Assembly: GCA_018652265.1 (NCBI GenBank)
Contig: JABICL010000030.1
Span: 6,818-70,817, forward strand
Origin: Candidatus Peribacteria bacterium
Lineage (GTDB): Bacteria; Patescibacteriota; Gracilibacteria; Peribacterales; Peribacteraceae
Reading direction: 5' to 3'
Length of the DNA: 64,000 nt
Shown here: one piece after another, positions 1-64,000 of the stretch
Layout of the letters: each line of letters opens with the position of its first letter
Position numbering within the stretch: position 1 is the stretch's first letter
The notes under the pieces: model-generated
Database searches by the model: none
The model's input: the letters and a program-made list of their open reading frames with translations, nothing else
What the model was told of the DNA's origin: nothing
Program-made: the position numbers and the translations under genes

Positions 1-11
1 AGATCGAAGGC

Positions 12-2792
12 ATGACTAAATTCAAAAGAGCTGTAGAAGACATAGATTCTAGAGTCGAGGAACACGAGGAAAACTATGGATTTGGCGAGAAGACTGGATC
101 ATATGATTGGGCTTGGGCAGTATATATGCGTGAAGAAGGAAAAATTGTTTTAAACAAAGCAAAAATTGAATGGTATGCAAAAGAGGAAGGGGTTTCATAT
201 GAAGAAGCAAAAGATATAGTCCTCACAGAGGAAAAAGAACATGCCATAAACCATAATTACGCACTACACGTAAACTCCAGATTTTTCATAGATACATACG
301 AAAAAGTTGAAAATACTGATGCAGGACTAATGTTAGAAAGAGTTGGGAAAAAATGGGTAAGCGACGTAGGCCTCACAGATGGACAATGGAAAACAGAAGT
401 AGCAGATGAATTAATTGCAAAGAGAGTTTTGTATAACAAATACAAACATTTGATCCCAGATCATGATCACATTCCGAAACACATACCTCTATATTTGGAT
501 GATGTTCTTCTATTTAACAAATTAGATAGTCTAGGAATAGAAACTAGCCATGAAAAAAGTGAAGAATTGGAAGATAATTATAAATTAGAATTTGGAAGAG
601 TAGGTGCGCGGGCAGGAGGACAAAACGAAGAAGATGAAGAGAACAGAAGACTTATAGAACATCCATACGTAGAAGGAGGAGATGGATCTAATGGATACGA
701 AGATGCATCCTCTACTGCACGCGAAATACGTGATGCAGAAAATGCACTTGTAAAAATAAGAGGATTCTTCGAAACATATCCAGCTCAAGCAGGAGCTTCA
801 TCTGAAGAATCTGGTAAAACAAATAAGCAAGTATCAGATGAACTTGCAAAGGAATTTGCAGAAGTAAACAAAACATATCAATCAGAAACAAATCCAGAAA
901 GAATTGATTATCTAAAAGGAAAAATATCTAGAATAAGCGGAGCTCTTTTAACTATAACAGGGAAAATTTCTAAGTTTGATTCTGATCAAAGAGATTTGAG
1001 AGGCGCAGAAAAAAGATCACTTGGAATACGAGCAATATGGTGGGAAGTAGAATGGATGGGAATAAACGATATAGTCGCAATATTTAAATCCATTGGAGAA
1101 GATATAAAGCGTCAACATCAAAGAAGGCAGCAAGGAAGAATAGGAAGAGTTGGCGGAGCTTTAACCTCATGGATAGATAAAACTCCAATACTAAATGAAC
1201 TTCCTTATATAAGTACAGTTCCAGCAGAATTCCAACGTAGAGCAAAACAAGCAGAAGTAGATGAGGTAGAAAACTGGAAAAAAGCCCTTGTGGATCTCGA
1301 TTCATATGAACTTCAAGAAATGGCACGAAAACCAGCAAATAAAGATCAACTGAAAGCCATTTTAAATATTTTGGCAGAACGCGGAAGAATAGATTGGGCA
1401 GATACAGAACTTTGGGATGCCCTGAACAGATTCTCATATTACACAATGCCAAAGGAAGAATGTGAGAGGAATGAAAGTTTGCGAGAAGATTGGCTTAGAA
1501 AAGTTATAGGAGATGTATACGACGACAAAGATCACTACAGAGCATGGAAGACTCAAAACGACAGTTCTATCGAAAGCGAGAAAAAGAAATTTACAACAGA
1601 GGCAGATAGACTTAGTAATCTTTCTGGAGGACTTACTGGAGAGCTTTCAAAGCAACTTAGGATGTTCGAAGAAACTAAGGCAAGGGGCGAAAAAACGATG
1701 CCAGACGATGTGCATCCCCACATATACGAAGAAATTCTCGATTACTCTATAAGAAATGGAAAAATGAGCATGGAAGATAAATTCTATTATCTTGTTCGTG
1801 GAATAGCATCTGGTCTTATGAATAGAGATAGGCTTGGATATTTAGCTGGAGAAGGCGCTGGAGGACTTCTGAATATTTTCCCATTTATCGATTACTTCTA
1901 TGGCAAAAATAACACGATGCCGGAAATTCAAGCTCTGGCAAAAAGGCTTACGGAAGAGAGTGATCCAGCCAAAGATGGTCATTACAGGCCAGGAATTAAA
2001 ACCAGACTTTGGCTTGAGCTAGAAGTATCACGAGAACCACGTGTACAAGAACGTCTAAGAAAAGGAATAGATAGAAAAGCAGGAGAAATGGACCACGACG
2101 ATATGCACTTCTTTATACCTCGTTTGGACTTTCAAACTATCAGTGGAATGGCACTTCCACAGGGTGGTGGTAAACAAAAGATGAGTAATGATGGATGGAG
2201 AAATGCATATTCTGGATATAACTCTTTCTTTAAATCTCTTGGAATACTTTCAAAAATGGAGGAAGACAGAGTAGACGGAGCTAAATTTAGTGCAGAAGAT
2301 GCTTATCAGATAATCAAAGGTGTAGCAGGTTATGTTCGTATGGATAGCATACTTACTAAGCGTTCAAGTTTTAGTGATACAAAAGGACGTAGACCTTCAA
2401 TTAGTTTTGGTGAAATGAGAAATACTTATTCTGTAGCAAGCGGAGGAGAACATACCGTGTACGAAGATAGAGGTAAGGTTGATATATTTATAAGAAAAAT
2501 GCTAAAAGCATATGACTTCGAAGATGATTACATAGAAAAACTACTATTAGACACAGAAAGCAATCCGAATAGAGAAAAATCTGAACAAGATATGGCTGAA
2601 CAATTATCTGATGGATTAGAACATCACTTAGAAAAGGCCGTAAAAGAAAAGGGCATAGAAAGAATGAAAAATCTTCTAAAAGAAAGTATAGGAAATTTCA
2701 CAGAATCAGATGAAGAAGGTTACAATTACAATAATGCAAAGGAAATGTATAAAGAAAGTATAAAAGCAAAAAGAGAATTCACTAAAAGCTAA
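12..2792 (+). CDS. Large soluble hypothetical protein (926 aa) heading a unit with three T4SS-pilin-like genes
   Basis: Unbroken 2.8 kb ORF; its stop overlaps the next start (TAATG, 2790-2794); no hydrophobic segments and no catalytic motif I can name. Confidence 0.6.
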   Translation: MTKFKRAVEDIDSRVEEHEENYGFGEKTGSYDWAWAVYMREEGKIVLNKAKIEWYAKEEGVSYEEAKDIVLTEEKEHAINHNYALHVNSRFFIDTYEKVENTDAGLMLERVGKKWVSDVGLTDGQWKTEVADELIAKRVLYNKYKHLIPDHDHIPKHIPLYLDDVLLFNKLDSLGIETSHEKSEELEDNYKLEFGRVGARAGGQNEEDEENRRLIEHPYVEGGDGSNGYEDASSTAREIRDAENALVKIRGFFETYPAQAGASSEESGKTNKQVSDELAKEFAEVNKTYQSETNPERIDYLKGKISRISGALLTITGKISKFDSDQRDLRGAEKRSLGIRAIWWEVEWMGINDIVAIFKSIGEDIKRQHQRRQQGRIGRVGGALTSWIDKTPILNELPYISTVPAEFQRRAKQAEVDEVENWKKALVDLDSYELQEMARKPANKDQLKAILNILAERGRIDWADTELWDALNRFSYYTMPKEECERNESLREDWLRKVIGDVYDDKDHYRAWKTQNDSSIESEKKKFTTEADRLSNLSGGLTGELSKQLRMFEETKARGEKTMPDDVHPHIYEEILDYSIRNGKMSMEDKFYYLVRGIASGLMNRDRLGYLAGEGAGGLLNIFPFIDYFYGKNNTMPEIQALAKRLTEESDPAKDGHYRPGIKTRLWLELEVSREPRVQERLRKGIDRKAGEMDHDDMHFFIPRLDFQTISGMALPQGGGKQKMSNDGWRNAYSGYNSFFKSLGILSKMEEDRVDGAKFSAEDAYQIIKGVAGYVRMDSILTKRSSFSDTKGRRPSISFGEMRNTYSVASGGEHTVYEDRGKVDIFIRKMLKAYDFEDDYIEKLLLDTESNPNREKSEQDMAEQLSDGLEHHLEKAVKEKGIERMKNLLKESIGNFTESDEEGYNYNNAKEMYKESIKAKREFTKS

Positions 2793-3196
2793 TGAAAAAA
2801 TTTATATCCACAATATCCGGCATAGCACTAGCAATGACACTAAGTGTCACCACATTCGCTGCGCAAAGACCAATTGAGCTGCTCGAACCTGTGCCAAATG
2901 GCACGCCAAGCGGATTAACTGAAATAGTAATAGATACAAGTCAGCCACTTCCTCCTCTAAGCATACTAAATGCTTACTTAAACCCATTTATACCATGGGC
3001 AATAGGAGTTTCTGCTGGACTTGCCATTCTTATGATAATCCTTGGAGGATTCCAGATTATGCTTAGTGGTGGAGGAGATATAAAAAACAGCGCAGGAACA
3101 AAAAGAATAATGTCTGCAATATTTGGACTCCTGATTCTTGTATTTTCTGCAACTATACTCAACTGGTTAAATGCAAATTACTTCAGGCTAATCTAA
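2792..3196 (+). CDS. Small membrane protein with TrbC/VirB2-type (T4SS pilin-like) topology, paralog 1
   Basis: 134 aa: signal peptide (..TTFA/AQ), then two hydrophobic helices split by short loop SGGGDIKNSAGTKR; family call is pattern recognition only. Confidence 0.55.
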   Translation: MKKFISTISGIALAMTLSVTTFAAQRPIELLEPVPNGTPSGLTEIVIDTSQPLPPLSILNAYLNPFIPWAIGVSAGLAILMIILGGFQIMLSGGGDIKNSAGTKRIMSAIFGLLILVFSATILNWLNANYFRLI

Positions 3197-3780
3197 TGAA
3201 ATTTAAAATAATAAATTTACTGGCACTTGTTATCGCATTCACAATACCTGAGTCAGCACTTGCTCTGCCTCCACCAATCATATGTGGAATAATTCCTGGA
3301 TGTGGACAAGGTCCCGAGAATGTAATTCATACAGCAGGAGTGCCACTAATTGCACAAATATTACTCAACACCGCTGCAGTCCTTAGTTTGATCTTTGTAA
3401 TGGTAGGAGGAGCCAGACTTCTTCTTAGCTTTGGAAATGATGATGCATTTAATAGGGCAAGACAAACAATTGTATGGTCACTTGGAGGAATGATTACTGC
3501 AATCATGTCTCATAGAATAGTTATGATTGTGATCTCTGAAACTTATGTAACAGGAGGCAATCCAATACTCGATTTCCTAGCAACTGTAGTAAATATAATG
3601 TCTATGCTTCTTAATGTTACATTTTTGATTGCTGTACTTATAGGAGGATTCCGCATGGTAATGGCCAGAGGAAAAGACGAAGAAGTATCCAAGGGAAAAA
3701 CAATGATCATATATGCAATCATAGGAACTATAATTATAAATCTAGCCCCATTTATTGTTCGTATGGCTATAGCATTCTAA
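3196..3780 (+). CDS. Small membrane protein with TrbC/VirB2-type topology, paralog 2
   Basis: 194 aa: signal peptide, helix-loop(SFGNDDAFNRARQ)-helix plus extra C-terminal helices; start overlaps previous stop. Confidence 0.55.
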   Translation: MKFKIINLLALVIAFTIPESALALPPPIICGIIPGCGQGPENVIHTAGVPLIAQILLNTAAVLSLIFVMVGGARLLLSFGNDDAFNRARQTIVWSLGGMITAIMSHRIVMIVISETYVTGGNPILDFLATVVNIMSMLLNVTFLIAVLIGGFRMVMARGKDEEVSKGKTMIIYAIIGTIIINLAPFIVRMAIAF

Positions 3781-3782
3781 AC

Positions 3783-4214
3783 ATGAAAAAATTTAAAACA
3801 CTAGAAGCGGCAAAATCTATCACAAAAATATTCTCACTACTACTTGGAATAAGCCTAGCTCCAACAAAAGCAATTGCTGTATCTCTATCGGATATAGGAA
3901 ATACGAATGCCGGAATAGCAGCTATGTGGACTGGAATTATGACCTACATGGCTCATCCTGGAGATCCAGATGGAATAGGAACAATTACTGGCATAGTTAT
4001 CGGTACAGTATTATTGATGATAGGCTCTGCTGCAGTTGCAGTGATTCTATATGCATCTATCAAGCTGATCACATCTGGAGGCAACGATGAAACTGTAAGA
4101 AAAGCATGGAAAGAGATGATTTTTTATGCAGTTTTGGGGCTTCTGTTTGCCATTCTTTCAGAGACCATAATGAACTATGTAATATCTTTGGTGAGCACAA
4201 TTTCTGCGAGCTAA
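3783..4214 (+). CDS. Small membrane protein with TrbC/VirB2-type topology, paralog 3
   Basis: 143 aa: signal peptide, helix-loop(TSGGNDETVRKAWKE)-helix; 2 nt after previous stop. Confidence 0.55.
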   Translation: MKKFKTLEAAKSITKIFSLLLGISLAPTKAIAVSLSDIGNTNAGIAAMWTGIMTYMAHPGDPDGIGTITGIVIGTVLLMIGSAAVAVILYASIKLITSGGNDETVRKAWKEMIFYAVLGLLFAILSETIMNYVISLVSTISAS

Positions 4215-4220
4215 AAAGAT

Positions 4221-4310
4221 ATGCTTCGACACGCACTTCGCCTCACAGAACTTAAGCGTCGCTGCGCTCTGCTTCAAGTTCAGCTCGCTCAGCGCGGCTC
4301 AGCATGACAT
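4221..4310 (-). repeat. Repeat family A, copy 1 (inverted orientation)
   Basis: 90 bp; reverse complement differs from copy 2 (5811-5900) at about 3 positions; begins/ends ATGTCATGCTGAGC...GTGTCGAAGCAT with internal stem GAACTTGAAGC/GCTTAAGTTC. Confidence 0.9.
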
Positions 4311-4328
4311 ATATGGTACAATTTCAAC

Positions 4329-5822
4329 ATGTTCTCAGTAAAAAAAGATGACCCATTTATAGTATTCAAGAAGCTACAGGACATCGCACGGAAAGAAGTA
4401 GGAGATGAAAACGTAATAGATCTTTCTCGTGGTGATCCTGGATTTGGATTTACACCATCTATACGAGGAAGAGAATTTGCAAGTTATGTATTACTTCTAG
4501 ATACAAGATTGAATCTAGATTCAGATAATAGATTCGCAACCAGAAAAGATGCAAAAGACTCAGATAGTATTTTGAAAAACATTAGAGATATAACTCTAGA
4601 AATTTACAAAAATGAAATAGGAGAAAAATTTCTTTCGGATCTTGATGAATTCATAGAATTTTCTATATTAGCTGCTAGAGAAGAAGGTAAAAATTGGGGG
4701 AAAGAAGATGTTCTGTGGGAATTATTTTCATATGCCGCTATGAGCGGAGGTTCATATTTAAATCCTCGCGGACAAGAACTTACTAGAATAATCACAGCTG
4801 CGTGGCATAGATCTGAGCTTGAAACAAATATATCTAGTAGAGACATAATACTTACAAACGGCGCAAGTCACGCAATAGGAACAATTTTTAAGGCGCTTGG
4901 AGAAGAGGGTAATGGATATTTAAAAAGAGGAGACAGTGTTGCAATTGCTTCCCCTGTGTATTCGCCTTATAACAGGATAATAGAAGAACGTGGACTTATA
5001 CCTATTCCCTACACTATGGATCCACTAACTGGAGAATTATCAAATCTTCAAGTAGACAAGAAGCCAAAAGCAATAATTCTGATAGATCCAAACAATCCAA
5101 CTGGATTCTCCCTTTCACAAGAATCTCTAAATGCACTTGCAAAATTTGCAAAGGATTCTAATTCTTTAATCATTACAGATGAAGTTTATTATTCTTTCTT
5201 TCCTCACAAAGAAACAATGATAAAAGTAGCTCCAGAAAGAACAATCTGCATAAATGCCAGATCAAAAACAGAAAGAAGCACAGGTCTTCGCTCTGGAGAA
5301 ATAATAATAACAAAAGCAGGACGTGAAAATATCGCACAAATGATAGGACTGTCTGATGCAGCATCTCTAGAGCAATTACTAATGTTCTCTAAGGCACCAG
5401 GCAGAACAGGTGGCCAATTCCAGCACACCACATTTGTGCCTGGCCCATCACAACTGCTTGGAATATCACATATAGCTCTAGGACGAGAAGAGCGTGAAGA
5501 ATATATGAAGAATCTTCAAAACAATCGTGATACTTTTTGCAAGAGCCTAAATCTTCCACACAAAAATAATACTTATTACATAATCTTTGATCTGGATTCA
5601 ATTGATGGATGTACGACTAAAGATTTACCAATCGAAGATAAGCTAATACTTCTTGCAAAAGCAGGAGTTGTTTTTATTCCTGCTTATAGATTTTTCGCAG
5701 AAGAAGATAGAGATAAACCAGGAGTACTCACATCTGTACGCGCTTCCATAGTAAACACTACACCTGACAAACTAAAAGAGGCCGGGGAAAGGGTTAAGAA
5801 AGTTTTGTGCATGTCATGCTGA
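4329..5822 (+). CDS. PLP-dependent aminotransferase, class I/II (long-armed, possibly aspartate 4-decarboxylase-like)
   Basis: 497 aa; LIDPNNPTG and SKTERSTGLRSG (PLP-Lys region) signatures; TACAAT 6 nt upstream of ATG; last codons MSC-stop come from repeat A copy 2. Confidence 0.85.
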   Translation: MFSVKKDDPFIVFKKLQDIARKEVGDENVIDLSRGDPGFGFTPSIRGREFASYVLLLDTRLNLDSDNRFATRKDAKDSDSILKNIRDITLEIYKNEIGEKFLSDLDEFIEFSILAAREEGKNWGKEDVLWELFSYAAMSGGSYLNPRGQELTRIITAAWHRSELETNISSRDIILTNGASHAIGTIFKALGEEGNGYLKRGDSVAIASPVYSPYNRIIEERGLIPIPYTMDPLTGELSNLQVDKKPKAIILIDPNNPTGFSLSQESLNALAKFAKDSNSLIITDEVYYSFFPHKETMIKVAPERTICINARSKTERSTGLRSGEIIITKAGRENIAQMIGLSDAASLEQLLMFSKAPGRTGGQFQHTTFVPGPSQLLGISHIALGREEREEYMKNLQNNRDTFCKSLNLPHKNNTYYIIFDLDSIDGCTTKDLPIEDKLILLAKAGVVFIPAYRFFAEEDRDKPGVLTSVRASIVNTTPDKLKEAGERVKKVLCMSC

Positions 5823-5900
5823 GCCGCACTGAGCGAGCTGAACTTGAAGCAGAGCGCAGCGACGCTTAAGTTCTGCGAGTCGAAGTGCGTGTCGAAGCAT
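5811..5900 (+). repeat. Repeat family A, copy 2
   Basis: 90 bp, supplies the stop codon of the aminotransferase; lies between convergent aminotransferase and frr. Confidence 0.9.
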
Positions 5901-5907
5901 GTTTCAA

Positions 5908-6450
5908 TCAAACCTGCATAATATCCTCCTCCTTTGACTTAGAAATTTCCTCTAATTCTTTATTTGCTTTATCTACTTCTTTTTGAAGAGCAGTTTCAAA
6001 ATCCCTGTGCTCATCTTCACTTCTACTTTCGTCTCTTTTCGAATTAGAATGAAATTCCTGACGCTGTTGTCTTACAGAAATCCTAGCTTCTTCTGCTAAT
6101 TCTTTAACTATCTTTACTATTTGCAAGCGCCTTTCTTCTGTCATTGGAGGCAAATTCAACCTAATTACAACACCATCATTAACAGGATTTACTCCTATGT
6201 TTGCATCACGAATAGCAGATTCTATCTGCTGCATTACGCCCTTATCCCATGGCTGTATAACTATAGTACGAGCATCCTGGATGCTAATACCTGCAACACC
6301 TTTTAGGGGCTGCTTTTGACCATATGCATCAATCATAATACCTTCTACTAAAGAAGCAGATGCTCTACCTGTCTGAAGCTTTGCATATTCCATCTTTAAA
6401 TGTTCTGTGGTTTTCTGCATGCCTTTCTTAAAAAGATTTATATCACTCAT
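5908..6450 (-). CDS. frr: Ribosome recycling factor
   Basis: 180 aa, full-length RRF-like sequence (..VNPVNDGVVIRLNLPPMTEERR..); TAAAAT 6 nt upstream of ATG. Confidence 0.95.
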   Translation of the reverse strand: MSDINLFKKGMQKTTEHLKMEYAKLQTGRASASLVEGIMIDAYGQKQPLKGVAGISIQDARTIVIQPWDKGVMQQIESAIRDANIGVNPVNDGVVIRLNLPPMTEERRLQIVKIVKELAEEARISVRQQRQEFHSNSKRDESRSEDEHRDFETALQKEVDKANKELEEISKSKEEDIMQV

Positions 6451-6487
6451 AGTTGTATTTTAGATTATTGGAAGCATTATTCCAACA

Positions 6488-6548
6488 AGCGATCTGCGTT
6501 CAGCGTTCAGCGTTCCGCAGCAAAGCAAAAAACGGATCGCGGATCGCT
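6488..6548. repeat. Heptad-repeat palindromic element (empty form of the 27083-27515 cassette)
   Basis: gcgatct gcgttca gcgttca gcgttcc ... cggatcg cggatcgct; ends AGCGATCTGCG / CGCGGATCGCT are inverted; left end identical 11-mer to 27082-27092. Confidence 0.8.
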
Positions 6549-6551
6549 AAT

Positions 6552-7262
6552 CTATGGCATCACTTTTGTCCCTACCTCCTCACCTTTTACAACTTTCAAC
6601 AAATTCCCCTTTTTACCAAAATCGAAAATAATCAACTTCATTCCCTGATCACGACAAAGGCTAAGTGCTGCTTGATCCATTACCTGCAAATTCTTTTCTA
6701 TGGCATCTTGCAGAGTTATAGAATCATATTTCTTGGCATCTTTGTTCGTATTTGGATCTTTATCGTAGACTCCATCTACATTTGTAGCCTTCAGTATCAC
6801 ATCACAATTAAGCTCAAGAGCCCGAAGAGCTGCAGCTGAATCAGTAGTAAAATATGGATTTCCGGTTCCTCCAGCACATATTATTACTCTCCCCTTCTCT
6901 AGATGCCTAACTGCACGCCTCCTTAGATATGGTTCTGCAAGTTGTGGAACATCTACAGCAGAACAAACTCTAGTCATAGCACCATTTGATTCTAATGACG
7001 CCTGCAAACCTACTGCATTCATTATGGTTGCTAGCATTCCCATTGCGTCACTTGCTGTTCGTTCTATTCCAGCCTCCTTTTTGTCACGATATCTCCAAAT
7101 ATTTCCTCCGCCTATAGTTACAGCTACTTCAACGCCTTCTTTCATTACAGAAATAATCTCTTCGGAGATATTAGCAATAGCCTCATCATCCAATCCATAT
7201 TCATTGTTTCCAGAGAGAGCTTCTCCGGAAAGCTTTAGCATTATTCTTTTGTATTTAGACAT
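6552..7262 (-). CDS. pyrH: UMP kinase
   Basis: KRIMLKLSGEAL and GGGNIWRY motifs; ORF-track N-terminal 42 aa is read-through of repeat B; ATG 7262 has TGcTACAAT 7 nt upstream. Confidence 0.93.
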   Translation of the reverse strand: MSKYKRIMLKLSGEALSGNNEYGLDDEAIANISEEIISVMKEGVEVAVTIGGGNIWRYRDKKEAGIERTASDAMGMLATIMNAVGLQASLESNGAMTRVCSAVDVPQLAEPYLRRRAVRHLEKGRVIICAGGTGNPYFTTDSAAALRALELNCDVILKATNVDGVYDKDPNTNKDAKKYDSITLQDAIEKNLQVMDQAALSLCRDQGMKLIIFDFGKKGNLLKVVKGEEVGTKVMP

Positions 7263-7312
7263 TGGGGAGATTGTAGCATATATGGCTGTGCCACGTGGTA
7301 ACGCTTGAAACT

Positions 7313-7423
7313 GGTCCTTCGACTCTCCGCCTTCGGCGGATCGCTCAGGATCATTCGATTCCATTGCAAAAATAGGATGGTTTACCATGAGTGAGTATTT
7401 TGCGCAGCAAAATACGAATCGAA
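7313..7423 (-). repeat. tRNA-trailer repeat family B, copy 1
   Basis: About 110 nt directly after the CCA of tRNA-Arg; tRNA-proximal 75 nt about 90 percent identical to 21552-21626; contains hairpins GTATTTTGC/GCAAAATAC and ATGGT/ACCAT closed by CCATTCGATTC/GAATCGAATG. Confidence 0.85.
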
Positions 7424-7500
7424 TGGTACCCCGGACAGGAATCGAACCTGTGACCTAAAGCTTAGAAGGCTTCCGCTCTATCCAACTGAGCTACCGGGGC
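7424..7500 (-). tRNA. tRNA-Arg (anticodon TCT), CCA encoded
   Basis: Cloverleaf folded by hand: acceptor GCCCCGG/CCGGGGT, anticodon loop CTTCTAA, T-loop TTCGATT. Confidence 0.9.
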
Positions 7501-7582
7501 ATACCTTTAGTATTATTAATATTCCAGAGAATTATACACACCTATAGTGATCTTTCTTACTCAAATTGCTATAATTTAGCTC

Positions 7583-7993
7583 ATGGAGATTACCCCAGAA
7601 CAAAAACAGGATATAGACAAGAATAAGGACGTCGCAGCAATGGGCTATTTATGGATAATGTCCGTAGTAGTTCTGTATGCAAGAAAAGATTCTCCATTTA
7701 TTCAATATCATGCAAGACAGGGGCTTTGGCTTTTTCTAGTCAGTATTCCTGTATGGCTAATACCTGGAATTGGTAAGTATCTAGAATTTTTCATACTTGC
7801 TGGAATGATCATAGGATTTATAAATGCTGCACAAGGTAATTATCATGATATTCCGATTGTTGGACAACTTGCAAAAGGATCTCTTACGCTACACGAAATA
7901 TGGAAAAAAGTTGTAGGAGCAATTGGAAATGCATTTGGCGTTTTCAAAAAAGGCGTCAAAAAACCAGACGATAATAAAAATGTAGATAATTGA
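7583..7993 (+). CDS. Small membrane protein, DUF4870-like
   Basis: 136 aa, 3 TM, YHARQG motif typical of that family (from memory); TGcTATAAT 7 nt upstream of ATG. Confidence 0.5.
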   Translation: MEITPEQKQDIDKNKDVAAMGYLWIMSVVVLYARKDSPFIQYHARQGLWLFLVSIPVWLIPGIGKYLEFFILAGMIIGFINAAQGNYHDIPIVGQLAKGSLTLHEIWKKVVGAIGNAFGVFKKGVKKPDDNKNVDN

Positions 7994-7995
7994 AA

Positions 7996-8370
7996 CTACT
8001 TATCCAATATCCCCTTCACGCTTTCTATAATCTTCGCAAAAGGTGCGTTTGCTTTTACCATGTAATCCGTAGCACCTAAAGATTTGGCCTTCTCTATATC
8101 TTCATCTTGTCCCAAATTAGAAAGAACCATCACAGGAGTATCTGTATGGCCAGAACCTTTCAGGAACATAAGAAAGTTAAACCCATCCATTCTAGGCATA
8201 ATTACATCTAGCAAAATCAAGTCGAAACTCTCTTGCTCTATTAACTCACTAGCTTCTTTTCCATCTTCAGAAATAGAAACTTGATACCCCTCCGACTCCA
8301 GCTTTATCTGTAAAGCATGAGAAAGCGCTTTTTCATCCTCAACTACTAATATGTGTTTTTTATCACTCAT
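7996..8370 (-). CDS. Stand-alone response-regulator receiver domain (CheY-like)
   Basis: 124 aa; VVEDE, LLDVIMPRMDG, ..KA.. receiver signatures; TATAAT 7 nt upstream of ATG. Confidence 0.9.
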   Translation of the reverse strand: MSDKKHILVVEDEKALSHALQIKLESEGYQVSISEDGKEASELIEQESFDLILLDVIMPRMDGFNFLMFLKGSGHTDTPVMVLSNLGQDEDIEKAKSLGATDYMVKANAPFAKIIESVKGILDK

Positions 8371-8412
8371 ACCAAGTATTATACCATTTTTAGACCTTAA
8401 TAAAAAGATGTT

Positions 8413-8886
8413 CTAGTGAACGAATTCCTCTGTCTCATCAGAATTTAATACCCTTACCCTACCTCCGGTATAAGGATACTGAATTTTATAACCCGTAAAG
8501 TAACTATGATTTTCGTATGCACGCTCTACAGGAACGCTCACTATATATCCTCCGGTTACAATTTCATCAATAAATAATACTCCGCCCTGCGCAGTACAAT
8601 CGCCTTCAGAAACAGTTGCCTTACACACTGGGGTAACATTTACAGTTTTGCCCTCATCAAATGGCACATCTCCACCATTGTCCCATCTATAATTAGATAT
8701 CGACTCAGAAACAGCACGAACTCCAACTTCTCCCTCTGTAGAAATTAATTTTGCAAAAATATCTGCGATATCTATTTTGGAAGAAATTAATATAAACAAA
8801 GATGCGAGGATAGCGAGCCCAAGAACTATTTCTATCATAGTTCCACCACATTTTTCCCTATTTTTTCTAAAAATATAATTCATCAT
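8413..8886 (-). CDS. Type IV pilin-like protein
   Basis: N-terminal G/GTMIEIVLGLAILA prepilin-like segment with Glu at +5; C-terminal Cys pair and ..TGYKI.. region resembling the C-terminus of the upstream pilin; start overlaps upstream stop. Confidence 0.55.
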   Translation of the reverse strand: MMNYIFRKNREKCGGTMIEIVLGLAILASLFILISSKIDIADIFAKLISTEGEVGVRAVSESISNYRWDNGGDVPFDEGKTVNVTPVCKATVSEGDCTAQGGVLFIDEIVTGGYIVSVPVERAYENHSYFTGYKIQYPYTGGRVRVLNSDETEEFVH

Positions 8887-10598
8887 TCATAGAGTACACA
8901 CGTCCTTTCATCATTTACAAGATCCCATACCAGACAATTTGCAATGCCTATAGTGCCAATAATTTCTATCTCCTGATCAAGCTCTGCAAGTGGAGCGCGG
9001 AGATATAGCTTATTTGTACCAAAATCATGTCTAACTTCATAACCGGTAAGAACAGTTCCAGTGCTTGTATCTGCATCTTGCATAGGATCCGCAGGAATTT
9101 CTGCAAGATATCCAGGAACCAGCACATCTAGAGATACTCCACCATACGCATCACACTCCACAACAGAAACTCCATATCGACATACTGGCTCATATTCTTC
9201 TTCTATGGCTCCAAGTGGCGCAGGTTCAGAAGTTCCTATATTTTTTGTGTTCATCCACCATGTAATGGTGTCTGCATTTCTATTTGCAGCAACTATATCT
9301 AGAGCACTATCTTTGTTTACATCGATAGCAGCAATTTCGTGCACTCCATTTGCATCTGACCCAGCTGCAAAAACATAAGTACCAGAAAACGTTCCTCCTC
9401 CTTCGTTTTCCCAGTAAGCAATCTTATCTCCACCATCAGATGCAGCCACAACGTCTAAATCATTATCGAAATCGACGTCAGCAACTATTATCTCCTCTCC
9501 ACCAAAGTTATTTGCTATCTGATGCGATGTCCATCCACTTTGTTTTGGATTGCCATCATTTTCATACCATTCAACTTTTCCAGAAAGAGAAATTCCAACC
9601 ACATCTATATCGTTATCGTCATCTATGTCACCAAAAGTAACTCCCCTTTCTCCTGATTCACCATTATCTATGGTGTAACTGTCCCAGAATCCACTCCAAC
9701 AATTGTTTTCCGGAGTTCCATCATTTTCCCACCAGTACACATATTCTGAACTAAATAATCTCCAACCATTTGCTCCAATAATATCTTTATCTCCATCATC
9801 ATCTAAATCTACTATTTTAATATCGCTCATAGAACCGAACAGACTCAATGCAACACAATTCTCATCCCAATTGTCACCTTCTGGAGAACCATCATTTTCG
9901 TACCATCTAATTGGAACAAATAAAGAGAAATCGGATGCGACAACTACATCATTTCCATTTTCTCCGTCTATGTTTTCAATGGCTACAGAATTAATATTTT
10001 TAAAATTACTCTCTATGGTAGTACGAGAATCAAAACTCGGAGGACTTCCTCCAAGATTTTTCCACCAAGCAATGTCTTTCTTGTTTGCATCTAAAGAAAC
10101 AATATCGTTCAATAGATCACCATTCATATCTCCAACGGCAATGTCGTAACCTCGGAAGTTGCCGGTCTCTATATCGCTTTTTGTCCACGTAAAATATGGA
10201 CCAGTCCCACTCTGCTTCCACCAAGCCACCTCTTTGTCGTTACCTTGAGATGCTCCACCAACAACGTCTATATTATTATCTCCATCCAAATCCACTGGAA
10301 ATATCGATCTTGCAGAATTCATATTGTCCTGAATTATGTAAGCACCCGAGAAATCTACAACTCCTTCTATTTGTGGAATAATTATTTCTACCGGAGTCTG
10401 CCCATCATTATCTATAGTAAAAGCTGTAATTGCACCCAATAAATCATTGAGCATGACCCTTCTTTCACCGTTTCTGGCATTTCCAAGCATGACCCCCGGA
10501 TTAACCTGAGAAATAACCACAGCAGACATAACACCCATTATCCCTAAAGTTAAAGTTACCTCTAGTAAAGAAAAAGCTGATTTGTGAGAATTTAACAT
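8883..10598 (-). CDS. Type IV pilin-like protein carrying an FG-GAP/VCBS-type beta-propeller
   Basis: 571 aa; N-terminal KSA/FSLLEVTLTLGIMGV prepilin-like helix; seven Asp-rich repeats (VDLDGDNNIDVV, GDMNGDLLNDIV, ENIDGENGNDVV, VDLDDDGDKDII, GDIDDDNDIDVV, ADVDFDNDLDVV, AIDVNKDSALDIV). Confidence 0.7.
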   Translation of the reverse strand: MLNSHKSAFSLLEVTLTLGIMGVMSAVVISQVNPGVMLGNARNGERRVMLNDLLGAITAFTIDNDGQTPVEIIIPQIEGVVDFSGAYIIQDNMNSARSIFPVDLDGDNNIDVVGGASQGNDKEVAWWKQSGTGPYFTWTKSDIETGNFRGYDIAVGDMNGDLLNDIVSLDANKKDIAWWKNLGGSPPSFDSRTTIESNFKNINSVAIENIDGENGNDVVVASDFSLFVPIRWYENDGSPEGDNWDENCVALSLFGSMSDIKIVDLDDDGDKDIIGANGWRLFSSEYVYWWENDGTPENNCWSGFWDSYTIDNGESGERGVTFGDIDDDNDIDVVGISLSGKVEWYENDGNPKQSGWTSHQIANNFGGEEIIVADVDFDNDLDVVAASDGGDKIAYWENEGGGTFSGTYVFAAGSDANGVHEIAAIDVNKDSALDIVAANRNADTITWWMNTKNIGTSEPAPLGAIEEEYEPVCRYGVSVVECDAYGGVSLDVLVPGYLAEIPADPMQDADTSTGTVLTGYEVRHDFGTNKLYLRAPLAELDQEIEIIGTIGIANCLVWDLVNDERTCVLYE

Positions 10599-10669
10599 TT
10601 GTATACAGATATTAAACCTAATTTATTCTAAATGGAATATTACGAAAGATATGAAAAATCTGCTAACCT

Positions 10670-11902
10670 GTGCATGTGGAAGAAATGATCAACTCACTCG
10701 GGACGTTATCTGCAGTTATAGGTTCACAGTGGGGAGATGAAGGGAAAGGCAAAATAACCGATATTCTCTCTGAACACTTCGATATTCTTGCTAGAGCAAG
10801 TGGAGGAGCTAATGCAGGGCATACTATTTTTGTAAACGGAGAAAAACATGTGTTTCATCTACTTCCATCTGGGTGCTTGCATCCAGATAAACCAATAGTT
10901 CTTGGAAGTGGAATGGTTATACATCTACCTACACTTTTAGATGAGATAAAAACGCTACGAGAAGCTGGAATAGATGTTGTACCAAGACTACATATTTCCG
11001 AGGCTGCTCACGTTGTTCTCGAATATCACAAAAAAATAGATGGAGTTGTAGAAGAAAGACGCTCAGGTGCAGGCGGCATAGGAACAACTATGAGAGGCAT
11101 AGGTCCTACATACGCAGATAAAGCTCATAGAATAGGCATGCGAATGGGAGATCTAAAAAAAGATGAGGGAGAAATAAAAAAATATTTCGAACATCACGCA
11201 AACTTTGCAGTAAAGATGTATGACATATCAGTAAATTCTGAAATAGAGCTACCACAACTTTTTGATGCAAAGAAATTACTCGAAAAAAGAATTACAAATA
11301 CTGTTTCATACCTGCATAAAGCATTAGGAAAGAAAAGAATTCTTATAGAAGGGGCTCAGGCAACGTTACTTGATATAGATCACGGAACCTATCCACATGT
11401 AACGAGCTCAGGAACAACTGTCACAGGGGCATTACAAGCGCTAGGACTACCACCTAAAGAACTTACATCGTGCATAGGAGTAGCAAAAGCATATTGCACC
11501 AGAGTAGGAGCAGGCCCATTTCTTACAGAAATCTCTGGGAAACGTGGAGATGAACTTAGAGAAAGAGGCGGAGAATATGGAGCGACCACAGGAAGACCTA
11601 GAAGATGTGGATGGCTTGATATAGGCGAACTTAAATTTGCGAGTAGAATAAATGGATTCACACATTTAAATATCACAAAACTAGATGTACTAGATGCAGA
11701 ACCTTCTATACCAGTCTACAACGGCAATGATGTAACTGAACTTCCTGGATGGCAAGAATCTACTGTGGGAAAAACTGACTACCTTCAGTTACCTGAAAAA
11801 GCACAAGAATATGTGGAATACATAGAAAAAGAATCTGGCGTACCTGTAGGCTTTATAGGAACAGGACCAGGGAGAGAAGAAATGATTGTTAGAAGTAATT
11901 AA
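10670..11902 (+). CDS. purA: Adenylosuccinate synthetase
   Basis: QWGDEGKGK P-loop, GIGPTY, full-length 410 aa; true start may be GTG 10676 or ATG 10685. Confidence 0.95.
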   Translation: MHVEEMINSLGTLSAVIGSQWGDEGKGKITDILSEHFDILARASGGANAGHTIFVNGEKHVFHLLPSGCLHPDKPIVLGSGMVIHLPTLLDEIKTLREAGIDVVPRLHISEAAHVVLEYHKKIDGVVEERRSGAGGIGTTMRGIGPTYADKAHRIGMRMGDLKKDEGEIKKYFEHHANFAVKMYDISVNSEIELPQLFDAKKLLEKRITNTVSYLHKALGKKRILIEGAQATLLDIDHGTYPHVTSSGTTVTGALQALGLPPKELTSCIGVAKAYCTRVGAGPFLTEISGKRGDELRERGGEYGATTGRPRRCGWLDIGELKFASRINGFTHLNITKLDVLDAEPSIPVYNGNDVTELPGWQESTVGKTDYLQLPEKAQEYVEYIEKESGVPVGFIGTGPGREEMIVRSN

Positions 11903-11903
11903 A

Positions 11904-11954
11904 GCCCTTCGACTTCGCTGCTCGCAAAGCTCGCAGCTACGCTCAGGATGACAT
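11904..11954 (+). repeat. CCTTCGAC..hairpin..GCTCAGGA element (B-core type)
   Basis: cccttcgac-ttcgctgctcgcaaagctcgcagctac-gctcaggatgacat; same frame as 7315-7350 and 21518-21555. Confidence 0.7.
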
Positions 11955-11974
11955 TTAATTCGTACAACAAAAAT

Positions 11975-12064
11975 ATGTCATGCTGAGCCGTACTGAGCGA
12001 GCTGAACTTGAAGCAGAGCGAAGCGAAGCTTAAGTTCTGCAAGACGAAGTGCGTGTCGAAGCAT
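11975..12064 (+). repeat. Repeat family A, copy 3
   Basis: 90 bp between convergent purA and 12068..12337. Confidence 0.9.
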
Positions 12065-12067
12065 GTT

Positions 12068-12337
12068 CTACTGCGCTAATCCCTCATAATCAACATTATC
12101 CCTTGTAAACTTCGCTACTTTTTCTAAATTCACATCTTTACCATTTGCAGCACTTGCAATCTGAGTTGGCGCAAATTCAGAGCTCTTGTCAGTTCCTACA
12201 ACATCGCCAACTATTCCACTTACAAGTTCTCCTAATCCCATTCTTGCAGTATTCAAAACATTTTTTGCAGCCTCCGCTGCGCCTGACACAAAATCATTAC
12301 CTTCTGATAAAACTTCTGGAGTGGAGTGGTCTGTCAT
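12068..12337 (-). CDS. Hypothetical protein (89 aa)
   Basis: ORF only; Gly/Ala-rich; no recognizable motif. Confidence 0.4.
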   Translation of the reverse strand: MTDHSTPEVLSEGNDFVSGAAEAAKNVLNTARMGLGELVSGIVGDVVGTDKSSEFAPTQIASAANGKDVNLEKVAKFTRDNVDYEGLAQ

Positions 12338-12370
12338 GCGTTTATATGGGTATATTTATTTTGTAAATTT

Positions 12371-12763
12371 TTAGAAAATGAACACATCTGCATGCTCTTC
12401 TATTCTTTGTTTTGATTGCCATAACATATCTATAAGCCCCTTCATTTCTACTGACTCGTCATCCTCTTCTCTGGCATGAAAATCCATAATTCTATCTAGA
12501 AGAGATGCAATATTGGGAATAGCTTGATCTGTTTTTGCTCTAAGTTCGTCATCTAAAGAATCATAAATATCATCATTTATAAAGCTTGATGGCTTCTTGG
12601 TATCTATCTTTCCATCATCTATCAGAGAAATTACAGTTTTCAGAAAATTCTCATATTCGTCAGTTAGCTGCACTGCCTGAGGCTTTCCAAGCTGTTCCTG
12701 CTTTTCCTCTGAAGGATCCTGTCCAGAGTGTTTTTTGATAGCTTTAGCAAAATCATCTGCCAT
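12371..12763 (-). CDS. Acidic hypothetical protein (130 aa)
   Basis: ORF with TGcTATAAT 7 nt upstream of ATG (leaderless architecture). Confidence 0.55.
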   Translation of the reverse strand: MADDFAKAIKKHSGQDPSEEKQEQLGKPQAVQLTDEYENFLKTVISLIDDGKIDTKKPSSFINDDIYDSLDDELRAKTDQAIPNIASLLDRIMDFHAREEDDESVEMKGLIDMLWQSKQRIEEHADVFIF

Positions 12764-12782
12764 ATCTTGTATTATAGCACAT

Positions 12783-14819
12783 GTGGGACTTGCAAACGAG
12801 ATAACAATCCGGCACTTAAAAACAACCGATACTTACATCGAGGCTCTAAATGAAATTGGAATAAGAAAAATAGAAGATCTGATTCTATATCTACCACGTG
12901 CGTATGAAGACCTTTCTCAAATGCAAAAACTTGCAACTGCGCAAGAAGGAGACAAAGTAACTATCAGAGGAACCGTAAGTAATTTAAAACTTGTAAGAAC
13001 AAGGACCGGAAAGAAATTGGTACAAGCAGATTTCACAGATACAGATGGAACTGTGTGCAAAGTAGTTTGGTTTAATCAGCCACATATAAAGAGAATGCTA
13101 TCAGATGGAGAAGACATCGTACTCACTGGAAAATTGGTTCGAACAGGTAAAAAATTCACATTACAAAGCCCTGTATTTGAATCAGGTAATCGTGAAATGC
13201 TTCTTCATTCTGGTCGTATAGTTCCTGTATATCCACAGCATGATGTAATAACTACTAGATGGCTGAGGGAGAAAATGGCACTTGTTAAAAATGTTATAAG
13301 TGATCTGCCGGAAACGTTACCAGAAGAGTTGATAAGTGGTCAGTGGTTAGTGGCTAGTGGTCAGTCGAAGGATCAGAATGAGGAAAGTAAGAAGCTTATG
13401 CCAAGAAATGAAGCAATAATGCAGCTGCACTTTCCTGAATCTGGTGAACTTTTGAAACAAGCACAAGACAGAATATCTTTTGAAGAGCTTTTTAATCTGC
13501 AACTAATTGCGCTTAAAAGAAAACAAGAATGGCAAGCAGAATCTCAGGATAGAATAAAAATTCCTATGAACGTAGAACTTATAAAATCATTTTTTGCTTC
13601 TCTTAAATTTACTCCTACAGATAGCCAAAGAATTGCAATCTATGAAATATTGAAAGATCTAGAAAAGCCAGTGCCTATGTCTAGGCTTCTGGAAGGAGAC
13701 GTAGGATCAGGTAAAACACTAGTTGCAACTGCAGTTATCGCAAATGTGCTCTATTACAACGGACAATGTGCTCTTATGGTTCCTACAGAAGTTCTCGCCA
13801 AGCAGCACGCTGCAAATATAACTAAACTTCTAAATAAAACATGTGTTGCTCTTCTTACTGGGTCTACCCCGAAGAAGGAGGCACAGGAAATAAAACTAGG
13901 CCTTGCTCGTGGGACTATAGACGTAGTTATAGGTACGCATTCACTTATACAGCCAGATGTGAAATTTAAGGATCTTAGATTCGCAGTAGTAGATGAACAG
14001 CATAGATTCGGTGTAGAGCAGAGAAATAAATTAAAAGCCAATGGCTCTCCACATTTCCTATCTATGACTGCTACTCCTATTCCTCGAACGCTAGCTCTCA
14101 CTGCATACGGAGATCATGATCTATCTGTACTGCTCGAAAAGCCTGGAAACAGAAAGTCTATTAAAACAAAAGTAGTTTCACCGAAAGATCGTCGCACAGT
14201 AGAATTATTTATAGATAAAGAAATAGAAGATGGCCGGCAGGCATATGTAATCTGCCCACTTATTACAGAAAGTGATGAACTCGCAGAAGTAAGAAATGTA
14301 ACTTCAGAAGCAAAAAGATTAAAAGAAATATTTCCACGTCGAAATATTGCACTACTTCACGGAAAGCTTACTCCAAAAGAGAAAGATGAAATCATGGGAG
14401 AATTCAAAGAGAAGAAATCAAACATTCTAGTTTCTACCTCTGTAATAGAAGTAGGAATAGATGTTCCAAATGCATCTATAATTCTTATAGAAGGATCTGA
14501 ACGCTTTGGCCTTTCCCAACTTCATCAATTACGTGGTCGTGTAGGACGAGGAGATCATCAGAGTCATTGTTTTTTGTGTACTACAGACGTCGCACAAGCA
14601 AGCTCACAGAGACTGAAGGCTATGGAAAAATTCACTGATGGGTTCTATTTGGCGGAAGTAGATCTAAAGCTAAGAGGTCCTGGCGAGTTGTATGGAACCC
14701 GCCAGAGCGGCATGCCGGAGATTCGAGCCTCCTCACTCACTAATCCTGAGCTGGTTGTAAGAGCGAGGAGGGCGGCGGAATTGTTTCTTGATAAGAAAGA
14801 GGCTCTAATAATCAATTAA
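12783..14819 (+). CDS. recG: ATP-dependent DNA helicase RecG
   Basis: Wedge domain plus SF2 helicase: GDVGSGKT, VVDEQHRFG, ..QLRGRVGRG; start set to GTG 12783 (TATTAT 7 nt upstream) instead of ORF-track 12735, which overlaps the divergent gene. Confidence 0.9.
   Translation: MGLANEITIRHLKTTDTYIEALNEIGIRKIEDLILYLPRAYEDLSQMQKLATAQEGDKVTIRGTVSNLKLVRTRTGKKLVQADFTDTDGTVCKVVWFNQPHIKRMLSDGEDIVLTGKLVRTGKKFTLQSPVFESGNREMLLHSGRIVPVYPQHDVITTRWLREKMALVKNVISDLPETLPEELISGQWLVASGQSKDQNEESKKLMPRNEAIMQLHFPESGELLKQAQDRISFEELFNLQLIALKRKQEWQAESQDRIKIPMNVELIKSFFASLKFTPTDSQRIAIYEILKDLEKPVPMSRLLEGDVGSGKTLVATAVIANVLYYNGQCALMVPTEVLAKQHAANITKLLNKTCVALLTGSTPKKEAQEIKLGLARGTIDVVIGTHSLIQPDVKFKDLRFAVVDEQHRFGVEQRNKLKANGSPHFLSMTATPIPRTLALTAYGDHDLSVLLEKPGNRKSIKTKVVSPKDRRTVELFIDKEIEDGRQAYVICPLITESDELAEVRNVTSEAKRLKEIFPRRNIALLHGKLTPKEKDEIMGEFKEKKSNILVSTSVIEVGIDVPNASIILIEGSERFGLSQLHQLRGRVGRGDHQSHCFLCTTDVAQASSQRLKAMEKFTDGFYLAEVDLKLRGPGELYGTRQSGMPEIRASSLTNPELVVRARRAAELFLDKKEALIIN
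13335..13369 (+). repeat. Heptad block AGTGGNN x4 (+1) in-frame inside recG
   Basis: agtggtc agtggtt agtggct agtggtc agtcgaa encoding SGQWLVASGQS. Confidence 0.85.
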
Positions 14820-15148
14820 ACTGATCCTTTACGACAGCCACTATATACATAAGGCTCAGTTCCCTTTTTAAAAATTGGCACCATATGTGAATCTTCTGGT
14901 GGCGTCCCCATTGCATCTACTACCTGCTCTCTTGAGACATCTAATACATCCGCAAGATTATCCACATATGCAGGGTTTATCCTTTCTGTTCTACCCATTG
15001 CTCTTGCAGGAGTAGTTTCTCCATTTTTAGTAAACTGTCTCTTGGGAATCTCTTGAGACTCTGGAAGAATTCTATGTATTGGCATAGGGTAATTTGGGTA
15101 AAAAATAAGAAATAAAATAAATAAAAATAAGAAATCATAAAACCTCAT
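14816..15148 (-). CDS. Hypothetical protein with N-terminal membrane anchor (110 aa)
   Basis: ORF; start overlaps upstream stop by 4 nt (operon with 15145..15561). Confidence 0.5.
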   Translation of the reverse strand: MRFYDFLFLFILFLIFYPNYPMPIHRILPESQEIPKRQFTKNGETTPARAMGRTERINPAYVDNLADVLDVSREQVVDAMGTPPEDSHMVPIFKKGTEPYVYSGCRKGSV

Positions 15149-15561
15149 GTTTGTGAGGAGGGATATTCAACTTGTGAAACACTTAAAGCACAATCTAAAT
15201 CTCGACAAACTTCTCTAGTCGGCCATCCTATTGCTGAGAAAATCTTATTTGCAGCATCCCCTTCTCCAAGGACTCTAAGCCTAGAAGCAGTACTATGTAG
15301 AAGGCTTGGTAAAGCACTTATAGATATTGGCTCTTTATCTTTTCCAGCACCACGTCGTGCTATTTTAAGCAAATTAATTAGATCGAACGCATCCTGACGA
15401 ACTCTGGCCCATAATTTAATTACAGAATTAAACTGAGGCTGAAAACTAATTGTTCCAATGCCTAGATTGCCATTATTCGGAATATCTCTCCCATACACAT
15501 CATTCACTAAGCCTTGTAACTCAGATGATATTTTTAGCCTATCTGGTAATGCTGTACTCAT
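15145..15561 (-). CDS. Hypothetical protein (138 aa)
   Basis: ORF; preceded 20 nt upstream by an intrinsic terminator and a leader mini-ORF. Confidence 0.55.
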   Translation of the reverse strand: MSTALPDRLKISSELQGLVNDVYGRDIPNNGNLGIGTISFQPQFNSVIKLWARVRQDAFDLINLLKIARRGAGKDKEPISISALPSLLHSTASRLRVLGEGDAANKIFSAIGWPTREVCRDLDCALSVSQVEYPSSQT

Positions 15562-15574
15562 AATTTACATATAA

Positions 15575-15601
15575 ATAAAAAACCCTCGCTTCGTGCGAGG
15601 G
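15575..15601 (-). terminator. Intrinsic terminator inside the leader of 15145..15561
   Basis: Minus sense CCCTCGC-acgaa-GCGAGGG followed by TTTTTTATTT. Confidence 0.75.
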
Positions 15602-15626
15602 ATTTAGTTTCAGGTTGTAGAAGTGT

Positions 15627-15698
15627 TTACGACATAACCTGCCCTCGCGATAAGCGCATCATCATCATTTGCATCATCATTAGGGATTGGCTGGTCAT
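15627..15698 (-). CDS. Leaderless mini-ORF MTSQSLMMMQMMMMRLSRGQVMS (candidate leader peptide)
   Basis: TTGACA (15729-15734) -17 nt- GATACT (15706-15711) -7 nt- ATG; 9 Met in 23 codons; ORF contains GCGAGGG that can pair with the 5-prime arm of the terminator. Confidence 0.5.
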   Translation of the reverse strand: MTSQSLMMMQMMMMRLSRGQVMS

Positions 15699-15730
15699 TG
15701 CGTGCAGTATCTGACTACTTAGAATGTTTG

Positions 15731-16219
15731 TCAAGAGATGGAGCTAAATTCTGTCTTATGCATTAGAGACCCATATATCGCAAGTCCTAGGGCATCTGCG
15801 GCATCATCTGATGTGCATTTTTCACCCAACGTAATTTCTATCATATCCTGCATTTGCTTCTTATCTGCATGCCCATCACCAGTAACTGTGGACTTAAGCT
15901 CAAGTGGAGCTGGTTCGATTATTGGAATTCCTGCACTTTCTAAACTCACAATAATCACTCCCCTAGCCTGCGCTACATCTATAGCAGTTTTTCTATTTAC
16001 CTCGAAATAAAGTTTTTCAACCACTGCAAGATCTGGTTTGTATTTTTTTATAACTTCACAAAGATCACTTTGTATTTCTAATAGACGACTTGGCAAACTT
16101 AAACCTTTTTTAGTTTCGATAGTAAACCAATCTATTAATTCATATTCACCAGGATTATCTGAATCAATAATTCCTATTCCTACAGTAGCAAGGCCAGGGT
16201 CGATACCTAATACTCTCAT
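15731..16219 (-). CDS. ruvC: Holliday junction resolvase RuvC
   Basis: MRVLGIDPGLATVG.. RNase H-fold resolvase N-terminus; start set to ATG 16219 (TATCAT 7 nt upstream). Confidence 0.92.
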   Translation of the reverse strand: MRVLGIDPGLATVGIGIIDSDNPGEYELIDWFTIETKKGLSLPSRLLEIQSDLCEVIKKYKPDLAVVEKLYFEVNRKTAIDVAQARGVIIVSLESAGIPIIEPAPLELKSTVTGDGHADKKQMQDMIEITLGEKCTSDDAADALGLAIYGSLMHKTEFSSIS

Positions 16220-16257
16220 TGGCACAATGATAGCCTAAATAATGTTGATACAAACCA

Positions 16258-16390
16258 AAAATTTTCAATTCATAATTTTCAATTTTCATTCAATTTTCAA
16301 GATCTAATTCTCAATTTTGCAGAATTCGCATGTTTGAAAATTGGCTCATTGATCCTTGAATGAAAATTAGAAATTTAAAATTGTAAATTA
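16258..16390. repeat. AATTTTC-type heptad block and inverted GAAAATT block in the ruvC / transferase intergenic region
   Basis: aattttc aattcat aattttc aattttc attcaat tttcaag (16258-16318) faced by ttgaaaatt ... tgaaaatta gaaattt aaaattg (16334-16390). Confidence 0.7.
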
Positions 16391-16447
16391 TCTCTAATAA
16401 CCACAAATCCACATATTTGTAATCCAGCTATCAGCTACAATACCCCC

Positions 16448-17506
16448 ATGTCTGAAGCTCTGACATTTCTACTTTATTCAACAACAATCTGCCTCCTGCT
16501 TCACATGCTCGCATGTGCAGTATTTCCAAATTTCAAACTACTAGATAAGCCAGAAAAATATGGACTCAAAAGAAAGCCTCTTCCATATCCAACGGGCATA
16601 GCATCCGTAATTGCATTTATTTTGATGTTCACCGTTGCTCAGACTCCCCTATCTTTTCAAGCAAAAGGACTATTGCTAGGAATTGGTCTACTCACATTCA
16701 CTTCGATAATAGATGATATAAAAAGTCTTCCAGCCTGGGCAAGGCTACTTATTCAAGCACTAATCGCATTTATAATATTTGCAGCAGGCACTCGCATTTA
16801 TACAATCACAAATCCACTTGGAGGAATAATAAAACTAGATACTATAGACATTCATCCAGCACTACTCACTACTCACTACTCACTACTCACTAAGATAGGA
16901 CCTCTTCCATTCGCAAGTGGTCTTTTCACAATAGCTTGGCTTCTTCTCACTACTAATTCGTTCAACTGGCTAGATGGCATACCAGGACAAGTAAGCATTC
17001 TCTCTTTTATAGGAGGAATAACACTTGGAATACTTGCGCTAAGCTCTAGAGTAGATCAACCAGAGATTGCTATAATTTCTTTTATAGTCGCAGGAATCGC
17101 ACTTGGTAGTGCTGTTTTCGATCTACCTCCAAACAAAACTGTAATGGGAGATACTGGAGCAATGTTTTTTGGACTCATGCTTGGAACAATAAGTATTTAT
17201 GCAGGAGGAAAAGTAGCAACTGCTTTGCTTGTAATGGGAGTGCCACTTATCGATGCAGCACTAGTAACAACTAAAAGGATTATAAAAGGTAGATCTCCAC
17301 TAAAAGGAGGAAGAGATCATCTTCATCATATGCTTATAGACAATAGGCAATGGACTGAATCTCAAGTAATACTTCTTACAGCAGCACTTGGAACTTCATT
17401 TGGAGTTTCTGCATTATTTATGAGCACATTAGGAAAATTTGCCGCCATCGTATTACTTGGAATTGTAATGCTGCTTATCACTAGATATGCATCTAAGAAA
17501 AACTAA
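16448..17506 (+). CDS. Polyprenyl-phosphate HexNAc-1-phosphate transferase (MraY/WecA family)
   Basis: 352 aa, about 10 TM; NWLDGIPGQ and MGDTGAMFFG motifs; TACAAT 6 nt upstream of ATG. Confidence 0.85.
   Translation: MSEALTFLLYSTTICLLLHMLACAVFPNFKLLDKPEKYGLKRKPLPYPTGIASVIAFILMFTVAQTPLSFQAKGLLLGIGLLTFTSIIDDIKSLPAWARLLIQALIAFIIFAAGTRIYTITNPLGGIIKLDTIDIHPALLTTHYSLLTKIGPLPFASGLFTIAWLLLTTNSFNWLDGIPGQVSILSFIGGITLGILALSSRVDQPEIAIISFIVAGIALGSAVFDLPPNKTVMGDTGAMFFGLMLGTISIYAGGKVATALLVMGVPLIDAALVTTKRIIKGRSPLKGGRDHLHHMLIDNRQWTESQVILLTAALGTSFGVSALFMSTLGKFAAIVLLGIVMLLITRYASKKN
16860..16894 (+). repeat. Perfect heptad tract (CACTACT)x4 + cactaag inside the transferase gene
   Basis: Read directly; encodes LLTTHYSLLTK. 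Confidence 0.95.
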
Positions 17507-19140
17507 CCTCCTTCCTCTTTCGAATCAGACCTAGCAGACAATATCCTCATATTTGTCATAGGTTCGCCATCTGCAGTAAAGGCTCCTCTTACAGCAGGAA
17601 TCACTGTCTTTATGCCACGTGGAATCATTCTTATAAATGCACGTCCTCTACTATCAAATTGCTCCTGAGTAATTACAGAAGGAGAGAAATCCGCTTCGCC
17701 AAATGAAGCCTGCAAATGAATTTCTCCTTCAAATTTTACATTCTTTATAAAGTTTCCATCTTCATCTCTTGCATAAAGAACTATCTCTTCCCAATCTTTA
17801 TCGAAATCACCATCGTGAAGAATCGTAATACTAGAAACAACGTGTGAAACCTTTGGCATTTGCATATCGGTTTCGGCAGTAGAGCGTGATTCTGCAATTT
17901 CTGATTCATCTTCCCCTGCCCCGCGAAGTTCGTCCGCCACGGCGGACGACGAAGTGGGGTCTACAACTTCTATAACCTCCTTGTCTTCTATTGCCTCTTC
18001 CTCCGGCTCTATAAACAACTCCGAATCTACATTCGAATCCACCACCTCCACAACTTCGCTCACAATTACCTGCTCTTTATTACTTCTTCTTCTCGCAATT
18101 CTTGCGGCAACATTTTCGCGTAATTTTTCTATAAATGTCTTTCCAGAAAGAACTACAGAAGCAGTTATTTCTTCTGAAGATAACTCTTCTTGTTTTTCTG
18201 ATTTTACAATTGCCATACCATTCTCCATTCCCCAATCTCTATAATTTTCGATGTAAGCCAAAGGATTAATTGTATATTGCTCTGCCCTATCTTTTCCTAA
18301 TCCATTATCTACTGCCTCTATAAAACTAAGCCCTGCTTCAGTAGCTTCTGAAGTTGTAAATGGCCAATAGGGATGGAAAGGAGCCTCTCTATCTATCTGG
18401 AAATGTAGATGTGGTGCAGTTGCAAATCCAGTCTGTCCAGTAAGAGCAATTTGCTGTCCTTTTTGAACAATTTCACCAATGCTCACATACATTTTTCCTA
18501 AGTGAGCATAATTCGAATATAGAACTTCTGTCTTATCTGGATCATCTACGTTTGGAACACCTGGATGTTTTATAACCACGGTATTACCAAAACCATATCC
18601 TCTTTCTACAACTCTTGTTACTACTCCATTCATTACAGATACAACTGGAGTTCCTTTGGGAGTAAGAAGATCTGCAGCAGGATGACTACCACAATTAAGT
18701 CCACCAGAATCATAATCACCATTGTAATCAACAGATAAAATACTTCTATTGTGACCTGCATCATCTCCACATCCACGTGCAGGGAGATAAGAAGGAAGTG
18801 ATACAAGTAATTCTTCCGGAACATCTGTGAAATCAAAATTTCGATTTCCACCTCCCCATCTACCAGGATCAGGCACTACAGGAAGTGGTGACACCGCTCC
18901 AGTAAATACTATTTCTGCCTCTTGTCCCCAAACAGATTTCCAGAATGCTCCCCATCCATGCTGTCCAACCATGTTTCCTACCAGAAATGCAGCACAGGAA
19001 AAAAGGGCCAACCAAAAAGACCATCTCTTGCTAAGGAATCCCTTCATAGACTCCGTAGGTTGCCTGTATAGTGCAGAAACTGAATAGTGATGAGCGTCAA
19101 ACATTTTTGTTTTTGTTACTATATAATATACCATAATCAT
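17503..19140 (-). CDS. M23 (LytM-type) metallopeptidase with N-terminal anchor and long C-terminal extension
   Basis: GYGFGNTVVIKH ... YAHLG ... APHLHFQI motifs; start uncertain (M1, M13 or M32). Confidence 0.85.
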   Translation of the reverse strand: MIMVYYIVTKTKMFDAHHYSVSALYRQPTESMKGFLSKRWSFWLALFSCAAFLVGNMVGQHGWGAFWKSVWGQEAEIVFTGAVSPLPVVPDPGRWGGGNRNFDFTDVPEELLVSLPSYLPARGCGDDAGHNRSILSVDYNGDYDSGGLNCGSHPAADLLTPKGTPVVSVMNGVVTRVVERGYGFGNTVVIKHPGVPNVDDPDKTEVLYSNYAHLGKMYVSIGEIVQKGQQIALTGQTGFATAPHLHFQIDREAPFHPYWPFTTSEATEAGLSFIEAVDNGLGKDRAEQYTINPLAYIENYRDWGMENGMAIVKSEKQEELSSEEITASVVLSGKTFIEKLRENVAARIARRRSNKEQVIVSEVVEVVDSNVDSELFIEPEEEAIEDKEVIEVVDPTSSSAVADELRGAGEDESEIAESRSTAETDMQMPKVSHVVSSITILHDGDFDKDWEEIVLYARDEDGNFIKNVKFEGEIHLQASFGEADFSPSVITQEQFDSRGRAFIRMIPRGIKTVIPAVRGAFTADGEPMTNMRILSARSDSKEEGG

Positions 19141-20230
19141 GCAATTTGGTCAATCACCAGAAATCGTAAATTTGGCTTCTACAAGCGAAATGGAGACGAT
19201 TTGCATCGGAAAATCGCTCGCAAGCAGCATCTATCAAAATAACACCACAATGTGGCTGTATGGGGACCTAGGAGCTGGGAAAACCACCTTCGTAAAGGGT
19301 CTTGCAGAAGGCTTAGGCATTTCTGATCCAATCACTAGTCCAACCTATGCCTTGGAGAATAGATATGGTTCGACAAGCTCACCAGAGCCTAATAATAAAT
19401 TACTACACGCAGACCTATATAGGCTTAGCTCGTCTGATGCTAAAAAATTCGTAGAAGAAACTGAAGAGTTTCCTGGCGTTAGAGTTGTGGAGTGGAGTGA
19501 AAGACTTTCCTCGTCCGAGCTCTCCTCGACCGAGCGCCAAAGCGCGAGTGGAGAGACAACCTCTCGATTCGTCCTTCGACAAGCTCAGGACTCACTCGAG
19601 GAAAGCACGATGAATAGCAAATCAATACATATAGAATTTGAAGAAATCTCTGAAACAAAACGTAATATAAAAATTACCTTCAACGATGCAAAAATCCCCT
19701 CTCGCAAGCAAATAGAAGAATGGAGAGATGATGTGAAACTTCCAGAGCATATCTGCGCTCACAGTGATGCTGTAGGAAAATTTGCTGAAGAACTTGGGCT
19801 TAAGCTTCTAAAAAAAGGAATAGTAAATCGTCCCCTACTTCTTAAGGCCGCCGGAGAAGCACATGATTTACTTAGATTTGTAGATATAGATTCATCAGAT
19901 AAAGAAGATGTTTGGAAAAAATTGGGAGAAAAATATCCCGGTCGCCACGAAGAAGCATGTGCTAATTTTCTAGAAGATGAAGGCTACAGCGAACTCTCAT
20001 CTGTCATCCGTCCACATAGCCTTCTATCACTTGATGATCCAAATGCATTCTCTACTGTGGAACAAAAAATTCTTTTCTATGCAGACAAAAGAGTACTTGG
20101 AGAAAAAGTTGTTAGCTTAGACGAAAGATTCGATGACTTTATTGTTCGTTACGGAAAAGGAGTGGAATCCGAGGATGCTAAGAGGTGGAGGAAGATTACG
20201 AAGGAGATGGAGAAGGAATTTATTTTCTAA
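19139..20230 (+). CDS. tsaE: TsaE (t6A ATPase) fused to an HD-domain phosphohydrolase
   Basis: GDLGAGKTTFVKGL P-loop, VVEWSE; C-terminal H..HD pattern (HSDAVG, EAHDLLRF); repeat C copy 1 sits in-frame in the TsaE part. Confidence 0.8.
   Translation: MQFGQSPEIVNLASTSEMETICIGKSLASSIYQNNTTMWLYGDLGAGKTTFVKGLAEGLGISDPITSPTYALENRYGSTSSPEPNNKLLHADLYRLSSSDAKKFVEETEEFPGVRVVEWSERLSSSELSSTERQSASGETTSRFVLRQAQDSLEESTMNSKSIHIEFEEISETKRNIKITFNDAKIPSRKQIEEWRDDVKLPEHICAHSDAVGKFAEELGLKLLKKGIVNRPLLLKAAGEAHDLLRFVDIDSSDKEDVWKKLGEKYPGRHEEACANFLEDEGYSELSSVIRPHSLLSLDDPNAFSTVEQKILFYADKRVLGEKVVSLDERFDDFIVRYGKGVESEDAKRWRKITKEMEKEFIF
19505..19605 (+). repeat. Repeat family C, copy 1 (in-frame in tsaE)
   Basis: 101 bp with perfect 9-bp terminal inverted repeat CTTTCCTCG/CGAGGAAAG; modules GCTCTCCTCGACCGAG, CGAGTGGAGAG, GTCCTTCGACAAGCTCAGGA; encodes LSSSELSSTERQSASGETTSRFVLRQAQDSLEES. 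Confidence 0.9.
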
Positions 20231-20552
20231 CATATCTAAGAGTATTCCCTCTTCTTAAATATATAAGAGATAAACTGTCTTCTGTAAGTTCTGAAATCGA
20301 GTATTTGAAATCCTCGTCATCCCCAGACACAATCAAGTATATCTCGTTCACAAAACTTTCGACCACAAAAGGTGCAGAGGAAATTAATTCCTCATCATAG
20401 ATATCTTTTTTCACATCACCCTCGAAAACTATCTTGCTACTGCTATCATCAGTGGAAATCCATTCTCCTTGAATGAGGTCAGATAAATTTTGATTGTCTG
20501 ATGTACAACCGATTGCCAATAAACAAAATATTAATATAAAAATTCTCTTCAT
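20220..20552 (-). CDS. Small lipoprotein
   Basis: 110 aa; lipobox LLAIGC at residues 11-16. Confidence 0.6.
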   Translation of the reverse strand: MKRIFILIFCLLAIGCTSDNQNLSDLIQGEWISTDDSSSKIVFEGDVKKDIYDEELISSAPFVVESFVNEIYLIVSGDDEDFKYSISELTEDSLSLIYLRRGNTLRYVRK

Positions 20553-20602
20553 GAAGAGAGTGTATCATCAATTTTAATAACCAAAACTGATATACTAAAA
20601 TC

Positions 20603-21214
20603 ATGCCCACAGCAGATGACATTTATATACACTGCGATGAGCTAGATAATATTCCTCCAATCTGTAAGAAGAATTGGGAGTTTGAAATCTCTCTGCTTGC
20701 GACAAAGCTAAAGCCGAATGCAAAGGTATTACAAGTTGGTTGTATGGATGGGACAAGAATTATTGCACTACTAAATACTAGACCAGATCTCGATATAACC
20801 GGGTTAGATATCGAGCAGAGCATGGTGGATAGCTGTAATGCTAATCTGGAGAAAGTTGGGAAGAAAGCCACTGTGATTCTGGGAGATATCACAAAACCAG
20901 TTCCAGTATCTGATTTTGATTATGTAATTTGTCTAAACAACACACTTGGATATATCCCCGATCAAGAAGCATCACTTAAGAATATGAAAAACTTAGGAGA
21001 AAAAGTAATCATCTCAGTATTTGGAGAAGGATTTGATGATGAAATTTCAAAATCATATTTCACATCTATCGGACTTACAGTTCAGTCTATAGATGGAGAT
21101 ATGTTTGTGATGGATGATTTCGTAAATGTACTTAGATATTCAAAAGATGTTGTAGACAACTGGGATGGGAAAATAACATACACTCCGCTTGGGTATTTTT
21201 GTGAGATTGGATAA
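20603..21214 (+). CDS. Class I SAM-dependent methyltransferase
   Basis: Motif I VLQVGCMDG; TATACT 6 nt upstream of ATG. Confidence 0.75.
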   Translation: MPTADDIYIHCDELDNIPPICKKNWEFEISLLATKLKPNAKVLQVGCMDGTRIIALLNTRPDLDITGLDIEQSMVDSCNANLEKVGKKATVILGDITKPVPVSDFDYVICLNNTLGYIPDQEASLKNMKNLGEKVIISVFGEGFDDEISKSYFTSIGLTVQSIDGDMFVMDDFVNVLRYSKDVVDNWDGKITYTPLGYFCEIG

Positions 21215-21221
21215 GCATTAA

Positions 21222-21476
21222 CTACTTCCATTCTCCATTTATTAGCTTCTCTTTCTTTTCTCTAGTCCATTTCTTGATTTGCAACTCTCTTTTTCTTGCT
21301 TCAGATTTTCCAATAAATGCATCTGAGGCATAAACAAGTTCAAAGGGCCCCTGATTAATTGCAAATCTAGAACCTTTTCCTGAGTTATGTTCTCTCATGC
21401 GCTCTTCTGCATTCGTTGTAATGCCAACATAATATCTTCCAGTATTTGCACGAGCTATGTAAACAAACCATGCCAT
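21222..21476 (-). CDS. GIY-YIG nuclease family protein (small, UPF0213-like)
   Basis: 84 aa; FVYI..GRYYVGITTN..R..EHN pattern; TATGAT 8 nt upstream of ATG. Confidence 0.85.
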   Translation of the reverse strand: MAWFVYIARANTGRYYVGITTNAEERMREHNSGKGSRFAINQGPFELVYASDAFIGKSEARKRELQIKKWTREKKEKLINGEWK

Positions 21477-21513
21477 GATAAGTAATCATAACATCTTTTG
21501 TGATCTTTCTATT

Positions 21514-21626
21514 GGGCCCTTCGATGCGCTCGCTACGCTCGCTTACTCAGGGTCATTCGATTCTATTGTAAAAAGTCGAATGGTTTACCATGAGTGAGTA
21601 TTTTGCACAGCAAAATACGAATCGAA
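21514..21626 (-). repeat. tRNA-trailer repeat family B, copy 2
   Basis: Directly follows CCA of tRNA-Ile; see copy 1. Confidence 0.85.
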
Positions 21627-21703
21627 TGGTGGGCGATGGAGGACTTGAACCTCCGACCTCGACATTATCAGTGTCGCGCTCTAACCAGCTGAGCTAATCG
21701 CCC
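21627..21703 (-). tRNA. tRNA-Ile (anticodon GAT), CCA encoded
   Basis: GGGCGAT acceptor, anticodon loop CTGATAA, T-loop TTCAAGT. Confidence 0.9.
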
Positions 21704-21851
21704 TTAATGTAAATGATATACGATTCTGTGCTTCCTGTATTCTACGATGCGAAGATGGAAGCTGCCTGCCGGCCTTAATCCATGAAATACTACGAAAAAC
21801 AGAGCAAAAAAGCTACATGTTTTGTGGATAATATTGGAGTATAATCCAATT

Positions 21852-22106
21852 ATGGATAAAAAAGTCCTCCACAATAAGCTTAATTTCACAGTTATATGTC
21901 AACCAGCAAAAGAAGGTGGATACACTGTCCATGTGCCTGCACTGCCAGGATGTCACACACAAGGAGAAACAATGGAGGAAGCTGAAAAAAATGCAAAGGA
22001 AGCAATCGAGTGTCACTTGCTTGCCATGAAAAAGATGGGAGAAGCAGTTCCAGAAGAACAAGTTGGTGCAAAAATATTCACAATAGAACTAAACTTGGAA
22101 GACTAA
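21852..22106 (+). CDS. hicB: HicB-family antitoxin
   Basis: YTVHVPALPGCHTQGETMEEA.. (UPF0150/HicB fold); TATAAT 6 nt upstream of ATG 21852; stop overlaps hicA start (TAATG). Confidence 0.8.
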   Translation: MDKKVLHNKLNFTVICQPAKEGGYTVHVPALPGCHTQGETMEEAEKNAKEAIECHLLAMKKMGEAVPEEQVGAKIFTIELNLED

Positions 22107-22327
22107 TGAGGTTACCAACTCTGAAACCATCAGAATTAATAAAAGCTCTCAAAAAAGCTGGATTCGAAGAGCTGCGCCAATCAGGAAGTCATCTTTCTCT
22201 TGGGAACAGAAATAATGGCAAAATTGTAACTGTGCCAATACACAATAGAGATCTAAAACGAGGACTACTTTTTAGTATAATTAAAGATGCTGGAATATCT
22301 CAGGAAGATTTAGCTAAACTCCTATAG
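22106..22327 (+). CDS. hicA: HicA-family mRNA interferase toxin
   Basis: 73 aa; KALKKAGFEELRQSGSHLSL.. pattern. Confidence 0.8.
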   Translation: MRLPTLKPSELIKALKKAGFEELRQSGSHLSLGNRNNGKIVTVPIHNRDLKRGLLFSIIKDAGISQEDLAKLL

Positions 22328-22333
22328 AAACAT

Positions 22334-23674
22334 TTAATACTTCTCAAAATAAGTATCTATCTCCCAGTCACTTACCTGAACTCTATACCCCTCACATTCA
22401 GCTTTCTTCGCCCGCATGAATGATTCGTAAGTATGAGGACCTAGAGCATCTCTTATAACCATATCACTTTCTAATTGTTTAAGTGCTTCATCTAGAGACT
22501 GAGGCAAAACATCAAATCCTTTTTTCTTAGCTTCATCTACAGAAAGCTCATATAGGTTCTCTTCTACAGGATCAGGTGTATACATTCTCTTTTCTATTCC
22601 ATCGAGGCCAGCAGCTAACATTACTGCAAATGCGAGATATGGATTTGCACTAGGATCTGGACAACGAAGCTCAAAGCGAGTTGCCTTTTCTCTTCCTGGT
22701 GCATAACGAGGAACACGTATAAGAGTGGAGCGATTTTTCTGTCCCCATGCGATAAATACAGGAGCTTCATATCCTGCAACTAACCTCTTATATGAATTGA
22801 CCAGAGGATTAGTGATCGCACATATAGCTTTTATATGTTTTAGCTGTCCTGCCATAAACCATTTGGCAGTTTGAGATAGTTTGTATGCATCATTTGGATC
22901 ATAAAAAATTGGAGCCTCTCCATCGAACAAACTTTGATGAACATGCATTCCGGATCCATTTATACCTTCTATAGGTTTAGGCATAAATGTTCCATATAAG
23001 TTATGTTTGTCTGCAATAGATTTGATTGTTAGCTTCATGGTCGTAGCTGCATCTGCAGTAGCAAGCGCATCTGCATATTTGAAAGCTATTTCGTGCTGCG
23101 CTGGAGCTACTTCATGATGAAGTGCCTCCACATCCAATCCAAAATCATCCAAGGCTAAAGCTATTTCTTTCCTTATACTCGTTGCCTTATCTGTTGTCTG
23201 ATCAAAATATCCGGCTGAATCATGAGGTATAGGTAGCAACTCTCCATTATCCCCTTTTTCGAACAAGAAGAATTCTAATTCTGGACCAACAAAGTATTTA
23301 TGTCCCATTTTTGCTGCTCGTTCCATTTGTTTTTTTAGTATATATCTTGGATCACCTGCAAAAGGCTGTCCATCTGGCATAAAAACATCACATATAAATC
23401 TAGCAACAACTATTCCATTTTCTTTTGTCCATGGAATTATTGCGAATGTATTTAAATCCAATTTCAGAAACATATCGCTTTCACAGATTCTCGTGAAACC
23501 CTCTACAGAAGATCCATCGAACCAAACATTATGATTTATAGCATCTTCTAGCTTGCTCACAGGAATTGTGACCGCCTTCAAATTTCCACAGATATCTGTG
23601 AATTGGAGACGAATAAATTGGACGTTTTCTCTTCGGACTGTTTCTAGTATTTGTTCTTTTGATTTGGGCTGCAT
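22334..23674 (-). CDS. glnA: Glutamine synthetase type I
   Basis: 446 aa full length; GSGMHVHQSLF, NPYLAFA motifs. Confidence 0.95.
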   Translation of the reverse strand: MQPKSKEQILETVRRENVQFIRLQFTDICGNLKAVTIPVSKLEDAINHNVWFDGSSVEGFTRICESDMFLKLDLNTFAIIPWTKENGIVVARFICDVFMPDGQPFAGDPRYILKKQMERAAKMGHKYFVGPELEFFLFEKGDNGELLPIPHDSAGYFDQTTDKATSIRKEIALALDDFGLDVEALHHEVAPAQHEIAFKYADALATADAATTMKLTIKSIADKHNLYGTFMPKPIEGINGSGMHVHQSLFDGEAPIFYDPNDAYKLSQTAKWFMAGQLKHIKAICAITNPLVNSYKRLVAGYEAPVFIAWGQKNRSTLIRVPRYAPGREKATRFELRCPDPSANPYLAFAVMLAAGLDGIEKRMYTPDPVEENLYELSVDEAKKKGFDVLPQSLDEALKQLESDMVIRDALGPHTYESFMRAKKAECEGYRVQVSDWEIDTYFEKY

Positions 23675-23725
23675 AGATGGAGACTAAAGAAGTAGCTCAC
23701 GTCTTGCAACAAAAAAGCGAAATTT

Positions 23726-25336
23726 GTGCATATGGAAGCAAAGACCCCATTTGAAGGAAGTAAATTAAACCGGTATCATCCGTTAGACATGTCATTTAGT
23801 ATTCGACACTTACATCAAGAGGATAAGAAGAGCGCTAAAAATATATTCAAAAACGTTAAAAAAACATTTCCATGGAAAATGGTTTTTGGATTTGCTTTTA
23901 CAGTAGGTAAGCCACTTTTTGAACTTGGCCTCAGATTGCATGAAAGACAACAAAAAAGAGCACGCTTCAAAAGAATGATATCTATAGGAATATCTATAGT
24001 GGTAGTAATAGCTATAACACTCATAACATTTTCTCTTATAGTAAAAATTGGCGGGGCTTCTTTTGGAACGTTTACAAAAATGTCTGCCATGCCAACAGGA
24101 TCAAATGATAGTGGCATTACGAATATGCTTGTTCTAGGACAAGGAGATGAAAAAGGAATAGATCTCACAGACTCAATAATGGTTGTAAGTATCGATCCAG
24201 AAAAAACCGAAAGTATAATGGCTCTTTCTCTTCCTCGTGATCTTTACTTCTTGCATACAGACTCTATGGAGACAGAGAAAGGCAAGCTTAATCTTCTCTG
24301 GAGAGATAACAGAATACTTATAGGGCAAAATCAGGGATTGGATAAAGAGGAGGCATCTATGCTTTCTATGAGACAGCTCGCAGACGAGATAGGGAATGCT
24401 TTAAACATAGAAATACATCACACAGTAAAAATAGACTTCGAAGCATTTGAAAAGGTAGTAGATACAATAGGAGGCTTAGATGTAGAGGTCGCAGAAGAGA
24501 TTCATGACGAAGAATATCCAGATGAGAATTATGGATATCAAATATTTCATCTAGATGCAGGGCAGCAACACATAGATGGAGCAACAGCCCTTAAATATGT
24601 GCGTACCAGATCAACAACAAGTGATTTTGATAGATCTAGAAGACAACAACAAGTTATGAGTGCAGCAATTGCTCGTGCAAAAGAATCAGGCCTTCTAAAA
24701 AAACCACACAAACTACTAGAGCTGTATTCCATATTATCTGCGCACATAGAAACAGATTTAAAAACCAGACAGATGGTATATCTTGCAAATTTAGCAAGAG
24801 ACTTAAACAGAGACAATTTTGTCACGTTGCAGCTTAATAATGTAAATGGACTATACGGAGATCAATTATTCAAAGGAGGACTTCTTTATGCTCCACCTAG
24901 AAATTTATTCGAAGGAGATTCAGTATTATTACCAGTTTCTATTCCTGAATTTCCTGTTACCTGGAAACAAGTTCAATTTCTTTCTAAATTATTTTTCACA
25001 GAAAGAAATCCTCATATAGCATCACCATCATTTACCGTTTTAAATGGAGGTGCTCCAGAAAAATCTGCAGGAAAAGTTGCTAGAGAATTTAAGAAATTTG
25101 GATTCGATTTGGCAGTTGTATCAAATACCCCTCGAAAAGAGGAAGTGACAGAATCCTTCATAAGTGCAAATAATGCCGATTTTGACCCTCAAATAGTGGA
25201 ATATTTCTCTAATTTAATTGGTATTCCAGCCAAAGAATTACCAGATAGCATTCGCGAAAAAGCCGAAGGAGACGTTACAATAGTACTTGGTAAAGATTTT
25301 GAATTTAATTACTTCCAGAATTTCATTCTTCCTTAA
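23726..25336 (+). CDS. LytR-CpsA-Psr (LCP) family protein with C-terminal LytR_C-like domain
   Basis: N-terminal TM; DSIMVVSIDP..LSLPRDLY..ALKYVRTR motifs; start GTG 23726 or ATG 23732. Confidence 0.85.
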   Translation: MHMEAKTPFEGSKLNRYHPLDMSFSIRHLHQEDKKSAKNIFKNVKKTFPWKMVFGFAFTVGKPLFELGLRLHERQQKRARFKRMISIGISIVVVIAITLITFSLIVKIGGASFGTFTKMSAMPTGSNDSGITNMLVLGQGDEKGIDLTDSIMVVSIDPEKTESIMALSLPRDLYFLHTDSMETEKGKLNLLWRDNRILIGQNQGLDKEEASMLSMRQLADEIGNALNIEIHHTVKIDFEAFEKVVDTIGGLDVEVAEEIHDEEYPDENYGYQIFHLDAGQQHIDGATALKYVRTRSTTSDFDRSRRQQQVMSAAIARAKESGLLKKPHKLLELYSILSAHIETDLKTRQMVYLANLARDLNRDNFVTLQLNNVNGLYGDQLFKGGLLYAPPRNLFEGDSVLLPVSIPEFPVTWKQVQFLSKLFFTERNPHIASPSFTVLNGGAPEKSAGKVAREFKKFGFDLAVVSNTPRKEEVTESFISANNADFDPQIVEYFSNLIGIPAKELPDSIREKAEGDVTIVLGKDFEFNYFQNFILP

Positions 25337-25363
25337 TTGTTAATTATTCATTGTTAATTAATT
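25336..25363. repeat. Heptad block ATTRTTN x4 ending 1 nt before an ATG
   Basis: attgtta attattc attgtta attaatt, then t-ATG (25365). Confidence 0.8.
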
Positions 25364-25364
25364 T

Positions 25365-26402
25365 ATGACTCCTAGAGAAATAATTGCCGAATCATGGCTA
25401 ATTACTACAAAGCACAAAAACAAGCTGCTTTTCTGGGGAGCTCTTGATGCATTTATACTAATGGTATCAGCAATGATATTTGTAATGTATCAAAGTTATG
25501 TACTTGGTGCATTCTTTCGAGATGGAGAGACTGCATCATGGAAAACAGTAATAGAAGTAATATCAACACCACTACAAGGCAATACTGCAATAATGATCAC
25601 CTTGATAGTGCTAGTAGCAATATATTTGATTTTATGGACTGTGATTCCTAGATTTGCAACTGCAGCGCTTATAGGGTTATCTGCAAAAATTCACTGTGGA
25701 GACGAGCCAAAAGGAGGTGTGGTTCTTGCATTCTTTAACTTCTTTGCACTACTTGAGCTCGCAGCAGCTCTTGGGCTTATAGGAGCCAAAATGCTCTTTT
25801 CTCTGTGGTCTTTGGCAGTTAGATACATGTCTGCAGGTGATGGAAGTGGAATATTCACCTTAAGCGCAATTCTTATAATTCTATGGTGTGTTTCATTTAT
25901 ATTTCATTTTCTCTTCACATTTGCAGAAGAGGCAGTGGTTATTAGAAAGTTTGGAGTATTTAAAGCATTGGGACAGAGTTTTAAATTGGTTCTTTCTTAT
26001 CTAACAAAAGTAATACTTATTGCGGTACTTCTACTCATAATAATTCTTAGGATAGTAGTAAATGCCATAGTGATATTTCTAATACCATCCCTGGTAATGG
26101 GGCTAGGATTTCTATTTATGAGATTTATGCCAGAGGTAGTAAGTTTTGGGATAAGCGGTGGAATAGGACTCCTAATAGTAATTGTCGCAAGCTACTTCTT
26201 GGGATACGTAACAGTATTTAAACATACAGTCTGGACCATTACTTACCTAGAGCTATCCAAAGAAAAAGAATTAGATGTTATAGAGACAGAAGAAATTACA
26301 ACAAAGAATAAAAGGGAAACAGAAGAGATAGAAGATAAAAAAGAAAAAGAAGAAACAAAGGAGTCAGAAGATCCAGAAACAGAGCTAGAAACTAGCAATT
26401 AG
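25365..26402 (+). CDS. Multi-pass membrane protein with acidic C-terminal tail
   Basis: 345 aa, 7-8 hydrophobic segments, E/K-rich tail; no named family. Confidence 0.6.
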   Translation: MTPREIIAESWLITTKHKNKLLFWGALDAFILMVSAMIFVMYQSYVLGAFFRDGETASWKTVIEVISTPLQGNTAIMITLIVLVAIYLILWTVIPRFATAALIGLSAKIHCGDEPKGGVVLAFFNFFALLELAAALGLIGAKMLFSLWSLAVRYMSAGDGSGIFTLSAILIILWCVSFIFHFLFTFAEEAVVIRKFGVFKALGQSFKLVLSYLTKVILIAVLLLIIILRIVVNAIVIFLIPSLVMGLGFLFMRFMPEVVSFGISGGIGLLIVIVASYFLGYVTVFKHTVWTITYLELSKEKELDVIETEEITTKNKRETEEIEDKKEKEETKESEDPETELETSN

Positions 26403-26414
26403 AAACTAGCAACT
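26387..26414. repeat. Heptad block (agaaact agcaatt)x2 spanning a stop codon
   Basis: agaaact agcaatt agaaact agcaact; the TAG stop of 25365..26402 lies inside. Confidence 0.8.
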
Positions 26415-26423
26415 CATATATTG

Positions 26424-26462
26424 TTGACGGTGTACAACCGTGCAGGTATACTCTCGTATACC
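26424..26462 (+). promoter_or_regulatory. lexA promoter with overlapping palindrome (candidate LexA operator)
   Basis: TTGACG (26424-26429) -17 nt- TATACT (26447-26452); perfect palindrome GGTATAC-tctc-GTATACC 26445-26462 ends at the ATG. Confidence 0.6.
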
Positions 26463-27080
26463 ATGTCATCTACAGCTTCACTAACGGATCACCAGAGAAC
26501 GGTGCTTTCATATATAAAAGAATTTCAATCAAAGAGAGGTTATTCCCCTTCTCTCTCTGATCTTGCAATTGCATTTGGAGTAAGAAGTAAAAATGCAGTA
26601 GCAAAAGTTGTTAACGTTCTTGCAAGAGAAGGATTCCTAGAAAAGGATCCAAAAGGAAGAATTAAAATACTTGATAGTGGAAAAAAGGAATCTTCTGTAG
26701 AACCAATGGTACTTCCACTGTTTGGACCTATTGCAGCTGGCTTTGCATCTCCTGCAGAAGAGCAGGCAGAAGAGCAAGTTAAGCTTATGGACATGATGGT
26801 TCGTGATCCATCCCGCACTTTTCTGCTACGCGTAAAAGGAGATAGCATGATCGACGCCGGAATTATGGAAGGAGATTTGGTAGTAGTAGAAAGAGGCAAA
26901 GAACCACGCGTAGGAGATATAGTTGTAGGAATTTTAGACGGCGAATTCACTCTTAAGCGCCTCGCAAAAGATAAAGGTAAGTACTATCTACATGCCGAAA
27001 ACTCGGAATATCCGGATTTATACGCACTAGAGGAGCTTAAGGTTGCTGGAGTAGTTAGAAGTGTCGTTAGAATGCTTTGA
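26463..27080 (+). CDS. lexA: LexA repressor
   Basis: wHTH N-terminus, cleavage site PIAAGF, GDSM (Ser) and LKRL (Lys) dyad; start set to ATG 26463. Confidence 0.9.
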   Translation: MSSTASLTDHQRTVLSYIKEFQSKRGYSPSLSDLAIAFGVRSKNAVAKVVNVLAREGFLEKDPKGRIKILDSGKKESSVEPMVLPLFGPIAAGFASPAEEQAEEQVKLMDMMVRDPSRTFLLRVKGDSMIDAGIMEGDLVVVERGKEPRVGDIVVGILDGEFTLKRLAKDKGKYYLHAENSEYPDLYALEELKVAGVVRSVVRML

Positions 27081-27082
27081 GA

Positions 27083-27110
27083 GCGATCTGCGATCCGCGG
27101 TCTGCGATCC
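27083..27110. repeat. Heptad block GCGATCY x4, left flank of the four-helix-bundle gene
   Basis: gcgatct gcgatcc gcggtct gcgatcc, starts 3 nt after the lexA stop. Confidence 0.85.
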
Positions 27111-27129
27111 GATTTCCATAGAATTTACC

Positions 27130-27516
27130 ATGATGAAATTATCATTCAAGGATCTAAGAGTTTGGACTAAGGGAATAGAACTTGTAGACATTGTCTACAG
27201 AATTACAGAGGGTTTTCCTAAAAATGAATTGTATGGTCTCACTTCTCAATCAAGGCGTTCTGCAGTATCTATACCATCTAATATTGCCGAAGGTAGTCAA
27301 AGAACATCTGACAAAGAATTTGGAAATTACATTTTAATTGCCAAGGGCTCTCTTGCTGAACTACATACACAAATGATAATTGCAAATAGGCGCGGCTGGC
27401 TGAATTCCTCAAAAGAGAAAGATTTATTCACAATAATAGATGATTTGAGCAAAATGTTATATTCACTACGCAAAAAACTGAACACGGAGCGCGGAGCGCG
27501 GATCACGGAACGCTAG
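27130..27516 (+). CDS. Four-helix-bundle protein (23S rRNA intervening-sequence protein family)
   Basis: KDLRVW, SIPSNIAEG, AKGSLAELHTQ motifs; TAGAAT 5 nt upstream of ATG 27130. Confidence 0.8.
   Translation: MMKLSFKDLRVWTKGIELVDIVYRITEGFPKNELYGLTSQSRRSAVSIPSNIAEGSQRTSDKEFGNYILIAKGSLAELHTQMIIANRRGWLNSSKEKDLFTIIDDLSKMLYSLRKKLNTERGARITER
27481..27515. repeat. Heptad block, right flank of the four-helix-bundle gene
   Basis: aacacgg agcgcgg agcgcgg atcacgg aacgcta; CGCGGATC complementary to GATCCGCG in the left block; includes the stop codon. Confidence 0.8.
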
Positions 27517-27530
27517 TATATAATGTATTC

Positions 27531-29726
27531 GTGACAAAAGAAGATCCAATTAAAAATCTTAGAGCAAGAATATCCAGGGCACCAAAAAAGCCTGGTATTT
27601 ATCGTTGGTTAAATTCCAGTGATAATATTTTGTATGTAGGCAAAGCAAAAGACTTGCGAGCACGCATGAAGAGTTATGTGCAAAAAAATCCAGACAAATC
27701 ACTTGGGCCTTGGAAGCTTGCACTACTTAAACATATAGAAGATGTAGATTGGACTGTTACGGATAATGAGCTTGAGGCTTTAATCTTGGAAACGAATCTA
27801 ATAAAAGAACATCATCCAAAATATAACGTCCTCATGAAGGATGATAAAAATTATGTGTATGTGATGATTACCAGAGATGAGTTTCCTCATATAGAAATAG
27901 TTAGGAATATGCAGGAAATAAAAAAGGGGGCAAAAGAAGCCGTATATTTTGGCCCTTTTACGAGTTTAACTCGTATAAAACAAGCTCTGGAACTACTAGA
28001 TGAAATCTTTGGATACCGCGCCTGTAAACGGTCTGTTGAGCAATTAAACAAAGATTCCAACGTAAAATGTAAACAATGTACAGAGTCTCAGATAGGTAAA
28101 TGTAATGGGCTTTGTATGGGAAAGGTTTCAAAAAATGAATACTTCGAAAGAATAGAAGAAGTAAAAAGATTCTTCAGAGGAAATCATGAGCATATGATAA
28201 AAAAATTAAAAGAAATGATAGAAACAGCAGCAAAAAATATGAAATTTGAACGTGCGGCAAGATGTAGAGATACACTTGAATTTATAAAATCTCTATCTGA
28301 GCAACAAATTGTTTCTGGGACATCAGGAGAAGATACGGATATATTTGGTGTAGCTATTCAAGCAGATAAAGCTCAGATAGTACTGCTTCAGGAACGTAAT
28401 GGAAGAATAATCAATGAACTCAGTTTTTCTGTAAAAGGAACCGCAGATTCTTCTTTTGAAGTATTATCTCAGTTCTTGCCTCAATACTACAGAGAATCCC
28501 CTACTATCCCCAATACAATAATTGTAAGTAAAGACTTCGAGGAAACCTCATTATTTGAAAAATGGATAAATAAAGAACTTAGCTCTGACAAAAAAATCTC
28601 GATAAAAATTCCAGAAAGAGGCAAAAAATCTAAGCTTCTCAAAATGGCAGAAGAAAATGCAAAAGAGAAAGCAGCAAAAGAACTTGCAAGCTGGGAATCT
28701 GCAGCACACAAAATAGAAACTGCACTAAATGAGCTTAAAGATGCACTTAAATTAAAAGAAAAACCAAAACGAATAGAATGTTATGACATATCACACATGG
28801 GAGGCACGGAAACTGTTGGTAGTATGGTTGTTTTTGTAAATGGTAAATCAAAAAACGATCAATACAGATCTTTTACTATAAAAACAATGAAAGATGGGGA
28901 AATAGATGATTATAAAGCGATACAAGAAGTTTTTACTCGTAGATTAAGACATTTAGCTAAGGGAATTAAAGAGGAAGAAACTGCCTGGGCAAAGAACAAA
29001 ATTTCTTTTTCTAAAGCCAAAAAGGATGAGATAGAAAATATAAAAGAATTTATGGAACAGGAAGAAGAACACCTAAGTCCAGAAGATTTGAATCACGAAG
29101 ATTTCATTGTCGGAAAAATTGGAGATAAAATCATATCTTTCGGCAGACTTCTAAAACACTCTCCAAATGAAATAGAAATTAAGTCAGCTTGGGTTCATCC
29201 AAGTCACAGAAATAAAGGTCTAGGAACTTTCATGGTTAGAAAACTACTGCAAAAAGCTAACAAAATGAAATTTAAGAAAGTTTATATAAGAATATTTGTT
29301 GAAATGGAGGAATTCTATTCGTCTATGGGATTTGTAAGAGTAAAAACACTTCCTCCAGTTATAGGTAAAAAAGTGGCAGAAATAAGAAAAAATCATCCAG
29401 ACATTAATGGCACAACAATGGTATACATTTTCTCTGAAAATAAAGAAGATTCTTCACTTGGAACAAAGCCTGATCTAATAGTTATAGATGGAGGAAAAGG
29501 GCAATTGGGGGTAGGAGTAAAAGCTCTAAAGGCAGCAAAACTCAAGATTCCAATAATATCGCTCGCTAAACGAGAAGAAGAGGTTTTTGTGCCTAGAGTG
29601 GCAAAACCAATTCAATTTCCAAAAGACTCCGAATCTCTATTTATACTTATGAGACTTAGAGATGAAGCGCATAGATTTGCGAATAGACATAGGGAGAAGA
29701 AAATGAAGAACTCAGTTTTGGGATAG
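27531..29726 (+). CDS. uvrC: Excinuclease ABC subunit C with an inserted GNAT acetyltransferase-like domain; no C-terminal HhH2
   Basis: GIY-YIG (GIYRW..LYVGKAKDLRARM), Cys cluster, UVR helix pair, endonuclease domain (YDISHMGG .. VIDGGKGQL .. DEAHRFA); about 170 aa between RRLRHL and KPDLIVIDGG contain VHPSHRNKGLGTFMVRKLL; TATAAT 6 nt upstream of GTG. Confidence 0.88.
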   Translation: MTKEDPIKNLRARISRAPKKPGIYRWLNSSDNILYVGKAKDLRARMKSYVQKNPDKSLGPWKLALLKHIEDVDWTVTDNELEALILETNLIKEHHPKYNVLMKDDKNYVYVMITRDEFPHIEIVRNMQEIKKGAKEAVYFGPFTSLTRIKQALELLDEIFGYRACKRSVEQLNKDSNVKCKQCTESQIGKCNGLCMGKVSKNEYFERIEEVKRFFRGNHEHMIKKLKEMIETAAKNMKFERAARCRDTLEFIKSLSEQQIVSGTSGEDTDIFGVAIQADKAQIVLLQERNGRIINELSFSVKGTADSSFEVLSQFLPQYYRESPTIPNTIIVSKDFEETSLFEKWINKELSSDKKISIKIPERGKKSKLLKMAEENAKEKAAKELASWESAAHKIETALNELKDALKLKEKPKRIECYDISHMGGTETVGSMVVFVNGKSKNDQYRSFTIKTMKDGEIDDYKAIQEVFTRRLRHLAKGIKEEETAWAKNKISFSKAKKDEIENIKEFMEQEEEHLSPEDLNHEDFIVGKIGDKIISFGRLLKHSPNEIEIKSAWVHPSHRNKGLGTFMVRKLLQKANKMKFKKVYIRIFVEMEEFYSSMGFVRVKTLPPVIGKKVAEIRKNHPDINGTTMVYIFSENKEDSSLGTKPDLIVIDGGKGQLGVGVKALKAAKLKIPIISLAKREEEVFVPRVAKPIQFPKDSESLFILMRLRDEAHRFANRHREKKMKNSVLG

Positions 29727-29742
29727 CATTGCAAACTTCAAC

Positions 29743-30129
29743 ATGCAGTCATATACTCCCAGAGCTATGAAAAAACTAAACTTCATTATCGGCGCACTTG
29801 GCGGAGCAATGACAGGATATCTTCTTAGTAATGAAGATCTCAGAAAGAAACTATCAAAAGCAAAAAATCACGGAGAAGCAGCTAAGATTCTTGGAAAAGA
29901 ATTACAGAGAAGTGGGAAGAAAGTCGCAAAAGAAGCAAAAGAGCTTATAGAAAAGGATGATGTTCACGAAAAATTTGGCGAATGGAAGACATATTTTTTA
30001 GAAGAAGGAGAAAAGCTTGGTGTAAAAGCAAAAAAAGCAGCTAAAAAGACTGCAAAGAACGTAAAGAAGAAAGCAGCTAAATCTTGCAAGAAAGCCTGCA
30101 AGAAAGCAAAATCTAAGCTTAAGAAGTAG
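29743..30129 (+). CDS. YtxH-like protein (membrane anchor plus Lys-rich helical tail)
   Basis: GALGGAMTGYLL anchor; start may be ATG 29767 (TATACT 9 nt upstream). Confidence 0.55.
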   Translation: MQSYTPRAMKKLNFIIGALGGAMTGYLLSNEDLRKKLSKAKNHGEAAKILGKELQRSGKKVAKEAKELIEKDDVHEKFGEWKTYFLEEGEKLGVKAKKAAKKTAKNVKKKAAKSCKKACKKAKSKLKK

Positions 30130-30135
30130 TTATAA

Positions 30136-30231
30136 ATGTCATGCTGAGCCGTGCTGAGCAAGTTGAACTTGAAGCAGAGCGACAAAGTCGCGATGCTTAA
30201 GTTCTACGAGTCGAAGTACGTGTCGAAGCAT
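30136..30231 (+). repeat. Repeat family A, copy 4
   Basis: 96 bp between convergent 29743..30129 and pnp. Confidence 0.9.
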
Positions 30232-30241
30232 ATAGGGCAGA

Positions 30242-32476
30242 CTAACGTCTACCCCTATTGCCTCCACGATTGCTACCTCGTCTTTCACCTCTGTCATCCC
30301 CCATGCCCTCAGGTCTTTCCTGTAGCTGCTTGATAGAAAGCCTTGTTTTTCCATCCATAGCATTATATTCAACGCATTTTGCCTTCACTTCATCCCCTAC
30401 ATTTAGAACATCTTCTACATTCTCTGTTCTCTTCCACTGAAGCTCAGAAATATGAATCATTGCATCTTTACCTTTAAGGAATTCTACAATTGCTCCAACT
30501 CCATCAATTATTCTTACAACCTTAGCATCATAAATTGCATCAACCTCTGGTTTTGCCACTATGCCTTCGATCCATTCTTTTGCCTTTGTCATAGATTCTC
30601 CGTCTGCAGATGTGACAAATATCAGACCACTATCTTCTATATCTATTTCTACACCAAGTTCACCCGTAATCTTCTGAATAGTTTCTCCTCCCTTTCCTAT
30701 TACCAAACGAATATCATCTGGATTTATATTTATAGTCTCTATGCGTGGAGCATATGGACTCATTTCTTTTCTGTACTCAGGTATAGCAGAAAGCATTGCC
30801 TCAAGAATTGTTGCTCTGCCAACTTTTGATTTAGCTAAAGCTTCTTCAAATACGCTATCAGGTAGTCCCTTTATTTTGATATCCATCTGGATAGCAGTTA
30901 CACCTTTCTCTGTCCCCGTAACTTTGAAATCCATATCTCCTCCGAAGTCTTCTTCGTCCTGAAGATCAGAAAGTACAACGTATTTTCCTTTTTCTTCATC
31001 GGACATAAGTCCGAGAGCAATTCCAGATACAGGATTCGTAATTGGAACTCCTGCAGCCATAAGAGCAAGAGTAGATCCACAAGTAGCTGCCATAGAAGAA
31101 GATCCATTACTTTCTAGAATTTCTGTGACTGTTCTAATTGTGTATGGGAAATCTTCCTCGGAAGGAATAACCGGCAAAAGACCTTTCTCTGCGAGCCTAC
31201 CATGTCCAATTTCTCTATTTCCCACAAAAAGACGATTTGATGTCTCACCTACAGAAAACGGTGGGAAATTATAATGATGCATGTATCTAAGCTCTTTTTC
31301 GCCCTCCATACCCTCTACAAGCTGTTTGTCGCCAGGAGCGCCAAGTGTACACGTTGTAAGACCTTGTGTTTCTCCACGTTGGAATAGTGCAGATCCATGA
31401 ACACGCTTAGGTAGTACATCTACTATCGAACCAAGTGGCCTAATCTCATCTACACCTCTGCTACTCATACGAATTCCTTCATCTATTACTAAGCGACGAA
31501 CCTCTTTCTTTATGATTTTATCTACAAACGTAGAAGCATTCTTTAGAAGCTCTTCTTTCTCTTCTTCTGAAGCTACTTTTATTTCTCCGCTTTCAATTTT
31601 TTCCTCGACTTGTTCAGAAGCACCATTCATAAGATCAGTGAAAATTCTTCTTCTTTCTAGTTTATCTAGATCATCCTTTATGGCTTTTGTAATAGTAGGA
31701 AGTGATGCTGTTTCTAATATTTTGTAAGCGTCACCGTGCTCATAAACAGTTGGGGCTTCGAATTTTTCTTTTCCTATCTCTTTCTTTATATCTGCAAAGA
31801 ATCTAGCAATTTTCTGAGCCCACTTCTTACCAAATTCTATTGCTCTAAGTATTTCTTCCTCTGGAAGCTCATTAGCTCCTGCTTCTATCATCACAATACG
31901 TTCGAGAGATGCAGTAAGGAACATATCTAAATCTGCTTTCTTCCTAGCTTCTCTGGATGGATTTAGAACCAATTCTCCTCCTATCATACTTACTCTTACA
32001 GACCCTAGAGGGCCATCACATGGACAACTAGAAATAGCTACAGCTAGATTTGCAGCATTGGAAGCTGCAACATCATGCTCGTTATCAAAATCATAAGAAA
32101 GCACAGTGCAGAAAACTTGAATATCATTGTGCAAAGTTTTTGGGAACATTGGTCTAAGTCCCCTGTCTATTATTCTGCCAAGAAGAACATAATCATCATT
32201 TGGTCTTCCTTCACGCTTTCTAAATCTTGAACCTCCTATCTTGCCTCCAGCATAAAACTTTTCTTGGTATACGACCTGTAAAGGTAAAAAATCTACTCCA
32301 TCACGAGCTCTACTAGAAATAGTACAATTACTCATACATACTGTATCGCCCATTTGGCACAAAACAGTTCCACTTGATTGTCTAGCAAGCATTCCTGTTT
32401 TTACAGTCATAGGCTTATCACCTAGATCTAGGGAATATTCTTTTGCTGAAAGTTCAGCGACCTTTGATTTGGACAT
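30242..32476 (-). CDS. pnp: Polyribonucleotide nucleotidyltransferase (PNPase)
   Basis: 744 aa; two RNase PH domains, KH, S1, RG-rich tail. Confidence 0.95.
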   Translation of the reverse strand: MSKSKVAELSAKEYSLDLGDKPMTVKTGMLARQSSGTVLCQMGDTVCMSNCTISSRARDGVDFLPLQVVYQEKFYAGGKIGGSRFRKREGRPNDDYVLLGRIIDRGLRPMFPKTLHNDIQVFCTVLSYDFDNEHDVAASNAANLAVAISSCPCDGPLGSVRVSMIGGELVLNPSREARKKADLDMFLTASLERIVMIEAGANELPEEEILRAIEFGKKWAQKIARFFADIKKEIGKEKFEAPTVYEHGDAYKILETASLPTITKAIKDDLDKLERRRIFTDLMNGASEQVEEKIESGEIKVASEEEKEELLKNASTFVDKIIKKEVRRLVIDEGIRMSSRGVDEIRPLGSIVDVLPKRVHGSALFQRGETQGLTTCTLGAPGDKQLVEGMEGEKELRYMHHYNFPPFSVGETSNRLFVGNREIGHGRLAEKGLLPVIPSEEDFPYTIRTVTEILESNGSSSMAATCGSTLALMAAGVPITNPVSGIALGLMSDEEKGKYVVLSDLQDEEDFGGDMDFKVTGTEKGVTAIQMDIKIKGLPDSVFEEALAKSKVGRATILEAMLSAIPEYRKEMSPYAPRIETININPDDIRLVIGKGGETIQKITGELGVEIDIEDSGLIFVTSADGESMTKAKEWIEGIVAKPEVDAIYDAKVVRIIDGVGAIVEFLKGKDAMIHISELQWKRTENVEDVLNVGDEVKAKCVEYNAMDGKTRLSIKQLQERPEGMGDDRGERRGSNRGGNRGRR

Positions 32477-32486
32477 GATATAGATT

Positions 32487-32510
32487 GGAAAGGATATAAC
32501 TCACCTTTCC
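32487..32510 (-). promoter_or_regulatory. Stem-loop 10 nt upstream of the pnp start
   Basis: GGAAAGG-10 nt-CCTTTCC. Confidence 0.5.
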
Positions 32511-32710
32511 ATCAACGCTTATTTTTTACCTCTCCCATTTTGGATTCACATTTGAAGCTCGTCTGCGTGACACGAACCTCGAACGTAAACCCAGAGAGAC
32601 AGCGATAATGGAAGGATCTGGCACCAGTGTACACCCACCTTTACAAAATCGCAATTCGTGAGATTTACACACAAATACAAGAAAAGTCCTCTTCTCAGAG
32701 GGGCTCTAAT

Positions 32711-33127
32711 CTAGAAATGCAATTGTCGTACTTTAACAATAATGCCATCTCTAGTAGCATCAGTCTTCAATTTACAATCTTCACATAGAACTATACTTCT
32801 CACTTCTGCGCATATTTCATCAGAACAACCAAAAACTCTAAGTCCAGCATCTATCTGTTCTAGAGTACGCAAATCATGCAAATGAAATTGGCCAGACACA
32901 CCTTTTATATCAGACACACCACTCTGCCTCATTCTTGTGCTACAAGCATAATATGGCCTTTCTGCCCCACATGTTTTTGATTTATCTACTTCTCCATCCT
33001 CTCCCCTAAATTCTTCCAGAAAAACTCCAAAATATTCAACTACTGCCCTAACTGGATTACCATCAGATCCAATTAATTGTTCATCTGCCGCAAATGTTTC
33101 TTGCATTGTACTCATGTAACGGTACAA
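32711..33127 (-). CDS. Cys-rich hypothetical protein (138 aa)
   Basis: ORF only; followed by hairpin CCTCT-gaga-AGAGG + ACTTTTCTT (32680-32704). Confidence 0.5.
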   Translation of the reverse strand: MYRYMSTMQETFAADEQLIGSDGNPVRAVVEYFGVFLEEFRGEDGEVDKSKTCGAERPYYACSTRMRQSGVSDIKGVSGQFHLHDLRTLEQIDAGLRVFGCSDEICAEVRSIVLCEDCKLKTDATRDGIIVKVRQLHF

Positions 33128-33180
33128 GAGTACACATGTGAATACAAAAAATCAAGGAAAATAAGAAAAAATCTTCCACA

Positions 33181-33212
33181 ATTGTTCATTATTCATTATT
33201 CATTGTTCATTT
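33181..33212. repeat. Heptad block ATTRTTC x4 (+1) overlapping a stop codon
   Basis: attgttc attattc attattc attgttc atttt. Confidence 0.85.
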
Positions 33213-33487
33213 TTTTGAAGGCGCTTCAAAAACAGCTTAGCACCCCCAGATCCTTCGCTTATAACCCTAGAACCACGAGTAACCTTACTTATGCTTATGC
33301 CTAATTTCTTAGCTATTGTCCTCTGTGGAACTCCATCTGAAAGATCTTTAAGCTCCTTCCATCTCTTACTTATAGACTCAAGCTCAGAAGGAGTAAGAAT
33401 GTCCTCAAGTAGCATCTGTGCTTCTTTTTCTGATCGAATAGAAGTAAATAGCTTATACAAATCCTTTTTGAGCTCAGATTTATTCAT
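33200..33487 (-). CDS. TrpR-like (YerC/YecD family) DNA-binding protein
   Basis: SELESISKRW .. QRTIAKKLGISISKVTRGS HTH; start set to ATG 33487 (TGcTACAAT 8 nt upstream). Confidence 0.8.
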   Translation of the reverse strand: MNKSELKKDLYKLFTSIRSEKEAQMLLEDILTPSELESISKRWKELKDLSDGVPQRTIAKKLGISISKVTRGSRVISEGSGGAKLFLKRLQKNEQ

Positions 33488-33548
33488 GAAACCTGATTGT
33501 AGCAAAAACAACCACTACTGCGCTACTCTCCTGCCTTCCTAATACACC

Positions 33549-33815
33549 TTAGCGCTTTAAACCATTCTTCTTGATTACTTCTTCATACTCCTTTGTTTCA
33601 TGCATTTTCATGTAGTTTAAAGTCTTTCTTCTCTGAGCAACTTTACCTAGAAGTCCACGACGTGCAGATTCATCTTTCTTATGCTCCTTCAGATGATCTG
33701 AAAGGAGATTTATTTCTGTGGTCAGAATTGCGATTTGGACGTGGGAAGACCCAGTATCCTTTTCGTGTATCTGATGTTTGCCAATCAATTTCTTCTTGTC
33801 TGTTCGTGTAAGCAT
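33549..33815 (-). CDS. rpsO: 30S ribosomal protein S15
   Basis: GSSHVQIAILTTEINLLSDHLKEHKKD; start set to ATG 33815. Confidence 0.93.
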   Translation of the reverse strand: MLTRTDKKKLIGKHQIHEKDTGSSHVQIAILTTEINLLSDHLKEHKKDESARRGLLGKVAQRRKTLNYMKMHETKEYEEVIKKNGLKR

Positions 33816-33883
33816 ACGCAAGGTGGGACTTTATCAGTGGAAAACGAACCACGCAAGGGAAAAGCTCAAAAAAAGAGCTCTAT

Positions 33884-34684
33884 TTAGCAAATTCTCTCAA
33901 TATTTGAGATTTTTTCTCCATAAAAAATAGATCCGAGCTCAGAAAATCTATTTAGACTCCCTGTAGTCAGGAATACTGTCTCCCCTCCCTTTTTTATCTC
34001 ATACTCAGGGTGTCTCTTCATATAATCCATAAGCTTTCTAGAAACTACATCAGGAGTATTTAGAATTTTGCACTTACTACTCATTTTCTTCTCGAAAAGC
34101 TTCCTCATAGTTTCATAATGAGTGCATCCAAGTACTAATACATCTGGATTTGATGATTTGATAGAGGAAAGATAGAACCTAAGAATCCTATTTGTTTCAG
34201 GCTTATTTATCCACCCCTCTTCTACAAGAGGCACAAGTAGTGGACATGCTTTTTGGGTTACATTTGCATTCATATTTATCTTTTTAATTTCATCAACATA
34301 AGCGCCTGATTCTATGGTTCCCCTAGTGCCCACTACTCCTATTCTTCCATTTTTAGAAATGCTTACAGCTTCCTCTGCAAGCGGTCTAACTACACCTATA
34401 ATATTTTTCTTTTCTCCACTTAGAGTTGGCAACCAATCTTGTTGCAGGGTACGCAAAGTATCTGCAGATGCAGTATTACAAGCTAGTAATATCAAATTAC
34501 ATCCTCTACTAAATAATTCTTCACAACACTCTTTTGTGTATTTAGTAACGACTTCCCTACTTCTATTCCCATAAGGAGTTCGTGCACTATCGCCCAAATA
34601 GGCGATAGAAATATCAGGACATTTCTCTCGAATTCCTCTAAGGACAGTAAGTCCGCCAAATCCTGAATCAAACACTCCAAGCAC
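33884..34684 (-). CDS. murI: Glutamate racemase
   Basis: FDSGFGGLTV, LACNTAS, LGCTHY motifs; GTG start. Confidence 0.92.
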   Translation of the reverse strand: MLGVFDSGFGGLTVLRGIREKCPDISIAYLGDSARTPYGNRSREVVTKYTKECCEELFSRGCNLILLACNTASADTLRTLQQDWLPTLSGEKKNIIGVVRPLAEEAVSISKNGRIGVVGTRGTIESGAYVDEIKKINMNANVTQKACPLLVPLVEEGWINKPETNRILRFYLSSIKSSNPDVLVLGCTHYETMRKLFEKKMSSKCKILNTPDVVSRKLMDYMKRHPEYEIKKGGETVFLTTGSLNRFSELGSIFYGEKISNIERIC

Positions 34685-34746
34685 CGTTATAGTCTATAGC
34701 ATTTTCCCCCACTCTTTCTTCCAAAAAAGATGGCTTAAGTGCTACA

Positions 34747-36213
34747 ATGAAAAATCCAATGGAGACGATACTTGAACTCTTGAGACGGCTTAATGGAAAT
34801 ATATCCAAAAAAGAGGTAGATGATCTAAAAGATGCATATGAAATGTCATGTGAGATTTATGGAAATGAACAATATATAACTGGTGAATACTTATCTACAC
34901 ATGTAAAAGAGGTAACAAAAATGCTACTTCCAATGCATCCGGAAACAAAAATAATAATCTCTGCACTTTTACAACACGTTAGAAATCCAGAAGATTTAAG
35001 AAAAATAGAAAAAAGATTTGGCAAAGATGTTAGAAGAGCCGTTGCATCTCTTGGGGTACTTGAAAACGAATGTAGAAGAAGCCACAGTCATTCAAAATCA
35101 CAGCTAAATAAAATGTTACTCGCGCTCTCTGAAGATGTTCGAGTTCTTATAATTTGCCTACATGATCATGCCCATGTTTTAAATAATTCGCATCACATGG
35201 AACATAAGGCAAAAATAGGAGTAGCTAGAGAAATTTTGGAAGTATTTGCCCCACTATGCGCTAAGCTTGGAATTTATTCTCTTAAATACACGCTAGAAAA
35301 CAGAGCATTTTCTATACTTTATCCTCAAGAGGCAGAAGACATAGAAAAATCATTTGAGGCAATACATAGAAAAAATGGCAATTTGCTTCCATCTGCAGAG
35401 CTTGCTCTAACAAGAACACTAAAATCCGAAGGCATAGAATGTGAGATATCACATAGAAAAAAATATCCTTATAGTATTTTTCGCAAAATGCATAAAAAGG
35501 GCATAACTAACATGGTTGATTTGTATGACTTATTTGGAACGCGAGTACTCGTAGATTCTGTAGAAGATTGCTACAGAGTACTTGGAATACTTCATAGAAC
35601 ATACAGACCTATTCTTCACAGAATAAAAGACTACATAGGAATGCCAAAGCCAAATGGATACAGATCGCTTCATACTACACTTCTTGGATTAAGCTCAGAA
35701 AGCTTAACTATGCCAGTGGAAGTACAAATACGAACCAACGAAATGGATAAAGAAGCTGAATATGGAATCGCAGCACATTGGAATTATGAGAAAAAAGGTT
35801 CATCCGAACCACTCATAAACAAAATGTGGTCAAACAGGATGCAAAGAATGCATGCAATATCTAATTCATCTTCTATGGAAGAAGAAGACATACATGAAGA
35901 AATAGCAGATAGAATATATGTCCTCACTCCAAAAGGAGATCCAATAGAACTTAGAAAAGACTCCACACCACTGGATTTTGCATTCCAGATACATTCAGAC
36001 ATAGGACTAAAATTCAAAATGGCAAAAGTAAATGGTGCAGTTGCACCCATAGATCATCATCTAGAAAATGGTGATGTAGTAGAAATATTAGTCAGAAAAA
36101 ATCCAACACCATCAGAGCAATGGATTTCTATATGCAGAACAAAAGATGCCAGAGCAAGACTAAGAGCATTCTTTCATGATAAGCCAAATAAAAAGATTGG
36201 GGCCAGGAAATAA
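34747..36213 (+). CDS. rel: RelA/SpoT homolog (HD-like, synthetase, TGS; no ACT)
   Basis: YRSLHTTL, EVQIRT synthetase motifs; TGS (IYVLTPKGDPIEL); HD motif replaced (ALLQHV). Confidence 0.85.
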   Translation: MKNPMETILELLRRLNGNISKKEVDDLKDAYEMSCEIYGNEQYITGEYLSTHVKEVTKMLLPMHPETKIIISALLQHVRNPEDLRKIEKRFGKDVRRAVASLGVLENECRRSHSHSKSQLNKMLLALSEDVRVLIICLHDHAHVLNNSHHMEHKAKIGVAREILEVFAPLCAKLGIYSLKYTLENRAFSILYPQEAEDIEKSFEAIHRKNGNLLPSAELALTRTLKSEGIECEISHRKKYPYSIFRKMHKKGITNMVDLYDLFGTRVLVDSVEDCYRVLGILHRTYRPILHRIKDYIGMPKPNGYRSLHTTLLGLSSESLTMPVEVQIRTNEMDKEAEYGIAAHWNYEKKGSSEPLINKMWSNRMQRMHAISNSSSMEEEDIHEEIADRIYVLTPKGDPIELRKDSTPLDFAFQIHSDIGLKFKMAKVNGAVAPIDHHLENGDVVEILVRKNPTPSEQWISICRTKDARARLRAFFHDKPNKKIGARK

Positions 36214-36216
36214 AAT

Positions 36217-37005
36217 CTATCCCAAAACCTTCTCTTTAAGAATTCCGATCAATTTCTCCGGATCATTTTCTTTTATCTCAAGCTTTTCTACTAGAGTCAT
36301 TACTCCAAACCTGACTTTCAATCTGTTTTCTGCTTTTGGCTTAAGGCTTTTTACAAAATCAGGAAGGCTTTTACCTGTTTGCTCTAGGTATTTCTCTAAA
36401 TCCATACCAAATTGCTCCAAATACTGAATATGAGCCTCAAGCATAGCTCTAACTTCTTCCTCTACAAGCTCCTCTGCTATTTCAACTTTTGTATTGGAAG
36501 CTAAGGCTTCGAAGAATTTCTCTTCTGTCCATGTTTCATCTTTCTTTCCTTCATTTTCTTCTTTCTTATCCTTATTTTCACCCTCTTTCTCTTTCTTATC
36601 TGCCTCCTTATCTGCTTCTTTTTGTGCTTTTTTTACATCTTTCTTTATCCCCTTTTCATCTACTTTCACATTTGGATTCTCCACAAATATTAAATTAAGA
36701 GTAAGAGGACTAGTAGAAGTAACCTCCACTCTTGGTCGAATGATTGGTTTCACATCTTCTTTTTTTATAACTTCCTGCAAAGCTCCTGGAACTAAATGTT
36801 GCACTGTCTCTTCTAGAATTTTATCTTCTGAAATTTTTTCTTTAACCATATCTACTGGAGCATTTCCCTTCCTAAATCCTTTTACATCAATACTTTTTGC
36901 AAGTGCTTCCATAACCTCAGATTCAGCCTTCTTATATACATCCTCTTCGAAAGTAACAGTAGCCTGAGTACGTGATGCGCTTAGCTTTTTTATAGTTATA
37001 TTCAT
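36217..37005 (-). CDS. tig: Trigger factor lacking the PPIase domain
   Basis: N-terminal ribosome-binding GFRKGNAP motif and Trigger_C-like C-terminus joined by K/E/D-rich linker; 262 aa. Confidence 0.75.
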   Translation of the reverse strand: MNITIKKLSASRTQATVTFEEDVYKKAESEVMEALAKSIDVKGFRKGNAPVDMVKEKISEDKILEETVQHLVPGALQEVIKKEDVKPIIRPRVEVTSTSPLTLNLIFVENPNVKVDEKGIKKDVKKAQKEADKEADKKEKEGENKDKKEENEGKKDETWTEEKFFEALASNTKVEIAEELVEEEVRAMLEAHIQYLEQFGMDLEKYLEQTGKSLPDFVKSLKPKAENRLKVRFGVMTLVEKLEIKENDPEKLIGILKEKVLG

Positions 37006-37925
37006 TTCTTCTTACGCCAGAAAACAAGTAATGGAGTTGCTAAAAATAGAGAAGAATATGTTCCTATTATCAGTCCCACAATTAGAGTCAAAACAAACCA
37101 TTTAATGCTTTCTCCGCCAAGGAAATATAGTGCAAACAAAGGAATAAGCGTACTTAAGCTTGTATTTATGGATCTAGCTATACTTTGCTGTAATCCCCTT
37201 TCTGCTACCTCTTTGAAAGTATCTTTACGATCTTGATTGAACACATTCTCACGTACTCGATCAAAAATAACTATCGTGTCATTTACAGAATAACCAAGGA
37301 TTATAAGAAGCGCCGTTACGAATAAGGTATTTACTTCAAAGCTTGTGAAGCTTCCTATGAGAACAAAAATTCCAATGGTAATTATAAGATCATGAATCAA
37401 AGCAATTACAGCAATCACTCCGAACTTCCATGGGCTTAATTTTTTTGGAATATTTCTGAATGCATATGCAATATATAGAACCATAACAACTGCGGCGGTA
37501 AGTATTGCCCATACCGATCTTGTTTTTAGCGTATTTCCAACAGTTGGACCTATGGTTGTAAATCTTTGCTCTGTAAATGTACCTATTTTATTTGTTAGAT
37601 GTTCGCTTAGAGCAACATGAATCTCATTTGTAATTTCTTTTATTCTCACTATATATCCTCCTTCTGAAGTTTTTAGAATATAAGGCTGTCCTAGATCAAC
37701 TTCATTTTCTGATGCAAACTCAGAAAGCTCATTTTCAAAATTAGCTTTCTCTGTGTCTTCATCAAATGACAATTCAATCAGAGTTCCACCAGTAAAATCT
37801 ATTCCAAGCTTTAGGCCTGGATACATAATCAATGAAACACCGATAAGAACTAAAACAGATGATAAGGTAAGCCAGAGTCGTAATTTGTTAGTTATGCTGA
37901 ACATATGTGAAACCAAGGATAACAC
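37002..37925 (-). CDS. secF: Protein-export membrane protein SecF
   Basis: GIDFTGGT motif, 6 TM. Confidence 0.85.
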   Translation of the reverse strand: MLSLVSHMFSITNKLRLWLTLSSVLVLIGVSLIMYPGLKLGIDFTGGTLIELSFDEDTEKANFENELSEFASENEVDLGQPYILKTSEGGYIVRIKEITNEIHVALSEHLTNKIGTFTEQRFTTIGPTVGNTLKTRSVWAILTAAVVMVLYIAYAFRNIPKKLSPWKFGVIAVIALIHDLIITIGIFVLIGSFTSFEVNTLFVTALLIILGYSVNDTIVIFDRVRENVFNQDRKDTFKEVAERGLQQSIARSINTSLSTLIPLFALYFLGGESIKWFVLTLIVGLIIGTYSSLFLATPLLVFWRKKK

Positions 37926-37955
37926 GTAGCAAGACCCACAGAAAATGAATTCTTC

Positions 37956-39170
37956 CTAAAACACTAGTACCTCCGGCCAGAAAATCATAAGAATACCAAG
38001 TGTAGCCATCAAAACCCCTCCAAATATAAGAGAGAATCTTCTATATCTTGTAGTTAGACCAGTTGCTCTCAAGGTACTTATAGCAATTGCGAATATGATC
38101 AAATCATCGATCATGTAAGCAATTATGTATAGAAGCATGTACCAATATCTCGATAGATTCGATAAATCATTAAATGCAAGAATTTCTGTAAATATCGCAG
38201 GCAGCCCTGCGGTACATACTAGTTCTATGAGATTTACAGAGAATGCGAGAATTGCAACACCCAGAATCATAGATGGCCAAGATGCAATCTCTATTACACG
38301 CCTCATCTTATCTATAGTTTTCTTTCTGGAGCTTAAATTAGTAACTTTGCATTCATTCGGATCTTTCCCAAAAGCTTCATACAGATAAAAAGATCCACCA
38401 CCAATTGCAACTATACCTATCAATTTTTGTACCCAAACATTCAACCCAACCAGAAGAAATACATTTAGCCATGCAGCTATAAATACATAGTACATAGCTC
38501 CAGATACAAACAGGAATATCCCACCAATTACCCATATCTTTTTCCATGATCTTGTATTTATAAGGAGTGTTAGCAGAGTTATAAGAACCCACATTGCACA
38601 TGGATTAAATCCATCGAGTCCTCCAAGTATCAAAGAAAGAACTGGCAAAGAAAATTCTCTAAGATCTGTTTCTCCTACAAACCAAAAATCAAAAACAAAA
38701 CGATCATCATTTCCTTCTACAGTACATGGAACAGTTGGATCATCGATACACGTCTCCCCTCCTCCTACTATCTCCGAAGTTCCTTCTCCCAACAAAAATT
38801 TATTAAACGAAACGCAACCGCTATCACTAGGCGTACAATTATTTATTATATTTTTAAGTCTTTCTCCCGTTGTTTCATCTGTATCAAATCCTTGAATTAT
38901 CTGGCCGTCTATTACAGTAACAGGAACTGCCTGCTGCAATCCTGGCAGTCTAAGCTGTAATTTTTCAAAAAGATCCTGTGCTTCTTTATGAATAACATTG
39001 TGATATGTAACCTCAGGAGCGTCTTCCCATTTATCCACAAATTCTTTTAGGTCAGCACAATGAGTACATCCATCACGTACGAATACATGCATGTCGCCAT
39101 CACCTGCTGCAAAAGCAGTAGACGCAAAAGAAACCAGAAAGGCTATTAATAGAACTTGTACCTTTTTCAT
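37956..39170 (-). CDS. Membrane thiol-disulfide oxidoreductase-like protein (glutaredoxin-fold CTHC + DsbD/CcdA-like membrane domain)
   Basis: Signal peptide, FVRDGCTHCADLKEF, then multi-TM domain with GFNPCAMW. Confidence 0.55.
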   Translation of the reverse strand: MKKVQVLLIAFLVSFASTAFAAGDGDMHVFVRDGCTHCADLKEFVDKWEDAPEVTYHNVIHKEAQDLFEKLQLRLPGLQQAVPVTVIDGQIIQGFDTDETTGERLKNIINNCTPSDSGCVSFNKFLLGEGTSEIVGGGETCIDDPTVPCTVEGNDDRFVFDFWFVGETDLREFSLPVLSLILGGLDGFNPCAMWVLITLLTLLINTRSWKKIWVIGGIFLFVSGAMYYVFIAAWLNVFLLVGLNVWVQKLIGIVAIGGGSFYLYEAFGKDPNECKVTNLSSRKKTIDKMRRVIEIASWPSMILGVAILAFSVNLIELVCTAGLPAIFTEILAFNDLSNLSRYWYMLLYIIAYMIDDLIIFAIAISTLRATGLTTRYRRFSLIFGGVLMATLGILMIFWPEVLVF

Positions 39171-39187
39171 GCTTTTACTTTAGCATT

Positions 39188-39709
39188 TCATCTTATTTTC
39201 CGTAACCCTGTTCTAAGCAAAAATATCGCCTTTCTGAGAGCTATTTTTGATTTATATAAATCATCTTCTGTTTGAATATTTTCAAGAATAGATTTTGCAT
39301 TTAATAATTCTTTTGGATTATCTGCTGTAGCAAATTCTATCCTCGATAAATGTGACATAAGAATTTTTGCCTGCAACTTTCTATAACTAAGAACAACTGG
39401 CTTCCACTCAATTCTAGTGGCAGATATTAGATTGTCTAAACTTTCACAATCATTTTTAGAAGCTAGAATCTCTGCCTGATCTTTTGTCCATGCAACAAGC
39501 CAATCTGCTTTTGTACGAAAATCTTCTCTCTCCTCAGCAGAAAGAGTTTCGTTTCTCTGAATTTTCTCCATAGTACTTCTTATTCTTCCGCTTCCTTCAA
39601 GCAATACTCGAATTACATTTTCCTTTTTCTGCGCACATGAAGCAGACTCTGCCATTGCAGATTGAAATGATATTAGAAATATAATAATAAAAACATATAG
39701 AAGTCTCAC
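39188..39709 (-). CDS. Secreted hypothetical protein (173 aa)
   Basis: Signal peptide; TAGAAT 7 nt upstream of GTG start. Confidence 0.55.
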   Translation of the reverse strand: MRLLYVFIIIFLISFQSAMAESASCAQKKENVIRVLLEGSGRIRSTMEKIQRNETLSAEEREDFRTKADWLVAWTKDQAEILASKNDCESLDNLISATRIEWKPVVLSYRKLQAKILMSHLSRIEFATADNPKELLNAKSILENIQTEDDLYKSKIALRKAIFLLRTGLRKIR

Positions 39710-39863
39710 TTGATGGATTCTATCAAAATTGCAAATTAGCGACAGTCCAACTTTCGCTCTTGGTGGCTTGCCAGCCGAAGTCGTAGCGGATCGTTCAGGA
39801 TAAACTTCTCATGTTCAATCACATATAATCGCGGCGTAGTCCGCCATGGCGGACGAAGCCGGA

Positions 39864-39951
39864 TGGTACCGCTGACTGGATTCGAACCAGTACGCTCATA
39901 TATGAGCAAGGGATTTTAAGTCCCTCGTGTCTACCATTCCACCACAGCGGC
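39864..39951 (-). tRNA. tRNA-Leu (anticodon TAA), long variable arm, CCA encoded
   Basis: Anticodon loop CTTAAAA; variable stem GCTCA/TGAGC; T-loop TTCGAAT. Confidence 0.9.
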
Positions 39952-40032
39952 ATTTGAAATAACTGCAATTATCCTAGCAAACCCTGATGTATTCCTCTAG
40001 ACTTTCGATCTACTAGAATTACCAAATTTACC

Positions 40033-40581
40033 ATGAAAAAAGCATTACCTATATTCGCTTTAACGACCTTATTAGCCTTATCTGCATGCGGTGGAGATTT
40101 AGATGACCCTCTTGCAAGAGATTGTGAAGTAGAAAGAACAGAAATAGAGGATGTTTCATTATGCCTTCCTACAGATTGGACAATAATTTCTCAAGGATTC
40201 GGTGAGCAGAGTAATTACGTAATAATGGTTAGTGCAGCAAATTCTGGAAGTGTAATGCAATTACATGTGAAGAAAGATGATTTGCAAGAGCCAGTCAAAT
40301 CAACAACAGAGCTTTCTGAAAAAGCAGTAGATCTTGCAAGACAAACTGCTCCTAATTATTCAGTAGTTTCCACAGATCCAATAACTATAGATGGCAAAGA
40401 TTCAATACTACATATATTCGATGCTCAACCTGCTGGGAATGAAGAATCTGTTAGATATTACCAATTTGTAACTACTTCAAGTGGTTACATGTACGGCTTT
40501 ACGGCAGTCATGAAGCCGGGATTGGATGAATACCTATTGGAGATTGTTATAGATGTACTGAAGGGTATTAGATTTATCTAA
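40033..40581 (+). CDS. Lipoprotein (182 aa)
   Basis: Lipobox LALSAC. Confidence 0.6.
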   Translation: MKKALPIFALTTLLALSACGGDLDDPLARDCEVERTEIEDVSLCLPTDWTIISQGFGEQSNYVIMVSAANSGSVMQLHVKKDDLQEPVKSTTELSEKAVDLARQTAPNYSVVSTDPITIDGKDSILHIFDAQPAGNEESVRYYQFVTTSSGYMYGFTAVMKPGLDEYLLEIVIDVLKGIRFI

Positions 40582-40637
40582 ACACAGCATCTTATCATTG
40601 CAATCAGTACGTGTGATCAATTAGAATTGATAAGTAC

Positions 40638-40712
40638 GCGGGTATCGTATAATGGCTATTATGACGCCTTGCCATGGCGTAGATACGGGTTCAATTCCCG
40701 TTACCCGCTCCA
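40638..40712 (+). tRNA. tRNA-Gly (anticodon GCC), CCA encoded
   Basis: Anticodon stem ACGCC/GGCGT, loop TTGCCAT; T-loop TTCAATT. Confidence 0.88.
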
Positions 40713-40806
40713 TCCGGCTACGCCGCGGTTTACCGCGACGGAGTCTAGTAGCCGAGGTGTCACGGCGTAGTTGAGTGAGCAGAGCGAATGAAACGAAGCC
40801 GGACAG
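40713..40806 (+). repeat. Palindromic tRNA-trailer element (family E)
   Basis: TCCGGCT..AGCCGGA terminal inverted repeat, nested CTACGCCG/CGGCGTAG and CGCGG/CCGCG stems; TCCGGCT..ACGCCGCG also follows tRNA-Leu (39825-39863) and CCGGCTACG follows the tRNA-Gly-CCC duplicate (43710). Confidence 0.7.
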
Positions 40807-40917
40807 TAATTGGCGTACTATCTAACACAAACCTCAATTTGGAAAGATTGAAGCTTTTTGGTGTTGGATTTTTATTTAGATATCACTTTATACATTGAAA
40901 TCTAAGAGTAAAATCGA

Positions 40918-42426
40918 ATGCCAATGTCTTCTTCTGAATTAGAAAGCGAAGTAATGGAAAGAGCTGGAAACCAGTGTGAATTGCTAGTTTTAATAAATAA
41001 AACCATTCTAGAAGTTAGACATGAATTAGGTGAATCAGGAGTAATAGATGTTGAAGAATTAATTTCTACAGTAGACGAGAGAACAAATGATATAGGAGAA
41101 TTAACAGATATCTCGAATGATTTGAGAAGACGTTGGATCAGAGCATTAGACTCTTCAAATGAATCACCACTTGTTCAATATTCTAGATTTATCTCTGAAA
41201 GATTTTCATCAAGAGATGAAGTAGAAACATTAGTTAAAAATGCATTGGAAAAAGAAGATCAATTATTGCAAAAACTGACATGTGATTATCCTTTGATAGG
41301 CTTATCAGCTAATCAGTTACATCATGAGTGCATCGCTGATGAATCTAATCTTCCACTTAGAGGATGGTTTGAAGATTGCTTGAGACTTGCAGCTGAAACT
41401 CACAATGGAATCAGAACATTCTTTGATACTTGTTTACATAGAGCAGATAAAACAGGTCAATCTGAAATATTGGCACCATTTTTGAATGATTGGGAAAAAG
41501 ACATAGAGATAACCCTGGCGGAGTGCGTCAATTTAGCCAATGTATTTATAATTCACGCACAACAAGAAAATTGTGCCGTTTTTGCAACTCACATAGTTAT
41601 GCCAATAACAGGAGAAATTGTGGTAAATGGAAAGACAAAGAAAAGAACACCTAATACTTCAAGTCAAGAAATAATGGCAATGAAAAAATTCGATTTTCTA
41701 TCTAAAAAATATCGAAGATTTTTTGATCCGCGCAATATAGTAGACGAAGAAAAAAACATTGCTGCAGTGCCAGTTATAATAAGTTTTGAGGATATAAGAA
41801 GATTTTTGAAATTCTATAATACATTTTGGAAGAATATATCAGAGGGCATAAAGCCTACAGGAAGTCATCCTTCACAAGATAAAAATGGTGCAAAGATAAT
41901 AGATCTAAAAGAAGCAGCTTCGGTGACTAGTAGGCCTAGAAAATATGAAGACAGAGAACCAAGAATCAGTATATGTCGTACAGGAAATCAATTTGGTAAA
42001 TTTGATTTGCGAATTGATCAAGACGGTGCATGGCAAGTCACATTTGATTTCGGAAATACTGACTACGAAAAAACATTAGACTGTACACGTAAAATTTGTA
42101 CAGGCATACAAAGTGGTCATCTAATAACAGATTTATCCGAAGTGGTTGGAAAAGATGATGCAGACATGTCTAGAAGTGGCAATGGAAGATATCCATCTAT
42201 TATGGGAGCAAAAGATGTGGAAGGCTTTACAGCATCAGATAGGGCATCTTTACTTGGATCTGCTATCGTGCACGCAGGAACTGATATAGGAACTCGTAGT
42301 CGCGGATTAAAAATATCACATCACTTTGCAGAACACACACAAAATGGATATCAAATGAGAGGAGTTGAATTTCAGGAAATAGCAAAAGCTATGACAATAA
42401 TGCTTACAAGAAATATAGGAAATTAG
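40918..42426 (+). CDS. Hypothetical protein (502 aa), no recognizable domain
   Basis: ORF only; start ATG 40918 or 40924. Confidence 0.55.
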   Translation: MPMSSSELESEVMERAGNQCELLVLINKTILEVRHELGESGVIDVEELISTVDERTNDIGELTDISNDLRRRWIRALDSSNESPLVQYSRFISERFSSRDEVETLVKNALEKEDQLLQKLTCDYPLIGLSANQLHHECIADESNLPLRGWFEDCLRLAAETHNGIRTFFDTCLHRADKTGQSEILAPFLNDWEKDIEITLAECVNLANVFIIHAQQENCAVFATHIVMPITGEIVVNGKTKKRTPNTSSQEIMAMKKFDFLSKKYRRFFDPRNIVDEEKNIAAVPVIISFEDIRRFLKFYNTFWKNISEGIKPTGSHPSQDKNGAKIIDLKEAASVTSRPRKYEDREPRISICRTGNQFGKFDLRIDQDGAWQVTFDFGNTDYEKTLDCTRKICTGIQSGHLITDLSEVVGKDDADMSRSGNGRYPSIMGAKDVEGFTASDRASLLGSAIVHAGTDIGTRSRGLKISHHFAEHTQNGYQMRGVEFQEIAKAMTIMLTRNIGN

Positions 42427-42427
42427 C

Positions 42428-43507
42428 CTACTCCTTCACTACATGCACCGTCTGCGTTGGGAAGGCGAATTCGATGCCTTCTTTTTCGAATTCTCCTACA
42501 AGTCCTAGATTTATCTCTTGTCTTGCATCCATGTATTCAATGTAATCTCCAGTAAGTGCATAGAATACGATTTCAAAATTTATACTGAAATCTCCAAACT
42601 CTTTTAGATGAACACGATCTAATTCTGCATTTTCTATAGAAACAATCACACTTTTTACAATCTCAGGAATCTTTGCAAGTTTCTCTTTTGATGTGTCATA
42701 CGTCACTCCTACTACAAAAGGTATGCGGCGTTTTTGCATCTGCTTGAAGTTTCTTACCCTGCTACTTGTTAGCTCTGCATTCGAAATTACAATCTCTTCA
42801 CCTTGCAAAGCCTCTATTCTAGTTGTTTTGAGGCCTATTTTTTTAACTGTTCCCATATGATCTCCAACAACAATAAAGTCTCCAACTCTAAATGGCTGAT
42901 CGAAATATATGGAGAAGGAGCTAAACATATCTCCCAAAATATTTTGAACAGCAAGGGCAATGGCAATACCTCCAACTCCCAAACTAGCTACTAGAGAAGT
43001 AACATTAAAGCCTAAATTAGAAAGCACAAGTATTGCTCCAATAGTCCACAAAGCAATCTTTATGATTATCTGCAACACATGAGACATGTGCTCTTTTTCG
43101 GATTCATTTCTATCCCCCATCCAAAATCTAACTACAAAGAATAAAATTATACGTTCTAGAATACGAATTACTTCGTAAACTATAACTACTACAAATAATC
43201 CATAAATTACTTTTTCAACAATTTCAGAAGAAGAAACAAGTCTTGAGGCTATAAATAATGATGTAACAAAATAAAAGAATCCACTAATTCCTTCTAGCAT
43301 TTGAATAATTGCATCATCTCCTTTGAAGGAGGTTTTTTGAACTATTTTGCTTATCCTACTTATTACCACTCGTCTGAATACTTGTAGTGCAACATACACA
43401 CATACAAGACATGCAACTGCAACTAGCCAGTCTTGTAGAGAATTGCCGATAAGCTGCTTGGAAAGGATTTCTTTGTATTGTGTCATGACCTCCATATATT
43501 CTACCAT
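42428..43507 (-). CDS. mscS: Small-conductance mechanosensitive channel (MscS family)
   Basis: GVGGIAIALAVQNILGD..PFRVGDFIVV..GTVKKIGLKTTRI; ORF-track start 43558 overlaps tRNA-Gly, so a downstream Met (43507/43495/43486) is used. Confidence 0.85.
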   Translation of the reverse strand: MVEYMEVMTQYKEILSKQLIGNSLQDWLVAVACLVCVYVALQVFRRVVISRISKIVQKTSFKGDDAIIQMLEGISGFFYFVTSLFIASRLVSSSEIVEKVIYGLFVVVIVYEVIRILERIILFFVVRFWMGDRNESEKEHMSHVLQIIIKIALWTIGAILVLSNLGFNVTSLVASLGVGGIAIALAVQNILGDMFSSFSIYFDQPFRVGDFIVVGDHMGTVKKIGLKTTRIEALQGEEIVISNAELTSSRVRNFKQMQKRRIPFVVGVTYDTSKEKLAKIPEIVKSVIVSIENAELDRVHLKEFGDFSINFEIVFYALTGDYIEYMDARQEINLGLVGEFEKEGIEFAFPTQTVHVVKE

Positions 43508-43520
43508 AAATCTGATCCTA

Positions 43521-43595
43521 GCGGGCGTCGTATAATGGTCATTATGGAAGCTTCCCAAGCTTCAGAAGGGGGTTCAATTCCCCTCGCCCGCTCCA
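43521..43595 (+). tRNA. tRNA-Gly (anticodon CCC), CCA encoded
   Basis: Anticodon stem GAAGC/GCTTC, loop TTCCCAA. Confidence 0.88.
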
Positions 43596-43622
43596 ATCTG
43601 CATCAGCAGATTGGAGCTTTTC
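43591..43622 (+). terminator. Hairpin-T tract using the tRNA 3-prime end
   Basis: CTCCAATCTGC-atca-GCAGATTGGAG-CTTTTC. Confidence 0.65.
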
Positions 43623-43709
43623 ATGCTGCGAACAACGAGCGAAGCGAGGCAGTAAGTAGGATGAAAGGCAGTGCAGAGGAGCGTAGCGACGTGGTGCTCG
43701 CCCGCTCCA

Positions 43710-43874
43710 CCCGGCTACGTCCAAAAGTATGCATTTCTCGAAATGCATACTAACAAACACAAACCTTGGGAATTAAAATCATATACCGCTTTTACTGATC
43801 GTAATCGTGCTGAAGAATTCGAGATATATCTAAAATCCCATTCTGGAAGAGCATTTACTAGAAAACATTTGTAA
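43710..43874 (+). pseudogene. Remnant of a GIY-YIG nuclease gene (core deleted)
   Basis: C-terminal ..HKPWELKSYTAF..AEEFEIYLKSHSGRAFTRKHL resembles GIY-YIG family C-termini, but the GIY..YIG..R..H core is missing; 12-bp-arm perfect palindrome AGTATGCATTTC-tc-GAAATGCATACT at 43726-43751. Confidence 0.5.
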
Positions 43875-43898
43875 GGTGACGACACCAAGGCACCTCAA

Positions 43899-44909
43899 TC
43901 AATCATCCCCTTCCACACTTATAGGATCCTGGAAGTTGTTATCTGCTTCCTGAACAGTTCTAGGACGAGGACGGAAACCACTCTTGAGCTTAAGCTGTAA
44001 AACAGCATTCGTGTTCTTTATAGACTTTCTGTAGGAAGTATTAACTCCTCTCCTGAGAAGAGCATTGCCAGTTTGCCTGGAAATTCTAGATGATGATCTA
44101 GATAAAGATTTATTTCTCTGATAATTACGATATTCCACTAGATATTCACATCTTTCTGTCCATGAACTTCTAGGAACTTTCGCACAGTTATTATTTTCCA
44201 CATATCTCCTTATCCTTGCCTCTTCGGATCTACTAAGAGAATCTGATCCTGGACCGTCTTCATCAAATTCTTCTACATCGACTCCAGCACTTTCAGAATA
44301 AGAGCTATCACCTGTAGTTTCAAAACGGCTCGTATCTATAGGGGCAACTCTTCTACTGCTTACCCTTCTATTTACAGCCCTAGTTCTGCGCCCAATTCTT
44401 CTTCTTGCCAAAGCCTCTTTTGTTTTGGAATCTTTTTCTCTAAGCAAATAAATACATCTTTCATATTCTGCTGTCTCGAGGCCATCACTTTCACAATTAT
44501 CATTTCTTACATAACCCTTTATACGACTCTCTCTGTTATTGTCTAACTCTTCAGACCCAGGACCATCTGGATTGAAAACTGTGCTACCTGTTTGAACTGC
44601 TACTGTTTTATTAGGTAATTTTAATCGTTCACTCGTTGTTCTACGTCTTAATTGCATTCTCCTATCTCTTCTGGAAAGATTTTGACATTGCCTTTCCCAA
44701 TCTAAATATTCATACCTTACTTCTTGTTCATCAGACAAATTTCTAGGAATAGATCCACTATTTAGGTATCTCTTAAATCTAGCCTCAGTGTGAGTGTCTA
44801 ATGCATCTGATCCAGATGGTGCAACATCGCAATTAACTTCTGCTGCATTTACCTGAACAGTTCCAATAAAAATAAAGGTTATTATAAAAAGTGTTTTTAC
44901 ATTTCTCAT
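43899..44909 (-). CDS. Secreted Arg-rich protein built from three about 100-aa repeats
   Basis: Signal peptide; repeats each with PGS(D/E).L....E(A/S)R(I/F)(K/R).Y(V/L).N..C...ERC.YL; TAGAAT 7 nt upstream of ATG. Confidence 0.6.
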   Translation of the reverse strand: MRNVKTLFIITFIFIGTVQVNAAEVNCDVAPSGSDALDTHTEARFKRYLNSGSIPRNLSDEQEVRYEYLDWERQCQNLSRRDRRMQLRRRTTSERLKLPNKTVAVQTGSTVFNPDGPGSEELDNNRESRIKGYVRNDNCESDGLETAEYERCIYLLREKDSKTKEALARRRIGRRTRAVNRRVSSRRVAPIDTSRFETTGDSSYSESAGVDVEEFDEDGPGSDSLSRSEEARIRRYVENNNCAKVPRSSWTERCEYLVEYRNYQRNKSLSRSSSRISRQTGNALLRRGVNTSYRKSIKNTNAVLQLKLKSGFRPRPRTVQEADNNFQDPISVEGDD

Positions 44910-44968
44910 AAAACAAATTCTAACACATTAGTATGTTTTTGTACTGCTATTACAACCTTTGGCTCTGC

Positions 44969-45928
44969 CTAGCGCAATCCAACTGACTTTCTTACTCTAT
45001 CCATAGTCTTTTCTGCAATTTTCCTAGCTTTTGCAGCGCCATTCTTTACAACTTCTTTTGCAGACTCATCCGAAATTTCCAATCTCTTCTTTCTCATATC
45101 ACCAAAATAATTGAAAAATTCTTCTGCTAACATTTTCTTAGCATCACCATATCCAAGTCCCCCAGCACGATACTTATCTTCCAATTCTTTCTTACCATCA
45201 TCATCCAAAAACAAAGAATGTATTTTGAATACATTGCAGTTTTCTGGATCTTTTGGCTCTTCTACTCCTTTTGAATCCGTAACTATTCCCATAATTATTT
45301 TTTCTGTCTTCTTGTCATCTGCAAAAAGTGGAATCGTATTTCCATAACTCTTACTCATTTTTCTGCCATCCGTACCTGGAACTACTGCAACATCTTCTCG
45401 TATCTGAACATCTGGCTCTTTTAGAACTCCATCTCCATATGCATTATTAAATTTCTGAGCTATATCACGAGTCATCTCTATATGTTGCTTCTGATCTTTT
45501 CCTACAGGAATCAAATCCGAGTCATATAACAAGATATCCGCAGCCTGCAAAACAGGATAAGCAAAGAGGCCATGATTTGGCTCTAAGCCTTGTGCAAGCT
45601 TATCTTTGTAACTCACTGCTCTTTCAAGTAACCCCATAGGAGTAATACAAGAAAGAATCCATAAGAGCTCTGCATGCTCTGGAACATCTGATTGAAAAAA
45701 CAGAATTCCTTTCTCTGGATCAAAACCACAAGCAAGAAGATCTTTTACTAGATTCATTCTGTATTCCCTTAATTCATTTGCATCACGAACAGAAGTAAGA
45801 GCATGTAAATCTACCACTATATAAATATTCTCTTCTTCTCCCATTAATTCTATATTTGGCTTTATAGAACCAAAATAATTTCCGATATGTGGATCGCCTG
45901 ATGGCTGCATTCCTGATAGTACTCGCAT
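44969..45928 (-). CDS. trpS: Tryptophan--tRNA ligase
   Basis: PHIGNYFG (HIGH) and KMSKS motifs; TACAAT 6 nt upstream of ATG. Confidence 0.93.
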   Translation of the reverse strand: MRVLSGMQPSGDPHIGNYFGSIKPNIELMGEEENIYIVVDLHALTSVRDANELREYRMNLVKDLLACGFDPEKGILFFQSDVPEHAELLWILSCITPMGLLERAVSYKDKLAQGLEPNHGLFAYPVLQAADILLYDSDLIPVGKDQKQHIEMTRDIAQKFNNAYGDGVLKEPDVQIREDVAVVPGTDGRKMSKSYGNTIPLFADDKKTEKIIMGIVTDSKGVEEPKDPENCNVFKIHSLFLDDDGKKELEDKYRAGGLGYGDAKKMLAEEFFNYFGDMRKKRLEISDESAKEVVKNGAAKARKIAEKTMDRVRKSVGLR

Positions 45929-45977
45929 GAGCGGATTGTATCATATGCAACAGAAAAGCGACTAACAGTACAAGCCT

Positions 45978-46012
45978 GCTAATCGCTAATCGCTGCCTGC
46001 TAATCGCTTACT
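45978..46012. repeat. Heptad block GCTAATC x4 (+1) at the rplL stop
   Basis: gctaatc gctaatc gctgcct gctaatc gcttact. Confidence 0.8.
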
Positions 46013-46430
46013 TTAGATTTACTGTTGCTCCAGCCTCTTCTAGCTTCTTCTTGGCTTCTTCTGCTTCTTCTTTTGGAACACCTTCTTTTATAACTGCAGG
46101 TGCACTATCTACTTTTCCTTTTGCTTCACCAAGGCCAAGTTGTGTGATTTCACGTACAACCTTAATAACTGCAATTTTCTGACCTCCTGCCTCTGCTAGC
46201 TCAATATCGTATGCACTTTTCTCCTCTTCTTCAGCTTCTCCACCTCCTGCTGGAGCAGCTCCTGCAACAGCAACTGCAGCTGGGGCAGCGCTTATGCCGT
46301 ATTCAGTTTCCATGTACTTTACGACATTATTAAGTGATACAACATTTAACTTTTCGAGAGCATCGATAAGTTTTTTTTCATCTGCGGAGAGGGTTACCTT
46401 CTCTTCTGTAGCGGTTGTGTCATCTGACAT
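46008..46430 (-). CDS. rplL: 50S ribosomal protein L7/L12
   Basis: Ala/Glu-rich hinge, C-terminal ..[19 protein letters not shown]..; start set to ATG 46430. Confidence 0.93.
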
Positions 46431-46473
46431 AGTATTTGGGGGAATTAATAATGAATAATTAGTAATAAATAAT

Positions 46474-47004
46474 TTAAGATTCTTTATTTTTTGCAACTTC
46501 GTTTACTGCTCTAGCAAAAGCACCAAGTGGACTTCCACACATGCTTGCAAAGTTTCCAAGAGGAGCACGAAGCATGGCTGCAAACTTCGAAAGTAATTCT
46601 TCTTTGCTAAGCATCTTCGCAAACTCTACTGCATCCTCTTTTGAAAGAAGCTTGCCATCTACAACTCCGCCAACGATTTCTACTGCATCATTTTTCTTGC
46701 CAAATTCAAATGCAACTTTGGCTCCACTTATTTCATCTTCGAAACTAAAAACAAAAGCAATTGGCTCATTGCCAAAAGCCTCATCAGAAACTTCTGGATA
46801 ACCCTCCTCTTTAGCTGCAATATTAAATAATGTTTTCTTGGCTACTTTCATTCTCGCATTCTTCTCCAACATCTTTCCTCTTAGATCATCAATATCAGAA
46901 ACACTAAGCCCACGATATTTCATGAAAGCGAGTGACTTTGTCTTCTTGATTGCATCTCTTATGTCTGCAACCTGTGCCTTTTTCTGATCTTTTGTAAGTG
47001 CCAT
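46474..47004 (-). CDS. rplJ: 50S ribosomal protein L10
   Basis: 176 aa, L10-like throughout; upstream of rplL. Confidence 0.92.
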
Positions 47005-47011
47005 ATTTACG

Positions 47012-47046
47012 AGTGGGTAGTGGTTAGTGGGTAGTGGTTAGTCACC
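47012..47046. repeat. Heptad block AGTGGNT x4 (+1), 8 nt upstream of the rplJ ATG
   Basis: agtgggt agtggtt agtgggt agtggtt agtcacc. Confidence 0.85.
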
Positions 47047-47097
47047 TCGCAACCGCAACAAATATCTTGATGATTCCAAATCCAGTGAAATTTTCTA

Positions 47098-47276
47098 ATA
47101 AAAAAACTGGTCTTCGGGACGTCCGGGAGACCAGCGAGGCACACGGCACGAATCAGTAAGCCAGAGCCGACTAGTCGATGCTGTATACCTCGGGAAGACT
47201 TACTTTCAGCCCTGCGGGCCTATCGCTTCCGGTCTTCGGACTGCGAGTATTCTACTTATATACACATCACTGTCAA
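47098..47276 (-). promoter_or_regulatory. Promoter, GC-rich structured leader and intrinsic terminator upstream of rplJL (L10-leader-like attenuator)
   Basis: TTGACA (47271-47276) -16 nt- TAGAAT (47249-47254); about 110 nt GC-rich leader; CTGGTCT..AGACCAG hairpin (47107-47133) + TTTTTTT. Confidence 0.6.
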
Positions 47277-47306
47277 GATATTTGTACAGAAACCCCAAAT
47301 AATTGC

Positions 47307-48032
47307 TCAAGAAGCCAAAATAGCGCCCACAAAGAATGCAAGCGCTGCACTTACAGCCCCAAGCACCAAAAGCTCCATTGCCCCAGAAAACTTCCTTCTT
47401 TTGGCAATTGACGATCTTACAATCCCCAGAGCAATCAAAGCCACTCCTGTAGACAAAATTGCGGTTTGAAATTTCAAATCAGATGAAACGCCAAAAATAT
47501 ACGGCACCAAAGGAATTGCACCGAAAATTACAAAAGATACAAAGGTAGCTGTGCCATGCAGCACAGGAAACTCAGTAATATCAGGCGTAAGACCGTGCTC
47601 CTCTCTCATCATAGTATCTATCCAGACATCTTCATCTGAAGTAATTTTATTTACCACCATCTCCAAATCCCCTCCTTCGAATCCTTTCTTTGCAAACATT
47701 TCCATAACCTCCTCTCTTTCTATCTCTGGAATTTCACGAATCTCTTTTCTCTCCTCCTCGTACAGTCGGTGGTAATTATCTCTTTCTGATTTTATAGAAA
47801 GATAATTTCCAATTCCCATAGAGAGTCCATCTGCAAACAAATTCGCAACTCCAAGAATTATGACTATATAGTGAGCAAGATCTGCTCCAGCAGCTCCTGC
47901 TACCACTGCAAAAGTAGTAACTATTCCATCTACACCTCCATAAACAATATCCTGCAAAAACTCCCCTAGTCTACTGCCATGGTAGTCAGCCTCCTTGTGT
48001 GCAAGTAACTTGGCGCTTGGCGAAAACCTCAT
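47307..48032 (-). CDS. VIT1/CCC1-family iron/manganese transporter
   Basis: 241 aa; [12 protein letters not shown] motif, cytosolic Glu-rich helix bundle, 5 TM; TACAAT 8 nt upstream of ATG. Confidence 0.8.
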
Positions 48033-48050
48033 GAATCTGAATTGTACACC

Positions 48051-48194
48051 TTGACACTAATTTTTGAAAAAGTAGTATGAGGTCAATGTTCGCAAGAACA
48101 CTCGCAGTTGGCCTCGTCGTCGCAGTCGTCCATTAGGACCGCACGAGTTTGCTAACTGAATATTCCAACCTCGTGCAAAACGAGGTTTTTTGTT
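48051..48194 (+). promoter_or_regulatory. Promoter, leaderless mini-ORF and terminator/antiterminator upstream of 48213..48467 and pcrA
   Basis: TTGACA (48051-48056) -16 nt- TAGTAT (48073-48078); GCACGAG (48141-48147) complementary to CTCGTGC (48170-48176), the 5-prime arm of terminator AACCTCG-tgcaaaa-CGAGGTT-TTTTTG (48167-48194). Confidence 0.65.
48086..48136 (+). CDS. Leaderless mini-ORF MFARTLAVGLVVAVVH (candidate leader peptide or small hydrophobic peptide)
   Basis: ATG 7 nt after the -10 box, the same spacing as 20+ genes here; stop codon 5 nt before the antiterminator strand. Confidence 0.5.
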   Translation: MFARTLAVGLVVAVVH

Positions 48195-48212
48195 TATTAC
48201 CAATTCATAATC

Positions 48213-48467
48213 ATGGGAATAGATCACATAAAAACGGAAGATGATCTCTCAAAGAGTCAACGAGATCTAATACTAGGATTGACTAATCCTTGCAATGGGA
48301 CAGTCTCGCCCGAAATTTTCTCTAACATAATGATTCGCATGCAAGCAGCTAGCGAAAAGGCTGGCAATGTCCTAGCTCTATGTGACTTAAAACATGTTGT
48401 AAAGAAGGTCACAGGAAAATCAGTATCACATAAACGAACAGATGGTACTATGAGTGCCGGTGAATAA
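48213..48467 (+). CDS. Hypothetical protein (84 aa)
   Basis: ORF overlapping the pcrA start by 14 nt. Confidence 0.5.
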   Translation: MGIDHIKTEDDLSKSQRDLILGLTNPCNGTVSPEIFSNIMIRMQAASEKAGNVLALCDLKHVVKKVTGKSVSHKRTDGTMSAGE

Positions 48468-50718
48468 AGATAGCAATTTAATTTTTGAAGGCCTAAACGA
48501 ATCGCAAACAAAAGCCGTAAACACTTTAAAGGGTCCTCTGCTGATCCTTGCAGGAGCTGGTAGCGGAAAGACTCGTACTCTCACGCATAGGATCGCAAAT
48601 CTGATTCATAACGGAGTAGAACCATGGAGAATACTTGCTGTCACTTTTACAAACAAAGCAGCGAATGAAATGAAAGACAGGATCAGCGCTCTTCTAAAGC
48701 TTACAAATGCAAACAGCGACAACATGCCTGCCACCGGCACATTTCACTCTATATGTGTTCGCATACTTAGAAGGGATATAGAAAAAATTGGAAGAGATAG
48801 AAACTTCGTGATCTACGATACTTCAGATCAAGAAACTCTTATGAAAGGAATACTGAAAGATATGAATATCGACTCAAAAGAACTAAAGCCAAAAGCAGCA
48901 CTTGGACAAGTTGGAAAATTTAAGAGTGAAGCAATGAATACAAAAGAAGTAGCAGAGCAAGCCACATCAGATTGGATGGCTAGGATGGTAAAAATTTATT
49001 CCACTTATCAAAATAAACTTAAAGAAAACAATGCATTGGACTTCGATGATCTTATTCTGGAATGTATAAGACTATTTCGCGAAGCTCCAGATGTATTAGA
49101 TAGATATCAAAACACATGGAAATATCTAAATGTAGATGAGTACCAAGATACAAATCATGCTCAATATATATTTATATCCATGCTTGCAGGTAAATATAGG
49201 AATCTGTGTGTAATAGGTGATCCAGATCAATCTATATACGCATTCCGTGGAGCAGACATAAGAAACATTTTGGAATTCAACGAAGAATACCCAGATGCAG
49301 TCTCCATAAAGCTGGAACGCAATTACAGATCAACTCAACAAATACTAGATTCATCCGATGCAGTAATTGCAGCAAATCCAGGAAGACCACAAAAGAAAAT
49401 GTGGACGCATAGAGCAGATGGAAACTTATTATCTATTCACGAAGTGAGAGACGAAAAAGATGAAGCAGAAGAAACTGTGAATAATGTTATGAGCAAACTC
49501 GCAAATGGCACATCACTAAACGAACAAGTGGTGCTATACAGAACAAATGCACAATCCAGACATTTCGAAGAAGCTTGTATGCGAAATGCACTTCCCTACC
49601 GGATAGTAGGAGGAGTGAAGTTCTACGCTAGAAGAGAAGTAAAAGATCTTCTCGCATATTTATATGCAATGCATAACCCCCAAGACGCTTTATCTCTACT
49701 TCGAGTAATAAATGTTCCTGCTAGGAAAATTGGTAAGACAACTATAGAAAAAATAAATGCATTTTGTCAGGAGCATGAGATGTCATTTTGGTCTGCCCTA
49801 AAAAATATTAATTCCATAGATCATATAAATGAATCAACTAAAAATCGAATCTCTGAATTTGCTGCACTCATAGAAAAATATAAAGAAAGAAGATTACAAA
49901 TTTCTGTATCTCAGCTTTCCACAGAATTATTAGAAGAAATACAAATGGAAAAATGGTTAAGGGATGACACAACAGAAGGAGAAACTAGATGGGAAAATAT
50001 AGGAGAACTTATAAACGTAATGCATAAGTACGATGGCCTTGAGTCTGAACAATCCTTTGTGAGTTTTCTAGAAGAAGTAGCACTAGTATCTGAAGTAGAC
50101 AAAATGAATGACGCACGTGATGATGCTCTTACTTTGATGACTCTTCATCTGTGCAAAGGTCTGGAATTTGGCCATGTAGTAATTGCAGGATGCGAAGAAG
50201 GAATCTTCCCTCATTCAAATTGCATGTTCGACAAAGAACAATTAGAAGAAGAGCGTCGTATTATGTATGTAGGAATGACCAGAGCAAAAGATCAACTTAC
50301 TCTAATGCACGCAAATAGCAGAACTGTATGGGGTGATATGCAAGCAAACTCTGCATCTCGCTTCTTAGACGACATTCCGGAAAAGCTTGTAGAGAGAAAG
50401 GGAGATATATTTAGTAGAATGCAACTCTCCTCGAGCGGGCTCTCCTCGACCGAGCGTCGCAACGCGAGTGGAGAGGCATCGCGAACGTCGAGAGGTTTAT
50501 CGGATCTAGATTTCAACCAAGACATAAACTCTTCAGAAGAAGACTTCAATCAGGATCCTTCTCATGATTTTGAATCCGGTGCTCGCATACATCATCCTAT
50601 ATTTGGCGATGGAACTATTATGTCTTTGAGTGGTGACATAGCAGAGATACGATTCGATTCCGGAAATGTAAAAAAGATTGCCTTAAACGTTGTGAAGGTT
50701 GAGGTGATTCAGAAATAG
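48454..50718 (+). CDS. pcrA: ATP-dependent DNA helicase PcrA/UvrD
   Basis: GAGSGKTRT Walker A, DEYQDT, full SF1 motif set, C-terminal HHPIFGDGTI.. tail domain; repeat C copy 2 in-frame near the C-terminus. Confidence 0.92.
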   Translation: MPVNKDSNLIFEGLNESQTKAVNTLKGPLLILAGAGSGKTRTLTHRIANLIHNGVEPWRILAVTFTNKAANEMKDRISALLKLTNANSDNMPATGTFHSICVRILRRDIEKIGRDRNFVIYDTSDQETLMKGILKDMNIDSKELKPKAALGQVGKFKSEAMNTKEVAEQATSDWMARMVKIYSTYQNKLKENNALDFDDLILECIRLFREAPDVLDRYQNTWKYLNVDEYQDTNHAQYIFISMLAGKYRNLCVIGDPDQSIYAFRGADIRNILEFNEEYPDAVSIKLERNYRSTQQILDSSDAVIAANPGRPQKKMWTHRADGNLLSIHEVRDEKDEAEETVNNVMSKLANGTSLNEQVVLYRTNAQSRHFEEACMRNALPYRIVGGVKFYARREVKDLLAYLYAMHNPQDALSLLRVINVPARKIGKTTIEKINAFCQEHEMSFWSALKNINSIDHINESTKNRISEFAALIEKYKERRLQISVSQLSTELLEEIQMEKWLRDDTTEGETRWENIGELINVMHKYDGLESEQSFVSFLEEVALVSEVDKMNDARDDALTLMTLHLCKGLEFGHVVIAGCEEGIFPHSNCMFDKEQLEEERRIMYVGMTRAKDQLTLMHANSRTVWGDMQANSASRFLDDIPEKLVERKGDIFSRMQLSSSGLSSTERRNASGEASRTSRGLSDLDFNQDINSSEEDFNQDPSHDFESGARIHHPIFGDGTIMSLSGDIAEIRFDSGNVKKIALNVVKVEVIQK
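50424..50495 (+). repeat. Repeat family C, copy 2 (partial, in-frame in pcrA)
   Basis: ctctcctcgagcgggctctcctcgaccgagcgtcgcaacgcgagtggagagg..cgtcgagagg; encodes LSSSGLSSTERRNASGEASRTSRG. Confidence 0.85.
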
Positions 50719-50947
50719 GGTCAGGAATTTCTACGTATTCACTCAGAACAATTCCATAACGACTTCTAAGTACTTCAAGCTCTCTCATCATCAATGCATG
50801 TTCTTCCCTTGTCATAAAATCTAGATCAGTTGAATCAACAGATCCGCCTCTTACAATTTCTAATGCTTGTGCAAGGTTATATACCTTAGATAAAGCACTA
50901 GGTTGAATTTCATAGGAGATCGATAACTGATCTATTCTTGCGTCCAT
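50618..50947 (-). CDS. Hypothetical protein (109 aa); 3-prime 100 nt antisense to the pcrA end
   Basis: ORF only; shares an MTREE-containing segment with 50974..51426. Confidence 0.4.
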   Translation of the reverse strand: MDARIDQLSISYEIQPSALSKVYNLAQALEIVRGGSVDSTDLDFMTREEHALMMRELEVLRSRYGIVLSEYVEIPDPISESPQPSQRLRQSFLHFRNRIVSLLCHHSKT

Positions 50948-50973
50948 AATATTTTAAAATCACAAACTAAAAA

Positions 50974-51426
50974 TCATTTAGAGGAACGAATCTCCGCTAA
51001 TCTCTCTTTTGTAAGACATCGACTCAATTGTTCATCAACCTCTTCTCTAGTCATATTTCCTGCATCCACTATGAATTGATCTACAGAGCCTGAATCAATA
51101 TCTCTTGATGGGAATTGTCTCTGCAAACCTTTCATAGCACTTTTCCACGCTAACGTTGCACCATTATTGGCAACGCCAGCATCCTCTTCCTCTGCCACAT
51201 CAAGACGAAGCCTGATCAATTCGAGTCTGGCCTCTTCAGAAGTCTGAGTTATTCTTTCTCCAGTATCCAGTCCGGCAATCCTTATATAAGATTTCAGATG
51301 CGAATCACTCGTGCGTTTTGCGCGCTCATGTATATCACTTAGCGCATCTAATAAATATATAGAATCGTCCCCATTACAATCATTGTTTCCCATAATAACT
51401 TTTAGTAAAAAATAAAATGTTGTCAC
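50974..51426 (-). CDS. Hypothetical protein (150 aa)
   Basis: ORF; GTG start with GGAGGT 9 nt upstream (one of the few SD-like sites) or ATG at codon 12. Confidence 0.5.
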   Translation of the reverse strand: MTTFYFLLKVIMGNNDCNGDDSIYLLDALSDIHERAKRTSDSHLKSYIRIAGLDTGERITQTSEEARLELIRLRLDVAEEEDAGVANNGATLAWKSAMKGLQRQFPSRDIDSGSVDQFIVDAGNMTREEVDEQLSRCLTKERLAEIRSSK

Positions 51427-51723
51427 ACAAAAATACCTCCGACCTTTACAGGGGAGGTGCTTGTGAGACTAGTTCTTGTTTAGGTTACACACATCGGCAC
51501 TCTCCCTCTGTAAAGAAGGAAAAGAAGAAGCCAAAAAAGAAAGTGTTCCTTTGCAAGATGCGATCAATTTAACACCATGAGAGAAAATGTCAACTTTATG
51601 AAAGATATTTTTACAAATCCTGATAGTATCAGACTACAGCTCTGTTGTACTTATGTGATGACCCCGCCTCCAGAAATGGAGTACATCACGGACAGTGCAG
51701 CAGAGCTATTTTTTCAGTAACTT

Positions 51724-51819
51724 ATGTCATGCTTAGCCGTACTGAGCGAACTGAACTTGAAGCAGAGCGACGAAGTCACGATGCTTAAGTTCAGTGAGAC
51801 GAAGTACGTGTCGAAGCAC
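51724..51819 (+). repeat. Repeat family A, copy 5
   Basis: 96 bp; supplies the last 9 codons and stop of idi (..STRTSSH). Confidence 0.9.
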
Positions 51820-52315
51820 TATTAATTCCCTCCACAAACCACGGAGCATATTCCTGTGAGTTATTTTCCATATCTGTGAGCAACTCCTCTACTTTTACCC
51901 ACTTCCACTCAGATACCTCTGCAGGATCTGCGGAAATTTCAACCTCATCAACTTCTCCTACCAGAATACTCAAATACTCATGTTCAGCACCTTTTCCACT
52001 TGAATCCTCTGCAAAATAAACAAAATTCCCAGCTAACTTCAGATTAGAACAAGTAAATCCCATCTCTTCATTTAACCTTCTTTTTGCAGTCACAATCACA
52101 TCCTCACTCTCTACTTCATGACTACAGCACGTATTAGCCCAAAATCCACCCCATAGCATTTTCTCATCGGATCTCCTCTGCACCAGAAGCTCTGTGCCCG
52201 AATTTCTAAATATATACACAGAGAATGCCTTATGCAGCAATCCTTCTTTATGAGCTTTCACTTTTTCACAAACTTCTATGTTCTCTCCCTGTTCATTACA
52301 AATAATCACATTCAT
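51791..52315 (-). CDS. idi: Isopentenyl-diphosphate delta-isomerase, type 1 (Nudix fold)
   Basis: LHKAFSVYIF, WANTCCSH, Nudix-like EE region; start set to ATG 52315 (TATATT 7 nt upstream). Confidence 0.85.
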   Translation of the reverse strand: MNVIICNEQGENIEVCEKVKAHKEGLLHKAFSVYIFRNSGTELLVQRRSDEKMLWGGFWANTCCSHEVESEDVIVTAKRRLNEEMGFTCSNLKLAGNFVYFAEDSSGKGAEHEYLSILVGEVDEVEISADPAEVSEWKWVKVEELLTDMENNSQEYAPWFVEGINSASTRTSSH

Positions 52316-52375
52316 TGTTGACAATATACATGAAGCAGGAAGATACTTTTCGCCTTAATTTAACCTATTCATAAC

Positions 52376-52921
52376 ATGACAAGAAGAAGATCATATGTTC
52401 ACGCTACAGGATGCAGAAACTTGCGTGGTAGTGGTGAAGAATCGGAAAGAGGCGTTGTTAATTCAGGTGCACATAGTCGCGCAAGTGCACATGAAAGACT
52501 GGGTCAGAGGGATATAGAGCTTATAGTCAACATTGGGGATGCAATAATCAGAATTGCTAAAAATAGGATAATACTTGAAGCAAAAACAAAAATGAAGAAA
52601 GTGATGGAGCACAGCACCCATCCAAAAGAAGACGACGCAGCTATAGCAAGAAAAAAATTGCTTGAACCACTGGGTACTACATCGTCTAAAACAGAAAATC
52701 CTGAAGTAGACTTAGATAGCATCAAAATTCCATCAGATAATAAGCTTCTTTCGGAAGCAGTTAGTCACACGAGATTACTGGTAGTCAGAAATTTTCAAGA
52801 AAGTGCCGAAAGATTAAGTAAACTCGGACTTGTAACAGTGGGTGGAACAGTGTCATTAACTGATAAAGGCAAAACTGTTTACAGGGCAGAAAAACATAGA
52901 ACACAAAAAAATAGAAATTAA
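52376..52921 (+). CDS. Hypothetical protein (181 aa)
   Basis: ORF only. Confidence 0.4.
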   Translation: MTRRRSYVHATGCRNLRGSGEESERGVVNSGAHSRASAHERLGQRDIELIVNIGDAIIRIAKNRIILEAKTKMKKVMEHSTHPKEDDAAIARKKLLEPLGTTSSKTENPEVDLDSIKIPSDNKLLSEAVSHTRLLVVRNFQESAERLSKLGLVTVGGTVSLTDKGKTVYRAEKHRTQKNRN

Positions 52922-53075
52922 TAACTTCCTGTAATACGGCTTCGCAATATAAATACCATTTATTTTTTCGTAGAAATACTAATAACAAAGTGTCGATATC
53001 ACTTCGCCGCCATTAGGACTGCAATACTCACAACTAAAATAGTTTTTTAATCGGAAAATCATATAAAATACCCAC

Positions 53076-53954
53076 ATGTCACGAGTACCCGAATTTTGTA
53101 GCAAAAATGGAATCCAACTAAACAAAGGCTTAGGACAGAATTTTTTGGTAGATGAAGCTGTACTACAAAAGATATTAGAGACTGCAAATATAAAAGATAG
53201 TGACTTCGTACTCGAGATAGGTGCTGGAATTGGAGTTTTGACTTCTGAACTTGTAAAAAGAGCAGGAAGGATTATGGCTGTAGAGATAGATGGGAAGCTG
53301 GTTCCTTTGATAAATAAATATGTAAACACTCACGAGCTCTCCTCGAGTGAGTCCGCCAGCGGGCGGGCGAATCGAGAGGCCGCCTCTCCACTCGTCCTTC
53401 GACAAGCTCAGGAATCGGTCGAGGAAAGCAATAAGCTGAATATTATTAATGCAAATGCATTGGAAGTTGATTTTCCAAACGAGCCTTACAAAATAGTCGC
53501 AAACATTCCATATCACATAACATCCCCTCTACTTCGTCATGCATTTTTGGAATCAGAGGTTTATCCAAAATCTATGACACTACTAATACAACACGAAGTA
53601 GCAGAAAAAATTTGTGATGAGAAAAGCAAAGGCATGCTTACGATCTTAGTCGGACTATTTGGTAAACCTACACTTATACAAAAAGTCCCACCAGAAGCAT
53701 TCCTTCCTCCACCAAAAGTAAATTCAGCAATTCTTCACATCGATTGCTTCGATTCCCCTATCGCAACTAAGGAACAAATAGAAAAAATCTTCCAGCTCAC
53801 AAAAGTAGCATTTGGGAAAAAGAGAAAAATGCTTAGAAACTCCATAGGAGAAATAGATGGAGGTATGGAAATACTAGAGAAAGCTGGAATTGAAGCGACA
53901 AGGAGACCACAAGAGCTTTCTATTGAGGAGTGGATTAAATTGGCTAACCAATAA
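53076..53954 (+). CDS. rsmA: 16S rRNA (adenine1518/1519-N6)-dimethyltransferase
   Basis: GQNFL, EIGAGIGVLT, NIPYHITSP motifs; TAAAAT 6 nt upstream of ATG; repeat C copy 3 in-frame. Confidence 0.92.
   Translation: MSRVPEFCSKNGIQLNKGLGQNFLVDEAVLQKILETANIKDSDFVLEIGAGIGVLTSELVKRAGRIMAVEIDGKLVPLINKYVNTHELSSSESASGRANREAASPLVLRQAQESVEESNKLNIINANALEVDFPNEPYKIVANIPYHITSPLLRHAFLESEVYPKSMTLLIQHEVAEKICDEKSKGMLTILVGLFGKPTLIQKVPPEAFLPPPKVNSAILHIDCFDSPIATKEQIEKIFQLTKVAFGKKRKMLRNSIGEIDGGMEILEKAGIEATRRPQELSIEEWIKLANQ
53329..53429 (+). repeat. Repeat family C, copy 3 (in-frame in rsmA)
   Basis: gagctctcctcgagtgag..ctctccactcgtccttcgacaagctcaggaatcggtcgaggaaag; encodes ELSSSESASGRANREAASPLVLRQAQESVEES. Confidence 0.88.
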
Positions 53955-53978
53955 GAAACAAGATCCAAGCCGAAGGTA

Positions 53979-54091
53979 GCAAGCGTGCAGGCGGTATTTT
54001 GCGTAAGAAATCGATCCGAAACCTCTGATAAGTAATAAACGGTGATGGGTTACGTCGATTTCGTCGCATATACCGCCTTAAGCACGCGAGC
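53979..54091 (+). repeat. About 113-nt imperfect long hairpin between rsmA and the GT2 genes
   Basis: GCGTGCAGGCGGTAT/ATACCGCCTtaAGCACGC, TGCG/CGCA, GAAATCGA/TCGATTTC arms around a 24-nt loop. Confidence 0.7.
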
Positions 54092-54094
54092 GGG

Positions 54095-55012
54095 GTGCAA
54101 AAATACTGTATCCTTGCCTCTGTGTTTCTAACAGCCAGCCTCCTCACACATAACTCAGAGAAATGGGCACGCAAGTGCTTAGAGACACTTGTATCACAGG
54201 AGAGCCTAGGAGAATTCCAAATCGTATGTCTGGACAATGCATCAAGTGACAAAACATACATAAACGAACTAGAAAAAGATTTTTCAGAAGTTATATTTAT
54301 AAAAGAAGATGAAAACTTAGGATTTTCTAAGGGTCACAATAAAATTATAAGAGAATATCCAGCAACTTATCACGCAGTATTAAATGTAGATGCAATATTC
54401 GAATCAGATTTCTTATATAAACTTACGAAAGCCTTAGAAGATAATCCAAACTTCGGATCTGCTACAGGAAAACTTTTTAGATGGGACTTCGGCTGCAATC
54501 CAGAAAAAACAGAAATTATAGATAGCGCAGGGATTGCTATGACTAGCTCCCATAAGTTTTATGATAGAGGGCAAGGAAGAGAAGAATCAGAACCTATAAG
54601 TGATGAATACGATTATTACGATATATGCTTTGGAGGAACAGGAGCAGCAGTTATATATAGACGTGACGCAATTGAAGAATGCGGGCTATTTGATGAAAAA
54701 ATGTTCATGTACAAAGAAGACATCGACCTTGCTTACAAACTCATGAAGAACGAAAGATTTTGTATATTTGTACCAGATGCAATCGGATGGCATGCAAGAT
54801 CTACAAACATCTCTAGAAAGAAAAGATCTAAACAAGAAAGAATATATTCAGCAGCGCACGAATCATTGATTTTAAAAAAGCATAAAAAAGATTGTACACT
54901 AAAAACAAGGCTTCTAACTTTCGCACGGCAAATTATCAAATGGACATATTTACTAATTATCGAACCACAAGTATTTTTCGGAGCACGTAAACTACTAAAA
55001 GAATTATCTTGA
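54095..55012 (+). CDS. Glycosyltransferase family 2
   Basis: THNSEKW..CLDNASSD.., GGTGAAVIYRR, ED.DL motifs; non-ATG start. Confidence 0.8.
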   Translation: MQKYCILASVFLTASLLTHNSEKWARKCLETLVSQESLGEFQIVCLDNASSDKTYINELEKDFSEVIFIKEDENLGFSKGHNKIIREYPATYHAVLNVDAIFESDFLYKLTKALEDNPNFGSATGKLFRWDFGCNPEKTEIIDSAGIAMTSSHKFYDRGQGREESEPISDEYDYYDICFGGTGAAVIYRRDAIEECGLFDEKMFMYKEDIDLAYKLMKNERFCIFVPDAIGWHARSTNISRKKRSKQERIYSAAHESLILKKHKKDCTLKTRLLTFARQIIKWTYLLIIEPQVFFGARKLLKELS

Positions 55013-55833
55013 ATACATCACCTAAAATATCGGCAATTATTCTCAACTACAAAACTCCTCATGAAACACTCGCATGCGTTGATGCATTACTTGCACAAAC
55101 AATCTCAGAGGAAATAGAAATAATTATCGTAGATAATGACTCCAGAGATTCTTCTGTAGAAATTCTTAGAAGTCTTCTTGGAAAAGAAAAGCCAATCAAA
55201 TTAATGCAAACAGAAAAGAATATTGGATTCTCTGGAGGTAATAATCTAGGAGTAAAAACTGCATCTGGAGATTACATACTAATCGTAAATCCAGATACTA
55301 CACTCGAAAAGGATTCTCTAGAAAAGATGTTCAATTTCTTAAATAGTAGAGATGACATAGCAATAGTGGGACCACAACTTGTATTTCCAAGTGGGACCAT
55401 AAGAGATTCATACAGAACATTTCCTACTATTCTAGACATAATCATAAAGCGCACTCCACTAAGTATTTTCTTTCCAAAGAGAATGCGTGACTATTTGCAA
55501 TGGGACAAAAGTCCGTATGAAACACGTGAAGTCGATTGGCTTGTGGGTGCATGCATGTTTATAAAAAAGGACTTTTTCGAAAAAATTGGCGGATTTGACG
55601 AAAGATTCTTCTTGTTCTTCGATGATACGGATTTATGCAAAAGATGTAGATTAAATGGTAAAAAGGTTGTCTATTTCCCCGAAGCAAAAGGGCATGATAG
55701 CCAGAATCGCCTTAGCTCAGGCGGAATGCTGTCATTTCTATGGAAAAAAACTGTGAGAATTCACATTATCAGTGCCATCAAATACTTCTGGAAATGGAGA
55801 AAAATTCTTGCTCGGAAAGCCTCATTACAATAA
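55009..55833 (+). CDS. Glycosyltransferase family 2
   Basis: SAIILNYKT..VDNDSRDSS..GFSGGNN..DTDLCKR; overlaps the previous stop. Confidence 0.85.
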   Translation: MNTSPKISAIILNYKTPHETLACVDALLAQTISEEIEIIIVDNDSRDSSVEILRSLLGKEKPIKLMQTEKNIGFSGGNNLGVKTASGDYILIVNPDTTLEKDSLEKMFNFLNSRDDIAIVGPQLVFPSGTIRDSYRTFPTILDIIIKRTPLSIFFPKRMRDYLQWDKSPYETREVDWLVGACMFIKKDFFEKIGGFDERFFLFFDDTDLCKRCRLNGKKVVYFPEAKGHDSQNRLSSGGMLSFLWKKTVRIHIISAIKYFWKWRKILARKASLQ

Positions 55834-55845
55834 CCTTTCCCTGCT

Positions 55846-56502
55846 ATGTCTCAAATCACACTAGAAATCACACCACGAACCAAAGAAAAGAAAGTAAAAG
55901 ATCTTAGGGAGCAAGGCACTGTGCCATGCGTCTTATATGGACATGAAATAGAAAATCAACAAATAGAATGTGATGAACAAGAATTTCACAAGACTTTTGT
56001 ACGCGCAGGAGAAAGTACAATCATAGATTTAGACATGGGAGGGAAAAAGACATCTGTTCTTATACACAAAATAGATCGAGATCCAGTAACAGACAGATGT
56101 ATACACATAGATTTCTTTGCTCCAAATATGAAAAAAGAGATAACTACACACATTTCTATAGTTGCAAACGGAGAAGTTCCTGCAGTAAAAGAGCTTGGCG
56201 GAGTACTCGTAACTCATAGAGATTCCATAGAAGTAAGATGTCTTCCAAAAGATCTTCCACATGAAATAGTGGTTGATCTATCTAAACTTGCAGAAATTGG
56301 TGATTCAATCTCCGTATCAGACTTAAGCTTAGGAGAGAATGTTGCAGCTCAACTCGAAGATGATGAAATAATCTTTGCAGTAGAAGCCCCTAGAAAAGAA
56401 GAGGTTGTCGAGAAACCAGCAGAAGGCGAAGAAGGAGAAGCTACAGAGGAAGGAGAAAAGAAAGAAGGAGAAGCTGCAGAAGAAGGAGAAAAGAAAGAGT
56501 AA
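55846..56502 (+). CDS. rplY: 50S ribosomal protein L25 (Ctc form) with acidic repeat tail
   Basis: ..LREQGTVPCVLYG.. N-terminal L25 domain, second beta domain, EGEKKEGEAAEEGEKKE tail. Confidence 0.88.
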   Translation: MSQITLEITPRTKEKKVKDLREQGTVPCVLYGHEIENQQIECDEQEFHKTFVRAGESTIIDLDMGGKKTSVLIHKIDRDPVTDRCIHIDFFAPNMKKEITTHISIVANGEVPAVKELGGVLVTHRDSIEVRCLPKDLPHEIVVDLSKLAEIGDSISVSDLSLGENVAAQLEDDEIIFAVEAPRKEEVVEKPAEGEEGEATEEGEKKEGEAAEEGEKKE

Positions 56503-56513
56503 CCTTAACTCAA

Positions 56514-57572
56514 ATGCAGATTAAATCTAAAATCCCTTGGCTGGTTGCGTGTGTAGCGTGCGCTGCATATATGTTTTTTGTGCCATACGTCCCACACATA
56601 CCTAAAGCACCTAAGATCCCTGCAATTAGCACAGCACTTCCTACTACAGATGCTTTACTAATAAGCTCCTCTAGTCACATCTCTCCACAGATAATTTCAT
56701 ATCTTCCACTTGTTCCATCATCTTCTGGAAAGAAAAAATCTGTGCAATTAGTTGCTTCCATGATAGAAAACCACATGGAGTCGCGTCCTCAGAAAGGATT
56801 AAAAGATGCAATCATAGTTTTTGAGCTCATAGTAGAAGGTGATATATCTAGATTCTTGGCAATTTTTAGAGCCGATAGATTACCAAAAATTATAGAGCCT
56901 ATCAGATCACTTAGACCTCATTTTGTAAGTGTCGTTGCTCCATTTAGACCTCTCATGCTCCATGCGGGAGGAAGTGCAATCGCATATGAGGCTCTTGGAA
57001 GAAATCCTCAGATCCAAAACCACGATGCTATTAGATACGATGGTGAAACTTACGAAAGAGATCCAAAAAAAGATGCTCCTCACAATCTTATGATCACTCG
57101 TAAGGCAATCGAATCTGTTATAGAGAAAAAGAATCTACTAGATTTTGATCTTCCTGTATTCCCAACAACATATGATTTCGTATCTCCGAAGGATTATGAA
57201 GTCGCCAAGAAGATTAATTTAAGTTTTGGAAGTCCAAATCACAACGTAACTTACACATACAGTCCATTACGAGGATCCTCTTATGTACGCTCTATAAAAG
57301 GCGCAGATAAACAAGCAAGACCAAAGAATGTATTAGTTTTGGAAACTCACATAGAAGGATTTGGAGAGCCAAACACAATTCCTTGGACCAAAACATTTGG
57401 GAATGGAAAGCTCTTACTTTTCTCTAAAGGAAAAGTGTGGAGAGGAACATGGGAACGAGAAAAAGGCCAAGTCTTCAGGTTCTATGATGATTCTGGAAAT
57501 GTATTACCACTTGAAAGCGGACAGATATGGATAACTATGGTTCCAGATCTTGGTAGAGCTAGCTGGGAATAA
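56514..57572 (+). CDS. DUF3048 domain protein
   Basis: N-terminal anchor; MIENHMESRPQKGL..IVFELIVEGDISRFLAIF pattern. Confidence 0.7.
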   Translation: MQIKSKIPWLVACVACAAYMFFVPYVPHIPKAPKIPAISTALPTTDALLISSSSHISPQIISYLPLVPSSSGKKKSVQLVASMIENHMESRPQKGLKDAIIVFELIVEGDISRFLAIFRADRLPKIIEPIRSLRPHFVSVVAPFRPLMLHAGGSAIAYEALGRNPQIQNHDAIRYDGETYERDPKKDAPHNLMITRKAIESVIEKKNLLDFDLPVFPTTYDFVSPKDYEVAKKINLSFGSPNHNVTYTYSPLRGSSYVRSIKGADKQARPKNVLVLETHIEGFGEPNTIPWTKTFGNGKLLLFSKGKVWRGTWEREKGQVFRFYDDSGNVLPLESGQIWITMVPDLGRASWE

Positions 57573-58314
57573 GCTTGCTCACAACCTCTTCTACCAGCTT
57601 CTTCATAAGCCCATTTATTTCTGCAATCTCGGATTCCTTGGCTTTTAGTGTCCCCTCTTCTGTATAGAGTCCATGATTTACCTCTATCTGAATTCCAGGA
57701 ACCAGGAAGTGAGGGATTCGCTTTCTGTGACAGTGTCTGCCTAAAATATATCTACCACTATATGGATCATTTATAGATACGCTATAACCGTGACGCTCAA
57801 AGAAATCACGGAAAAATACTGTGTGCTCGCGAGTGCATGAGGTCCAATTCACATTTCCTAGATTTATATCTTTACGAGGCTTGCCTTCATCTGGCTTTCC
57901 TGGAGGGCCTACTGGAGTATAGCTATGGCAATCGATTAAAAATCTTGCATCTGCCATATAGGCATCTATCTCTGCATGAAAAGGATCATGATATTTCTTT
58001 ATAAGACTTTCAAATTGTTTTTCTGTTGGTTCAATTTTGTATATCTGCTCTCCATTCCAAGTTTTATGAACCATCACACCATCTTTACCTCCTTCGTATT
58101 CTTTACTTATATCATCAGGTGCTCGATTAACATCCAAAAGCACGCGAGAGACACCTTCACTCTTTACAGTATAGGCATCAGGGATTTTATATATACGATC
58201 TGTATATAGATCAGAATAAGGGAACAGCTCTTCTTCCGAGAGAAGTACATTCTCTTTCAGTTCTTCTGGGATACTGAACGAATAGTGCGGTAATGACAGA
58301 ATTATTGGATGCAC
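57559..58314 (-). CDS. N-formylglutamate amidohydrolase family protein
   Basis: LSLPHYS.., LLDVNRAPDD, LIDCHSY, DINLGN pattern; GTG start. Confidence 0.65.
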   Translation of the reverse strand: MHPIILSLPHYSFSIPEELKENVLLSEEELFPYSDLYTDRIYKIPDAYTVKSEGVSRVLLDVNRAPDDISKEYEGGKDGVMVHKTWNGEQIYKIEPTEKQFESLIKKYHDPFHAEIDAYMADARFLIDCHSYTPVGPPGKPDEGKPRKDINLGNVNWTSCTREHTVFFRDFFERHGYSVSINDPYSGRYILGRHCHRKRIPHFLVPGIQIEVNHGLYTEEGTLKAKESEIAEINGLMKKLVEEVVSKLIPS

Positions 58315-58378
58315 GGTTTAATAATGTTTATGGCTATAAGCATTCCCCGTTCGCCACGGCGGATAAACTAAGTGGGAG

Positions 58379-59215
58379 TTACTTGGATATTTTGAATTTG
58401 TTTTCGAATAATTTTTTGGCAGGTATTACAACTGTGCTATCACCACTTTTTATAACAACACCTGTAATCAAGAATTTTACGATTTCCCCCTTAATGTCAC
58501 ATTCACAATCTATATGATCTCCTATTTTCAAATGTGATTTAAGCTGCATACATGTAATAGCATTTTCCAAAAATGGCTTAGCAGCGAGTGCGCCTGCAAA
58601 ACTGATAGCAATAAATAGTATTGCGAGTATTCGTGCTGCATTCATAGTAATTACAGATACATCGAAACCTATTTGCTGCAATGCAATCAGACAAACAAAT
58701 ATTACTATAACCACCTGTACTACGGCACCAAGCAATTCAGCATATGAAATTCCTGCCTTAGCACAAAAAGTAGAAACAACGTCCCGTAAAAACCTTCCAA
58801 GAATTAAACCTATTACAAGTATAAATAGTCCGACTATAAGATGTGGAATATATGAAACTATTGCACCTATCGCATCAGACACAGCTCCAAGCTGGAGAAT
58901 ATCTGTTATAAGAAGTAGTGCAGCTAAAATTATTAACCAATAGATCAAAAAACAAAAAATACTAGATACACTTCTCTTTATTCCTACCATTCTTAGCATT
59001 CTGTCTACATTTACCTTGTTTGCAATTTTATCTAGACCCAAAACATCAAAAATATGCTTCACAAGTTTGCATGCAATACGTGCAACTATAATGCTCACAA
59101 TGAGCACCAAGAGTGCAAGTATTATTTGCGGAACCACTTCTACAATTTTGTCTGATGTTTGAGATAAAAGTTCAGAAGTTGTTTCTGAGAGCTGCTTTTT
59201 CATAGCGGAAAACAT
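58379..59215 (-). CDS. Membrane protein with conserved-TM-helix repeats (MscS-associated type)
   Basis: 278 aa; repeated TM helix + ..LGLDK../..AGISYA.. loops; TGcTATAAT 7 nt upstream of ATG. Confidence 0.5.
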   Translation of the reverse strand: MFSAMKKQLSETTSELLSQTSDKIVEVVPQIILALLVLIVSIIVARIACKLVKHIFDVLGLDKIANKVNVDRMLRMVGIKRSVSSIFCFLIYWLIILAALLLITDILQLGAVSDAIGAIVSYIPHLIVGLFILVIGLILGRFLRDVVSTFCAKAGISYAELLGAVVQVVIVIFVCLIALQQIGFDVSVITMNAARILAILFIAISFAGALAAKPFLENAITCMQLKSHLKIGDHIDCECDIKGEIVKFLITGVVIKSGDSTVVIPAKKLFENKFKISK

Positions 59216-59268
59216 ATTGTCTATTATAGCACATGGAGCAGTTTTTGTTTACCTACGATATATTTAGA

Positions 59269-59303
59269 AGTGGCTAGTGGGCAGTGGGCAGCGGATAGCA
59301 AAC
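59269..59303. repeat. Heptad block AGTGGNN x3-4 (+1)
   Basis: agtggct agtgggc agtgggc agcggat agcaaac, directly abutting repeat C copy 4. Confidence 0.8.
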
Positions 59304-59388
59304 AGCTCTCCTCGACCGAGTTCGCCGCGGCGAACGAGTGGAGAGGTAGCCTCTCGACATTCGCCTTTGGCGAATGCTCGAGGAAAGC
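59304..59388 (+). repeat. Repeat family C, copy 4 (intergenic)
   Basis: agctctcctcgaccgag-ttcgccgcggcgaa-cgagtggagagg..cctctcga..ctcgaggaaagc. Confidence 0.88.
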
Positions 59389-59487
59389 ACAACGAGCTGA
59401 GAAGCTATAAGTGTTATATAATTTGCTCTTTCATCAAAAATCTGTTAAAAAGTACGAGTAATTTTATTTTTTATCCCAATTCTTACT

Positions 59488-59628
59488 ATGTGTGGCGACG
59501 AAAACCCAACACCAGAAGCAGAAGTAAAAGAAGGCGGTTGCTGTAAAGAAGGAGAATGTGCAGCTCCTGATGCAGCTCCTGCAACAGAAGAAGCAACTCC
59601 AGAAGCAACAGATGCTCCTGCTGCTTAA
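59488..59628 (+). CDS. Small acidic Cys-containing protein (46 aa) MCGDENPTPEAEVKEGGCCKEGECAAPDAAPATEEATPEATDAPAA
   Basis: Below the ORF-track size cutoff; genome-typical codons; followed by a strong plus-strand terminator; no -10 box or SD at canonical distance. Confidence 0.35.
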   Translation: MCGDENPTPEAEVKEGGCCKEGECAAPDAAPATEEATPEATDAPAA

Positions 59629-59656
59629 TTAACTTTACAAAGTTTTTTAGATAAAG

Positions 59657-59687
59657 CGCGATACCCTAGGTATCGCGTTTTGTTTTT
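59657..59687 (+). terminator. Intrinsic terminator after the small ORF
   Basis: CGCGATACC-cta-GGTATCGCG + TTTTGTTTTT; no other plus-strand gene upstream, which implies a plus-strand transcript here. Confidence 0.7.
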
Positions 59688-62029
59688 GGTAAATAAATTG
59701 GATCTATAATCCCCTGTGTTTTCTCTATCAAATCTAAATCTTTCAAATTGATACGACCAATATACAAATCTTTCATATCTCCACCATTCTCTAGATACTC
59801 AGTTACATCTTTTAATCCACGGAAATAGATTAAATTTCTGGTGAATACTCCAGGCACAACAGTGTCTCCCATTCCTCGCTTAACTTTGAAACAAGTTCTA
59901 AGTGCCAAAACATCATCAAAACCTAATCTTCTTATATAAGATCTAAGTTCAGCAAATGAATGTTTGGATCCATAATTTATAGCCAGAATATTCATAGCAG
60001 GCCAAAATCTTTTTTCATGATTTTCTGGAAGAACTGCATTTTGATTATATATAGCAAGACCTTCCTGAGTATCTAAATAATCTGCCATACCACGCCTAAA
60101 GATTTGATAAGCCTGCTTCTCGCCATTTACAGCACAAAGAACGTGAGTTTCTATCTCATGCGCTATCAAACTATCTACCCTTTCTTTGGAAAATTCACTA
60201 CCTGCACGAATCATCACTTTCTTTCCTCCTACTGCACAATCAGAAACTGATGTAGATTTAATTTCTGCGCTCCATTCATTTAATCCATAACTCGTAAGTA
60301 TGTCCGAAAAAATATCTTTTACTTTTTCTGCTGAAAGCATTTCTTTTTTATTTGCATCTTTCTTGTCTTTTTTTCTAGATTGCAAAATCCCTCTCGCCTC
60401 TTTTACAAGCGATTGAATTGGAGAACCATAAAGAGCAATTGATGCAGTCTGAAAAGCAGAATTATCACCACGAACTTTAAGTAATTTAATTTTATTTATT
60501 ATTTCTTCTTTTTTCTTATCTAAAATTATGCCAAATGCAGAATCATCTGATTCCAGATACGAGAGCCTATCCATAAGCTCATTGGAATCGAAGTCTAACT
60601 CGGAATATTTAAATACAGGATTGTAATCTTTGTCTTCTTCTGCTTTTACCCTTTCTTCTTCTAGATTTTCTGGACGAATGTATTTAAGTAGTTGAACTTT
60701 CCTATCTATATCTGCAAGTTGCTTGTCTAATCTTTTCAAATCAACTGTTGTTTTTATACCTTCACTCTCTACGTTCTTACCAGGATCTACCAAGAAATTC
60801 TTTAGATCTCTCTTTCCAAGTGAGGCATGCACTCCTTCTTCCTCTATAGGAAGAGGAAAAACAACTGTTTGTAATTTTTTACCACCCAAAACAAACTTTA
60901 CCTTTATATTTCCATCAGAAGTTCTCTCGATTGCACCTAGCTGATCTAACTCATCTATAAGAGAAGGATCAAATACTGTTCTATCATGATCTGGTCTAAG
61001 TATTGCAGGAACAACCATAGATTTTTTTCCTCCTATTATTTCTATATCTTCTCTGGTTCCTAGAACTGGTTTTTCTTCTTTTGCTTCCGGTTCTTTTGCA
61101 GAAACTTTTTCACCAAATAAATCTTGAGCAATTCTTACACCTTTTTCTGGAGAACTTACGCTTAGTCCTTCTACGCGATCTAGCCTTTTTCCAAGTGGCG
61201 CTAGGTTTGCTAGCTGCACCCTAAGTCCTGCACGAGCATTTACCTCTAGAAGAATCGGCCCACTATCTTTATCTATCGTCATATCTACACCCAAGAAACC
61301 AATGTTTGTTATCTGCTGTATACGGGAAGATATAAGTAGCATCTCTTCCCAATAAGGAATCTTGAAATTCAAGATAGCTTTTCCATCTGGCAAAGTATCT
61401 ATTCTTTTAGTTCCTTGCACTGCAAAAGTTGTAGAGCCTTTTGCTATATCTATACCAAGTCCTATGCCACCAATGTGCAAGTTGGCCTTCCCTTCACTTT
61501 CTGCAGTAGGAAGTCTCATCATAGCCATCACAGGAACTAGGTTATGAACAATAATTCTGAGATCTGGAAGTCCTGCAGGTTTTACAGAATCAAAACAACT
61601 ATGCGAAATTATAGTTTGCTCAAAGAAAGCAACATCCTTTCTATGATTTAAAGAATACATTCCATCAAGAATATCTTCACAGTGTCTGAATATTTCTTCG
61701 TAACTTATATGTTTTCCTCCAGCAGTTTTCCATCCTCCATGTTCTTTTTTACTTAGGACTATTATTCCCTCTCCACCATAACCAAAATTAGGTTTAAGCA
61801 CACATGAATCAGGTAGTGACGAAAAATCAAAACTTCTTATATCTTCTCTAGAGCTAAGTTTAGCGTACAGCCTAGGCACAGGAACGCCTCTAGCTTCTAG
61901 GAAAGCTTTTGTTTTCAGCTTGTCATCTGCAAATGCAACTGCCTTTCTGGGATTGAAAGGTTTCAGGTATTTTAGGTTACGTGCATTTATACCAAGTATG
62001 CCGTGATTTTTTGGAAGAAAGAAAAACAT
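59666..62029 (-). CDS. Fusion: ATP-grasp alpha-L-glutamate-ligase-like domain + DUF1704 (QEGLA-motif, HExxH) domain
   Basis: N-terminal GILGINARNLKYL..DDKLKTKAFLE..KPNFGYGGEGI (ATP-grasp amidoligase type); C-terminal HEIETHVL ... TQEGLAIYNQ. Confidence 0.75.
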   Translation of the reverse strand: MFFFLPKNHGILGINARNLKYLKPFNPRKAVAFADDKLKTKAFLEARGVPVPRLYAKLSSREDIRSFDFSSLPDSCVLKPNFGYGGEGIIVLSKKEHGGWKTAGGKHISYEEIFRHCEDILDGMYSLNHRKDVAFFEQTIISHSCFDSVKPAGLPDLRIIVHNLVPVMAMMRLPTAESEGKANLHIGGIGLGIDIAKGSTTFAVQGTKRIDTLPDGKAILNFKIPYWEEMLLISSRIQQITNIGFLGVDMTIDKDSGPILLEVNARAGLRVQLANLAPLGKRLDRVEGLSVSSPEKGVRIAQDLFGEKVSAKEPEAKEEKPVLGTREDIEIIGGKKSMVVPAILRPDHDRTVFDPSLIDELDQLGAIERTSDGNIKVKFVLGGKKLQTVVFPLPIEEEGVHASLGKRDLKNFLVDPGKNVESEGIKTTVDLKRLDKQLADIDRKVQLLKYIRPENLEEERVKAEEDKDYNPVFKYSELDFDSNELMDRLSYLESDDSAFGIILDKKKEEIINKIKLLKVRGDNSAFQTASIALYGSPIQSLVKEARGILQSRKKDKKDANKKEMLSAEKVKDIFSDILTSYGLNEWSAEIKSTSVSDCAVGGKKVMIRAGSEFSKERVDSLIAHEIETHVLCAVNGEKQAYQIFRRGMADYLDTQEGLAIYNQNAVLPENHEKRFWPAMNILAINYGSKHSFAELRSYIRRLGFDDVLALRTCFKVKRGMGDTVVPGVFTRNLIYFRGLKDVTEYLENGGDMKDLYIGRINLKDLDLIEKTQGIIDPIYLPKTKRDT

Positions 62030-62171
62030 AACACTATACGGCTTCGCCGTTTTAAAAAATACTTATTAATTTTATTTATATCATCAAAATTGATCTCCGA
62101 TCCCGCTACGCCGCTATTATTCTCAATATTATTCATACACATTAATCATGTTTTAAATGCAAACTCACACC

Positions 62172-63734
62172 TCACTCCTCCATGTATCTAAATATTTCCT
62201 TGAATCTCAAGGTTTCACTTAGGCGAAGCCCTGTCCATTTACCTAGGAAGATGTTTACAACAATCGTAAGAAATACAGTTTCTGGATAAGCAATTATAAG
62301 AGATTTCAGAACCGCCCACTGCACTATTACAAAACATACTAGTGCAACAATAACCGTCTCTCCTACTGCCATAAGAGCGTTTCTAAGTCCCATCTCTGCT
62401 TTTACGCTCATAAACTCTTCAGAAAGAGTGGCCATTATAAGAAGTATAAAAATAGTATCTGGAGCCAATGTAATTCCAAAAGAAGCAGCAACCGCAAGTA
62501 CCACTAGAAGCACAAGACTAATAACCGTAAGAATAGTTGCGATCTTTGGAAAATAAAGAAGTCTATACCTCTTCATAAATGCACGAGTTAGATATCCCGC
62601 AAAAAGAATCACAGCAAGAAGCACAAGTCCTATCTCCCATCCAAGTGCAACAAGAGATAATGTAATTACAGCAGGCGTATACAAACCAAATGTAGTCACT
62701 CCTACCACTTGTTTCAGGAAAGTAATAATCGTAAGAATAAGAGGAAGCATAAGTAGAAGAATTATCATCTCGCTACTTACTCCTTTTGTAACCATATAAT
62801 TTACTAGAGTAGAAAGAATATTCCATGGCCTTATGGCAAAAGTTGCTTCGTCTACTATAGAGAAATCTATATCTCTTTTTTCTATCTCAGAAACAAACTC
62901 ATGCACATCCCCTACTTCTATAAGAGGATTTATCGCTTCTTTTCTGGTTATAACTATCTTCTCTGGATCGAGCACAGAGAAAGGCCCCTGAATTACACGC
63001 GAAAGCTGTTGAAGCCCTCCATCGGTTATTAGAACTATTGTTTGTGATCCTATTAGAGAAAGTGTTTCTTCATCTTGCTGCAAAGCTCTAGACAATGCGT
63101 TCATCGCAGTCGCTCCATCTGCCCAGAGAATAATTGCTTCAGCTCCTAGAAATCTATCTGTATTCTCTGCAATCATTTTCGTCATTACATCTTCGGTTCC
63201 AAGCGGAATCGTAAGCGCTTCGGCATGCATTATGTCTACCAATACTCCTTTTTCCTCTCCATTTGATTGATGCAGTGCTAGCTTTTCTTTCTCTACATTT
63301 GGTCCAGCAACTAAAATCAACTTCCTCTTATATACAGTTATATCCTGAGTAACTTCTGCCTCTCTTTTTGTATTGTTTAATAAATCACTAACCTGAAGAG
63401 TAATTTTATATTTACCAGGCTCATTTAATGTAAGTAGTGCTTCTTCGGATGTACTTATAGCCTGTCCATCTCTTAACCACTTATACGATACTGTATCTGG
63501 ATCTGCCGTAGAGTGAGATGCATCTAGAAGAATCTTCTTTCCTTGGCTTACATTCGATGGTCCTGTGATTACTGCTCTAAGTTCACGTGGGGCATCGGAT
63601 ACTTCCGGAACTTGGGCCAGTGCTATATACGGGACAAGTAAAATAGTGACAAGTGACAAGTGACAAGTGACAAGTAACTTTCTGCCCACTGCCCACTGCC
63701 CACTGCCCACTCGTCCAAATTTCAAATAAATCAT
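62172..63734 (-). CDS. PKD domain + unknown alpha/beta domain + 7TM domain of the kind usually fused to an inactive transglutaminase
   Basis: PKD-like (YKWLRDG..GKYKITLQVSD); C-terminal seven helices beginning LKQVVGVTTFGLYTPAV and ending GKWTGLRLSETLRF; N-terminal signal region encoded by heptad blocks. Confidence 0.6.
   Translation of the reverse strand: MIYLKFGRVGSGQWAVGRKLLVTCHLSLVTILLVPYIALAQVPEVSDAPRELRAVITGPSNVSQGKKILLDASHSTADPDTVSYKWLRDGQAISTSEEALLTLNEPGKYKITLQVSDLLNNTKREAEVTQDITVYKRKLILVAGPNVEKEKLALHQSNGEEKGVLVDIMHAEALTIPLGTEDVMTKMIAENTDRFLGAEAIILWADGATAMNALSRALQQDEETLSLIGSQTIVLITDGGLQQLSRVIQGPFSVLDPEKIVITRKEAINPLIEVGDVHEFVSEIEKRDIDFSIVDEATFAIRPWNILSTLVNYMVTKGVSSEMIILLLMLPLILTIITFLKQVVGVTTFGLYTPAVITLSLVALGWEIGLVLLAVILFAGYLTRAFMKRYRLLYFPKIATILTVISLVLLVVLAVAASFGITLAPDTIFILLIMATLSEEFMSVKAEMGLRNALMAVGETVIVALVCFVIVQWAVLKSLIIAYPETVFLTIVVNIFLGKWTGLRLSETLRFKEIFRYMEE
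63645..63710. repeat. Convergent pair of heptad blocks: AGTGACA x4 (plus sense) and AGTGGGC x4 (minus sense)
   Basis: agtgaca x4 at 63645-63672; tgcccac x4 at 63683-63710; together encode GSGQWAVGRKLLVTCHLSLVT. Confidence 0.9.
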
Positions 63735-63759
63735 AAATATTAGAATTACGAATTAAATA

Positions 63760-64000
63760 TTAAGCATGTTGCGCCTTATACTTTTCAATCTGAGATTCCA
63801 ACTTCTCACAACACCTATCTATTGCACTCAGTGCATCTTTTTTTCTAGATTCTGCTCGCAGAGTTTTCCTTGGAAAAGTAACTGTAATCATAACCTTCAC
63901 ACTATCTTTCTCTTTTTTAGTATTTCTAGAAACTGTTTCCACATGTACTACAGAACTCTCATCTTTAATCTTATTGCAATACCTTGTAAGTCTGCCTACC
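63760..64000 (-). CDS. hpf: Ribosome hibernation promoting factor / RaiA family (5-prime end beyond the window)
   Basis: Frame open to the window edge; ..VKVMITVTFPRKTLRAESRKKDALSAIDRCCEKLESQIEKYK.. matches HPF/YfiA C-terminal pattern. Confidence 0.75.
   Translation of the reverse strand, partial: VGRLTRYCNKIKDESSVVHVETVSRNTKKEKDSVKVMITVTFPRKTLRAESRKKDALSAIDRCCEKLESQIEKYKAQHA

Follow-up and report, generated by a model that had tools for sequence, protein, structure and literature searches.

Promoter-type -10 boxes close to start codons point to leaderless, Shine-Dalgarno-free initiation in a Candidatus Peribacteria genome

The window, a stretch of 64,000 nucleotides, comes from the 1.07-Mb genome (38% GC) of an uncultured Candidatus Peribacteria bacterium (Peregrinibacteria, CPR/Patescibacteria). 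In a first-pass annotation 22 of its start codons were listed as preceded by a TAnnnT hexamer at a short distance, and this was read as a sign of pervasive leaderless mRNAs. All 22 entries could be reproduced exactly in start coordinate, hexamer and gap, every start being in frame with a listed open reading frame (ORF), and Table 1 also contains sites that were absent from that list. The extended form of the promoter, with TG one base upstream of the hexamer, had been reported for several sites and is present at 12 of the 22 (TG frequency 0.063, binomial p = 1.4e-9). At uvrC the promoter falls within the 14-nt spacer and the terminal part of the preceding gene. The single Shine-Dalgarno (SD) exception that had been named, at 51426, is real, with GGAGG placed 9 nt before a GTG.

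Table 1. Hexamer-to-start arrangements and the SD-type start in the window.
Feature	Position	Strand	Observation
TGgTACAAT-N6-ATG, aminotransferase-like gene	4317..4331	+	site reproduced
TAAAAT-N6-ATG, frr; TTGGAA at 17-bp spacing	6448..6462	-	frr profile aligns from residue 9
TGcTACAAT-N7-ATG, pyrH	7260..7275	-	pyrH profile 1-232 = residues 4-234
TGcTATAAT-N7-ATG	7570..7585	+	site reproduced
TGgTATAAT-N7-ATG	8368..8383	-	site reproduced
TGcTATAAT-N7-ATG, divergent partner of recG	12761..12776	-	site reproduced
TATTAT-N7-GTG, recG	12770..12785	+	profile match; spacing kept in 46/64 relatives
TATCAT-N7-ATG, ruvC	16217..16232	-	ruvC profile 1-155 = residues 1-154
TACAAT-N6-ATG, glycosyl-phosphate transferase (WecA/MraY-like)	16436..16450	+	profile match
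TGnTACACT-N6-ATG	20550..20564	-	new site, absent from first-pass list
TGaTATACT-N6-ATG	20591..20605	+	site reproduced
TGtTATGAT-N8-ATG	21474..21490	-	site reproduced
TATAAT-N6-ATG, hicB according to first-pass annotation	21840..21854	+	site reproduced
TAGAAT-N5-ATG	27119..27132	+	site reproduced
TATAAT-N6-GTG, uvrC	27519..27533	+	uvrC profile aligns from residue 9-12
TGcTACAAT-N8-ATG	33485..33501	-	site reproduced
TGnTAAAGT-N6-ATG, weaker hexamer	39168..39182	-	new site, absent from first-pass list
TGaTAGAAT-N7-GTG	39707..39722	-	site reproduced
TGtTAGAAT-N7-ATG	44907..44922	-	site reproduced
TGaTACAAT-N6-ATG, trpS	45926..45940	-	trpS profile 4-328 = residues 2-318
TACAAT-N8-ATG	48030..48046	-	site reproduced
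GGAGG-N9-GTG before 150-aa ORF; sole SD-type start in window	51424..51440	-	
TATATT-N7-ATG, idi	52313..52328	-	idi profile 1-156 = residues 3-161
TAAAAT-N6-ATG, rsmA	53064..53078	+	profile match
TGcTATAAT-N7-ATG	59213..59228	-	site reproduced

The -10 box had also been used as a rule for choosing between candidate starts, and the N-termini defined by protein profiles agree with the starts picked in this way. Curated full-length profiles (pyrH, ruvC, trpS, idi, frr, uvrC, and recG) begin 0-12 residues from the hexamer-adjacent starts. For pyrH the longest ORF begins 42 codons too early by this rule. Errors of this kind are frequent in these genomes when starts are assigned from the longest ORF or from SD motifs, and a rule that places the -10 box at 6-8 nt gives better N-termini for CPR proteins.

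The genome-wide gene set comprised 870 ORF-called genes (ORFs of at least 100 codons, obtained by a greedy heuristic and not by a trained gene finder). In 58% of these genes a candidate start is preceded by TANNNT at 5-9 nt, as compared to 30% at shifted gaps, and when this null is subtracted, with any candidate start in the first 50 codons allowed, the share of genes with the leaderless-type arrangement is about 40%. Considering first starts only, the hexamer is present at a gap of 5-9 in 322 of 870 genes, whereas shifted gaps give about 135 (p = 8e-54). The genome-wide distance histogram, suggested earlier as a check, has a sharp peak at 6-8 nt. The same peak is obtained when counting begins at the TGNTANAAT sites, without choosing starts, and ORFs of at least 100 codons are taken as targets; 76 of the 189 sites have such a start 6-12 nt downstream, with 22 at gap 6, 17 at gap 7 and 11 at gap 8.

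A peak of this kind could in principle be an artefact of AT-rich intergenic DNA, of in-frame TAA and TAG stops bounding the ORFs and of a start choice that fits the rule. TANNNT is common at 38% GC, where it precedes about 30% of genes by chance when several candidate starts are allowed, and longest-ORF starts have a slight excess of gaps 0, 3, 6, and 9. Yet shifted-gap nulls taken from the same sequences yield half of the observed rate and the non-stop hexamers TA[CT]AAT give the same gap peak, with gaps 7 and 8 enriched too; by these two controls in-frame stops and AT-richness were rejected as its source. Motif-first counting moreover involves no start choice, the profile N-termini confirm the chosen starts independently, and the arrangement at recG is conserved in relatives with up to 62% GC, all of which makes an artefact highly improbable. 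Among 64 Peribacteria-type relatives (GC 40-62%), 46 keep TAnnnT at recG 5-9 nt before an in-frame start, mostly at 6-7 nt (null, 11-21 of 68), and the extended -10 sites in 459 kb of related loci are most frequent at gaps 7-8. The pattern occurs 37 times in this genome against once for the reversed-pattern control, it is enriched in all 18 other genera of the family that were sampled, and the signature is present in about half of 121 genomes of the phylum.

The start-adjacent element has the logo of a sigma-70 promoter, with TG at -15/-14, TAnAAT and a weak TTG -35 at 17-bp spacing, the third base of the hexamer being at background frequency, which likewise speaks against in-frame stops as the source of the peak. 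It is also restricted to one class of genes. Where the upstream neighbour is divergent, TANNNT is found at 5-9 nt in 66% of genes (null 34%, corrected 48%), as compared to 27% of the genes that overlap the upstream stop (null 25%, corrected about 0-3%), and the hexamer is therefore an element of transcription-unit heads and not a general translation signal. About one third of the divergent-neighbour genes are without TANNNT at 5-9 nt, many of them having clear promoters 15-45 nt upstream, for which reason leaderless initiation would be the commonest mode and not the sole one.

It is conceivable that TAnAAT instead acts in RNA, as an A/U-rich non-SD motif bound by the ribosome or by S1 on leadered mRNAs, similar to Bacteroidetes or "group B," with transcription starting further upstream. 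The 5-9 nt spacing would fit a ribosome-binding site as well, a four-domain S1 protein is encoded in this genome, and the upstream regions are A/T-rich and G-poor with no genome-wide SD enrichment. A translation signal should, however, precede internal genes too (the GeneMarkS-2 group B criterion, PMC6028130), and the internal genes that overlap a stop remain at the null level. The TG one base upstream and the TTG at 17-bp spacing are promoter features at the DNA level, and in GC-rich relatives the recG hexamer retains T1, A2, and T6 specifically, as opposed to A/U richness in general. Taken with the gene-class difference this renders an RNA motif quite unlikely.

The usual distance from the -10 box to the transcription start site (TSS) is 6-7 nt. 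Among 290 strong candidates gap 6 is the mode (107) followed by gap 7 (82), which together with this distance would make the first base of the start codon (A or G) the +1 position. Gaps of 8-9 nt account for 89 of the 290, gaps of 10-12 nt are also above background and the -10-to-TSS distance varies among species (PMC12641261), so that the promoters could be real and most transcripts nevertheless carry leaders of 1-5 nt and be handled differently from 5'-AUG mRNAs. We consider this unlikely in view of the predominance of gaps 6 and 7, and in M. tuberculosis leaderless genes with experimental support likewise have a spacing of 6-8 nt (PMC6028130).

Spacing, promoter logo and gene-class specificity thus speak for the pervasive leaderless mRNAs of the first-pass annotation, which we infer from DNA. 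Leaderless, SD-free initiation is likely to be the chief way in which transcription units start in this genome. With a -10 box 6-8 bases ahead of the start codon in about 40% of genes, and with SD motifs not in excess, most messages probably begin at the start AUG itself. In the mechanism we propose, an extended -10 promoter of the sigma-70 type (TGnTAnAAT) with little or no -35 would be the main transcription-unit start; RNA polymerase would begin at the first base of the start codon (A or G), or 1-2 bases from it, and the mRNA would therefore have no 5' UTR. The 5'-terminal AUG or GUG would then be bound directly by the ribosome and initiator tRNA, without SD:anti-SD pairing. This type would comprise about 40% of all genes and approximately half of those that necessarily head transcription units. 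Leadered first genes have short leaders, rich in A and C and poor in G, without an SD, and operon-internal genes would be reached across A/T-rich, G-poor spacers or 4-nt and 1-nt stop-start overlaps, with initiation on unstructured RNA or through termination-reinitiation.

That SD motifs are almost absent, as noted earlier for the window, holds for the whole genome, where SD 4-mers and 5-mers are at or below background and not enriched in any gene class tested. An SD 4-mer precedes 6.9% of first starts as compared to 10.8% of random positions and 16.3% of internal in-frame starts, and SD 5-mers with a start 3-11 nt downstream number 773 against 710 at control gaps. The non-canonical SD GGGAG, the complement of CCUCCC, was part of the 5-mer set and was rejected, as this set had no enrichment. 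A few GC-rich genes carry good SDs. Internal genes had been thought to use overlapping stops and starts instead, which is the case for some: among 189 same-strand genes that follow closely on their neighbour, an overlap of 4 or 1 nt is present in 33 and a longer one in about 22, the others having short A/T-rich, G-poor spacers. Upstream of internal genes G makes up 1-11% of bases as compared to 19% in the background.

Inspection of the 16S 3' end for an anti-SD had been proposed as well, and the outcome differs between genera. In this genome it reads GGAACACCUCCCUA, which contains CCUCC, and anti-SD loss is therefore not the cause of the pattern here; as a few GC-rich genes also have good SDs, SD-dependent initiation is probably still possible. 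In sister genera the core is UCUCC (G004, G005), UUUCC (G014, G015), CCGCC (G025) or CCUCU (G024), and it is mutated to UCUCC or UUUCC in four of six 16S genes of the family, which fits a relaxation of selection on SD pairing within the clade. The bS21 model TIGR00030 had no match in the present genome. Of the 13 genomes searched with it, 7 were without a match, among them 5 of 8 further genomes of the family, although the model is short and a divergent bS21 could escape it; together with the four-domain S1 this is suggestive only. The prfB gene has the classical CUU UGA +1 frameshift site with GGGGAAGGA just before it. This site is also kept in G014 and G015 in spite of their UUUCC, and the frameshift was therefore rejected as the sole reason for the retention of CCUCC by some genera.

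The anti-SD core is otherwise near-invariant. Across these genera it is intact in some, including the present one, and has one or two substitutions in others. As SD motifs are unenriched in every class and bS21 is undetected here and in most of the family, it is possible, although we put it forward tentatively, that transcription-unit heads in much of Patescibacteria (CPR) use leaderless initiation by default and that Peribacteraceae are midway in dismantling the SD:anti-SD system. The anti-SD of this genome may be kept only for the few acquired GC-rich genes led by an SD. If so, CPR would become a third large clade of bacteria with leaderless mRNAs, in which loss of the SD system can be traced stepwise. 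The finding in this genome itself would place a lineage with small genomes and small ribosomes among the bacteria that rely on leaderless mRNAs, and it concerns a genome whose first and internal genes both appear to do without SDs, yet whose rRNA keeps the anti-SD core. With the substitutions in sister genera and the phylum-wide signature the order of events, i.e., loss of SD use, then loss of bS21, then anti-SD decay, becomes testable by comparative genomics.

Work on other CPR bacteria offers a partial parallel. In one paper low anti-SD detection is described in Parcubacteria only, and the word "leaderless" does not occur in it (Tsurumaki et al., 2022; PMC9297842). That anti-SD-less subgroup is likewise a CPR lineage with weakened SD:anti-SD pairing, comparable to the sister genera with mutated cores, whereas the present genome keeps CCUCC at its 16S 3' end. 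For the cultured CPR bacterium TM7x a search for studies of TSSs or UTRs yielded nothing of use, the 188 TSSs listed for it coming with nothing on leader length (PMC12641261), and no paper linking CPR/Patescibacteria with leaderless mRNAs was found in the searchable literature library.

Bacteroidota of group B, e.g., Flavobacterium johnsoniae, resemble this genome in that the anti-SD is kept in 16S and left unused by most genes, that upstream regions are A-rich and G-poor and that a few unusual genes keep strong SDs. Their mRNAs are, in contrast, mostly leadered with the same non-SD motif before first and internal genes, whereas the motif found here is of promoter type and specific to transcription-unit heads. 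The proteins that occlude the anti-SD in Bacteroidota are bS21, bS18, and bS6, and the short TIGR00030 model detected no bS21 in the present genome.

The closest likeness is to GeneMarkS-2 group C (Actinobacteria, e.g., Mycobacterium tuberculosis, and Deinococcus-Thermus), in which a Pribnow box lies 6-8 nt before operon-first starts (PMC6028130; PMC3160421, Zheng et al., 2011; PMC12340547) and leaderless mRNAs are predicted for 25-50% of operons, or for 20-46% of genes (PMC6028130; PMC3160421). The location of the box, the TAnnnT/TAtaaT logo and the share, 48% of divergent-neighbour genes and 40% of all genes, are comparable in the present genome, and in a control search with TIGR00030 bS21 was likewise undetected in Thermus, Deinococcus, and Corynebacterium. 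On the other hand the remaining genes of group C genomes use SDs and here no gene class, internal or leadered, is enriched for them; the lineage is CPR/Peribacteria with a 1-Mb genome of low GC content, and most promoters belong to the extended -10 (TGn) class. The proposed kind of translation start is thus an already known, group C-like one, and the new part is the lineage in which it is found and the SD-free state of the remaining genes.

All 22 start coordinates, TAnnnT hexamers and gaps (the nt between hexamer end and start codon) listed in the first-pass annotation were reproduced exactly, and two further sites of the same type were found in the window. The extended TGn claimed for several sites is present in 12/22, as TG one base 5' of the hexamer (TG frequency 0.063; p = 1.4e-9), and a recognisable -35 in only 3/22, which argues that the window sites are extended -10 promoters. 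At the divergent pair formed by recG and its neighbor the starts lie 19 nt apart and the two -10 hexamers overlap with a 1-nt offset, so the two promoters probably cannot both be occupied at once.

The hexamer is not confined to the window. The assembly (1,069,784 bp, rated 100% complete with 1.1% contamination) has a GC content of 38% and uses the standard genetic code; that it is split into 48 contigs is a caveat. The relatives of its RecG, at 56-65% identity, nearly all bear the label Candidatus Peribacteria, Peribacteraceae or Peregrinibacteria, which places the bacterium in the CPR/Patescibacteria. In a set of 870 heuristically called genes (ORFs taken from stop to stop, with a minimum of 100 codons, greedily made non-overlapping), 322 carry a TANNNT whose end is 5-9 nt ahead of the first in-frame start, compared to 116-168 at shifted gaps (p = 8e-54). 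A count that begins from the motif does not depend on which start is chosen: the genome has 189 TGNTANAAT sites, and at 76 of them an ORF of 100 or more codons starts 6-12 nt downstream. This distance histogram, proposed earlier as a check, peaks at gaps 6-8 (22, 17, and 11 sites at gaps 6, 7, and 8) over a background of 0-5 per gap outside gaps 6-12, except for a minor rise to 8 at gap 25. In-frame TAA or TAG stops bounding the ORFs could have created such a signal; this was ruled out as the non-stop hexamers TA[CT]AAT give an identical gap peak and the third hexamer base occurs at background frequency. The 290 strong candidates have gaps of 6 (107), 7 (82), 8 (50), 9 (39), and 5 (12) nt and start with ATG (79%), GTG (14%), or TTG (7%). 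The usual distance from -10 to +1 is 6-7 nt, and the modal gaps of 6-7 would make the start-codon purine the +1 position. The observation of -10 boxes near starts is thus confirmed by the 22 exact sites and the genome-wide excess, and sequence evidence supports its interpretation as leaderless mRNAs.

Four results favor a promoter rather than an RNA signal. First, in an alignment of 243 sites T/T/G is enriched at positions -23 to -21 (counted from the hexamer), which is a -35 TTG with a 17-bp spacer, as are TG at -3/-2 and A at the fourth and fifth hexamer positions. Second, the element follows the heads of transcription units. The share of genes with TANNNT at 5-9 nt is 66% where the upstream neighbor is divergent (null 34%), 56% for same-strand genes not close to an upstream stop (null 30%), and only 27% where the gene overlaps the preceding stop by 4 or 1 nt (null 25%), so that the estimated leaderless shares after background correction are about 48, 37, and 3%, respectively, and about 40% for all genes. 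Third, curated full-length NCBIfam profiles aligned to proteins from rule-chosen starts bear out the claim that the rule resolves ambiguous starts: pyrH profile positions 1-232 match residues 4-234 from start 7262, not the longer 7388 ORF, and ruvC (profile 1-155, residues 1-154), trpS (4-328, residues 2-318), and idi (1-156, residues 3-161) align similarly; in frr, uvrC, and recG the profile match sets in within 7-12 residues of the chosen start. Fourth, the arrangement is conserved at the recG orthologue of Peribacteria-type genomes (GC 40-62%): in 46/64, TAnnnT (mostly TATACT or TACAAT) is followed after 5-9 nt, mostly 6-7, by an in-frame ATG or GTG, and this start is usually 10 codons 5' of the tblastn match (11-21/68 at shifted gaps; p = 2e-11). 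About 18% (background-corrected) of genes at most 25 nt from the stop of the upstream gene have a strong -10 of their own at gap 5-9, mostly 6-8, so that many neighboring genes on one strand may be transcribed on their own and not as operons. In the window, uvrC has its own -10 despite a close same-strand upstream gene.

Beyond what the first-pass annotation had noted, the promoter-start trait spans the family and is common in the phylum. The pattern TGNTANAAT-N6/7-ATG has 37 matches in this genome compared to 1 for a reversed-pattern control. It is enriched in each of the 18 further genera of the family; in the remaining families of the class its enrichment is uneven. In an even sampling of 121 genomes across the phylum it has 2,776 matches, with 975 for an N16/17 control (median ratio 3); the excess is individually significant (p < 0.01) in 60 genomes and absent in about 20, and the present genome ranks 16th. 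Extended -10 sites peak at gaps 7-8 in 459 kb of Peribacteria loci, and no such peak was seen in a small control of 27 kb of Firmicute loci.

The claimed near absence of Shine-Dalgarno (SD) sequences holds genome-wide. SD 4-mers (GGAG, GAGG, AGGA) occur 4-20 nt 5' of 6.9% of first starts, with no positional peak there; random positions give 10.8%, and internal start codons in frame 16.3%. SD 5-mers followed by a start at 3-11 nt, including GGGAG as a match to the CCUCCC of the genome, number 773 vs. 710 at control gaps. Operon-internal genes had been proposed to rely on overlapping stops and starts. Such overlaps exist: the 189 same-strand genes that start between -20 and +25 nt relative to the preceding stop include 19 with a 4-nt overlap, 14 with a 1-nt overlap, and about 22 with a longer one. 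Internal and leadered genes, however, use A-rich, G-poor regions more often than overlaps, a point that the first-pass annotation did not have. Upstream of internal genes with 3-25 nt spacers (n = 72) the sequence is A/T-rich with 1-11% G compared to 19% in the background, and the leaders of leadered first genes are short (15-45 nt), rich in A and C, and poor in G, e.g., 'aataggaaaactaaaacaaacaaaa ATG'. Leaders of 20-27 nt often open with (A)GGA at the inferred +1, followed by ACAAAA-type A/C-rich, G-poor sequence, and the -10-to-start distance of leadered genes has a minor secondary peak at 25 nt genome-wide. The one SD exception reported in the window was found as described. The few convincing SDs genome-wide (AGGAG or GGAGG 6-9 nt before ATG) are on GC-rich genes (45-51%, compared to 38% for the genome) encoding a Gfo/Idh/MocA-like oxidoreductase, TIM-barrel sugar isomerase-like proteins, a STAS protein, and a CsrA-like protein. 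These genes look acquired and make up a second initiation regime, led by SD.

Locations of the features discussed (C, contigs of this genome; G, genomes of relatives; L, retrieved loci)
Feature	Location	Detail
Window	C43:6818-70817	
Further hexamer site	window 20552	
Further hexamer site	window 39170	
12763 (-) / recG 12783 (+)	window 12761-12785	divergent pair
uvrC	window 27519-27533	own -10
SD exception	window 51426	GGAGG 9 nt before GTG
SD-led GC-rich genes	C38 (strand-index 29570, 31252), C44, C1, C9	outside window
prfB	C4 ~39,870-40,975 (L076)	outside window
16S gene	C34:76331-77849 (L001:1501-3019)	single copy
16S 3' core, same family	G004 (L080), G005 (L091)	CAUCUCC
16S 3' core, same family	G014 (L083)	CAUUUCC
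16S 3' core, same family	G015 (L086)	CGUUUCC
16S 3' core, same family	G001	canonical
16S 3' core, other family, same class	G025 (L084)	CCGCC
16S 3' core, other family, same class	G024 (L092)	CCUCU

The 3' end of the 16S gene, whose inspection for an anti-SD had been suggested, reads ...GGAACACCUCCCUA, and the CCUCC core is thus kept in this genome. The core is altered (UCUCC or UUUCC) in 4/6 same-family genomes within nearly invariant flanking 16S sequence. The anti-SD, in a further addition to the first-pass annotation, is thus retained here and decaying in sister genera, and the altered cores are as would be expected if selection for SD pairing had relaxed in the clade. A four-domain S1 is encoded. 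Ribosomal protein bS21 (TIGR00030) had no match in this genome or most Peribacteraceae (own and 12 relatives), nor in the leaderless-rich lineages Thermus, Deinococcus, and Corynebacterium among the control genomes; as the model has only 58 positions the pattern is suggestive only. The leadered prfB gene (TATAAT about 38 nt before its GTG) carries the classical CUU UGA +1 frameshift site after GGGGAAGGA, and the site is also kept in three relatives (G014, G015, G019). Since G014 and G015 have it although their anti-SD is altered, the frameshift alone does not explain anti-SD retention.

A full-text literature search found no paper linking leaderless transcripts with Patescibacteria, the Candidate Phyla Radiation or CPR clades. 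In group C, the GeneMarkS-2 class of leaderless-rich genomes, mainly Actinobacteria and Deinococcus-Thermus, a Pribnow box at 6-8 nt precedes 25-50% of operons (PMC6028130). Leaderless genes were put at 19% in Actinobacteria and 39% in Deinococcus-Thermus (Zheng et al., 2011; PMC3160421), and at about 30% of ORFs in the latter in a 2025 study (PMC12340547). The estimate for the present genome, about 40% of genes, lies at the top of this published range. Its promoter-start arrangement is the one described in leaderless-rich bacteria, but it differs from group C in that the remaining genes are without SD, from Bacteroidota-type genomes in having a promoter-type motif at transcription-unit heads, and from a Parcubacteria subgroup reported without anti-SD (PMC9297842) in keeping CCUCC.

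Follow-up and report, generated by a model that had tools for sequence, protein, structure and literature searches.

Knowledge of tandem heptamer repeats goes back to 1990, when the STRR sequences were described, and such repeats are over-represented in many bacteria, with an origin and a function that are still unexplained, in the case of STRR for decades. The same question is raised by a stretch of 64,000 nucleotides (hereafter, the window) from the MAG of a marine Peregrinibacteria (CPR), Candidatus Peribacteria bacterium (GCA_018652265.1), which extends the heptamer-array phenomenon to a candidate-phylum lineage with tiny genomes. Blocks of about four head-to-tail 7-nt units recur along the window, at the borders of genes and inside them. 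Are they sites for a protein, signals in the transcript, genetic switches, or the product of a mutational process with a preference for seven nucleotides?

These blocks are real and present throughout this candidate-phylum lineage. Tandem Repeats Finder (TRF) calls about 15 period-7 arrays in the window, with a usual size of about 4-4.7 units (28-33 nt), and each array locus of the original prediction, which had been made from the sequence alone, is matched by one of these calls with an offset of a few bases at most. The spans are 6488-6515 (plus 6533-6547), 13335-13365, 16260-16318, 16860-16892, 25333-25359, 26385-26414, 27083-27109, 27485-27513, 33181-33211, 45978-45994, 47012-47042, 59276-59291, 63633-63675 and 63682-63711, to which TRF adds an unpredicted array at 46443-46474 and a weak one at 18218-18239. 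A custom scan, with a threshold of at least 4 units and at least 80% self-match, returned 12 period-7 matches that correspond to 9-10 distinct arrays, against none in 30 dinucleotide-preserving shuffles, a control of the kind that the prediction had proposed. Under the same threshold, no array was found in the real window sequence at periods 5, 6 or 8-15, and 50 kb of E. coli K-12 gave one weak period-7 row. The blocks therefore show the 7-nt head-to-tail units, in excess over both chance and neighbouring periods, that characterize heptanucleotide SSRs. About eight unrelated unit types are present in the window (AGTGGNN, AGTGACA, CACTACT, GCGATCY, ATTRTTC, GCTAATC, AGAAACT and AATTTTC), and pairwise doubling of units (ABAB) is seen within window arrays, without being a general pattern. 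Dispersed palindromes of the REP/MITE type were considered and rejected, because the units vary by locus and lone arrays do not fold; a separate repeat of about 100 nt in the window may be of that type. The loci are the following:

6488..6548 (-): GCGWTCN-type inverted pair, 4 units at 6488-6515 and 2 units at 6533-6548 with a 17-nt loop (TRF), in the spacer of pyrH (UMP kinase) and frr (RRF), beginning 3 nt past the pyrH stop (Pfam)
13335..13369 (+): AGTGGNN x4.4 within recG, in frame, translating to SGQWLVASGQSK (TRF)
16258..16390 (unstranded): AATTTTC-type AT-rich arrays at 16258-16318 with an inverted partner at 16334-16390 (TRF, inverted-partner search), in the divergent spacer of ruvC and a glycosyltransferase-4 gene (Pfam)
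16860..16894 (+): CACTACT x4.7, units 100% identical, within a glycosyltransferase-family-4 ORF, read as LLTTHYSLLT (TRF)
25336..25363 (+): ATTGTTA/ATTATTC x4, the complete 28-nt spacer from a LytR-family gene to hyp345
26387..26414 (+): AGAAACT/AGCAAYT x4, over the hyp345 stop and just upstream of a conserved lexA promoter-like TTGACG...TATACT
27083..27515 (+): IVS-like cassette, 433 nt (PF05635, TIGR02436, fold)
33181..33212 (-): ATTRTTC x4.4, over the stop codon of a trpR-like gene
45978..46012 (-): GCTAATC-type array, over the rplL stop, upstream of a Trp/Tyr-tRNA synthetase gene
46443..46474 (-): AATTAAT/AATAAAT x4.6 (period 14 x2.3), in the rplJ-rplL spacer, directly past the rplJ stop
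47012..47046 (-): AGTGGGT/AGTGGTT x4.4 (period 14, 100% match), 7 nt upstream of the rplJ ATG
59269..59303 (unstranded): AGTGGSY-type array with a degenerate 3' end, between a mechanosensitive-channel-like gene (-) and a small Cys-rich ORF (+)
63633..63711 (-): abutting arrays, on the gene strand (AGTGGGC)x4.3, a 7-nt spacer and (TTGTCAC)x4-6

The placement of the blocks at start and stop codons, as initially claimed, stands up: the array at 25336-25363 ends 1 nt short of the ATG at 25365, the one at 27083 begins 2 nt past the lexA stop, and the positions on the trpR-like and rplL stops and upstream of the rplJ ATG are as listed above. However, intergenic spacers are very short (median of 32 nt between same-strand genes), so that a 30-nt block can hardly avoid adjoining a start or stop codon. 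Among the relatives of this bacterium, the number of arrays per kb is highest in same-strand gaps (1.8), followed by convergent gaps (1.4) and divergent gaps (0.47), and lowest in coding sequence (0.04), an enrichment of about 40-fold outside coding sequence. Relative to stop codons, the arrays are concentrated between -20 and +9 nt. Those arrays that fall in ORFs are translated, a point which the original prediction had missed, and give variable protein loops and one predicted signal peptide. The NCBIfam match of RecG runs unbroken over residues 24-691 notwithstanding the array at 13335..13369, which would form a variable loop (the codon phase was derived from coordinates). The CACTACT array, unstructured as RNA, is inside the span of the glycosyltransferase Pfam domain match. 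The two arrays at 63633..63711, which can pair as a weak G-U-rich hairpin (fold z -2.1), lie in the first ~30 codons of a PKD/7TM-transglutaminase ORF, which reads ...GRVGSGQWAVGRKLLVTCHLSLVTILLVPYIALA, plausibly a signal peptide as judged from the translation. The mRNA strand of 47012..47046 reads ACCCACU and is unstructured, next to a gene with an L10 Pfam match. Gene callers are misled by the arrays, and give either 127 or 151 aa for the IVP gene described below and 95 or 101 aa for the trpR-like gene.

Heptamer arrays are also found elsewhere in the lineage, clade-wide among Peregrinibacteria relatives and with very diverse unit sequences. In about 850-887 kb from these relatives, 84 arrays of at least 4 units have a period of 7, compared with 8 at period 5, 52 at period 6, 14 at period 8, 4 at period 9, none at periods 10 and 11 and 3 at period 12; among the multiples of three, period 6 alone gives a sizeable number. 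The copy-number histogram at period 7 is non-monotonic, with a mode at ~4.5 units and a cut-off above 34 nt, and at periods 5, 6, 8 and 9 the copy number falls monotonically. Perfect arrays range over 2.5-4.5 units and decayed ones concentrate at 3.5-4.5. The same mode holds for coding arrays, although steps of 7 nt shift the reading frame. A mode this sharp is not predicted by simple slippage and counts against it. The unit sequence varies freely, and the period of 7 nt and the size of ~4.5 units are retained, which argues that period and length matter and not the sequence. The AGT/ACT triplet is mildly enriched in lone arrays (36% vs 21%), and AGTG-type units recur in the window; in the paired arrays of Peregrinibacteria, AGT is not enriched.

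Comparisons between species reveal how the arrays change. Automated alignment with a sister species gives 28 indels, among them three of 7 nt, two of 14 nt and one of 28 nt. At the 25336 site the sister species has 2 units against 4 in the window, a 14-nt indel; at the 26387 site it also has 2 units when aligned by eye, a 14-nt difference, whereas the automated alignment gives only a 7-nt indel at 26397; and at the 33181 site it has no array but unrelated sequence, with the 28-nt indel. Across other species, about 40% of the orthologous sites also have at least 2.5 heptamer units. Arrays cover only about 4% of intergenic sequence, a rough estimate from counts and gap lengths, and the difference between both figures fits selection and a scarcity of truly free segments equally. 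In short, from species to species the sites of the arrays are retained, even within essential genes, and the sequence at them turns over. The hypervariable linker of ValRS carries translated arrays in at least 10 of 28 species, with a different unit in each. The ValRS genes of L035 and L026, only 71.5% identical overall, have an identical (AGTGGAA)x4 array in common; no other identical stretch between them is as long, which hints at a DNA or RNA constraint.

About a third of the arrays (44 of 130) have an inverted partner, at distances of either 4-57 nt or ~370-425 nt, compared with 4 for shuffled-unit controls. Among the inverted pairs initially noticed in the window, 27083/27481 and 16258/16334-16390 are real, and 6488/6533 and 63645/63683 are weaker. 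The pair at 16258..16390 folds as an imperfect hairpin of ~130 nt (-35.5 kcal/mol, z -5.4, with 0 of 200 shuffles as good), and the RNA hairpin at 6488..6548 (-23.4 kcal/mol) represents a modest gain over shuffles (z -1.7). The early statement that the blocks are not hairpins is thus correct for lone arrays, unstructured as RNA, and incorrect for inverted pairs, which form long stems; likewise, a role in transcript punctuation is plausible only for the latter. As for the proposal of a single sequence-specific protein-binding array, it is hard to reconcile with the roughly eight unrelated units of the window.

The original prediction did not recognise the arrays at 27083 and 27481 as the ends of an IVS-like cassette. 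Its 5' arm consists of (GCGATCY)x4 at 27083-27110, the inverted array at 27481-27515 provides its 3' arm, and between them a gene at ~27133-27516 encodes a four-helix-bundle protein of the 23S_rRNA_IVP/S23p family (PF05635; TIGR02436). The two arms pair in a stem of ~26 pairs over ~30 nt that encloses the ORF, both in the MFE and in the centroid folds. With 433 nt, a PF05635 ORF and terminal inverted repeats forming a long stem, the cassette has the anatomy of IVS elements (~430-760 nt). An insertion in a 23S rRNA helix (9, 25 or 45) was rejected, as the cassette is located between lexA and uvrC and no rRNA was found in the window. The IVP gene is absent between lexA and uvrC of the sister species. 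By analogy with known elements, the stem could be a structure for RNase III processing or for stabilisation, which would set the IVP message apart from those of lexA and uvrC.

This association is not particular to the window. Inverted heptamer arrays flank 13 of the 14 IVP genes of Peregrinibacteria, and among 86 IVP genes of other phyla the arrays stand on both sides in 48 cases and on a single side in 24 (72 in total), whereas periods 5, 6, 8 and 9 give arrays on both sides in just 1-6 of the same genes. The units of both arms agree at 5.9 of 7 positions, compared with 3.7 of 7 with shuffled partners, and AGT is present in 32 of 63 5' arms but in 3 of 57 3' arms, with a conserved outside-in AGTNNNN polarity. 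Arm lengths range over 2.5-14 units without a sharp peak at five. The closest solved structure, 2GSC, is that of Xanthomonas XCC0516, with five chains, and the start of this IVP-family gene is overlapped by four tandem GGGAATC units. Nearly all plasmid homologues of IVP come from Nostocales, the taxa for which STRR are classic, and the IVP genes on Nostoc and Calothrix plasmids also show inverted heptamer arrays on their flanks. A family related to the Avd protein of DGRs is thus bracketed by inverted heptamer arrays across phyla, including those taxa that first yielded heptamer repeats.

How can all these observations be accommodated? With slightly better than even confidence, we favour a hypothesis where the blocks, like STRR, Xanthomonas GGGAATC and Beggiatoaceae TAACTGA, are short tandem arrays of heptanucleotides, which here arise by turnover in a 7-nt register wherever constraint is weak, and a subset of which has been recruited as stem arms. 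They turn over by duplication or deletion in this register, as seen against the sister species, and they occupy weakly constrained sites (short same-strand and convergent spacers, gene ends and stop codons, variable loops and the predicted signal peptide), which carry arrays in many species while the unit sequence changes. The cause may be slippage, of the polymerase or of the strands, that favours steps of 7 nt; arrays would stop growing near ~4.5 units and then decay via point mutation. Some have been recruited as paired arms of long stems, as at the cassette ends 27083/27481, where RNase III might act, and lone arrays would be neutral, probably with no sequence-specific function. The earlier idea of slippage hot spots survives as an account of the origin of the arrays, in view of the 7-, 14- and 28-nt indels, but not as current hypervariability: eight assemblies from different samples, compared over positions 20242-42476 of the window with five arrays, show 0 gaps and 99.9-100% identity. 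Because the population is identical across these arrays, they are not phase-variable, and contingency loci with copy-number on/off switching become a very improbable explanation, despite the tandem repeats near gene starts and ends and in ORFs and a period that is not a multiple of three. Moreover, the arrays are short (4-5 units) and mostly interrupted, and the genes affected are housekeeping ones (recG, valS, rplJ/L, lexA). Quite unlikely, too, are lone arrays as cis elements of expression, either as unstructured spacers for ribosome loading or re-initiation or as frame-independent stops. Their proximity to stops, their preference for same-strand and convergent over divergent spacers and their lack of RNA structure would fit such a role, and the TAACTGA repeats of Beggiatoa likewise end a few nt before start codons (PMC4679880). 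As 7 and 3 have no common factor, any unit that contains a stop triplet closes all three frames, which 40% of arrays do compared with 2.4% of control 31-mers; but closure is as frequent on the antisense strand (38.5%), and hence reflects arithmetic and not selection. Furthermore, the composition bias of the sense strand is weak, the same junctions in the sister species do without arrays (with 14-nt or unrelated spacers), arrays occur within ORFs too, and the 32-nt median spacer forces their closeness to codons.

The remaining alternative is that arrays are recognition sites for a heptad-periodic trans-acting factor, with the IVP/S23p protein as best candidate. This protein, related to Avd, the pentamer of diversity-generating retroelements, would bind four to five tandem heptamers in DNA or RNA, its own gene being bracketed by its sites, and lone arrays would serve it as additional targets, in regulation, in processing or even in the generation of arrays. 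We consider it unlikely, though several data point to it: the inverted arrays around IVP genes in many phyla with their outside-in polarity, the AGTG class of lone arrays in the window, which is the commonest in IVP arms elsewhere, the array size mode of 4-5 cores, the five chains of 2GSC and the GGGAATC x4 at the start of XCC0516, the near-restriction of plasmid homologues to Nostocales, and the identical array maintained in two diverged ValRS genes. On the other hand, the window has about eight unrelated units, and the arms of its own IVP gene (GCGATCY) are unlike the lone arrays. Whether an IVP gene lies nearby has no predictive value for how dense the other arrays are (0.15 vs 0.12 per kb, p = 0.45), arm lengths are widely spread, paired Peregrinibacteria arrays lack the AGT enrichment, and a functional pentamer is an assumption made from the five chains of 2GSC. 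A broader speculation, which we regard as rather unlikely, is that the IVP gene and its inverted (AGTNNNN)n arrays are one widespread cassette, selfish or formerly mobile, with a range over Bacteroidota, Acidobacteriota, Planctomycetota, Verrucomicrobiota, Clostridia, Proteobacteria, Cyanobacteria, CPR and some archaea. Its protein would be the long-missing partner of bacterial heptamer repeats (STRR, Xanthomonas GGGAATC, Beggiatoa TAACTGA and the blocks reported here), binding, processing or even propagating arrays of four to five units genome-wide, with lone arrays as its targets or footprints. Alongside the 7-nt-register turnover that we favour, the IVP link is the interesting lead of this analysis, and it opens a long-standing question to experiments with reagents already at hand, as XCC0516 has a crystal structure and both Xanthomonas and Nostoc are genetically tractable.

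Among known systems, the omega repressor of pSM19035 recognises WATCACW heptads, with one consensus, in direct or inverted orientation within promoters. Contiguous 7-bp units are common to omega operators and to these arrays, and an AATCACN x5 array in one relative (L026) resembles the heptad; in contrast, the arrays vary by site and are depleted in the divergent, promoter-bearing spacers. The STRR units reported in 1990 by Mazel and co-workers are said to be CCCCAGT, TTGGTCA and CAACAGT. Both STRR and the arrays described here are dispersed intergenic tandem heptamers, and two of the STRR units match the AGTNNNN/NNNNACT pattern. However, the few STRR unit families, also mentioned in PMC4692102, have many copies, frequently as longer arrays, and belong to a single order of cyanobacteria, while here units are heterogeneous, with a ceiling of ~4.5 units, in a different phylum. 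Membership in STRR was rejected, since none of the three units is present in the window and the host is one of the Peregrinibacteria; a TTGGTCA array was found in the relative L058.

The cassette at 27083-27515 is like the rRNA IVS of Coxiella and Leptospira in its 433 nt, its single PF05635 ORF and its terminal stem of ~26-30 bp, the Coxiella IVS having 428-444 nt and a 28-bp stem cut by RNase III (PMC4990558). Unlike them, it sits in a protein-coding operon (lexA-IVP-uvrC/dinB) and not in a 23S rRNA helix. Tandem heptamer arrays form its arms, and it has been inherited vertically at this locus across Peregrinibacteria. The TAACTGA repeats of marine Beggiatoaceae, with 2-6 copies, are mostly intergenic and end a few nt before start codons, ribosomal-protein operons included, and are occasionally found in ORFs, with canonical SD sequences rare nearby (MacGregor 2015, PMC4679880). 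They differ from the present arrays in their single genome-wide unit, their consistent orientation to the downstream gene and their scarcity of inverted pairs, 1 in 170.

Heptanucleotide SSRs are presented as an over-represented bacterial class by Mrazek (2007), as cited in PMC4692102, and a full-text literature search found no earlier description for Peregrinibacteria, in agreement with the original prediction. In Xanthomonas campestris and X. axonopodis, GGGAATC repeats have mostly four units, 70 of 186 form convergent inverted pairs, 89-93% are intergenic at a mean of 28 nt from the upstream ORF, and most lie between same-direction ORFs, with 16% in convergent and 7-8% in divergent spacers; their length and sequence differ between close species while their position is retained (Rehm et al. 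2015, PMC4692102). The Xanthomonas repeats are essentially one G-rich family (GGGANTN), G-quadruplex-capable and with up to 26 units, whereas the window holds about eight unrelated, mostly AT-rich or mixed units without four G3 tracts or G4 potential, its arrays rarely exceed 5 units, and the host is a CPR bacterium with a genome of the ~1-Mb class. Nevertheless, the mode of 4-4.5 units, the inverted pairing of 44 of 130 arrays, the location near stops at the upstream ORF end and the depletion in divergent gaps are all as in Xanthomonas. The analogy with STRR, initially offered as the closest at hand, is therefore apt and closer than thought: the anatomy of these arrays is that of the published heptamer repeats, and most precisely that of Xanthomonas GGGAATC.

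Tandem arrays of heptamers are a real feature of this DNA and occur throughout the lineage. The original prediction, that blocks of about four heptamers recur along the window, held at every named locus, where Tandem Repeats Finder gives period-7 arrays of about four copies, and the same program added two arrays:

46443-46474: additional array, absent from the original prediction
18218: weak additional array

An independent scan of the window, which accepted runs of at least 4 units with a self-match of at least 80%, gave 12 hits at period 7, corresponding to 9-10 distinct arrays, and 0 arrays at periods 5, 6 and 8-15. Thirty dinucleotide-preserving shuffles, a null of the kind suggested beforehand, yielded 0 arrays, and these shuffles, together with the comparison with other periods, rule out chance or low complexity as the source. 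At the same threshold, a 50-kb control stretch of E. coli K-12 returned a single weak period-7 row, and the Rfam matches in the window were tRNAs only. The positions relative to start and stop codons had also been described correctly, this closeness being partly forced because same-strand spacers have a median of 32 nt in the lineage.

The genome is that of a CPR/Patescibacteria lineage, homologues of hyp345 (the hypothetical-protein gene at 25365-26402 of the window) carrying the names Candidatus Peregrinibacteria or Peribacteria. For a survey of the clade, 80 metagenomic loci encoding relatives of hyp345 were gathered, about 890 kb in all and about 850 kb after the removal of duplicates.

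Table. Arrays of at least 4 units in the relatives, by period
Period 5: 8
Period 6: 52 (a multiple of three, as expected for coding repeats)
Period 7: 84
Period 8: 14
Period 9: 4
Periods 10 and 11: 0
Period 12: 3

The period-7 arrays of these relatives show a great diversity of unit sequence, and their density per locus goes from 0 (in some 20-kb loci) up to 0.6 per kb. Their copy-number histogram is non-monotonic, whereas those of periods 5, 6, 8 and 9 merely decay.

Table. Period-7 arrays in the relatives, by number of copies
2.5 copies: 50
3.0 copies: 17
3.5 copies: 39
4.0 copies: 21
4.5 copies: 52
5.0 copies: 7
5.5 copies: 5
6 or more copies: 6

This preference for "n + 0.5" copies means that a repeated core is present once more than the full unit, which is the pattern that duplication between short direct repeats would produce. 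Perfect arrays range over 2.5-4.5 units and decayed ones pile up at 3.5-4.5, a spread consistent with arrays that grow to about 4.5 units, then stall and decay. Slippage would be the generating mechanism; the cap at about 4.5 units (near 32 nt), common to lone, paired, coding and non-coding arrays, is left unexplained by such an origin. Growth by successive doubling (from 7 to 14 to 28 nt) fits two loci of the window, and was rejected because the ABAB order of units that goes with it is rare (1/61 and 2/81). A diffuse 7-nt periodicity of all non-coding DNA was likewise discarded, since masked intergenic sequence gives 0.271 at lag 7 vs 0.272-0.274 at lags 6 and 8; with no residual lag-7 excess after masking, the arrays are discrete entities. 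In 4-unit arrays of both the Peregrinibacteria and the cross-phylum sets, units 1 and 4 differ on average at 0.56-0.64 positions, neighbouring units at 1.2 and units two apart at 1.1, giving an apparent 21-nt periodicity, with "ABCA" as the most frequent unit order in the cross-phylum set; this likeness may be an edge artefact of array delimiting or of alignment-end trimming.

The arrays are distributed very unevenly between coding and non-coding DNA.

Table. Density of arrays by location
Same-strand spacers: 1.8 arrays per kb
Convergent spacers: 1.4 arrays per kb
Divergent spacers: 0.47 arrays per kb
Coding sequence: 0.04 arrays per kb

Non-coding arrays mostly have their start within -20 to +9 nt of a stop codon; those inside ORFs are translated, as in recG of the window (SGQWLVASGQSK) and in a glycosyltransferase gene (LLTTHYSLLT). 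Two arrays at 63633-63711 read like part of an apparent signal peptide, judging from the sequence. A recurrent coding site is the hypervariable linker, between "CE.AGVDP" and "LSLADRALL", that joins the catalytic domain of ValRS to its anticodon-binding domain. In a comparison of 28 ValRS genes (L035 5424-8120, L026 14412-17075 and 26 others in L016-L089), arrays fill this linker in 10 or more of the 28 species, each species having its own unit, and give the peptide a periodicity of 7 residues. DinB and an HGSNAT-like acyltransferase are further hot spots of this kind. Arrays are tolerated at weakly constrained sites. Two selective readings of their sequence were rejected: stop codons in all frames are equally common on the sense and antisense strands, and HutP-like (UAG-N4)n RNA sites would need the period-7 TAG that some arrays contain, which lies on the wrong strand at rplJ and is absent from others.

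Within the population, the arrays are stable. PNPase-bearing contigs from eight samples, including the MAG GCA_018655505.1, match the window at 99.9-100% identity, without gaps over 20242-42476, a region with five arrays, which means no copy-number variation at the assembly level; strain-level variation was accordingly dismissed. Between species, arrays arise and disappear in a 7-nt register. The sister species keeps the gene order, and its hyp345 protein is 89% identical to that of the window; over 21 kb no array reaches 3.3 units. Two heptamers stand at its LytR-hyp345 and hyp345-lexA junctions, where the window has 4, and at the trpR-like stop its sequence is unrelated to the array of the window. 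The 28 indels between both species include three of 7 nt, two of 14 nt and one of 28 nt. In a comparison of orthologous sites, as proposed in the original prediction, about 40% of the sites orthologous to an array in more distant species also hold at least 2.5 heptamer units, a high occupancy; the units are usually different or drifted, so that position is kept and sequence is not. As a counter-example to free turnover, an (AGTGGAA)x4 array in ValRS is identical in L035 and L026, two loci whose ValRS genes share 71.5% identity (49% at third positions) and have their longest identical run, 42 nt, at the array, which hints at constraint.

About one third of the arrays pair into stems: an inverted partner lies within 1.5 kb for 44 of 130 arrays, vs 4 for shuffled-unit probes, and the distances fall into two classes, either 4-57 nt (hairpins) or about 370-425 nt. 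With one exception, the longer class encloses a gene of the 23S_rRNA_IVP/four-helix-bundle family (PF05635, TIGR02436; hereafter IVP). In that exception (L024 5478-5947), a segment of about 470 nt between inverted GGGGAGA/CCCCTCN-type arrays holds, by eye, a putative small DUF559/Vsr-like protein, so other cargo may share the bracket. Heptamer arrays flank 13 of the 14 IVP genes in Peregrinibacteria. The gene has a conserved place, downstream of lexA and upstream of uvrC or dinB, and the units of the arms vary by species while the complementarity between the two arms is kept. In the window, the 27083/27481 pair closes an IVP cassette of 433 nt (27083-27515) that resembles an rRNA intervening sequence (IVS); its MFE and centroid folds alike show a terminal stem of about 26 pairs. 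The 23S rRNA IVS of Coxiella has the same anatomy, with 428-444 nt, an S23p ORF and a terminal stem of 28 bp that RNase III cuts (PMC4990558), although it resides in 23S rRNA and the cassette of the window in an mRNA operon. Stems of paired arrays would be processed by RNase III as well. Transcript punctuation, one of the functions originally put forward, is the most plausible reading for the inverted pairs; for lone arrays the functions put forward are still hypothetical, and these arrays probably have none. An extension of transcript punctuation to complementary flanks around every gene was rejected in a noisy test (upstream/downstream duplexes of -47.5 vs -48.4 kcal/mol for mismatched gene pairs).

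The sister species lacks the IVP gene. Between lexA and dinB, the place of the cassette in other species, L041 (2750-2840) has only two inverted arrays (GTATTAG/ATACATA) 39 nt apart, apparently a hairpin left over from the cassette without its ORF. In L052 (9873-9946 and 10912-11006), one and the same hairpin, in which AATGACC arrays are partnered by TTGGTCA, is present on either side of hyp345 in direct orientation, about 1 kb apart; TTGGTCA is the STRR2 unit of Calothrix.

The bracket is conserved across phyla. When an alignment of IVP proteins was searched against GTDB, with one genome for each species, 80 loci were recovered, from Bacteroidota, Acidobacteriota, Planctomycetota, Verrucomicrobiota, Clostridia, Proteobacteria, Nitrospirota, Cyanobacteria, Patescibacteria and Omnitrophota, and also from Methanophagales. 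Flanks were usable for 86 IVP genes, of which 48 are bracketed on both sides by period-7 arrays and 24 on one side only, while arrays of periods 5, 6, 8 or 9 occur on both sides in just 1-6 of the same genes. An arm unit matches the complement of its partner at 5.9/7 positions (3.7/7 for shuffled partners), and the outer span has a median of 466 nt. AGT is found in 32/63 of the 5′ arms vs 3/57 of the 3′ arms, and ACT shows the reverse (4 vs 29), so both ends tend to read (AGTNNNN)n from the outside inward, a polarity that resembles terminal inverted repeats of common descent. AGTGGTT-like units, those of the lone arrays at 13335 and 47012, bracket IVP genes in Thiohalocapsa, Ruminococcus and Chthoniobacterales. 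Among 72,556 plasmids (PLSDB), 33 have an IVP/S23p homologue detectable by the query, about 25 of them in Nostocales and the remainder including Riemerella, Azospirillum and Gemmatirosa; the copy of a Nostoc punctiforme plasmid lies between (AGTCAGG)4.5 and its complement, and one from Calothrix between (TTAGCTG)n and (GCTAAAA)n. Among solved structures, the nearest is that of XCC0516 from Xanthomonas campestris (2GSC, with five chains); in the published Xanthomonas repeat table, a 28-nt, four-unit GGGAATC array overlies the start of the XCC0516 gene.

The main rival reading is that the IVP protein itself recognises or propagates the arrays. Their bracketing of IVP genes across phyla speaks for such a partnership, as do the AGT polarity of the arms, the overlap with the taxa of classic heptamer repeats and the array size of 4-5 units. 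However, units are heterogeneous inside one genome, and IVP and array density are not associated locally, IVP presence being rejected as a predictor (p = 0.45). Neither the papers on heptamer repeats cited below nor our literature search, of non-exhaustive coverage, gave a link between such repeats and this family (TIGR02436/four-helix bundle), and we regard the bracket as the part of the finding most worth following up.

Other features lie nearby. An intergenic repeat of about 100 nt, separate from the heptamer arrays, occurs in at least 5 copies (4220-4325, 5811-5900, 11975-12064, about 30130-30240 and 51724-51818), is also kept in the sister species (L010 13996-14108), and resembles a REP/MITE-like element or a terminator module; two inverted copies bracket an aminotransferase gene (4329-5822), with a near-perfect duplex of about 85 nt (-149 kcal/mol). 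The UvrC of the window (27531-29726, 731 aa) contains a GNAT acetyltransferase domain at about residues 480-605 that the 633-aa sister protein (L010 11712-13613) lacks. Directly 5′ of lexA, a TTGACG-N17-TATACT sequence with an internal GTGTACAACCGTGCAGGTATAC motif, conserved in both species (window 26424-26462; L010 11040-11076), is probably the lexA promoter and operator. At tRNA-Ile, the 20220-21480 region has a HicA/HicB toxin-antitoxin pair and a lone 84-aa GIY-YIG ORF, and the sister species another insert, with GCS2 and GATase genes (L001 20150-21255). The idea that the 450-nt spacer 59216-59665 is a decayed IVP cassette was discarded, as it contains instead a small ORF (59490-59628, + strand) for a 46-aa acidic, Cys-rich peptide (MCGDENPTPEAEVKEGGCCKEGEC...), preceded by two GC-rich hairpins (59305-59385) and followed by a clean hairpin-plus-T-run terminator (59645-59685).

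The analogy with the STRR repeats of cyanobacteria was right, and the view that heptamer repeats were undescribed in this type of genome agrees with a full-text search of non-exhaustive coverage, which found no report for Peregrinibacteria; the papers that follow contain none either. The Xanthomonas repeats of Rehm et al. have the same anatomy as the arrays: they consist mainly of four units, form inverted pairs in 70/186 cases, are about 90% intergenic, lie close to the upstream ORF and seldom between divergent genes, and in close species retain their position with altered length and sequence (PMC4692102). In Beggiatoaceae, MacGregor described TAACTGA in 2-6 copies immediately upstream of start codons (PMC4679880). 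As cited in PMC4692102, Mrazek (2007) noted that heptamer repeats are generally in excess among bacteria, with the idea that 7 nt matches the stretch of DNA that the polymerase holds. The arrays of Peregrinibacteria extend these known heptamer repeats with heterogeneous units, a CPR host and arrays that are translated.

Follow-up and report, generated by a model that had tools for sequence, protein, structure and literature searches.

A Methionine-Codon Leader as a Candidate Ribosome-Mediated Transcription Attenuator in a Peribacteria Genome

Architecture of the Leader Locus

The DNA analyzed here, referred to as the window throughout, is a 64,000-nucleotide stretch from a bacterium of the Peribacteria/Peregrinibacteria (CPR), and the element under study lies on its minus strand directly after ruvC. 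It opens with a sigma-70-type promoter (15706–15734) whose TTGACA (15734–15729) and GATACT (15711–15706) hexamers are separated by a 17-nt spacer, match the consensus at 10 of 12 positions and constitute the top site of a 5.5 kb promoter scan (13000–18500). At 15698, 7 nt past the −10 box, an ATG begins an ORF of 23 codons plus TAA (15627–15698; stop codon 15629–15627) that encodes the peptide MTSQSLMMMQMMMMRLSRGQVMS, in which nine of the 23 codons specify Met. A Shine–Dalgarno sequence is not present before this ORF. Because the start codon is only 7 nt past the −10 box (7–9 nt in the family of related leaders), we predict the transcript to be leaderless, its start site having been placed from the promoter consensus alone. 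Promoter, ORF and Met content had been described in the original prediction and are found in the sequence exactly so.

The ORF and the sequence behind it comprise four segments with alternative pairings. Segment 1 includes CCCU (15683–15686) and the regulatory codons, which are three AUG, one CAA and four AUG (15657–15680; nt 19–42 of the RNA). Segment 2, the 5′ strand of the antiterminator (15636–15648), begins 8 nt past the last AUG of the run and consists of GCGAGGG (15648–15642) and CAGGUU (15641–15636); in MFE folds its AGGG pairs with the CCCU of segment 1, to which we ascribe an anti-antiterminator role. The leader stop codon is located 12 nt past GCGAGGG. Further downstream follow AACCUG (15611–15616), which by folding is the partner of CAGGUU in antiterminator helix 2, and an intrinsic terminator (15577–15601) composed of CCCUCGC (segment 3, 15601–15595), an ACGAA loop, GCGAGGG (segment 4, 15589–15583) and six U residues (15582–15577): The 7-bp stem with six G–C pairs and its 5-nt loop have a local hairpin energy of −14.1 kcal/mol. 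The GCGAGGG inside the leader ORF is a copy of the terminator 3′ arm, and its complementarity to the 5′ arm stands out against shuffled sequences (p = 0.004, 2000 shuffles), in line with the claim that it can compete for this arm. The original prediction had captured the competitor; it had missed segment 1 and helix 2 (CAGGUU:AACCUG).

The terminator is followed, as had been noted, by the start of a further gene: The ATG of a 138-aa ORF (15145–15561, minus strand) lies 15 nt past the U run. From the leader promoter to this ATG at 15561, the promoter scan listed no further sigma-70-like site, in agreement with the earlier view that the gene has no separate promoter, and no Shine–Dalgarno sequence is present before the ATG. 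The encoded protein has no internal Met in 137 residues. Previously called uncharacterized, it proves to be an orphan, as no homologue beyond its own cluster was found in 5.8 billion clustered proteins and neither Pfam nor NCBIfam yielded a match. At the end of the ORF lies a second, degenerate terminator copy, CCTCA-caaaca-TGAGG followed by TTTT (15143–15158, minus strand). This copy aligns with the single terminator of the sister species L027 (relatives were compared as loci labelled L###); therefore, the 138-aa ORF sits between two terminator copies. The second downstream ORF (14816–15148, minus strand) encodes 110 aa, or 89 aa with the start MPIHR chosen by some gene callers. In its first codons and the T-rich spacer that precedes them, it shares homology with the 56-aa ORF directly after the L027 leader; BLASTP detected no homology among the small post-leader ORFs of the window (89/110 aa), L027 (56 aa), L033 (83 aa) and L034 (65 aa).

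Conservation of the Leader between Sister Species

The leader ORF is the sole Met-run mini-ORF within the 64 kb of the window. No second such element was found across this stretch; an ATG triplet run at 45204 was rejected as it sits within a coding gene. At the Met frequency of the window (2.25%), nine Met in 23 codons correspond to P = 9e-10, and the whole leader folds better than shuffled sequences (z = −3.3).

Slippage can generate ATG repeats and ATGATGATGCARATGATGATG is frequent in unrelated coding DNA, both of which could be taken to favor an ORF that arose by chance within a neutral ATG microsatellite beside an ordinary ruvC terminator. We give this explanation practically no credence and regard it as already refuted by the constancy of the run, the identity of the leader and the conservation of its architecture. 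The ATG run is identical in nine more contigs of the same species, eight of which stem from samples other than that of L002, and in seven contigs of the sister species; its length is hence constant across 17 contigs of two species, and the length polymorphism that the original prediction had named as the mark of a neutral microsatellite is not seen. Between the window and L027, the leader is identical at 147 of 158 positions (93%), with one change in the first 100 nt, whereas identity is 62% at the 4-fold sites pooled from ruvC, recG and the glycosyltransferase gene (P = 1e-19 for conservation beyond these neutral sites). The lone change in the first 100 nt, AGCC to AACC, preserves pairing, and the remaining differences cluster in the antiterminator loop. 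This comparison argues strongly for purifying selection on the leader. Moreover, the architecture is kept in L034, L156 and L157, in which RuvC is 66–69% identical, and even in L165, in which the cargo protein, that is, the product of the gene directly 3′ of the leader, aligns at about 33% identity. Finally, the element carries its own promoter.

Homologous Leaders in Relatives

Ten leaders share the architecture described above and are referred to as type A: those of the window, L027, L034, L102, L157, L156/L155, L160, L162a, L164a and L165. All ten possess an invariant TTGAC and a −10 box, and the start codon follows this box after 7–9 nt in each of them. In three members the start codon is GTG, which in E. 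coli is a poorer leaderless start codon than ATG. The part of the ORF preceding the run varies from 6 to 18 codons (18–54 nt), and the distance between start and run is a multiple of three in every case, with no in-frame stop. The run itself follows the pattern MMMxMMM(M), in which x is Q, E, S or A; the flanks of the run vary too, and the peptide shows no conservation in its C-terminal half. Since Met has a single codon, conservation of the run at the codon level is indistinguishable from conservation at the peptide level.

Segment 2, helix 2 and the terminator are likewise kept in all ten leaders, as the original prediction implied for a functional element. GYGAGGG is found 8 nt past the run where the run is intact (eight leaders) and 11 nt past it in the two degenerate leaders, and the stop codon follows this segment after 0–18 nt. 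GYGAGGG occurs in different reading frames among the members, which indicates conservation at the RNA level; CCCU(C) recurs 5′ of the run in L157, L156, L160 and L102, also in different frames. A terminator is present in ten of ten leaders, albeit degenerate in L034 and L162a. Helix 2 is present throughout with a sequence that differs by species (combined p = 2e-4), for instance with AAUCUG in L027, GCCAG:CUGGC in L156 and AGCCU:AGGCU in L160. In helix 1, the type A alignment contains wobble-compatible changes only and no true covariation, which is unobtainable in the strict sense because segment 3 (CCCUCGC) is nearly invariant.

Besides type A, leaders with an alternation of Met and Cys, termed type B, were found in L033, L162 and L164, and L033 additionally carries a SAM-I riboswitch in the equivalent position after ruvC. 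L108 contains a leader whose terminator arms differ in sequence and whose ORF carries a 9-nt copy of the 3′ arm of that very terminator; judged from its sequence, it is an independent analogue of the window element. The idea that L108 is a phage was dropped for want of a meaningful phage match.

A metagenome scan for ATGATGATGCARATGATGATG matched at least 120 stretches, nearly all of them in coding DNA rich in Met, Asp or His; useful loci were limited to L102, L108 and L096, the last of which shares its contig with L027, and L098, L078 and L089 were rejected on inspection. A RuvC scan of GTDB genomes retrieved only relatives of at most 55% identity and no ruvC-linked element: In these relatives recF converges on ruvC, as it does in L158/L159 and at the P0017 locus. 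Rfam gave no match in the element region of the window at the gathering threshold, and the best match at E-values up to 10 (15100–16500) was NsiR1, which scored 17.5 bits (threshold 39) and covers the terminator only. Among 12 related loci, Rfam recognized only the SAM-I riboswitch of L033 and nothing for the leader element; a set of nine related loci gave no match of any kind. SRP RNA, 6S RNA and SAM riboswitches were considered for the window element by eye and dropped.

Alternative RNA Folds and Ribosome Masking

In the MFE folds of the window, L027 and L157, segment 1 (CCCU and AUG run) pairs with segment 2; this pairing is less clear in L102, L156 and L034. In the antiterminator, GCGAGGG and CAGGUU pair with AACCUG...CCCUCGC and thus take up the 5′ arm of the terminator, and this duplex is more favorable than in shuffled sequences (p = 0.001–0.03) in seven of eight elements. 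When ribosome positions are masked in the full-length window RNA, the probability of the terminator is 0.84 without a ribosome, drops to 0.14 when one stalls at the first Met and returns to 0.84 when it has reached the stop codon, which is the switching that had been predicted. In a second test, the RNA was cut before the 3′ arm, and sequestration of the 5′ arm was compared for a stalled ribosome and one at the stop codon: Its probability amounts to 1.0 vs 0.51 in the window, 1.0 vs 0.07 in L027, 0.98 vs 0.23 in L102 and 0.97 vs 0.41 in L160. Clean switching is not seen in the equilibrium folds of L102 and L108, in which the terminator wins in every state, nor in those of L034, L156 and L033b, in which other folds dominate.

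Genes Following the Leader in Relatives and in the Window

In seven loci with different neighbors, the same protein family is encoded directly 3′ of the leader and co-oriented with it. This family comprises at least 66 protein clusters and was previously without annotation. An AlphaFold2 (AF2) model built from 56 sequences reached a pLDDT of 87.8 and replaced an earlier six-sequence model (pLDDT 52), which was discarded. In a Foldseek search of the PDB, the best 33 matches were all SalL, fluorinase or DUF62 SAM hydrolases, with a probability of 1.00, E-values down to 1.5e-8 and target-normalised TM-scores of 0.51–0.70. At the sequence level, 20 of 56 members match Pfam SAM_HAT_C (best E 9.5e-6), and a profile search against the PDB gave E-values of 0.13–0.89. 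According to the model, the cargo in relatives has the two-domain fold of the SAM hydroxide adenosyltransferases and halogenases (DUF62, SalL, FlA). Because this is the fold of SAM:nucleophile adenosyltransferases, the cargo would be expected to split SAM into adenosine and L-methionine. The proteins are themselves almost devoid of Met: The 11 genes directly after a leader contain 16 internal Met in 3593 residues (P = 1.6e-17), and the whole family contains 130 in 26058 residues (0.50% vs 2.15%). With a nearly Met-free cargo of putative SAM-cleaving fold, the Met logic of the leader gains a physiological meaning.

This cargo is absent from the window, L027 and L034, in which the immediate downstream ORFs are short orphans. 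A six-frame hmmsearch of the window detected no SAM_HAT-like protein, and the comparison of the 138-aa ORF with this family by hhalign was negative (probability 0.2–0.4%). Moreover, L027 keeps the leader without the 138-aa ORF; for this reason, the conservation of the leader cannot be credited to control of that ORF. The target of the leader in this genome is accordingly the weakest point of the attenuator case.

Proposed Mechanism and Alternative Explanations

We consider it likely that the window element is a transcription attenuator in which a translating ribosome gauges how much charged elongator tRNA-Met is available. We observe the sequence elements and their conservation, together with the alternative pairings and their energetics; from these we infer where transcription starts, that the ORF is translated, that ribosomes stall on it and that the 138-aa ORF is regulated, in the following manner. 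Transcription would begin at the AUG or 1 nt before it, and a 70S ribosome would load on the leaderless 5′ end and trail the polymerase. If Met-tRNA is ample, the ribosome would cross the seven-AUG tract to the stop codon and cover CAGGUU as well as part of GCGAGGG. With segment 2 covered, CCCUCGC of segment 3 would pair with GCGAGGG of segment 4, and the resulting terminator would end transcription at about 15577. If Met-tRNA is scarce, the ribosome would stall in the AUG tract and hold segment 1, with segment 2 just past its leading edge: The 8-nt spacing between run and segment 2 would matter because a ribosome stalled in this way would leave segment 2 just exposed. The freed segment 2 could then pair with AACCUG...CCCUCGC before segment 4 is made, so that no terminator forms and the polymerase reads through into the downstream gene. 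If there is no translation at all, segments 1 and 2 would pair and the terminator would form. The core of this logic, masking of the competitor by a ribosome at the stop codon and its release by stalling in the Met run, had been put forward in the original prediction and is now supported by both the comparison of relatives and the masked folds. Sensing of initiator tRNA, which had been suggested as an alternative, is not needed since elongator tRNA-Met decodes the AUG codons within an ORF.

It is conceivable that the leader does not control the 138-aa ORF and is instead a self-contained small gene in this genome, which makes either a short terminated RNA acting in trans or a Met-rich peptide with a role of its own; in the extreme form, the terminator would be constitutive. 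Such a gene would fit the strong selection on the leader in the window species and L027 despite differing downstream genes and loss of the ancestral cargo, and it would also fit the strength of the terminator; the trp attenuator of Sinorhizobium, whose released RNA and peptide are reported to act in trans, provides a precedent (bioRxiv 10.1101/606483). We consider this explanation unlikely, as segment 2, helix 2 and the position of the stop codon are as conserved as promoter and run, which would be unexplained if the terminator were never overridden. In addition, the C-terminal half of the putative peptide varies, the leader is always co-oriented and directly 5′ of one gene family in the seven other loci, and the promoter scan provides no site from the leader promoter to ATG 15561.

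The two further alternatives retain control of the downstream gene and differ from the attenuator in what is sensed. In one, the RNA switch is the same but triggered by arrest of the nascent MMMxMMM peptide by a small molecule, SAM or methionine, rather than by shortage of Met-tRNA, in analogy to TnaC with tryptophan or plant CGS1 with SAM. The Met run is the sole conserved feature of the peptide, the single Met codon leaves selection at the peptide level possible, and the locus is tied to SAM by the riboswitch of L033 and the fold of the cargo. To our knowledge, however, known arrest peptides require specific flanking residues, whereas here neither residue x nor the sequence on either side of the run is constrained. 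A nearly Met-free cargo is what would be expected of proteins made while Met-tRNA is limiting, and induction of a Met-releasing enzyme by high SAM or Met makes little sense; we therefore regard peptide arrest as quite improbable. Still more improbable is an untranslated RNA in which a protein, sRNA or tRNA that binds the AUG repeats chooses between terminator and antiterminator. GYGAGGG, CCCU and helix 2 are indeed conserved at the RNA level and the ORF is not preceded by a Shine–Dalgarno sequence, but an untranslated RNA would need neither a conserved start position nor a conserved frame or stop position. All three are kept: The start codon 7–9 nt past the −10 box in ten of ten members keeps the frame of the run although 18–54 nt lie between the two, without an in-frame stop, and the stop codon holds its position relative to segment 2. 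No Rfam family matches either.

Returning to the attenuator, the ancestral circuit in relatives would be a methionine-starvation response because the cargo there is inferred to release L-methionine from SAM. Mycobacterial polycysteine loci that share one signal have been named a "ribulon" by the authors of that study (bioRxiv 10.1101/834739), and we tentatively extend the term, in a proposal that we judge somewhat more apt to fail than to hold: A Met ribulon may exist in Peribacteria and, independently, in at least one unrelated AT-rich bacterium. Its AUG-run leaders would sense the charging of Met-tRNA by ribosome stalling and induce Met-purged proteins, chiefly a divergent SAM-cleaving enzyme. 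The window would then hold a copy of the sensor that was re-used for a new Met-free orphan. If this is true, SAM would be a methionine reserve, or a host-derived resource, for these auxotrophic symbionts.

Significance and Comparison with Known Systems

Leader-peptide attenuation is a textbook mechanism, and the control of methionine genes is attributed to SAM riboswitches, T-boxes and protein repressors; we know of no Rfam leader family for Met. Methionine is thus a notable gap among leader-peptide attenuators. CPR gene regulation is almost unknown, and the element, with its clear anatomy, deep conservation and coherent cargo in relatives, offers a testable case of amino-acid sensing in an uncultivated bacterium with a reduced genome. 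It would also assign a physiological role, the response to methionine starvation, to the unannotated cargo family, which would be an extreme case of proteins that are induced by the shortage of an amino acid and have themselves lost nearly all of it. The signature of an AUG run, 8 nt and a copy of the terminator 3′ arm can be used to search for more regulons.

The window element resembles the classical attenuators (trpL, hisL, leuL, thrL, pheL, ilvL) in its short ORF with a codon run for one amino acid, in its four segments with 1:2, 2:3 and 3:4 pairings, and in its intrinsic terminator before a structural gene, with a stop codon that lets the terminating ribosome block segment 2. It differs from them in the amino acid, in the predicted leaderless mRNA lacking a Shine–Dalgarno sequence and in the CPR host. 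Moreover, the classical cargo is a biosynthetic operon, whereas in the relatives it is a single Met-free protein with a predicted SAM-cleaving fold and in the window an orphan. With the SAM-I riboswitch (RF00162) and the Met T-box the element shares the coupling of Met/SAM status to a terminator by a cis-acting leader; these sense ligand or tRNA by RNA binding, whereas the window element is proposed to do so by ribosome position, and in Rfam it has no sequence or structure match to either of them.

The literature on Met leaders yielded a single mention, an RNA-seq annotation from Streptomyces, and nothing described in CPR bacteria: In S. lividans TK24, a leaderless "metL" was proposed 5′ of metNIQ and interpreted as a Met-dependent attenuator (PMC8079986). 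This short ORF contains Met codons and, as is predicted for the window element, belongs to a leaderless mRNA; it precedes a methionine-related gene. It was annotated from RNA-seq and not analyzed comparatively, has Met at three of 29 codons without a run, and reportedly lacks a typical Rho-independent terminator (PMC8079986), whereas the leader described here has seven to eight Met in its tract, a clear terminator and a conserved antiterminator. The C-terminus of metL, CMCRRMC, is reminiscent of the Met/Cys alternation of the type B leaders in L033, L162 and L164.

The mycobacterial polycysteine short ORFs are leaderless and act as cysteine-responsive attenuators (bioRxiv 10.1101/834739). They have in common with the window element a 5′-AUG or GUG, which is predicted here, and a tract of a sulfur-containing amino acid at which pausing controls the downstream genes, as we propose for the Met run. 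Two differences set the window element apart: The tract consists of Met rather than Cys, and the competing structure is a terminator with a U run, which points to control at the level of transcription.

Architecture of the Met-Rich Leader

The promoter, the mini-ORF, the GCGAGGG repeat and the terminator all lie on the minus strand, placed exactly as in the original prediction: A -35 box TTGACA (15734-15729) is followed by a 17-nt spacer, a -10 box GATACT (15711-15706) and, after a further 7 nt, the start codon ATG at 15698, which opens the leader ORF MTSQSLMMMQMMMMRLSRGQVMS with its stop codon TAA at 15629-15627. The ORF contains the motif GCGAGGG (15648-15642), and downstream of it lies the terminator CCCTCGC-acgaa-GCGAGGG-T6 (15601-15577), the U run of which is separated by 15 nt from the ATG of a 138-aa ORF at 15561. 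A promoter scan returned the leader promoter as the top sigma-70 match within 5.5 kb (10/12 positions) and reported no sigma-70-like site between it and the ATG of the 138-aa ORF, in agreement with the earlier remark that no separate promoter was seen for this gene. Nine of the 23 leader codons specify Met (P = 9e-10 against the window's own Met frequency), no Met-run mini-ORF was found elsewhere in the 64-kb window, and the leader RNA folds more stably than shuffled controls (z = -3.3). Four segments can be distinguished in this RNA: segment 1 (CCCU and the AUG run), segment 2 (GCGAGGG and CAGGUU), segment 3 (AACCUG ... CCCUCGC) and segment 4 (GCGAGGG and U6). Left free, the RNA adopts the pairings 1:2 and 3:4.

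In its surroundings, AATTTTC-type tandem repeats with periods of 7 and 11 (16260-16318) lie in the intergenic stretch from which ruvC and the glycosyltransferase-4 gene diverge. GC-rich inverted repeats separate the ruvC stop codon from the leader promoter in two relatives (L027:4008-4085 and L157:1953-2060); the window has none, and its leader promoter overlaps the end of ruvC.

Conservation of the Leader

By its RuvC relatives, the window belongs to Candidatus Peribacteria/Peregrinibacteria, a CPR lineage. In nine other contigs of this species, eight of them from samples other than that of contig L002, the 231 nt compared are 100% identical. The ATG run is thus constant in length, and the polymorphism of a microsatellite, which had been named as a counter-indication, was not seen among them. 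In the sister species (contig L027), RuvC is 92% identical to that of the window (BLASTP), and the order of M23 peptidase, glycosyltransferase 4, ruvC, leader and recG is preserved. The 138-aa ORF is missing there, and the terminator leads via a T-rich spacer directly to a 56-aa ORF. Between the two species, 4-fold degenerate sites are identical at 75% in ruvC and at 60% in both recG and the glycosyltransferase gene (62% pooled), and the leader is identical at 147 of 158 positions (P about 1e-19). A single change, AGCC to AACC, is seen in its first 100 nt, which run from the -35 box through segment 2, and this change preserves the pair with GGUU; the others are concentrated in the loop that separates the antiterminator strands, apart from one G-C to G-U. 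The leader is thus under strong selection, and the comparison excludes a chance ORF as well as a neutral microsatellite.

Relatives were gathered via RuvC homologues, a metagenome pattern scan and homologues of a downstream protein. Together with the window, they comprise ten distinct leaders homologous to that of the window, which we call type A (window, L027, L034, L102, L157, L156/L155, L160, L162a, L164a and L165). In all of them the -35 motif TTGAC is invariant and followed by a -10 box, the start codon (ATG in seven, GTG in three) lies 7-9 nt past the latter, and no Shine-Dalgarno sequence is present, from which a leaderless mRNA is predicted. The N-terminal part of the ORF varies from 18 to 54 nt, always as a multiple of three and never with a stop codon, and leads into the run MMMxMMM(M), where x is Q, E, S or A. 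The distance from the run to GYGAGGG is 8 nt in all eight leaders with an intact run and 11 nt in L162a and L164a, in which the last run codon is mutated. The stop codon follows 0-18 nt past GYGAGGG (exactly 12 nt in 6/10), and CCCUCGC, 36-46 nt further on, forms the 5' arm of a U-run terminator. Because the reading frame of GYGAGGG, and of CCCU(C) upstream of the run, differs between members, these motifs are conserved as RNA, and the start codon, frame and stop position as a translated ORF. This combination is what an attenuator requires.

Other Leader Types and Look-Alikes

Type B leaders encode a peptide ...MM(M)xMCMRVPR... with alternating Met and Cys codons (L033:4512-4660, L162:2335-2480 and L164:2300-2460); in L162 and L164 a type A leader precedes them in tandem, before the same gene. 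Their palindromic antiterminator pairs GUCCCGCGGG with CCCCGCGGGAC, and they have neither an obvious promoter nor an obvious Shine-Dalgarno sequence of their own. The minus strand of L108:2300-2460, from an AT-rich bacterium unlike Peribacteria in appearance, carries the mini-ORF MRNNTMMMQMMMMQSPRLGGHCCANRMC with a Shine-Dalgarno sequence, a 13-bp terminator unrelated in sequence and, inside the mini-ORF, a 9-nt copy of the 3' arm of this terminator. The 460-aa protein that follows has a single internal Met and no Pfam match, and the element looks like the same design of independent origin. Metagenome pattern matches in L039, L035, L049, L064 and others were rejected as Met-rich C-terminal tails unrelated to the leader: Many such proteobacteria-like contigs encode proteins ending in ...RMDMMEMMMQMMMDRE....

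Alternative RNA Structures

We imitated the ribosome by masking 28 nt in the folds. In the full-length window RNA, the terminator probability is 0.84 with no ribosome, 0.14 with a ribosome stalled at the first Met and 0.84 with one at the stop codon, in line with the competition between terminator and antiterminator originally proposed. The corresponding values are 0.98, 0.00 and 1.00 in L027 and 0.73, 0.00 and 0.04 in L157, where a ribosome at the stop codon leaves the terminator displaced by another fold. For a co-transcriptional view, the RNA was cut just before segment 4 and the probability that the terminator 5' arm is sequestered was calculated: With a ribosome stalled in the run it is about 1.0 in the window (at any of Met 1-6), 1.00 in L027, 0.98 in L102, 0.97 in L160 and 0.74 in L033b, the leader in L033; with a ribosome at the stop codon it is 0.51, 0.07, 0.23, 0.41 and 0.29, respectively. 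A ribosome holding the last AUG of the run in its A site would, given the 8-nt spacing, leave segment 2 just past its leading edge.

The duplex of segment 2 with the terminator 5' arm beats 2000 shuffles in seven of eight elements (p = 0.001-0.03). Its helix 1 shows wobble-compatible variation only, because CCCUCGC is almost invariant. The second helix varies in sequence by species (CAGGUU:AACCUG, CAGGUUG:CAAUCUG, CUGGC:GCCAG, AGGCU:AGCCU and UGCUUG:CAAGCA; combined p = 2e-4). The equilibrium folds of L102 and L108, both of which have very strong terminators, do not switch, and those of L034, L156 and L033b are messy.

A Met-Poor Cargo Family in Relatives

In L157, L160, L162, L164, L165, L102 and L033, one and the same protein family directly follows the leader, in differing neighborhoods: after ruvC, recG, a SIMPL-domain gene or a glycosyltransferase gene. 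This cargo family (P0122-P0192, reached from L157:2259-3539) is without annotation and comprises at least 66 representative clusters in an exhaustive profile search. A Pfam scan gave nothing above threshold; SAM_HAT_C is matched by 20/56 members (best E 9.5e-6). An AlphaFold model computed from 56 sequences (pLDDT 87.8) has an extra N-terminal region beside the fold; every one of its top 33 PDB matches is a SalL chlorinase, a fluorinase or a DUF62 SAM hydrolase (probability 1.00, E down to 1.5e-8). Enzymes of this fold are described as attacking C5' of SAM, thereby releasing L-methionine (bioRxiv 10.1101/2025.08.29.672840, PMC12120602). Judged by the modeled fold alone, the cargo family may likewise cleave SAM to release L-methionine, which we infer to be its enzymatic role in the relatives.

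Internal Met accounts for 130 of 26058 residues in the family (0.50%), compared with 2.15% in 120 RuvC homologues from the same kind of organisms. Among 71 scanned sequences (66 search matches plus the close homologues P0122-P0125 and P0127), 27 have no internal Met at all, and the 11 genes directly after a leader contain 16 Met in 3593 residues (P = 1.6e-17). Such depletion is expected of proteins made while Met-tRNA is limiting and constitutes evidence independent of the RNA analysis.

Two of these loci hold further features. L033, whose RuvC is 67% identical to that of the window, carries a SAM-I riboswitch (RF00162) directly after ruvC at 4048-4183 (54.3 bits, threshold 44.4), behind which lies an 83-aa ORF (4240-4491) devoid of internal Met and of Pfam matches. 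Past the tandem leaders and the SAM_HAT-like gene of L164, about 2 kb downstream, lies an S-adenosylhomocysteine hydrolase gene (5817-6200, minus strand), with the gene of an SLH-domain protein in between.

The Downstream Gene in the Window

The 64-kb window contains no gene of the SAM_HAT-like family. The 138-aa ORF after its leader is an orphan: It has no homologues in 5.8 billion clustered proteins, no match in Pfam or NCBIfam, and a negative hhalign comparison with the SAM_HAT-like family. None of its 137 internal residues is Met, which taken alone reaches only P = 0.05. At its 3' end, a second, degenerate terminator copy (15158-15143, minus strand) can be aligned to the one terminator that the sister species has, so that the ORF is bracketed by two terminator copies; it may have been either inserted in the window or deleted in the sister species by repeat-mediated recombination. 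Two further Met-poor ORFs on the minus strand, at 20220-20552 (110 aa, no internal Met) and 43899-44909 (336 aa, one internal Met), have neither Pfam matches nor an upstream Met-run leader.

What the leader controls in this genome we infer as follows. The most economical reading is that the ancestral sensor for a putative SAM-cleaving enzyme was kept and today controls another, Met-free cargo. Such a re-used sensor agrees with the strong selection on the leader; so would a short RNA or peptide from the leader that acts in trans, and we keep this as a rival to the re-used sensor. Taken together, the leader's features, the type A conservation and the masked folds confirm the original observation and support its interpretation: The window element is quite probably a Met-responsive leader-peptide attenuator.

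Comparison with Known Systems

No Rfam family matches the leader, and a full-text literature search turned up neither a Met-codon-run attenuator nor anything similar in CPR bacteria. Two reports come closest. The polycysteine leaderless sORFs of mycobacteria act on translation (bioRxiv 10.1101/834739), whereas the window leader would act on termination. In Streptomyces lividans, a leaderless 'metL' peptide with three Met is annotated upstream of metNIQ and, according to its paper, lacks a typical Rho-independent terminator (PMC8079986). The mechanism proposed for the window leader is the same as that of classical trp/his ribosome-mediated transcription attenuation.
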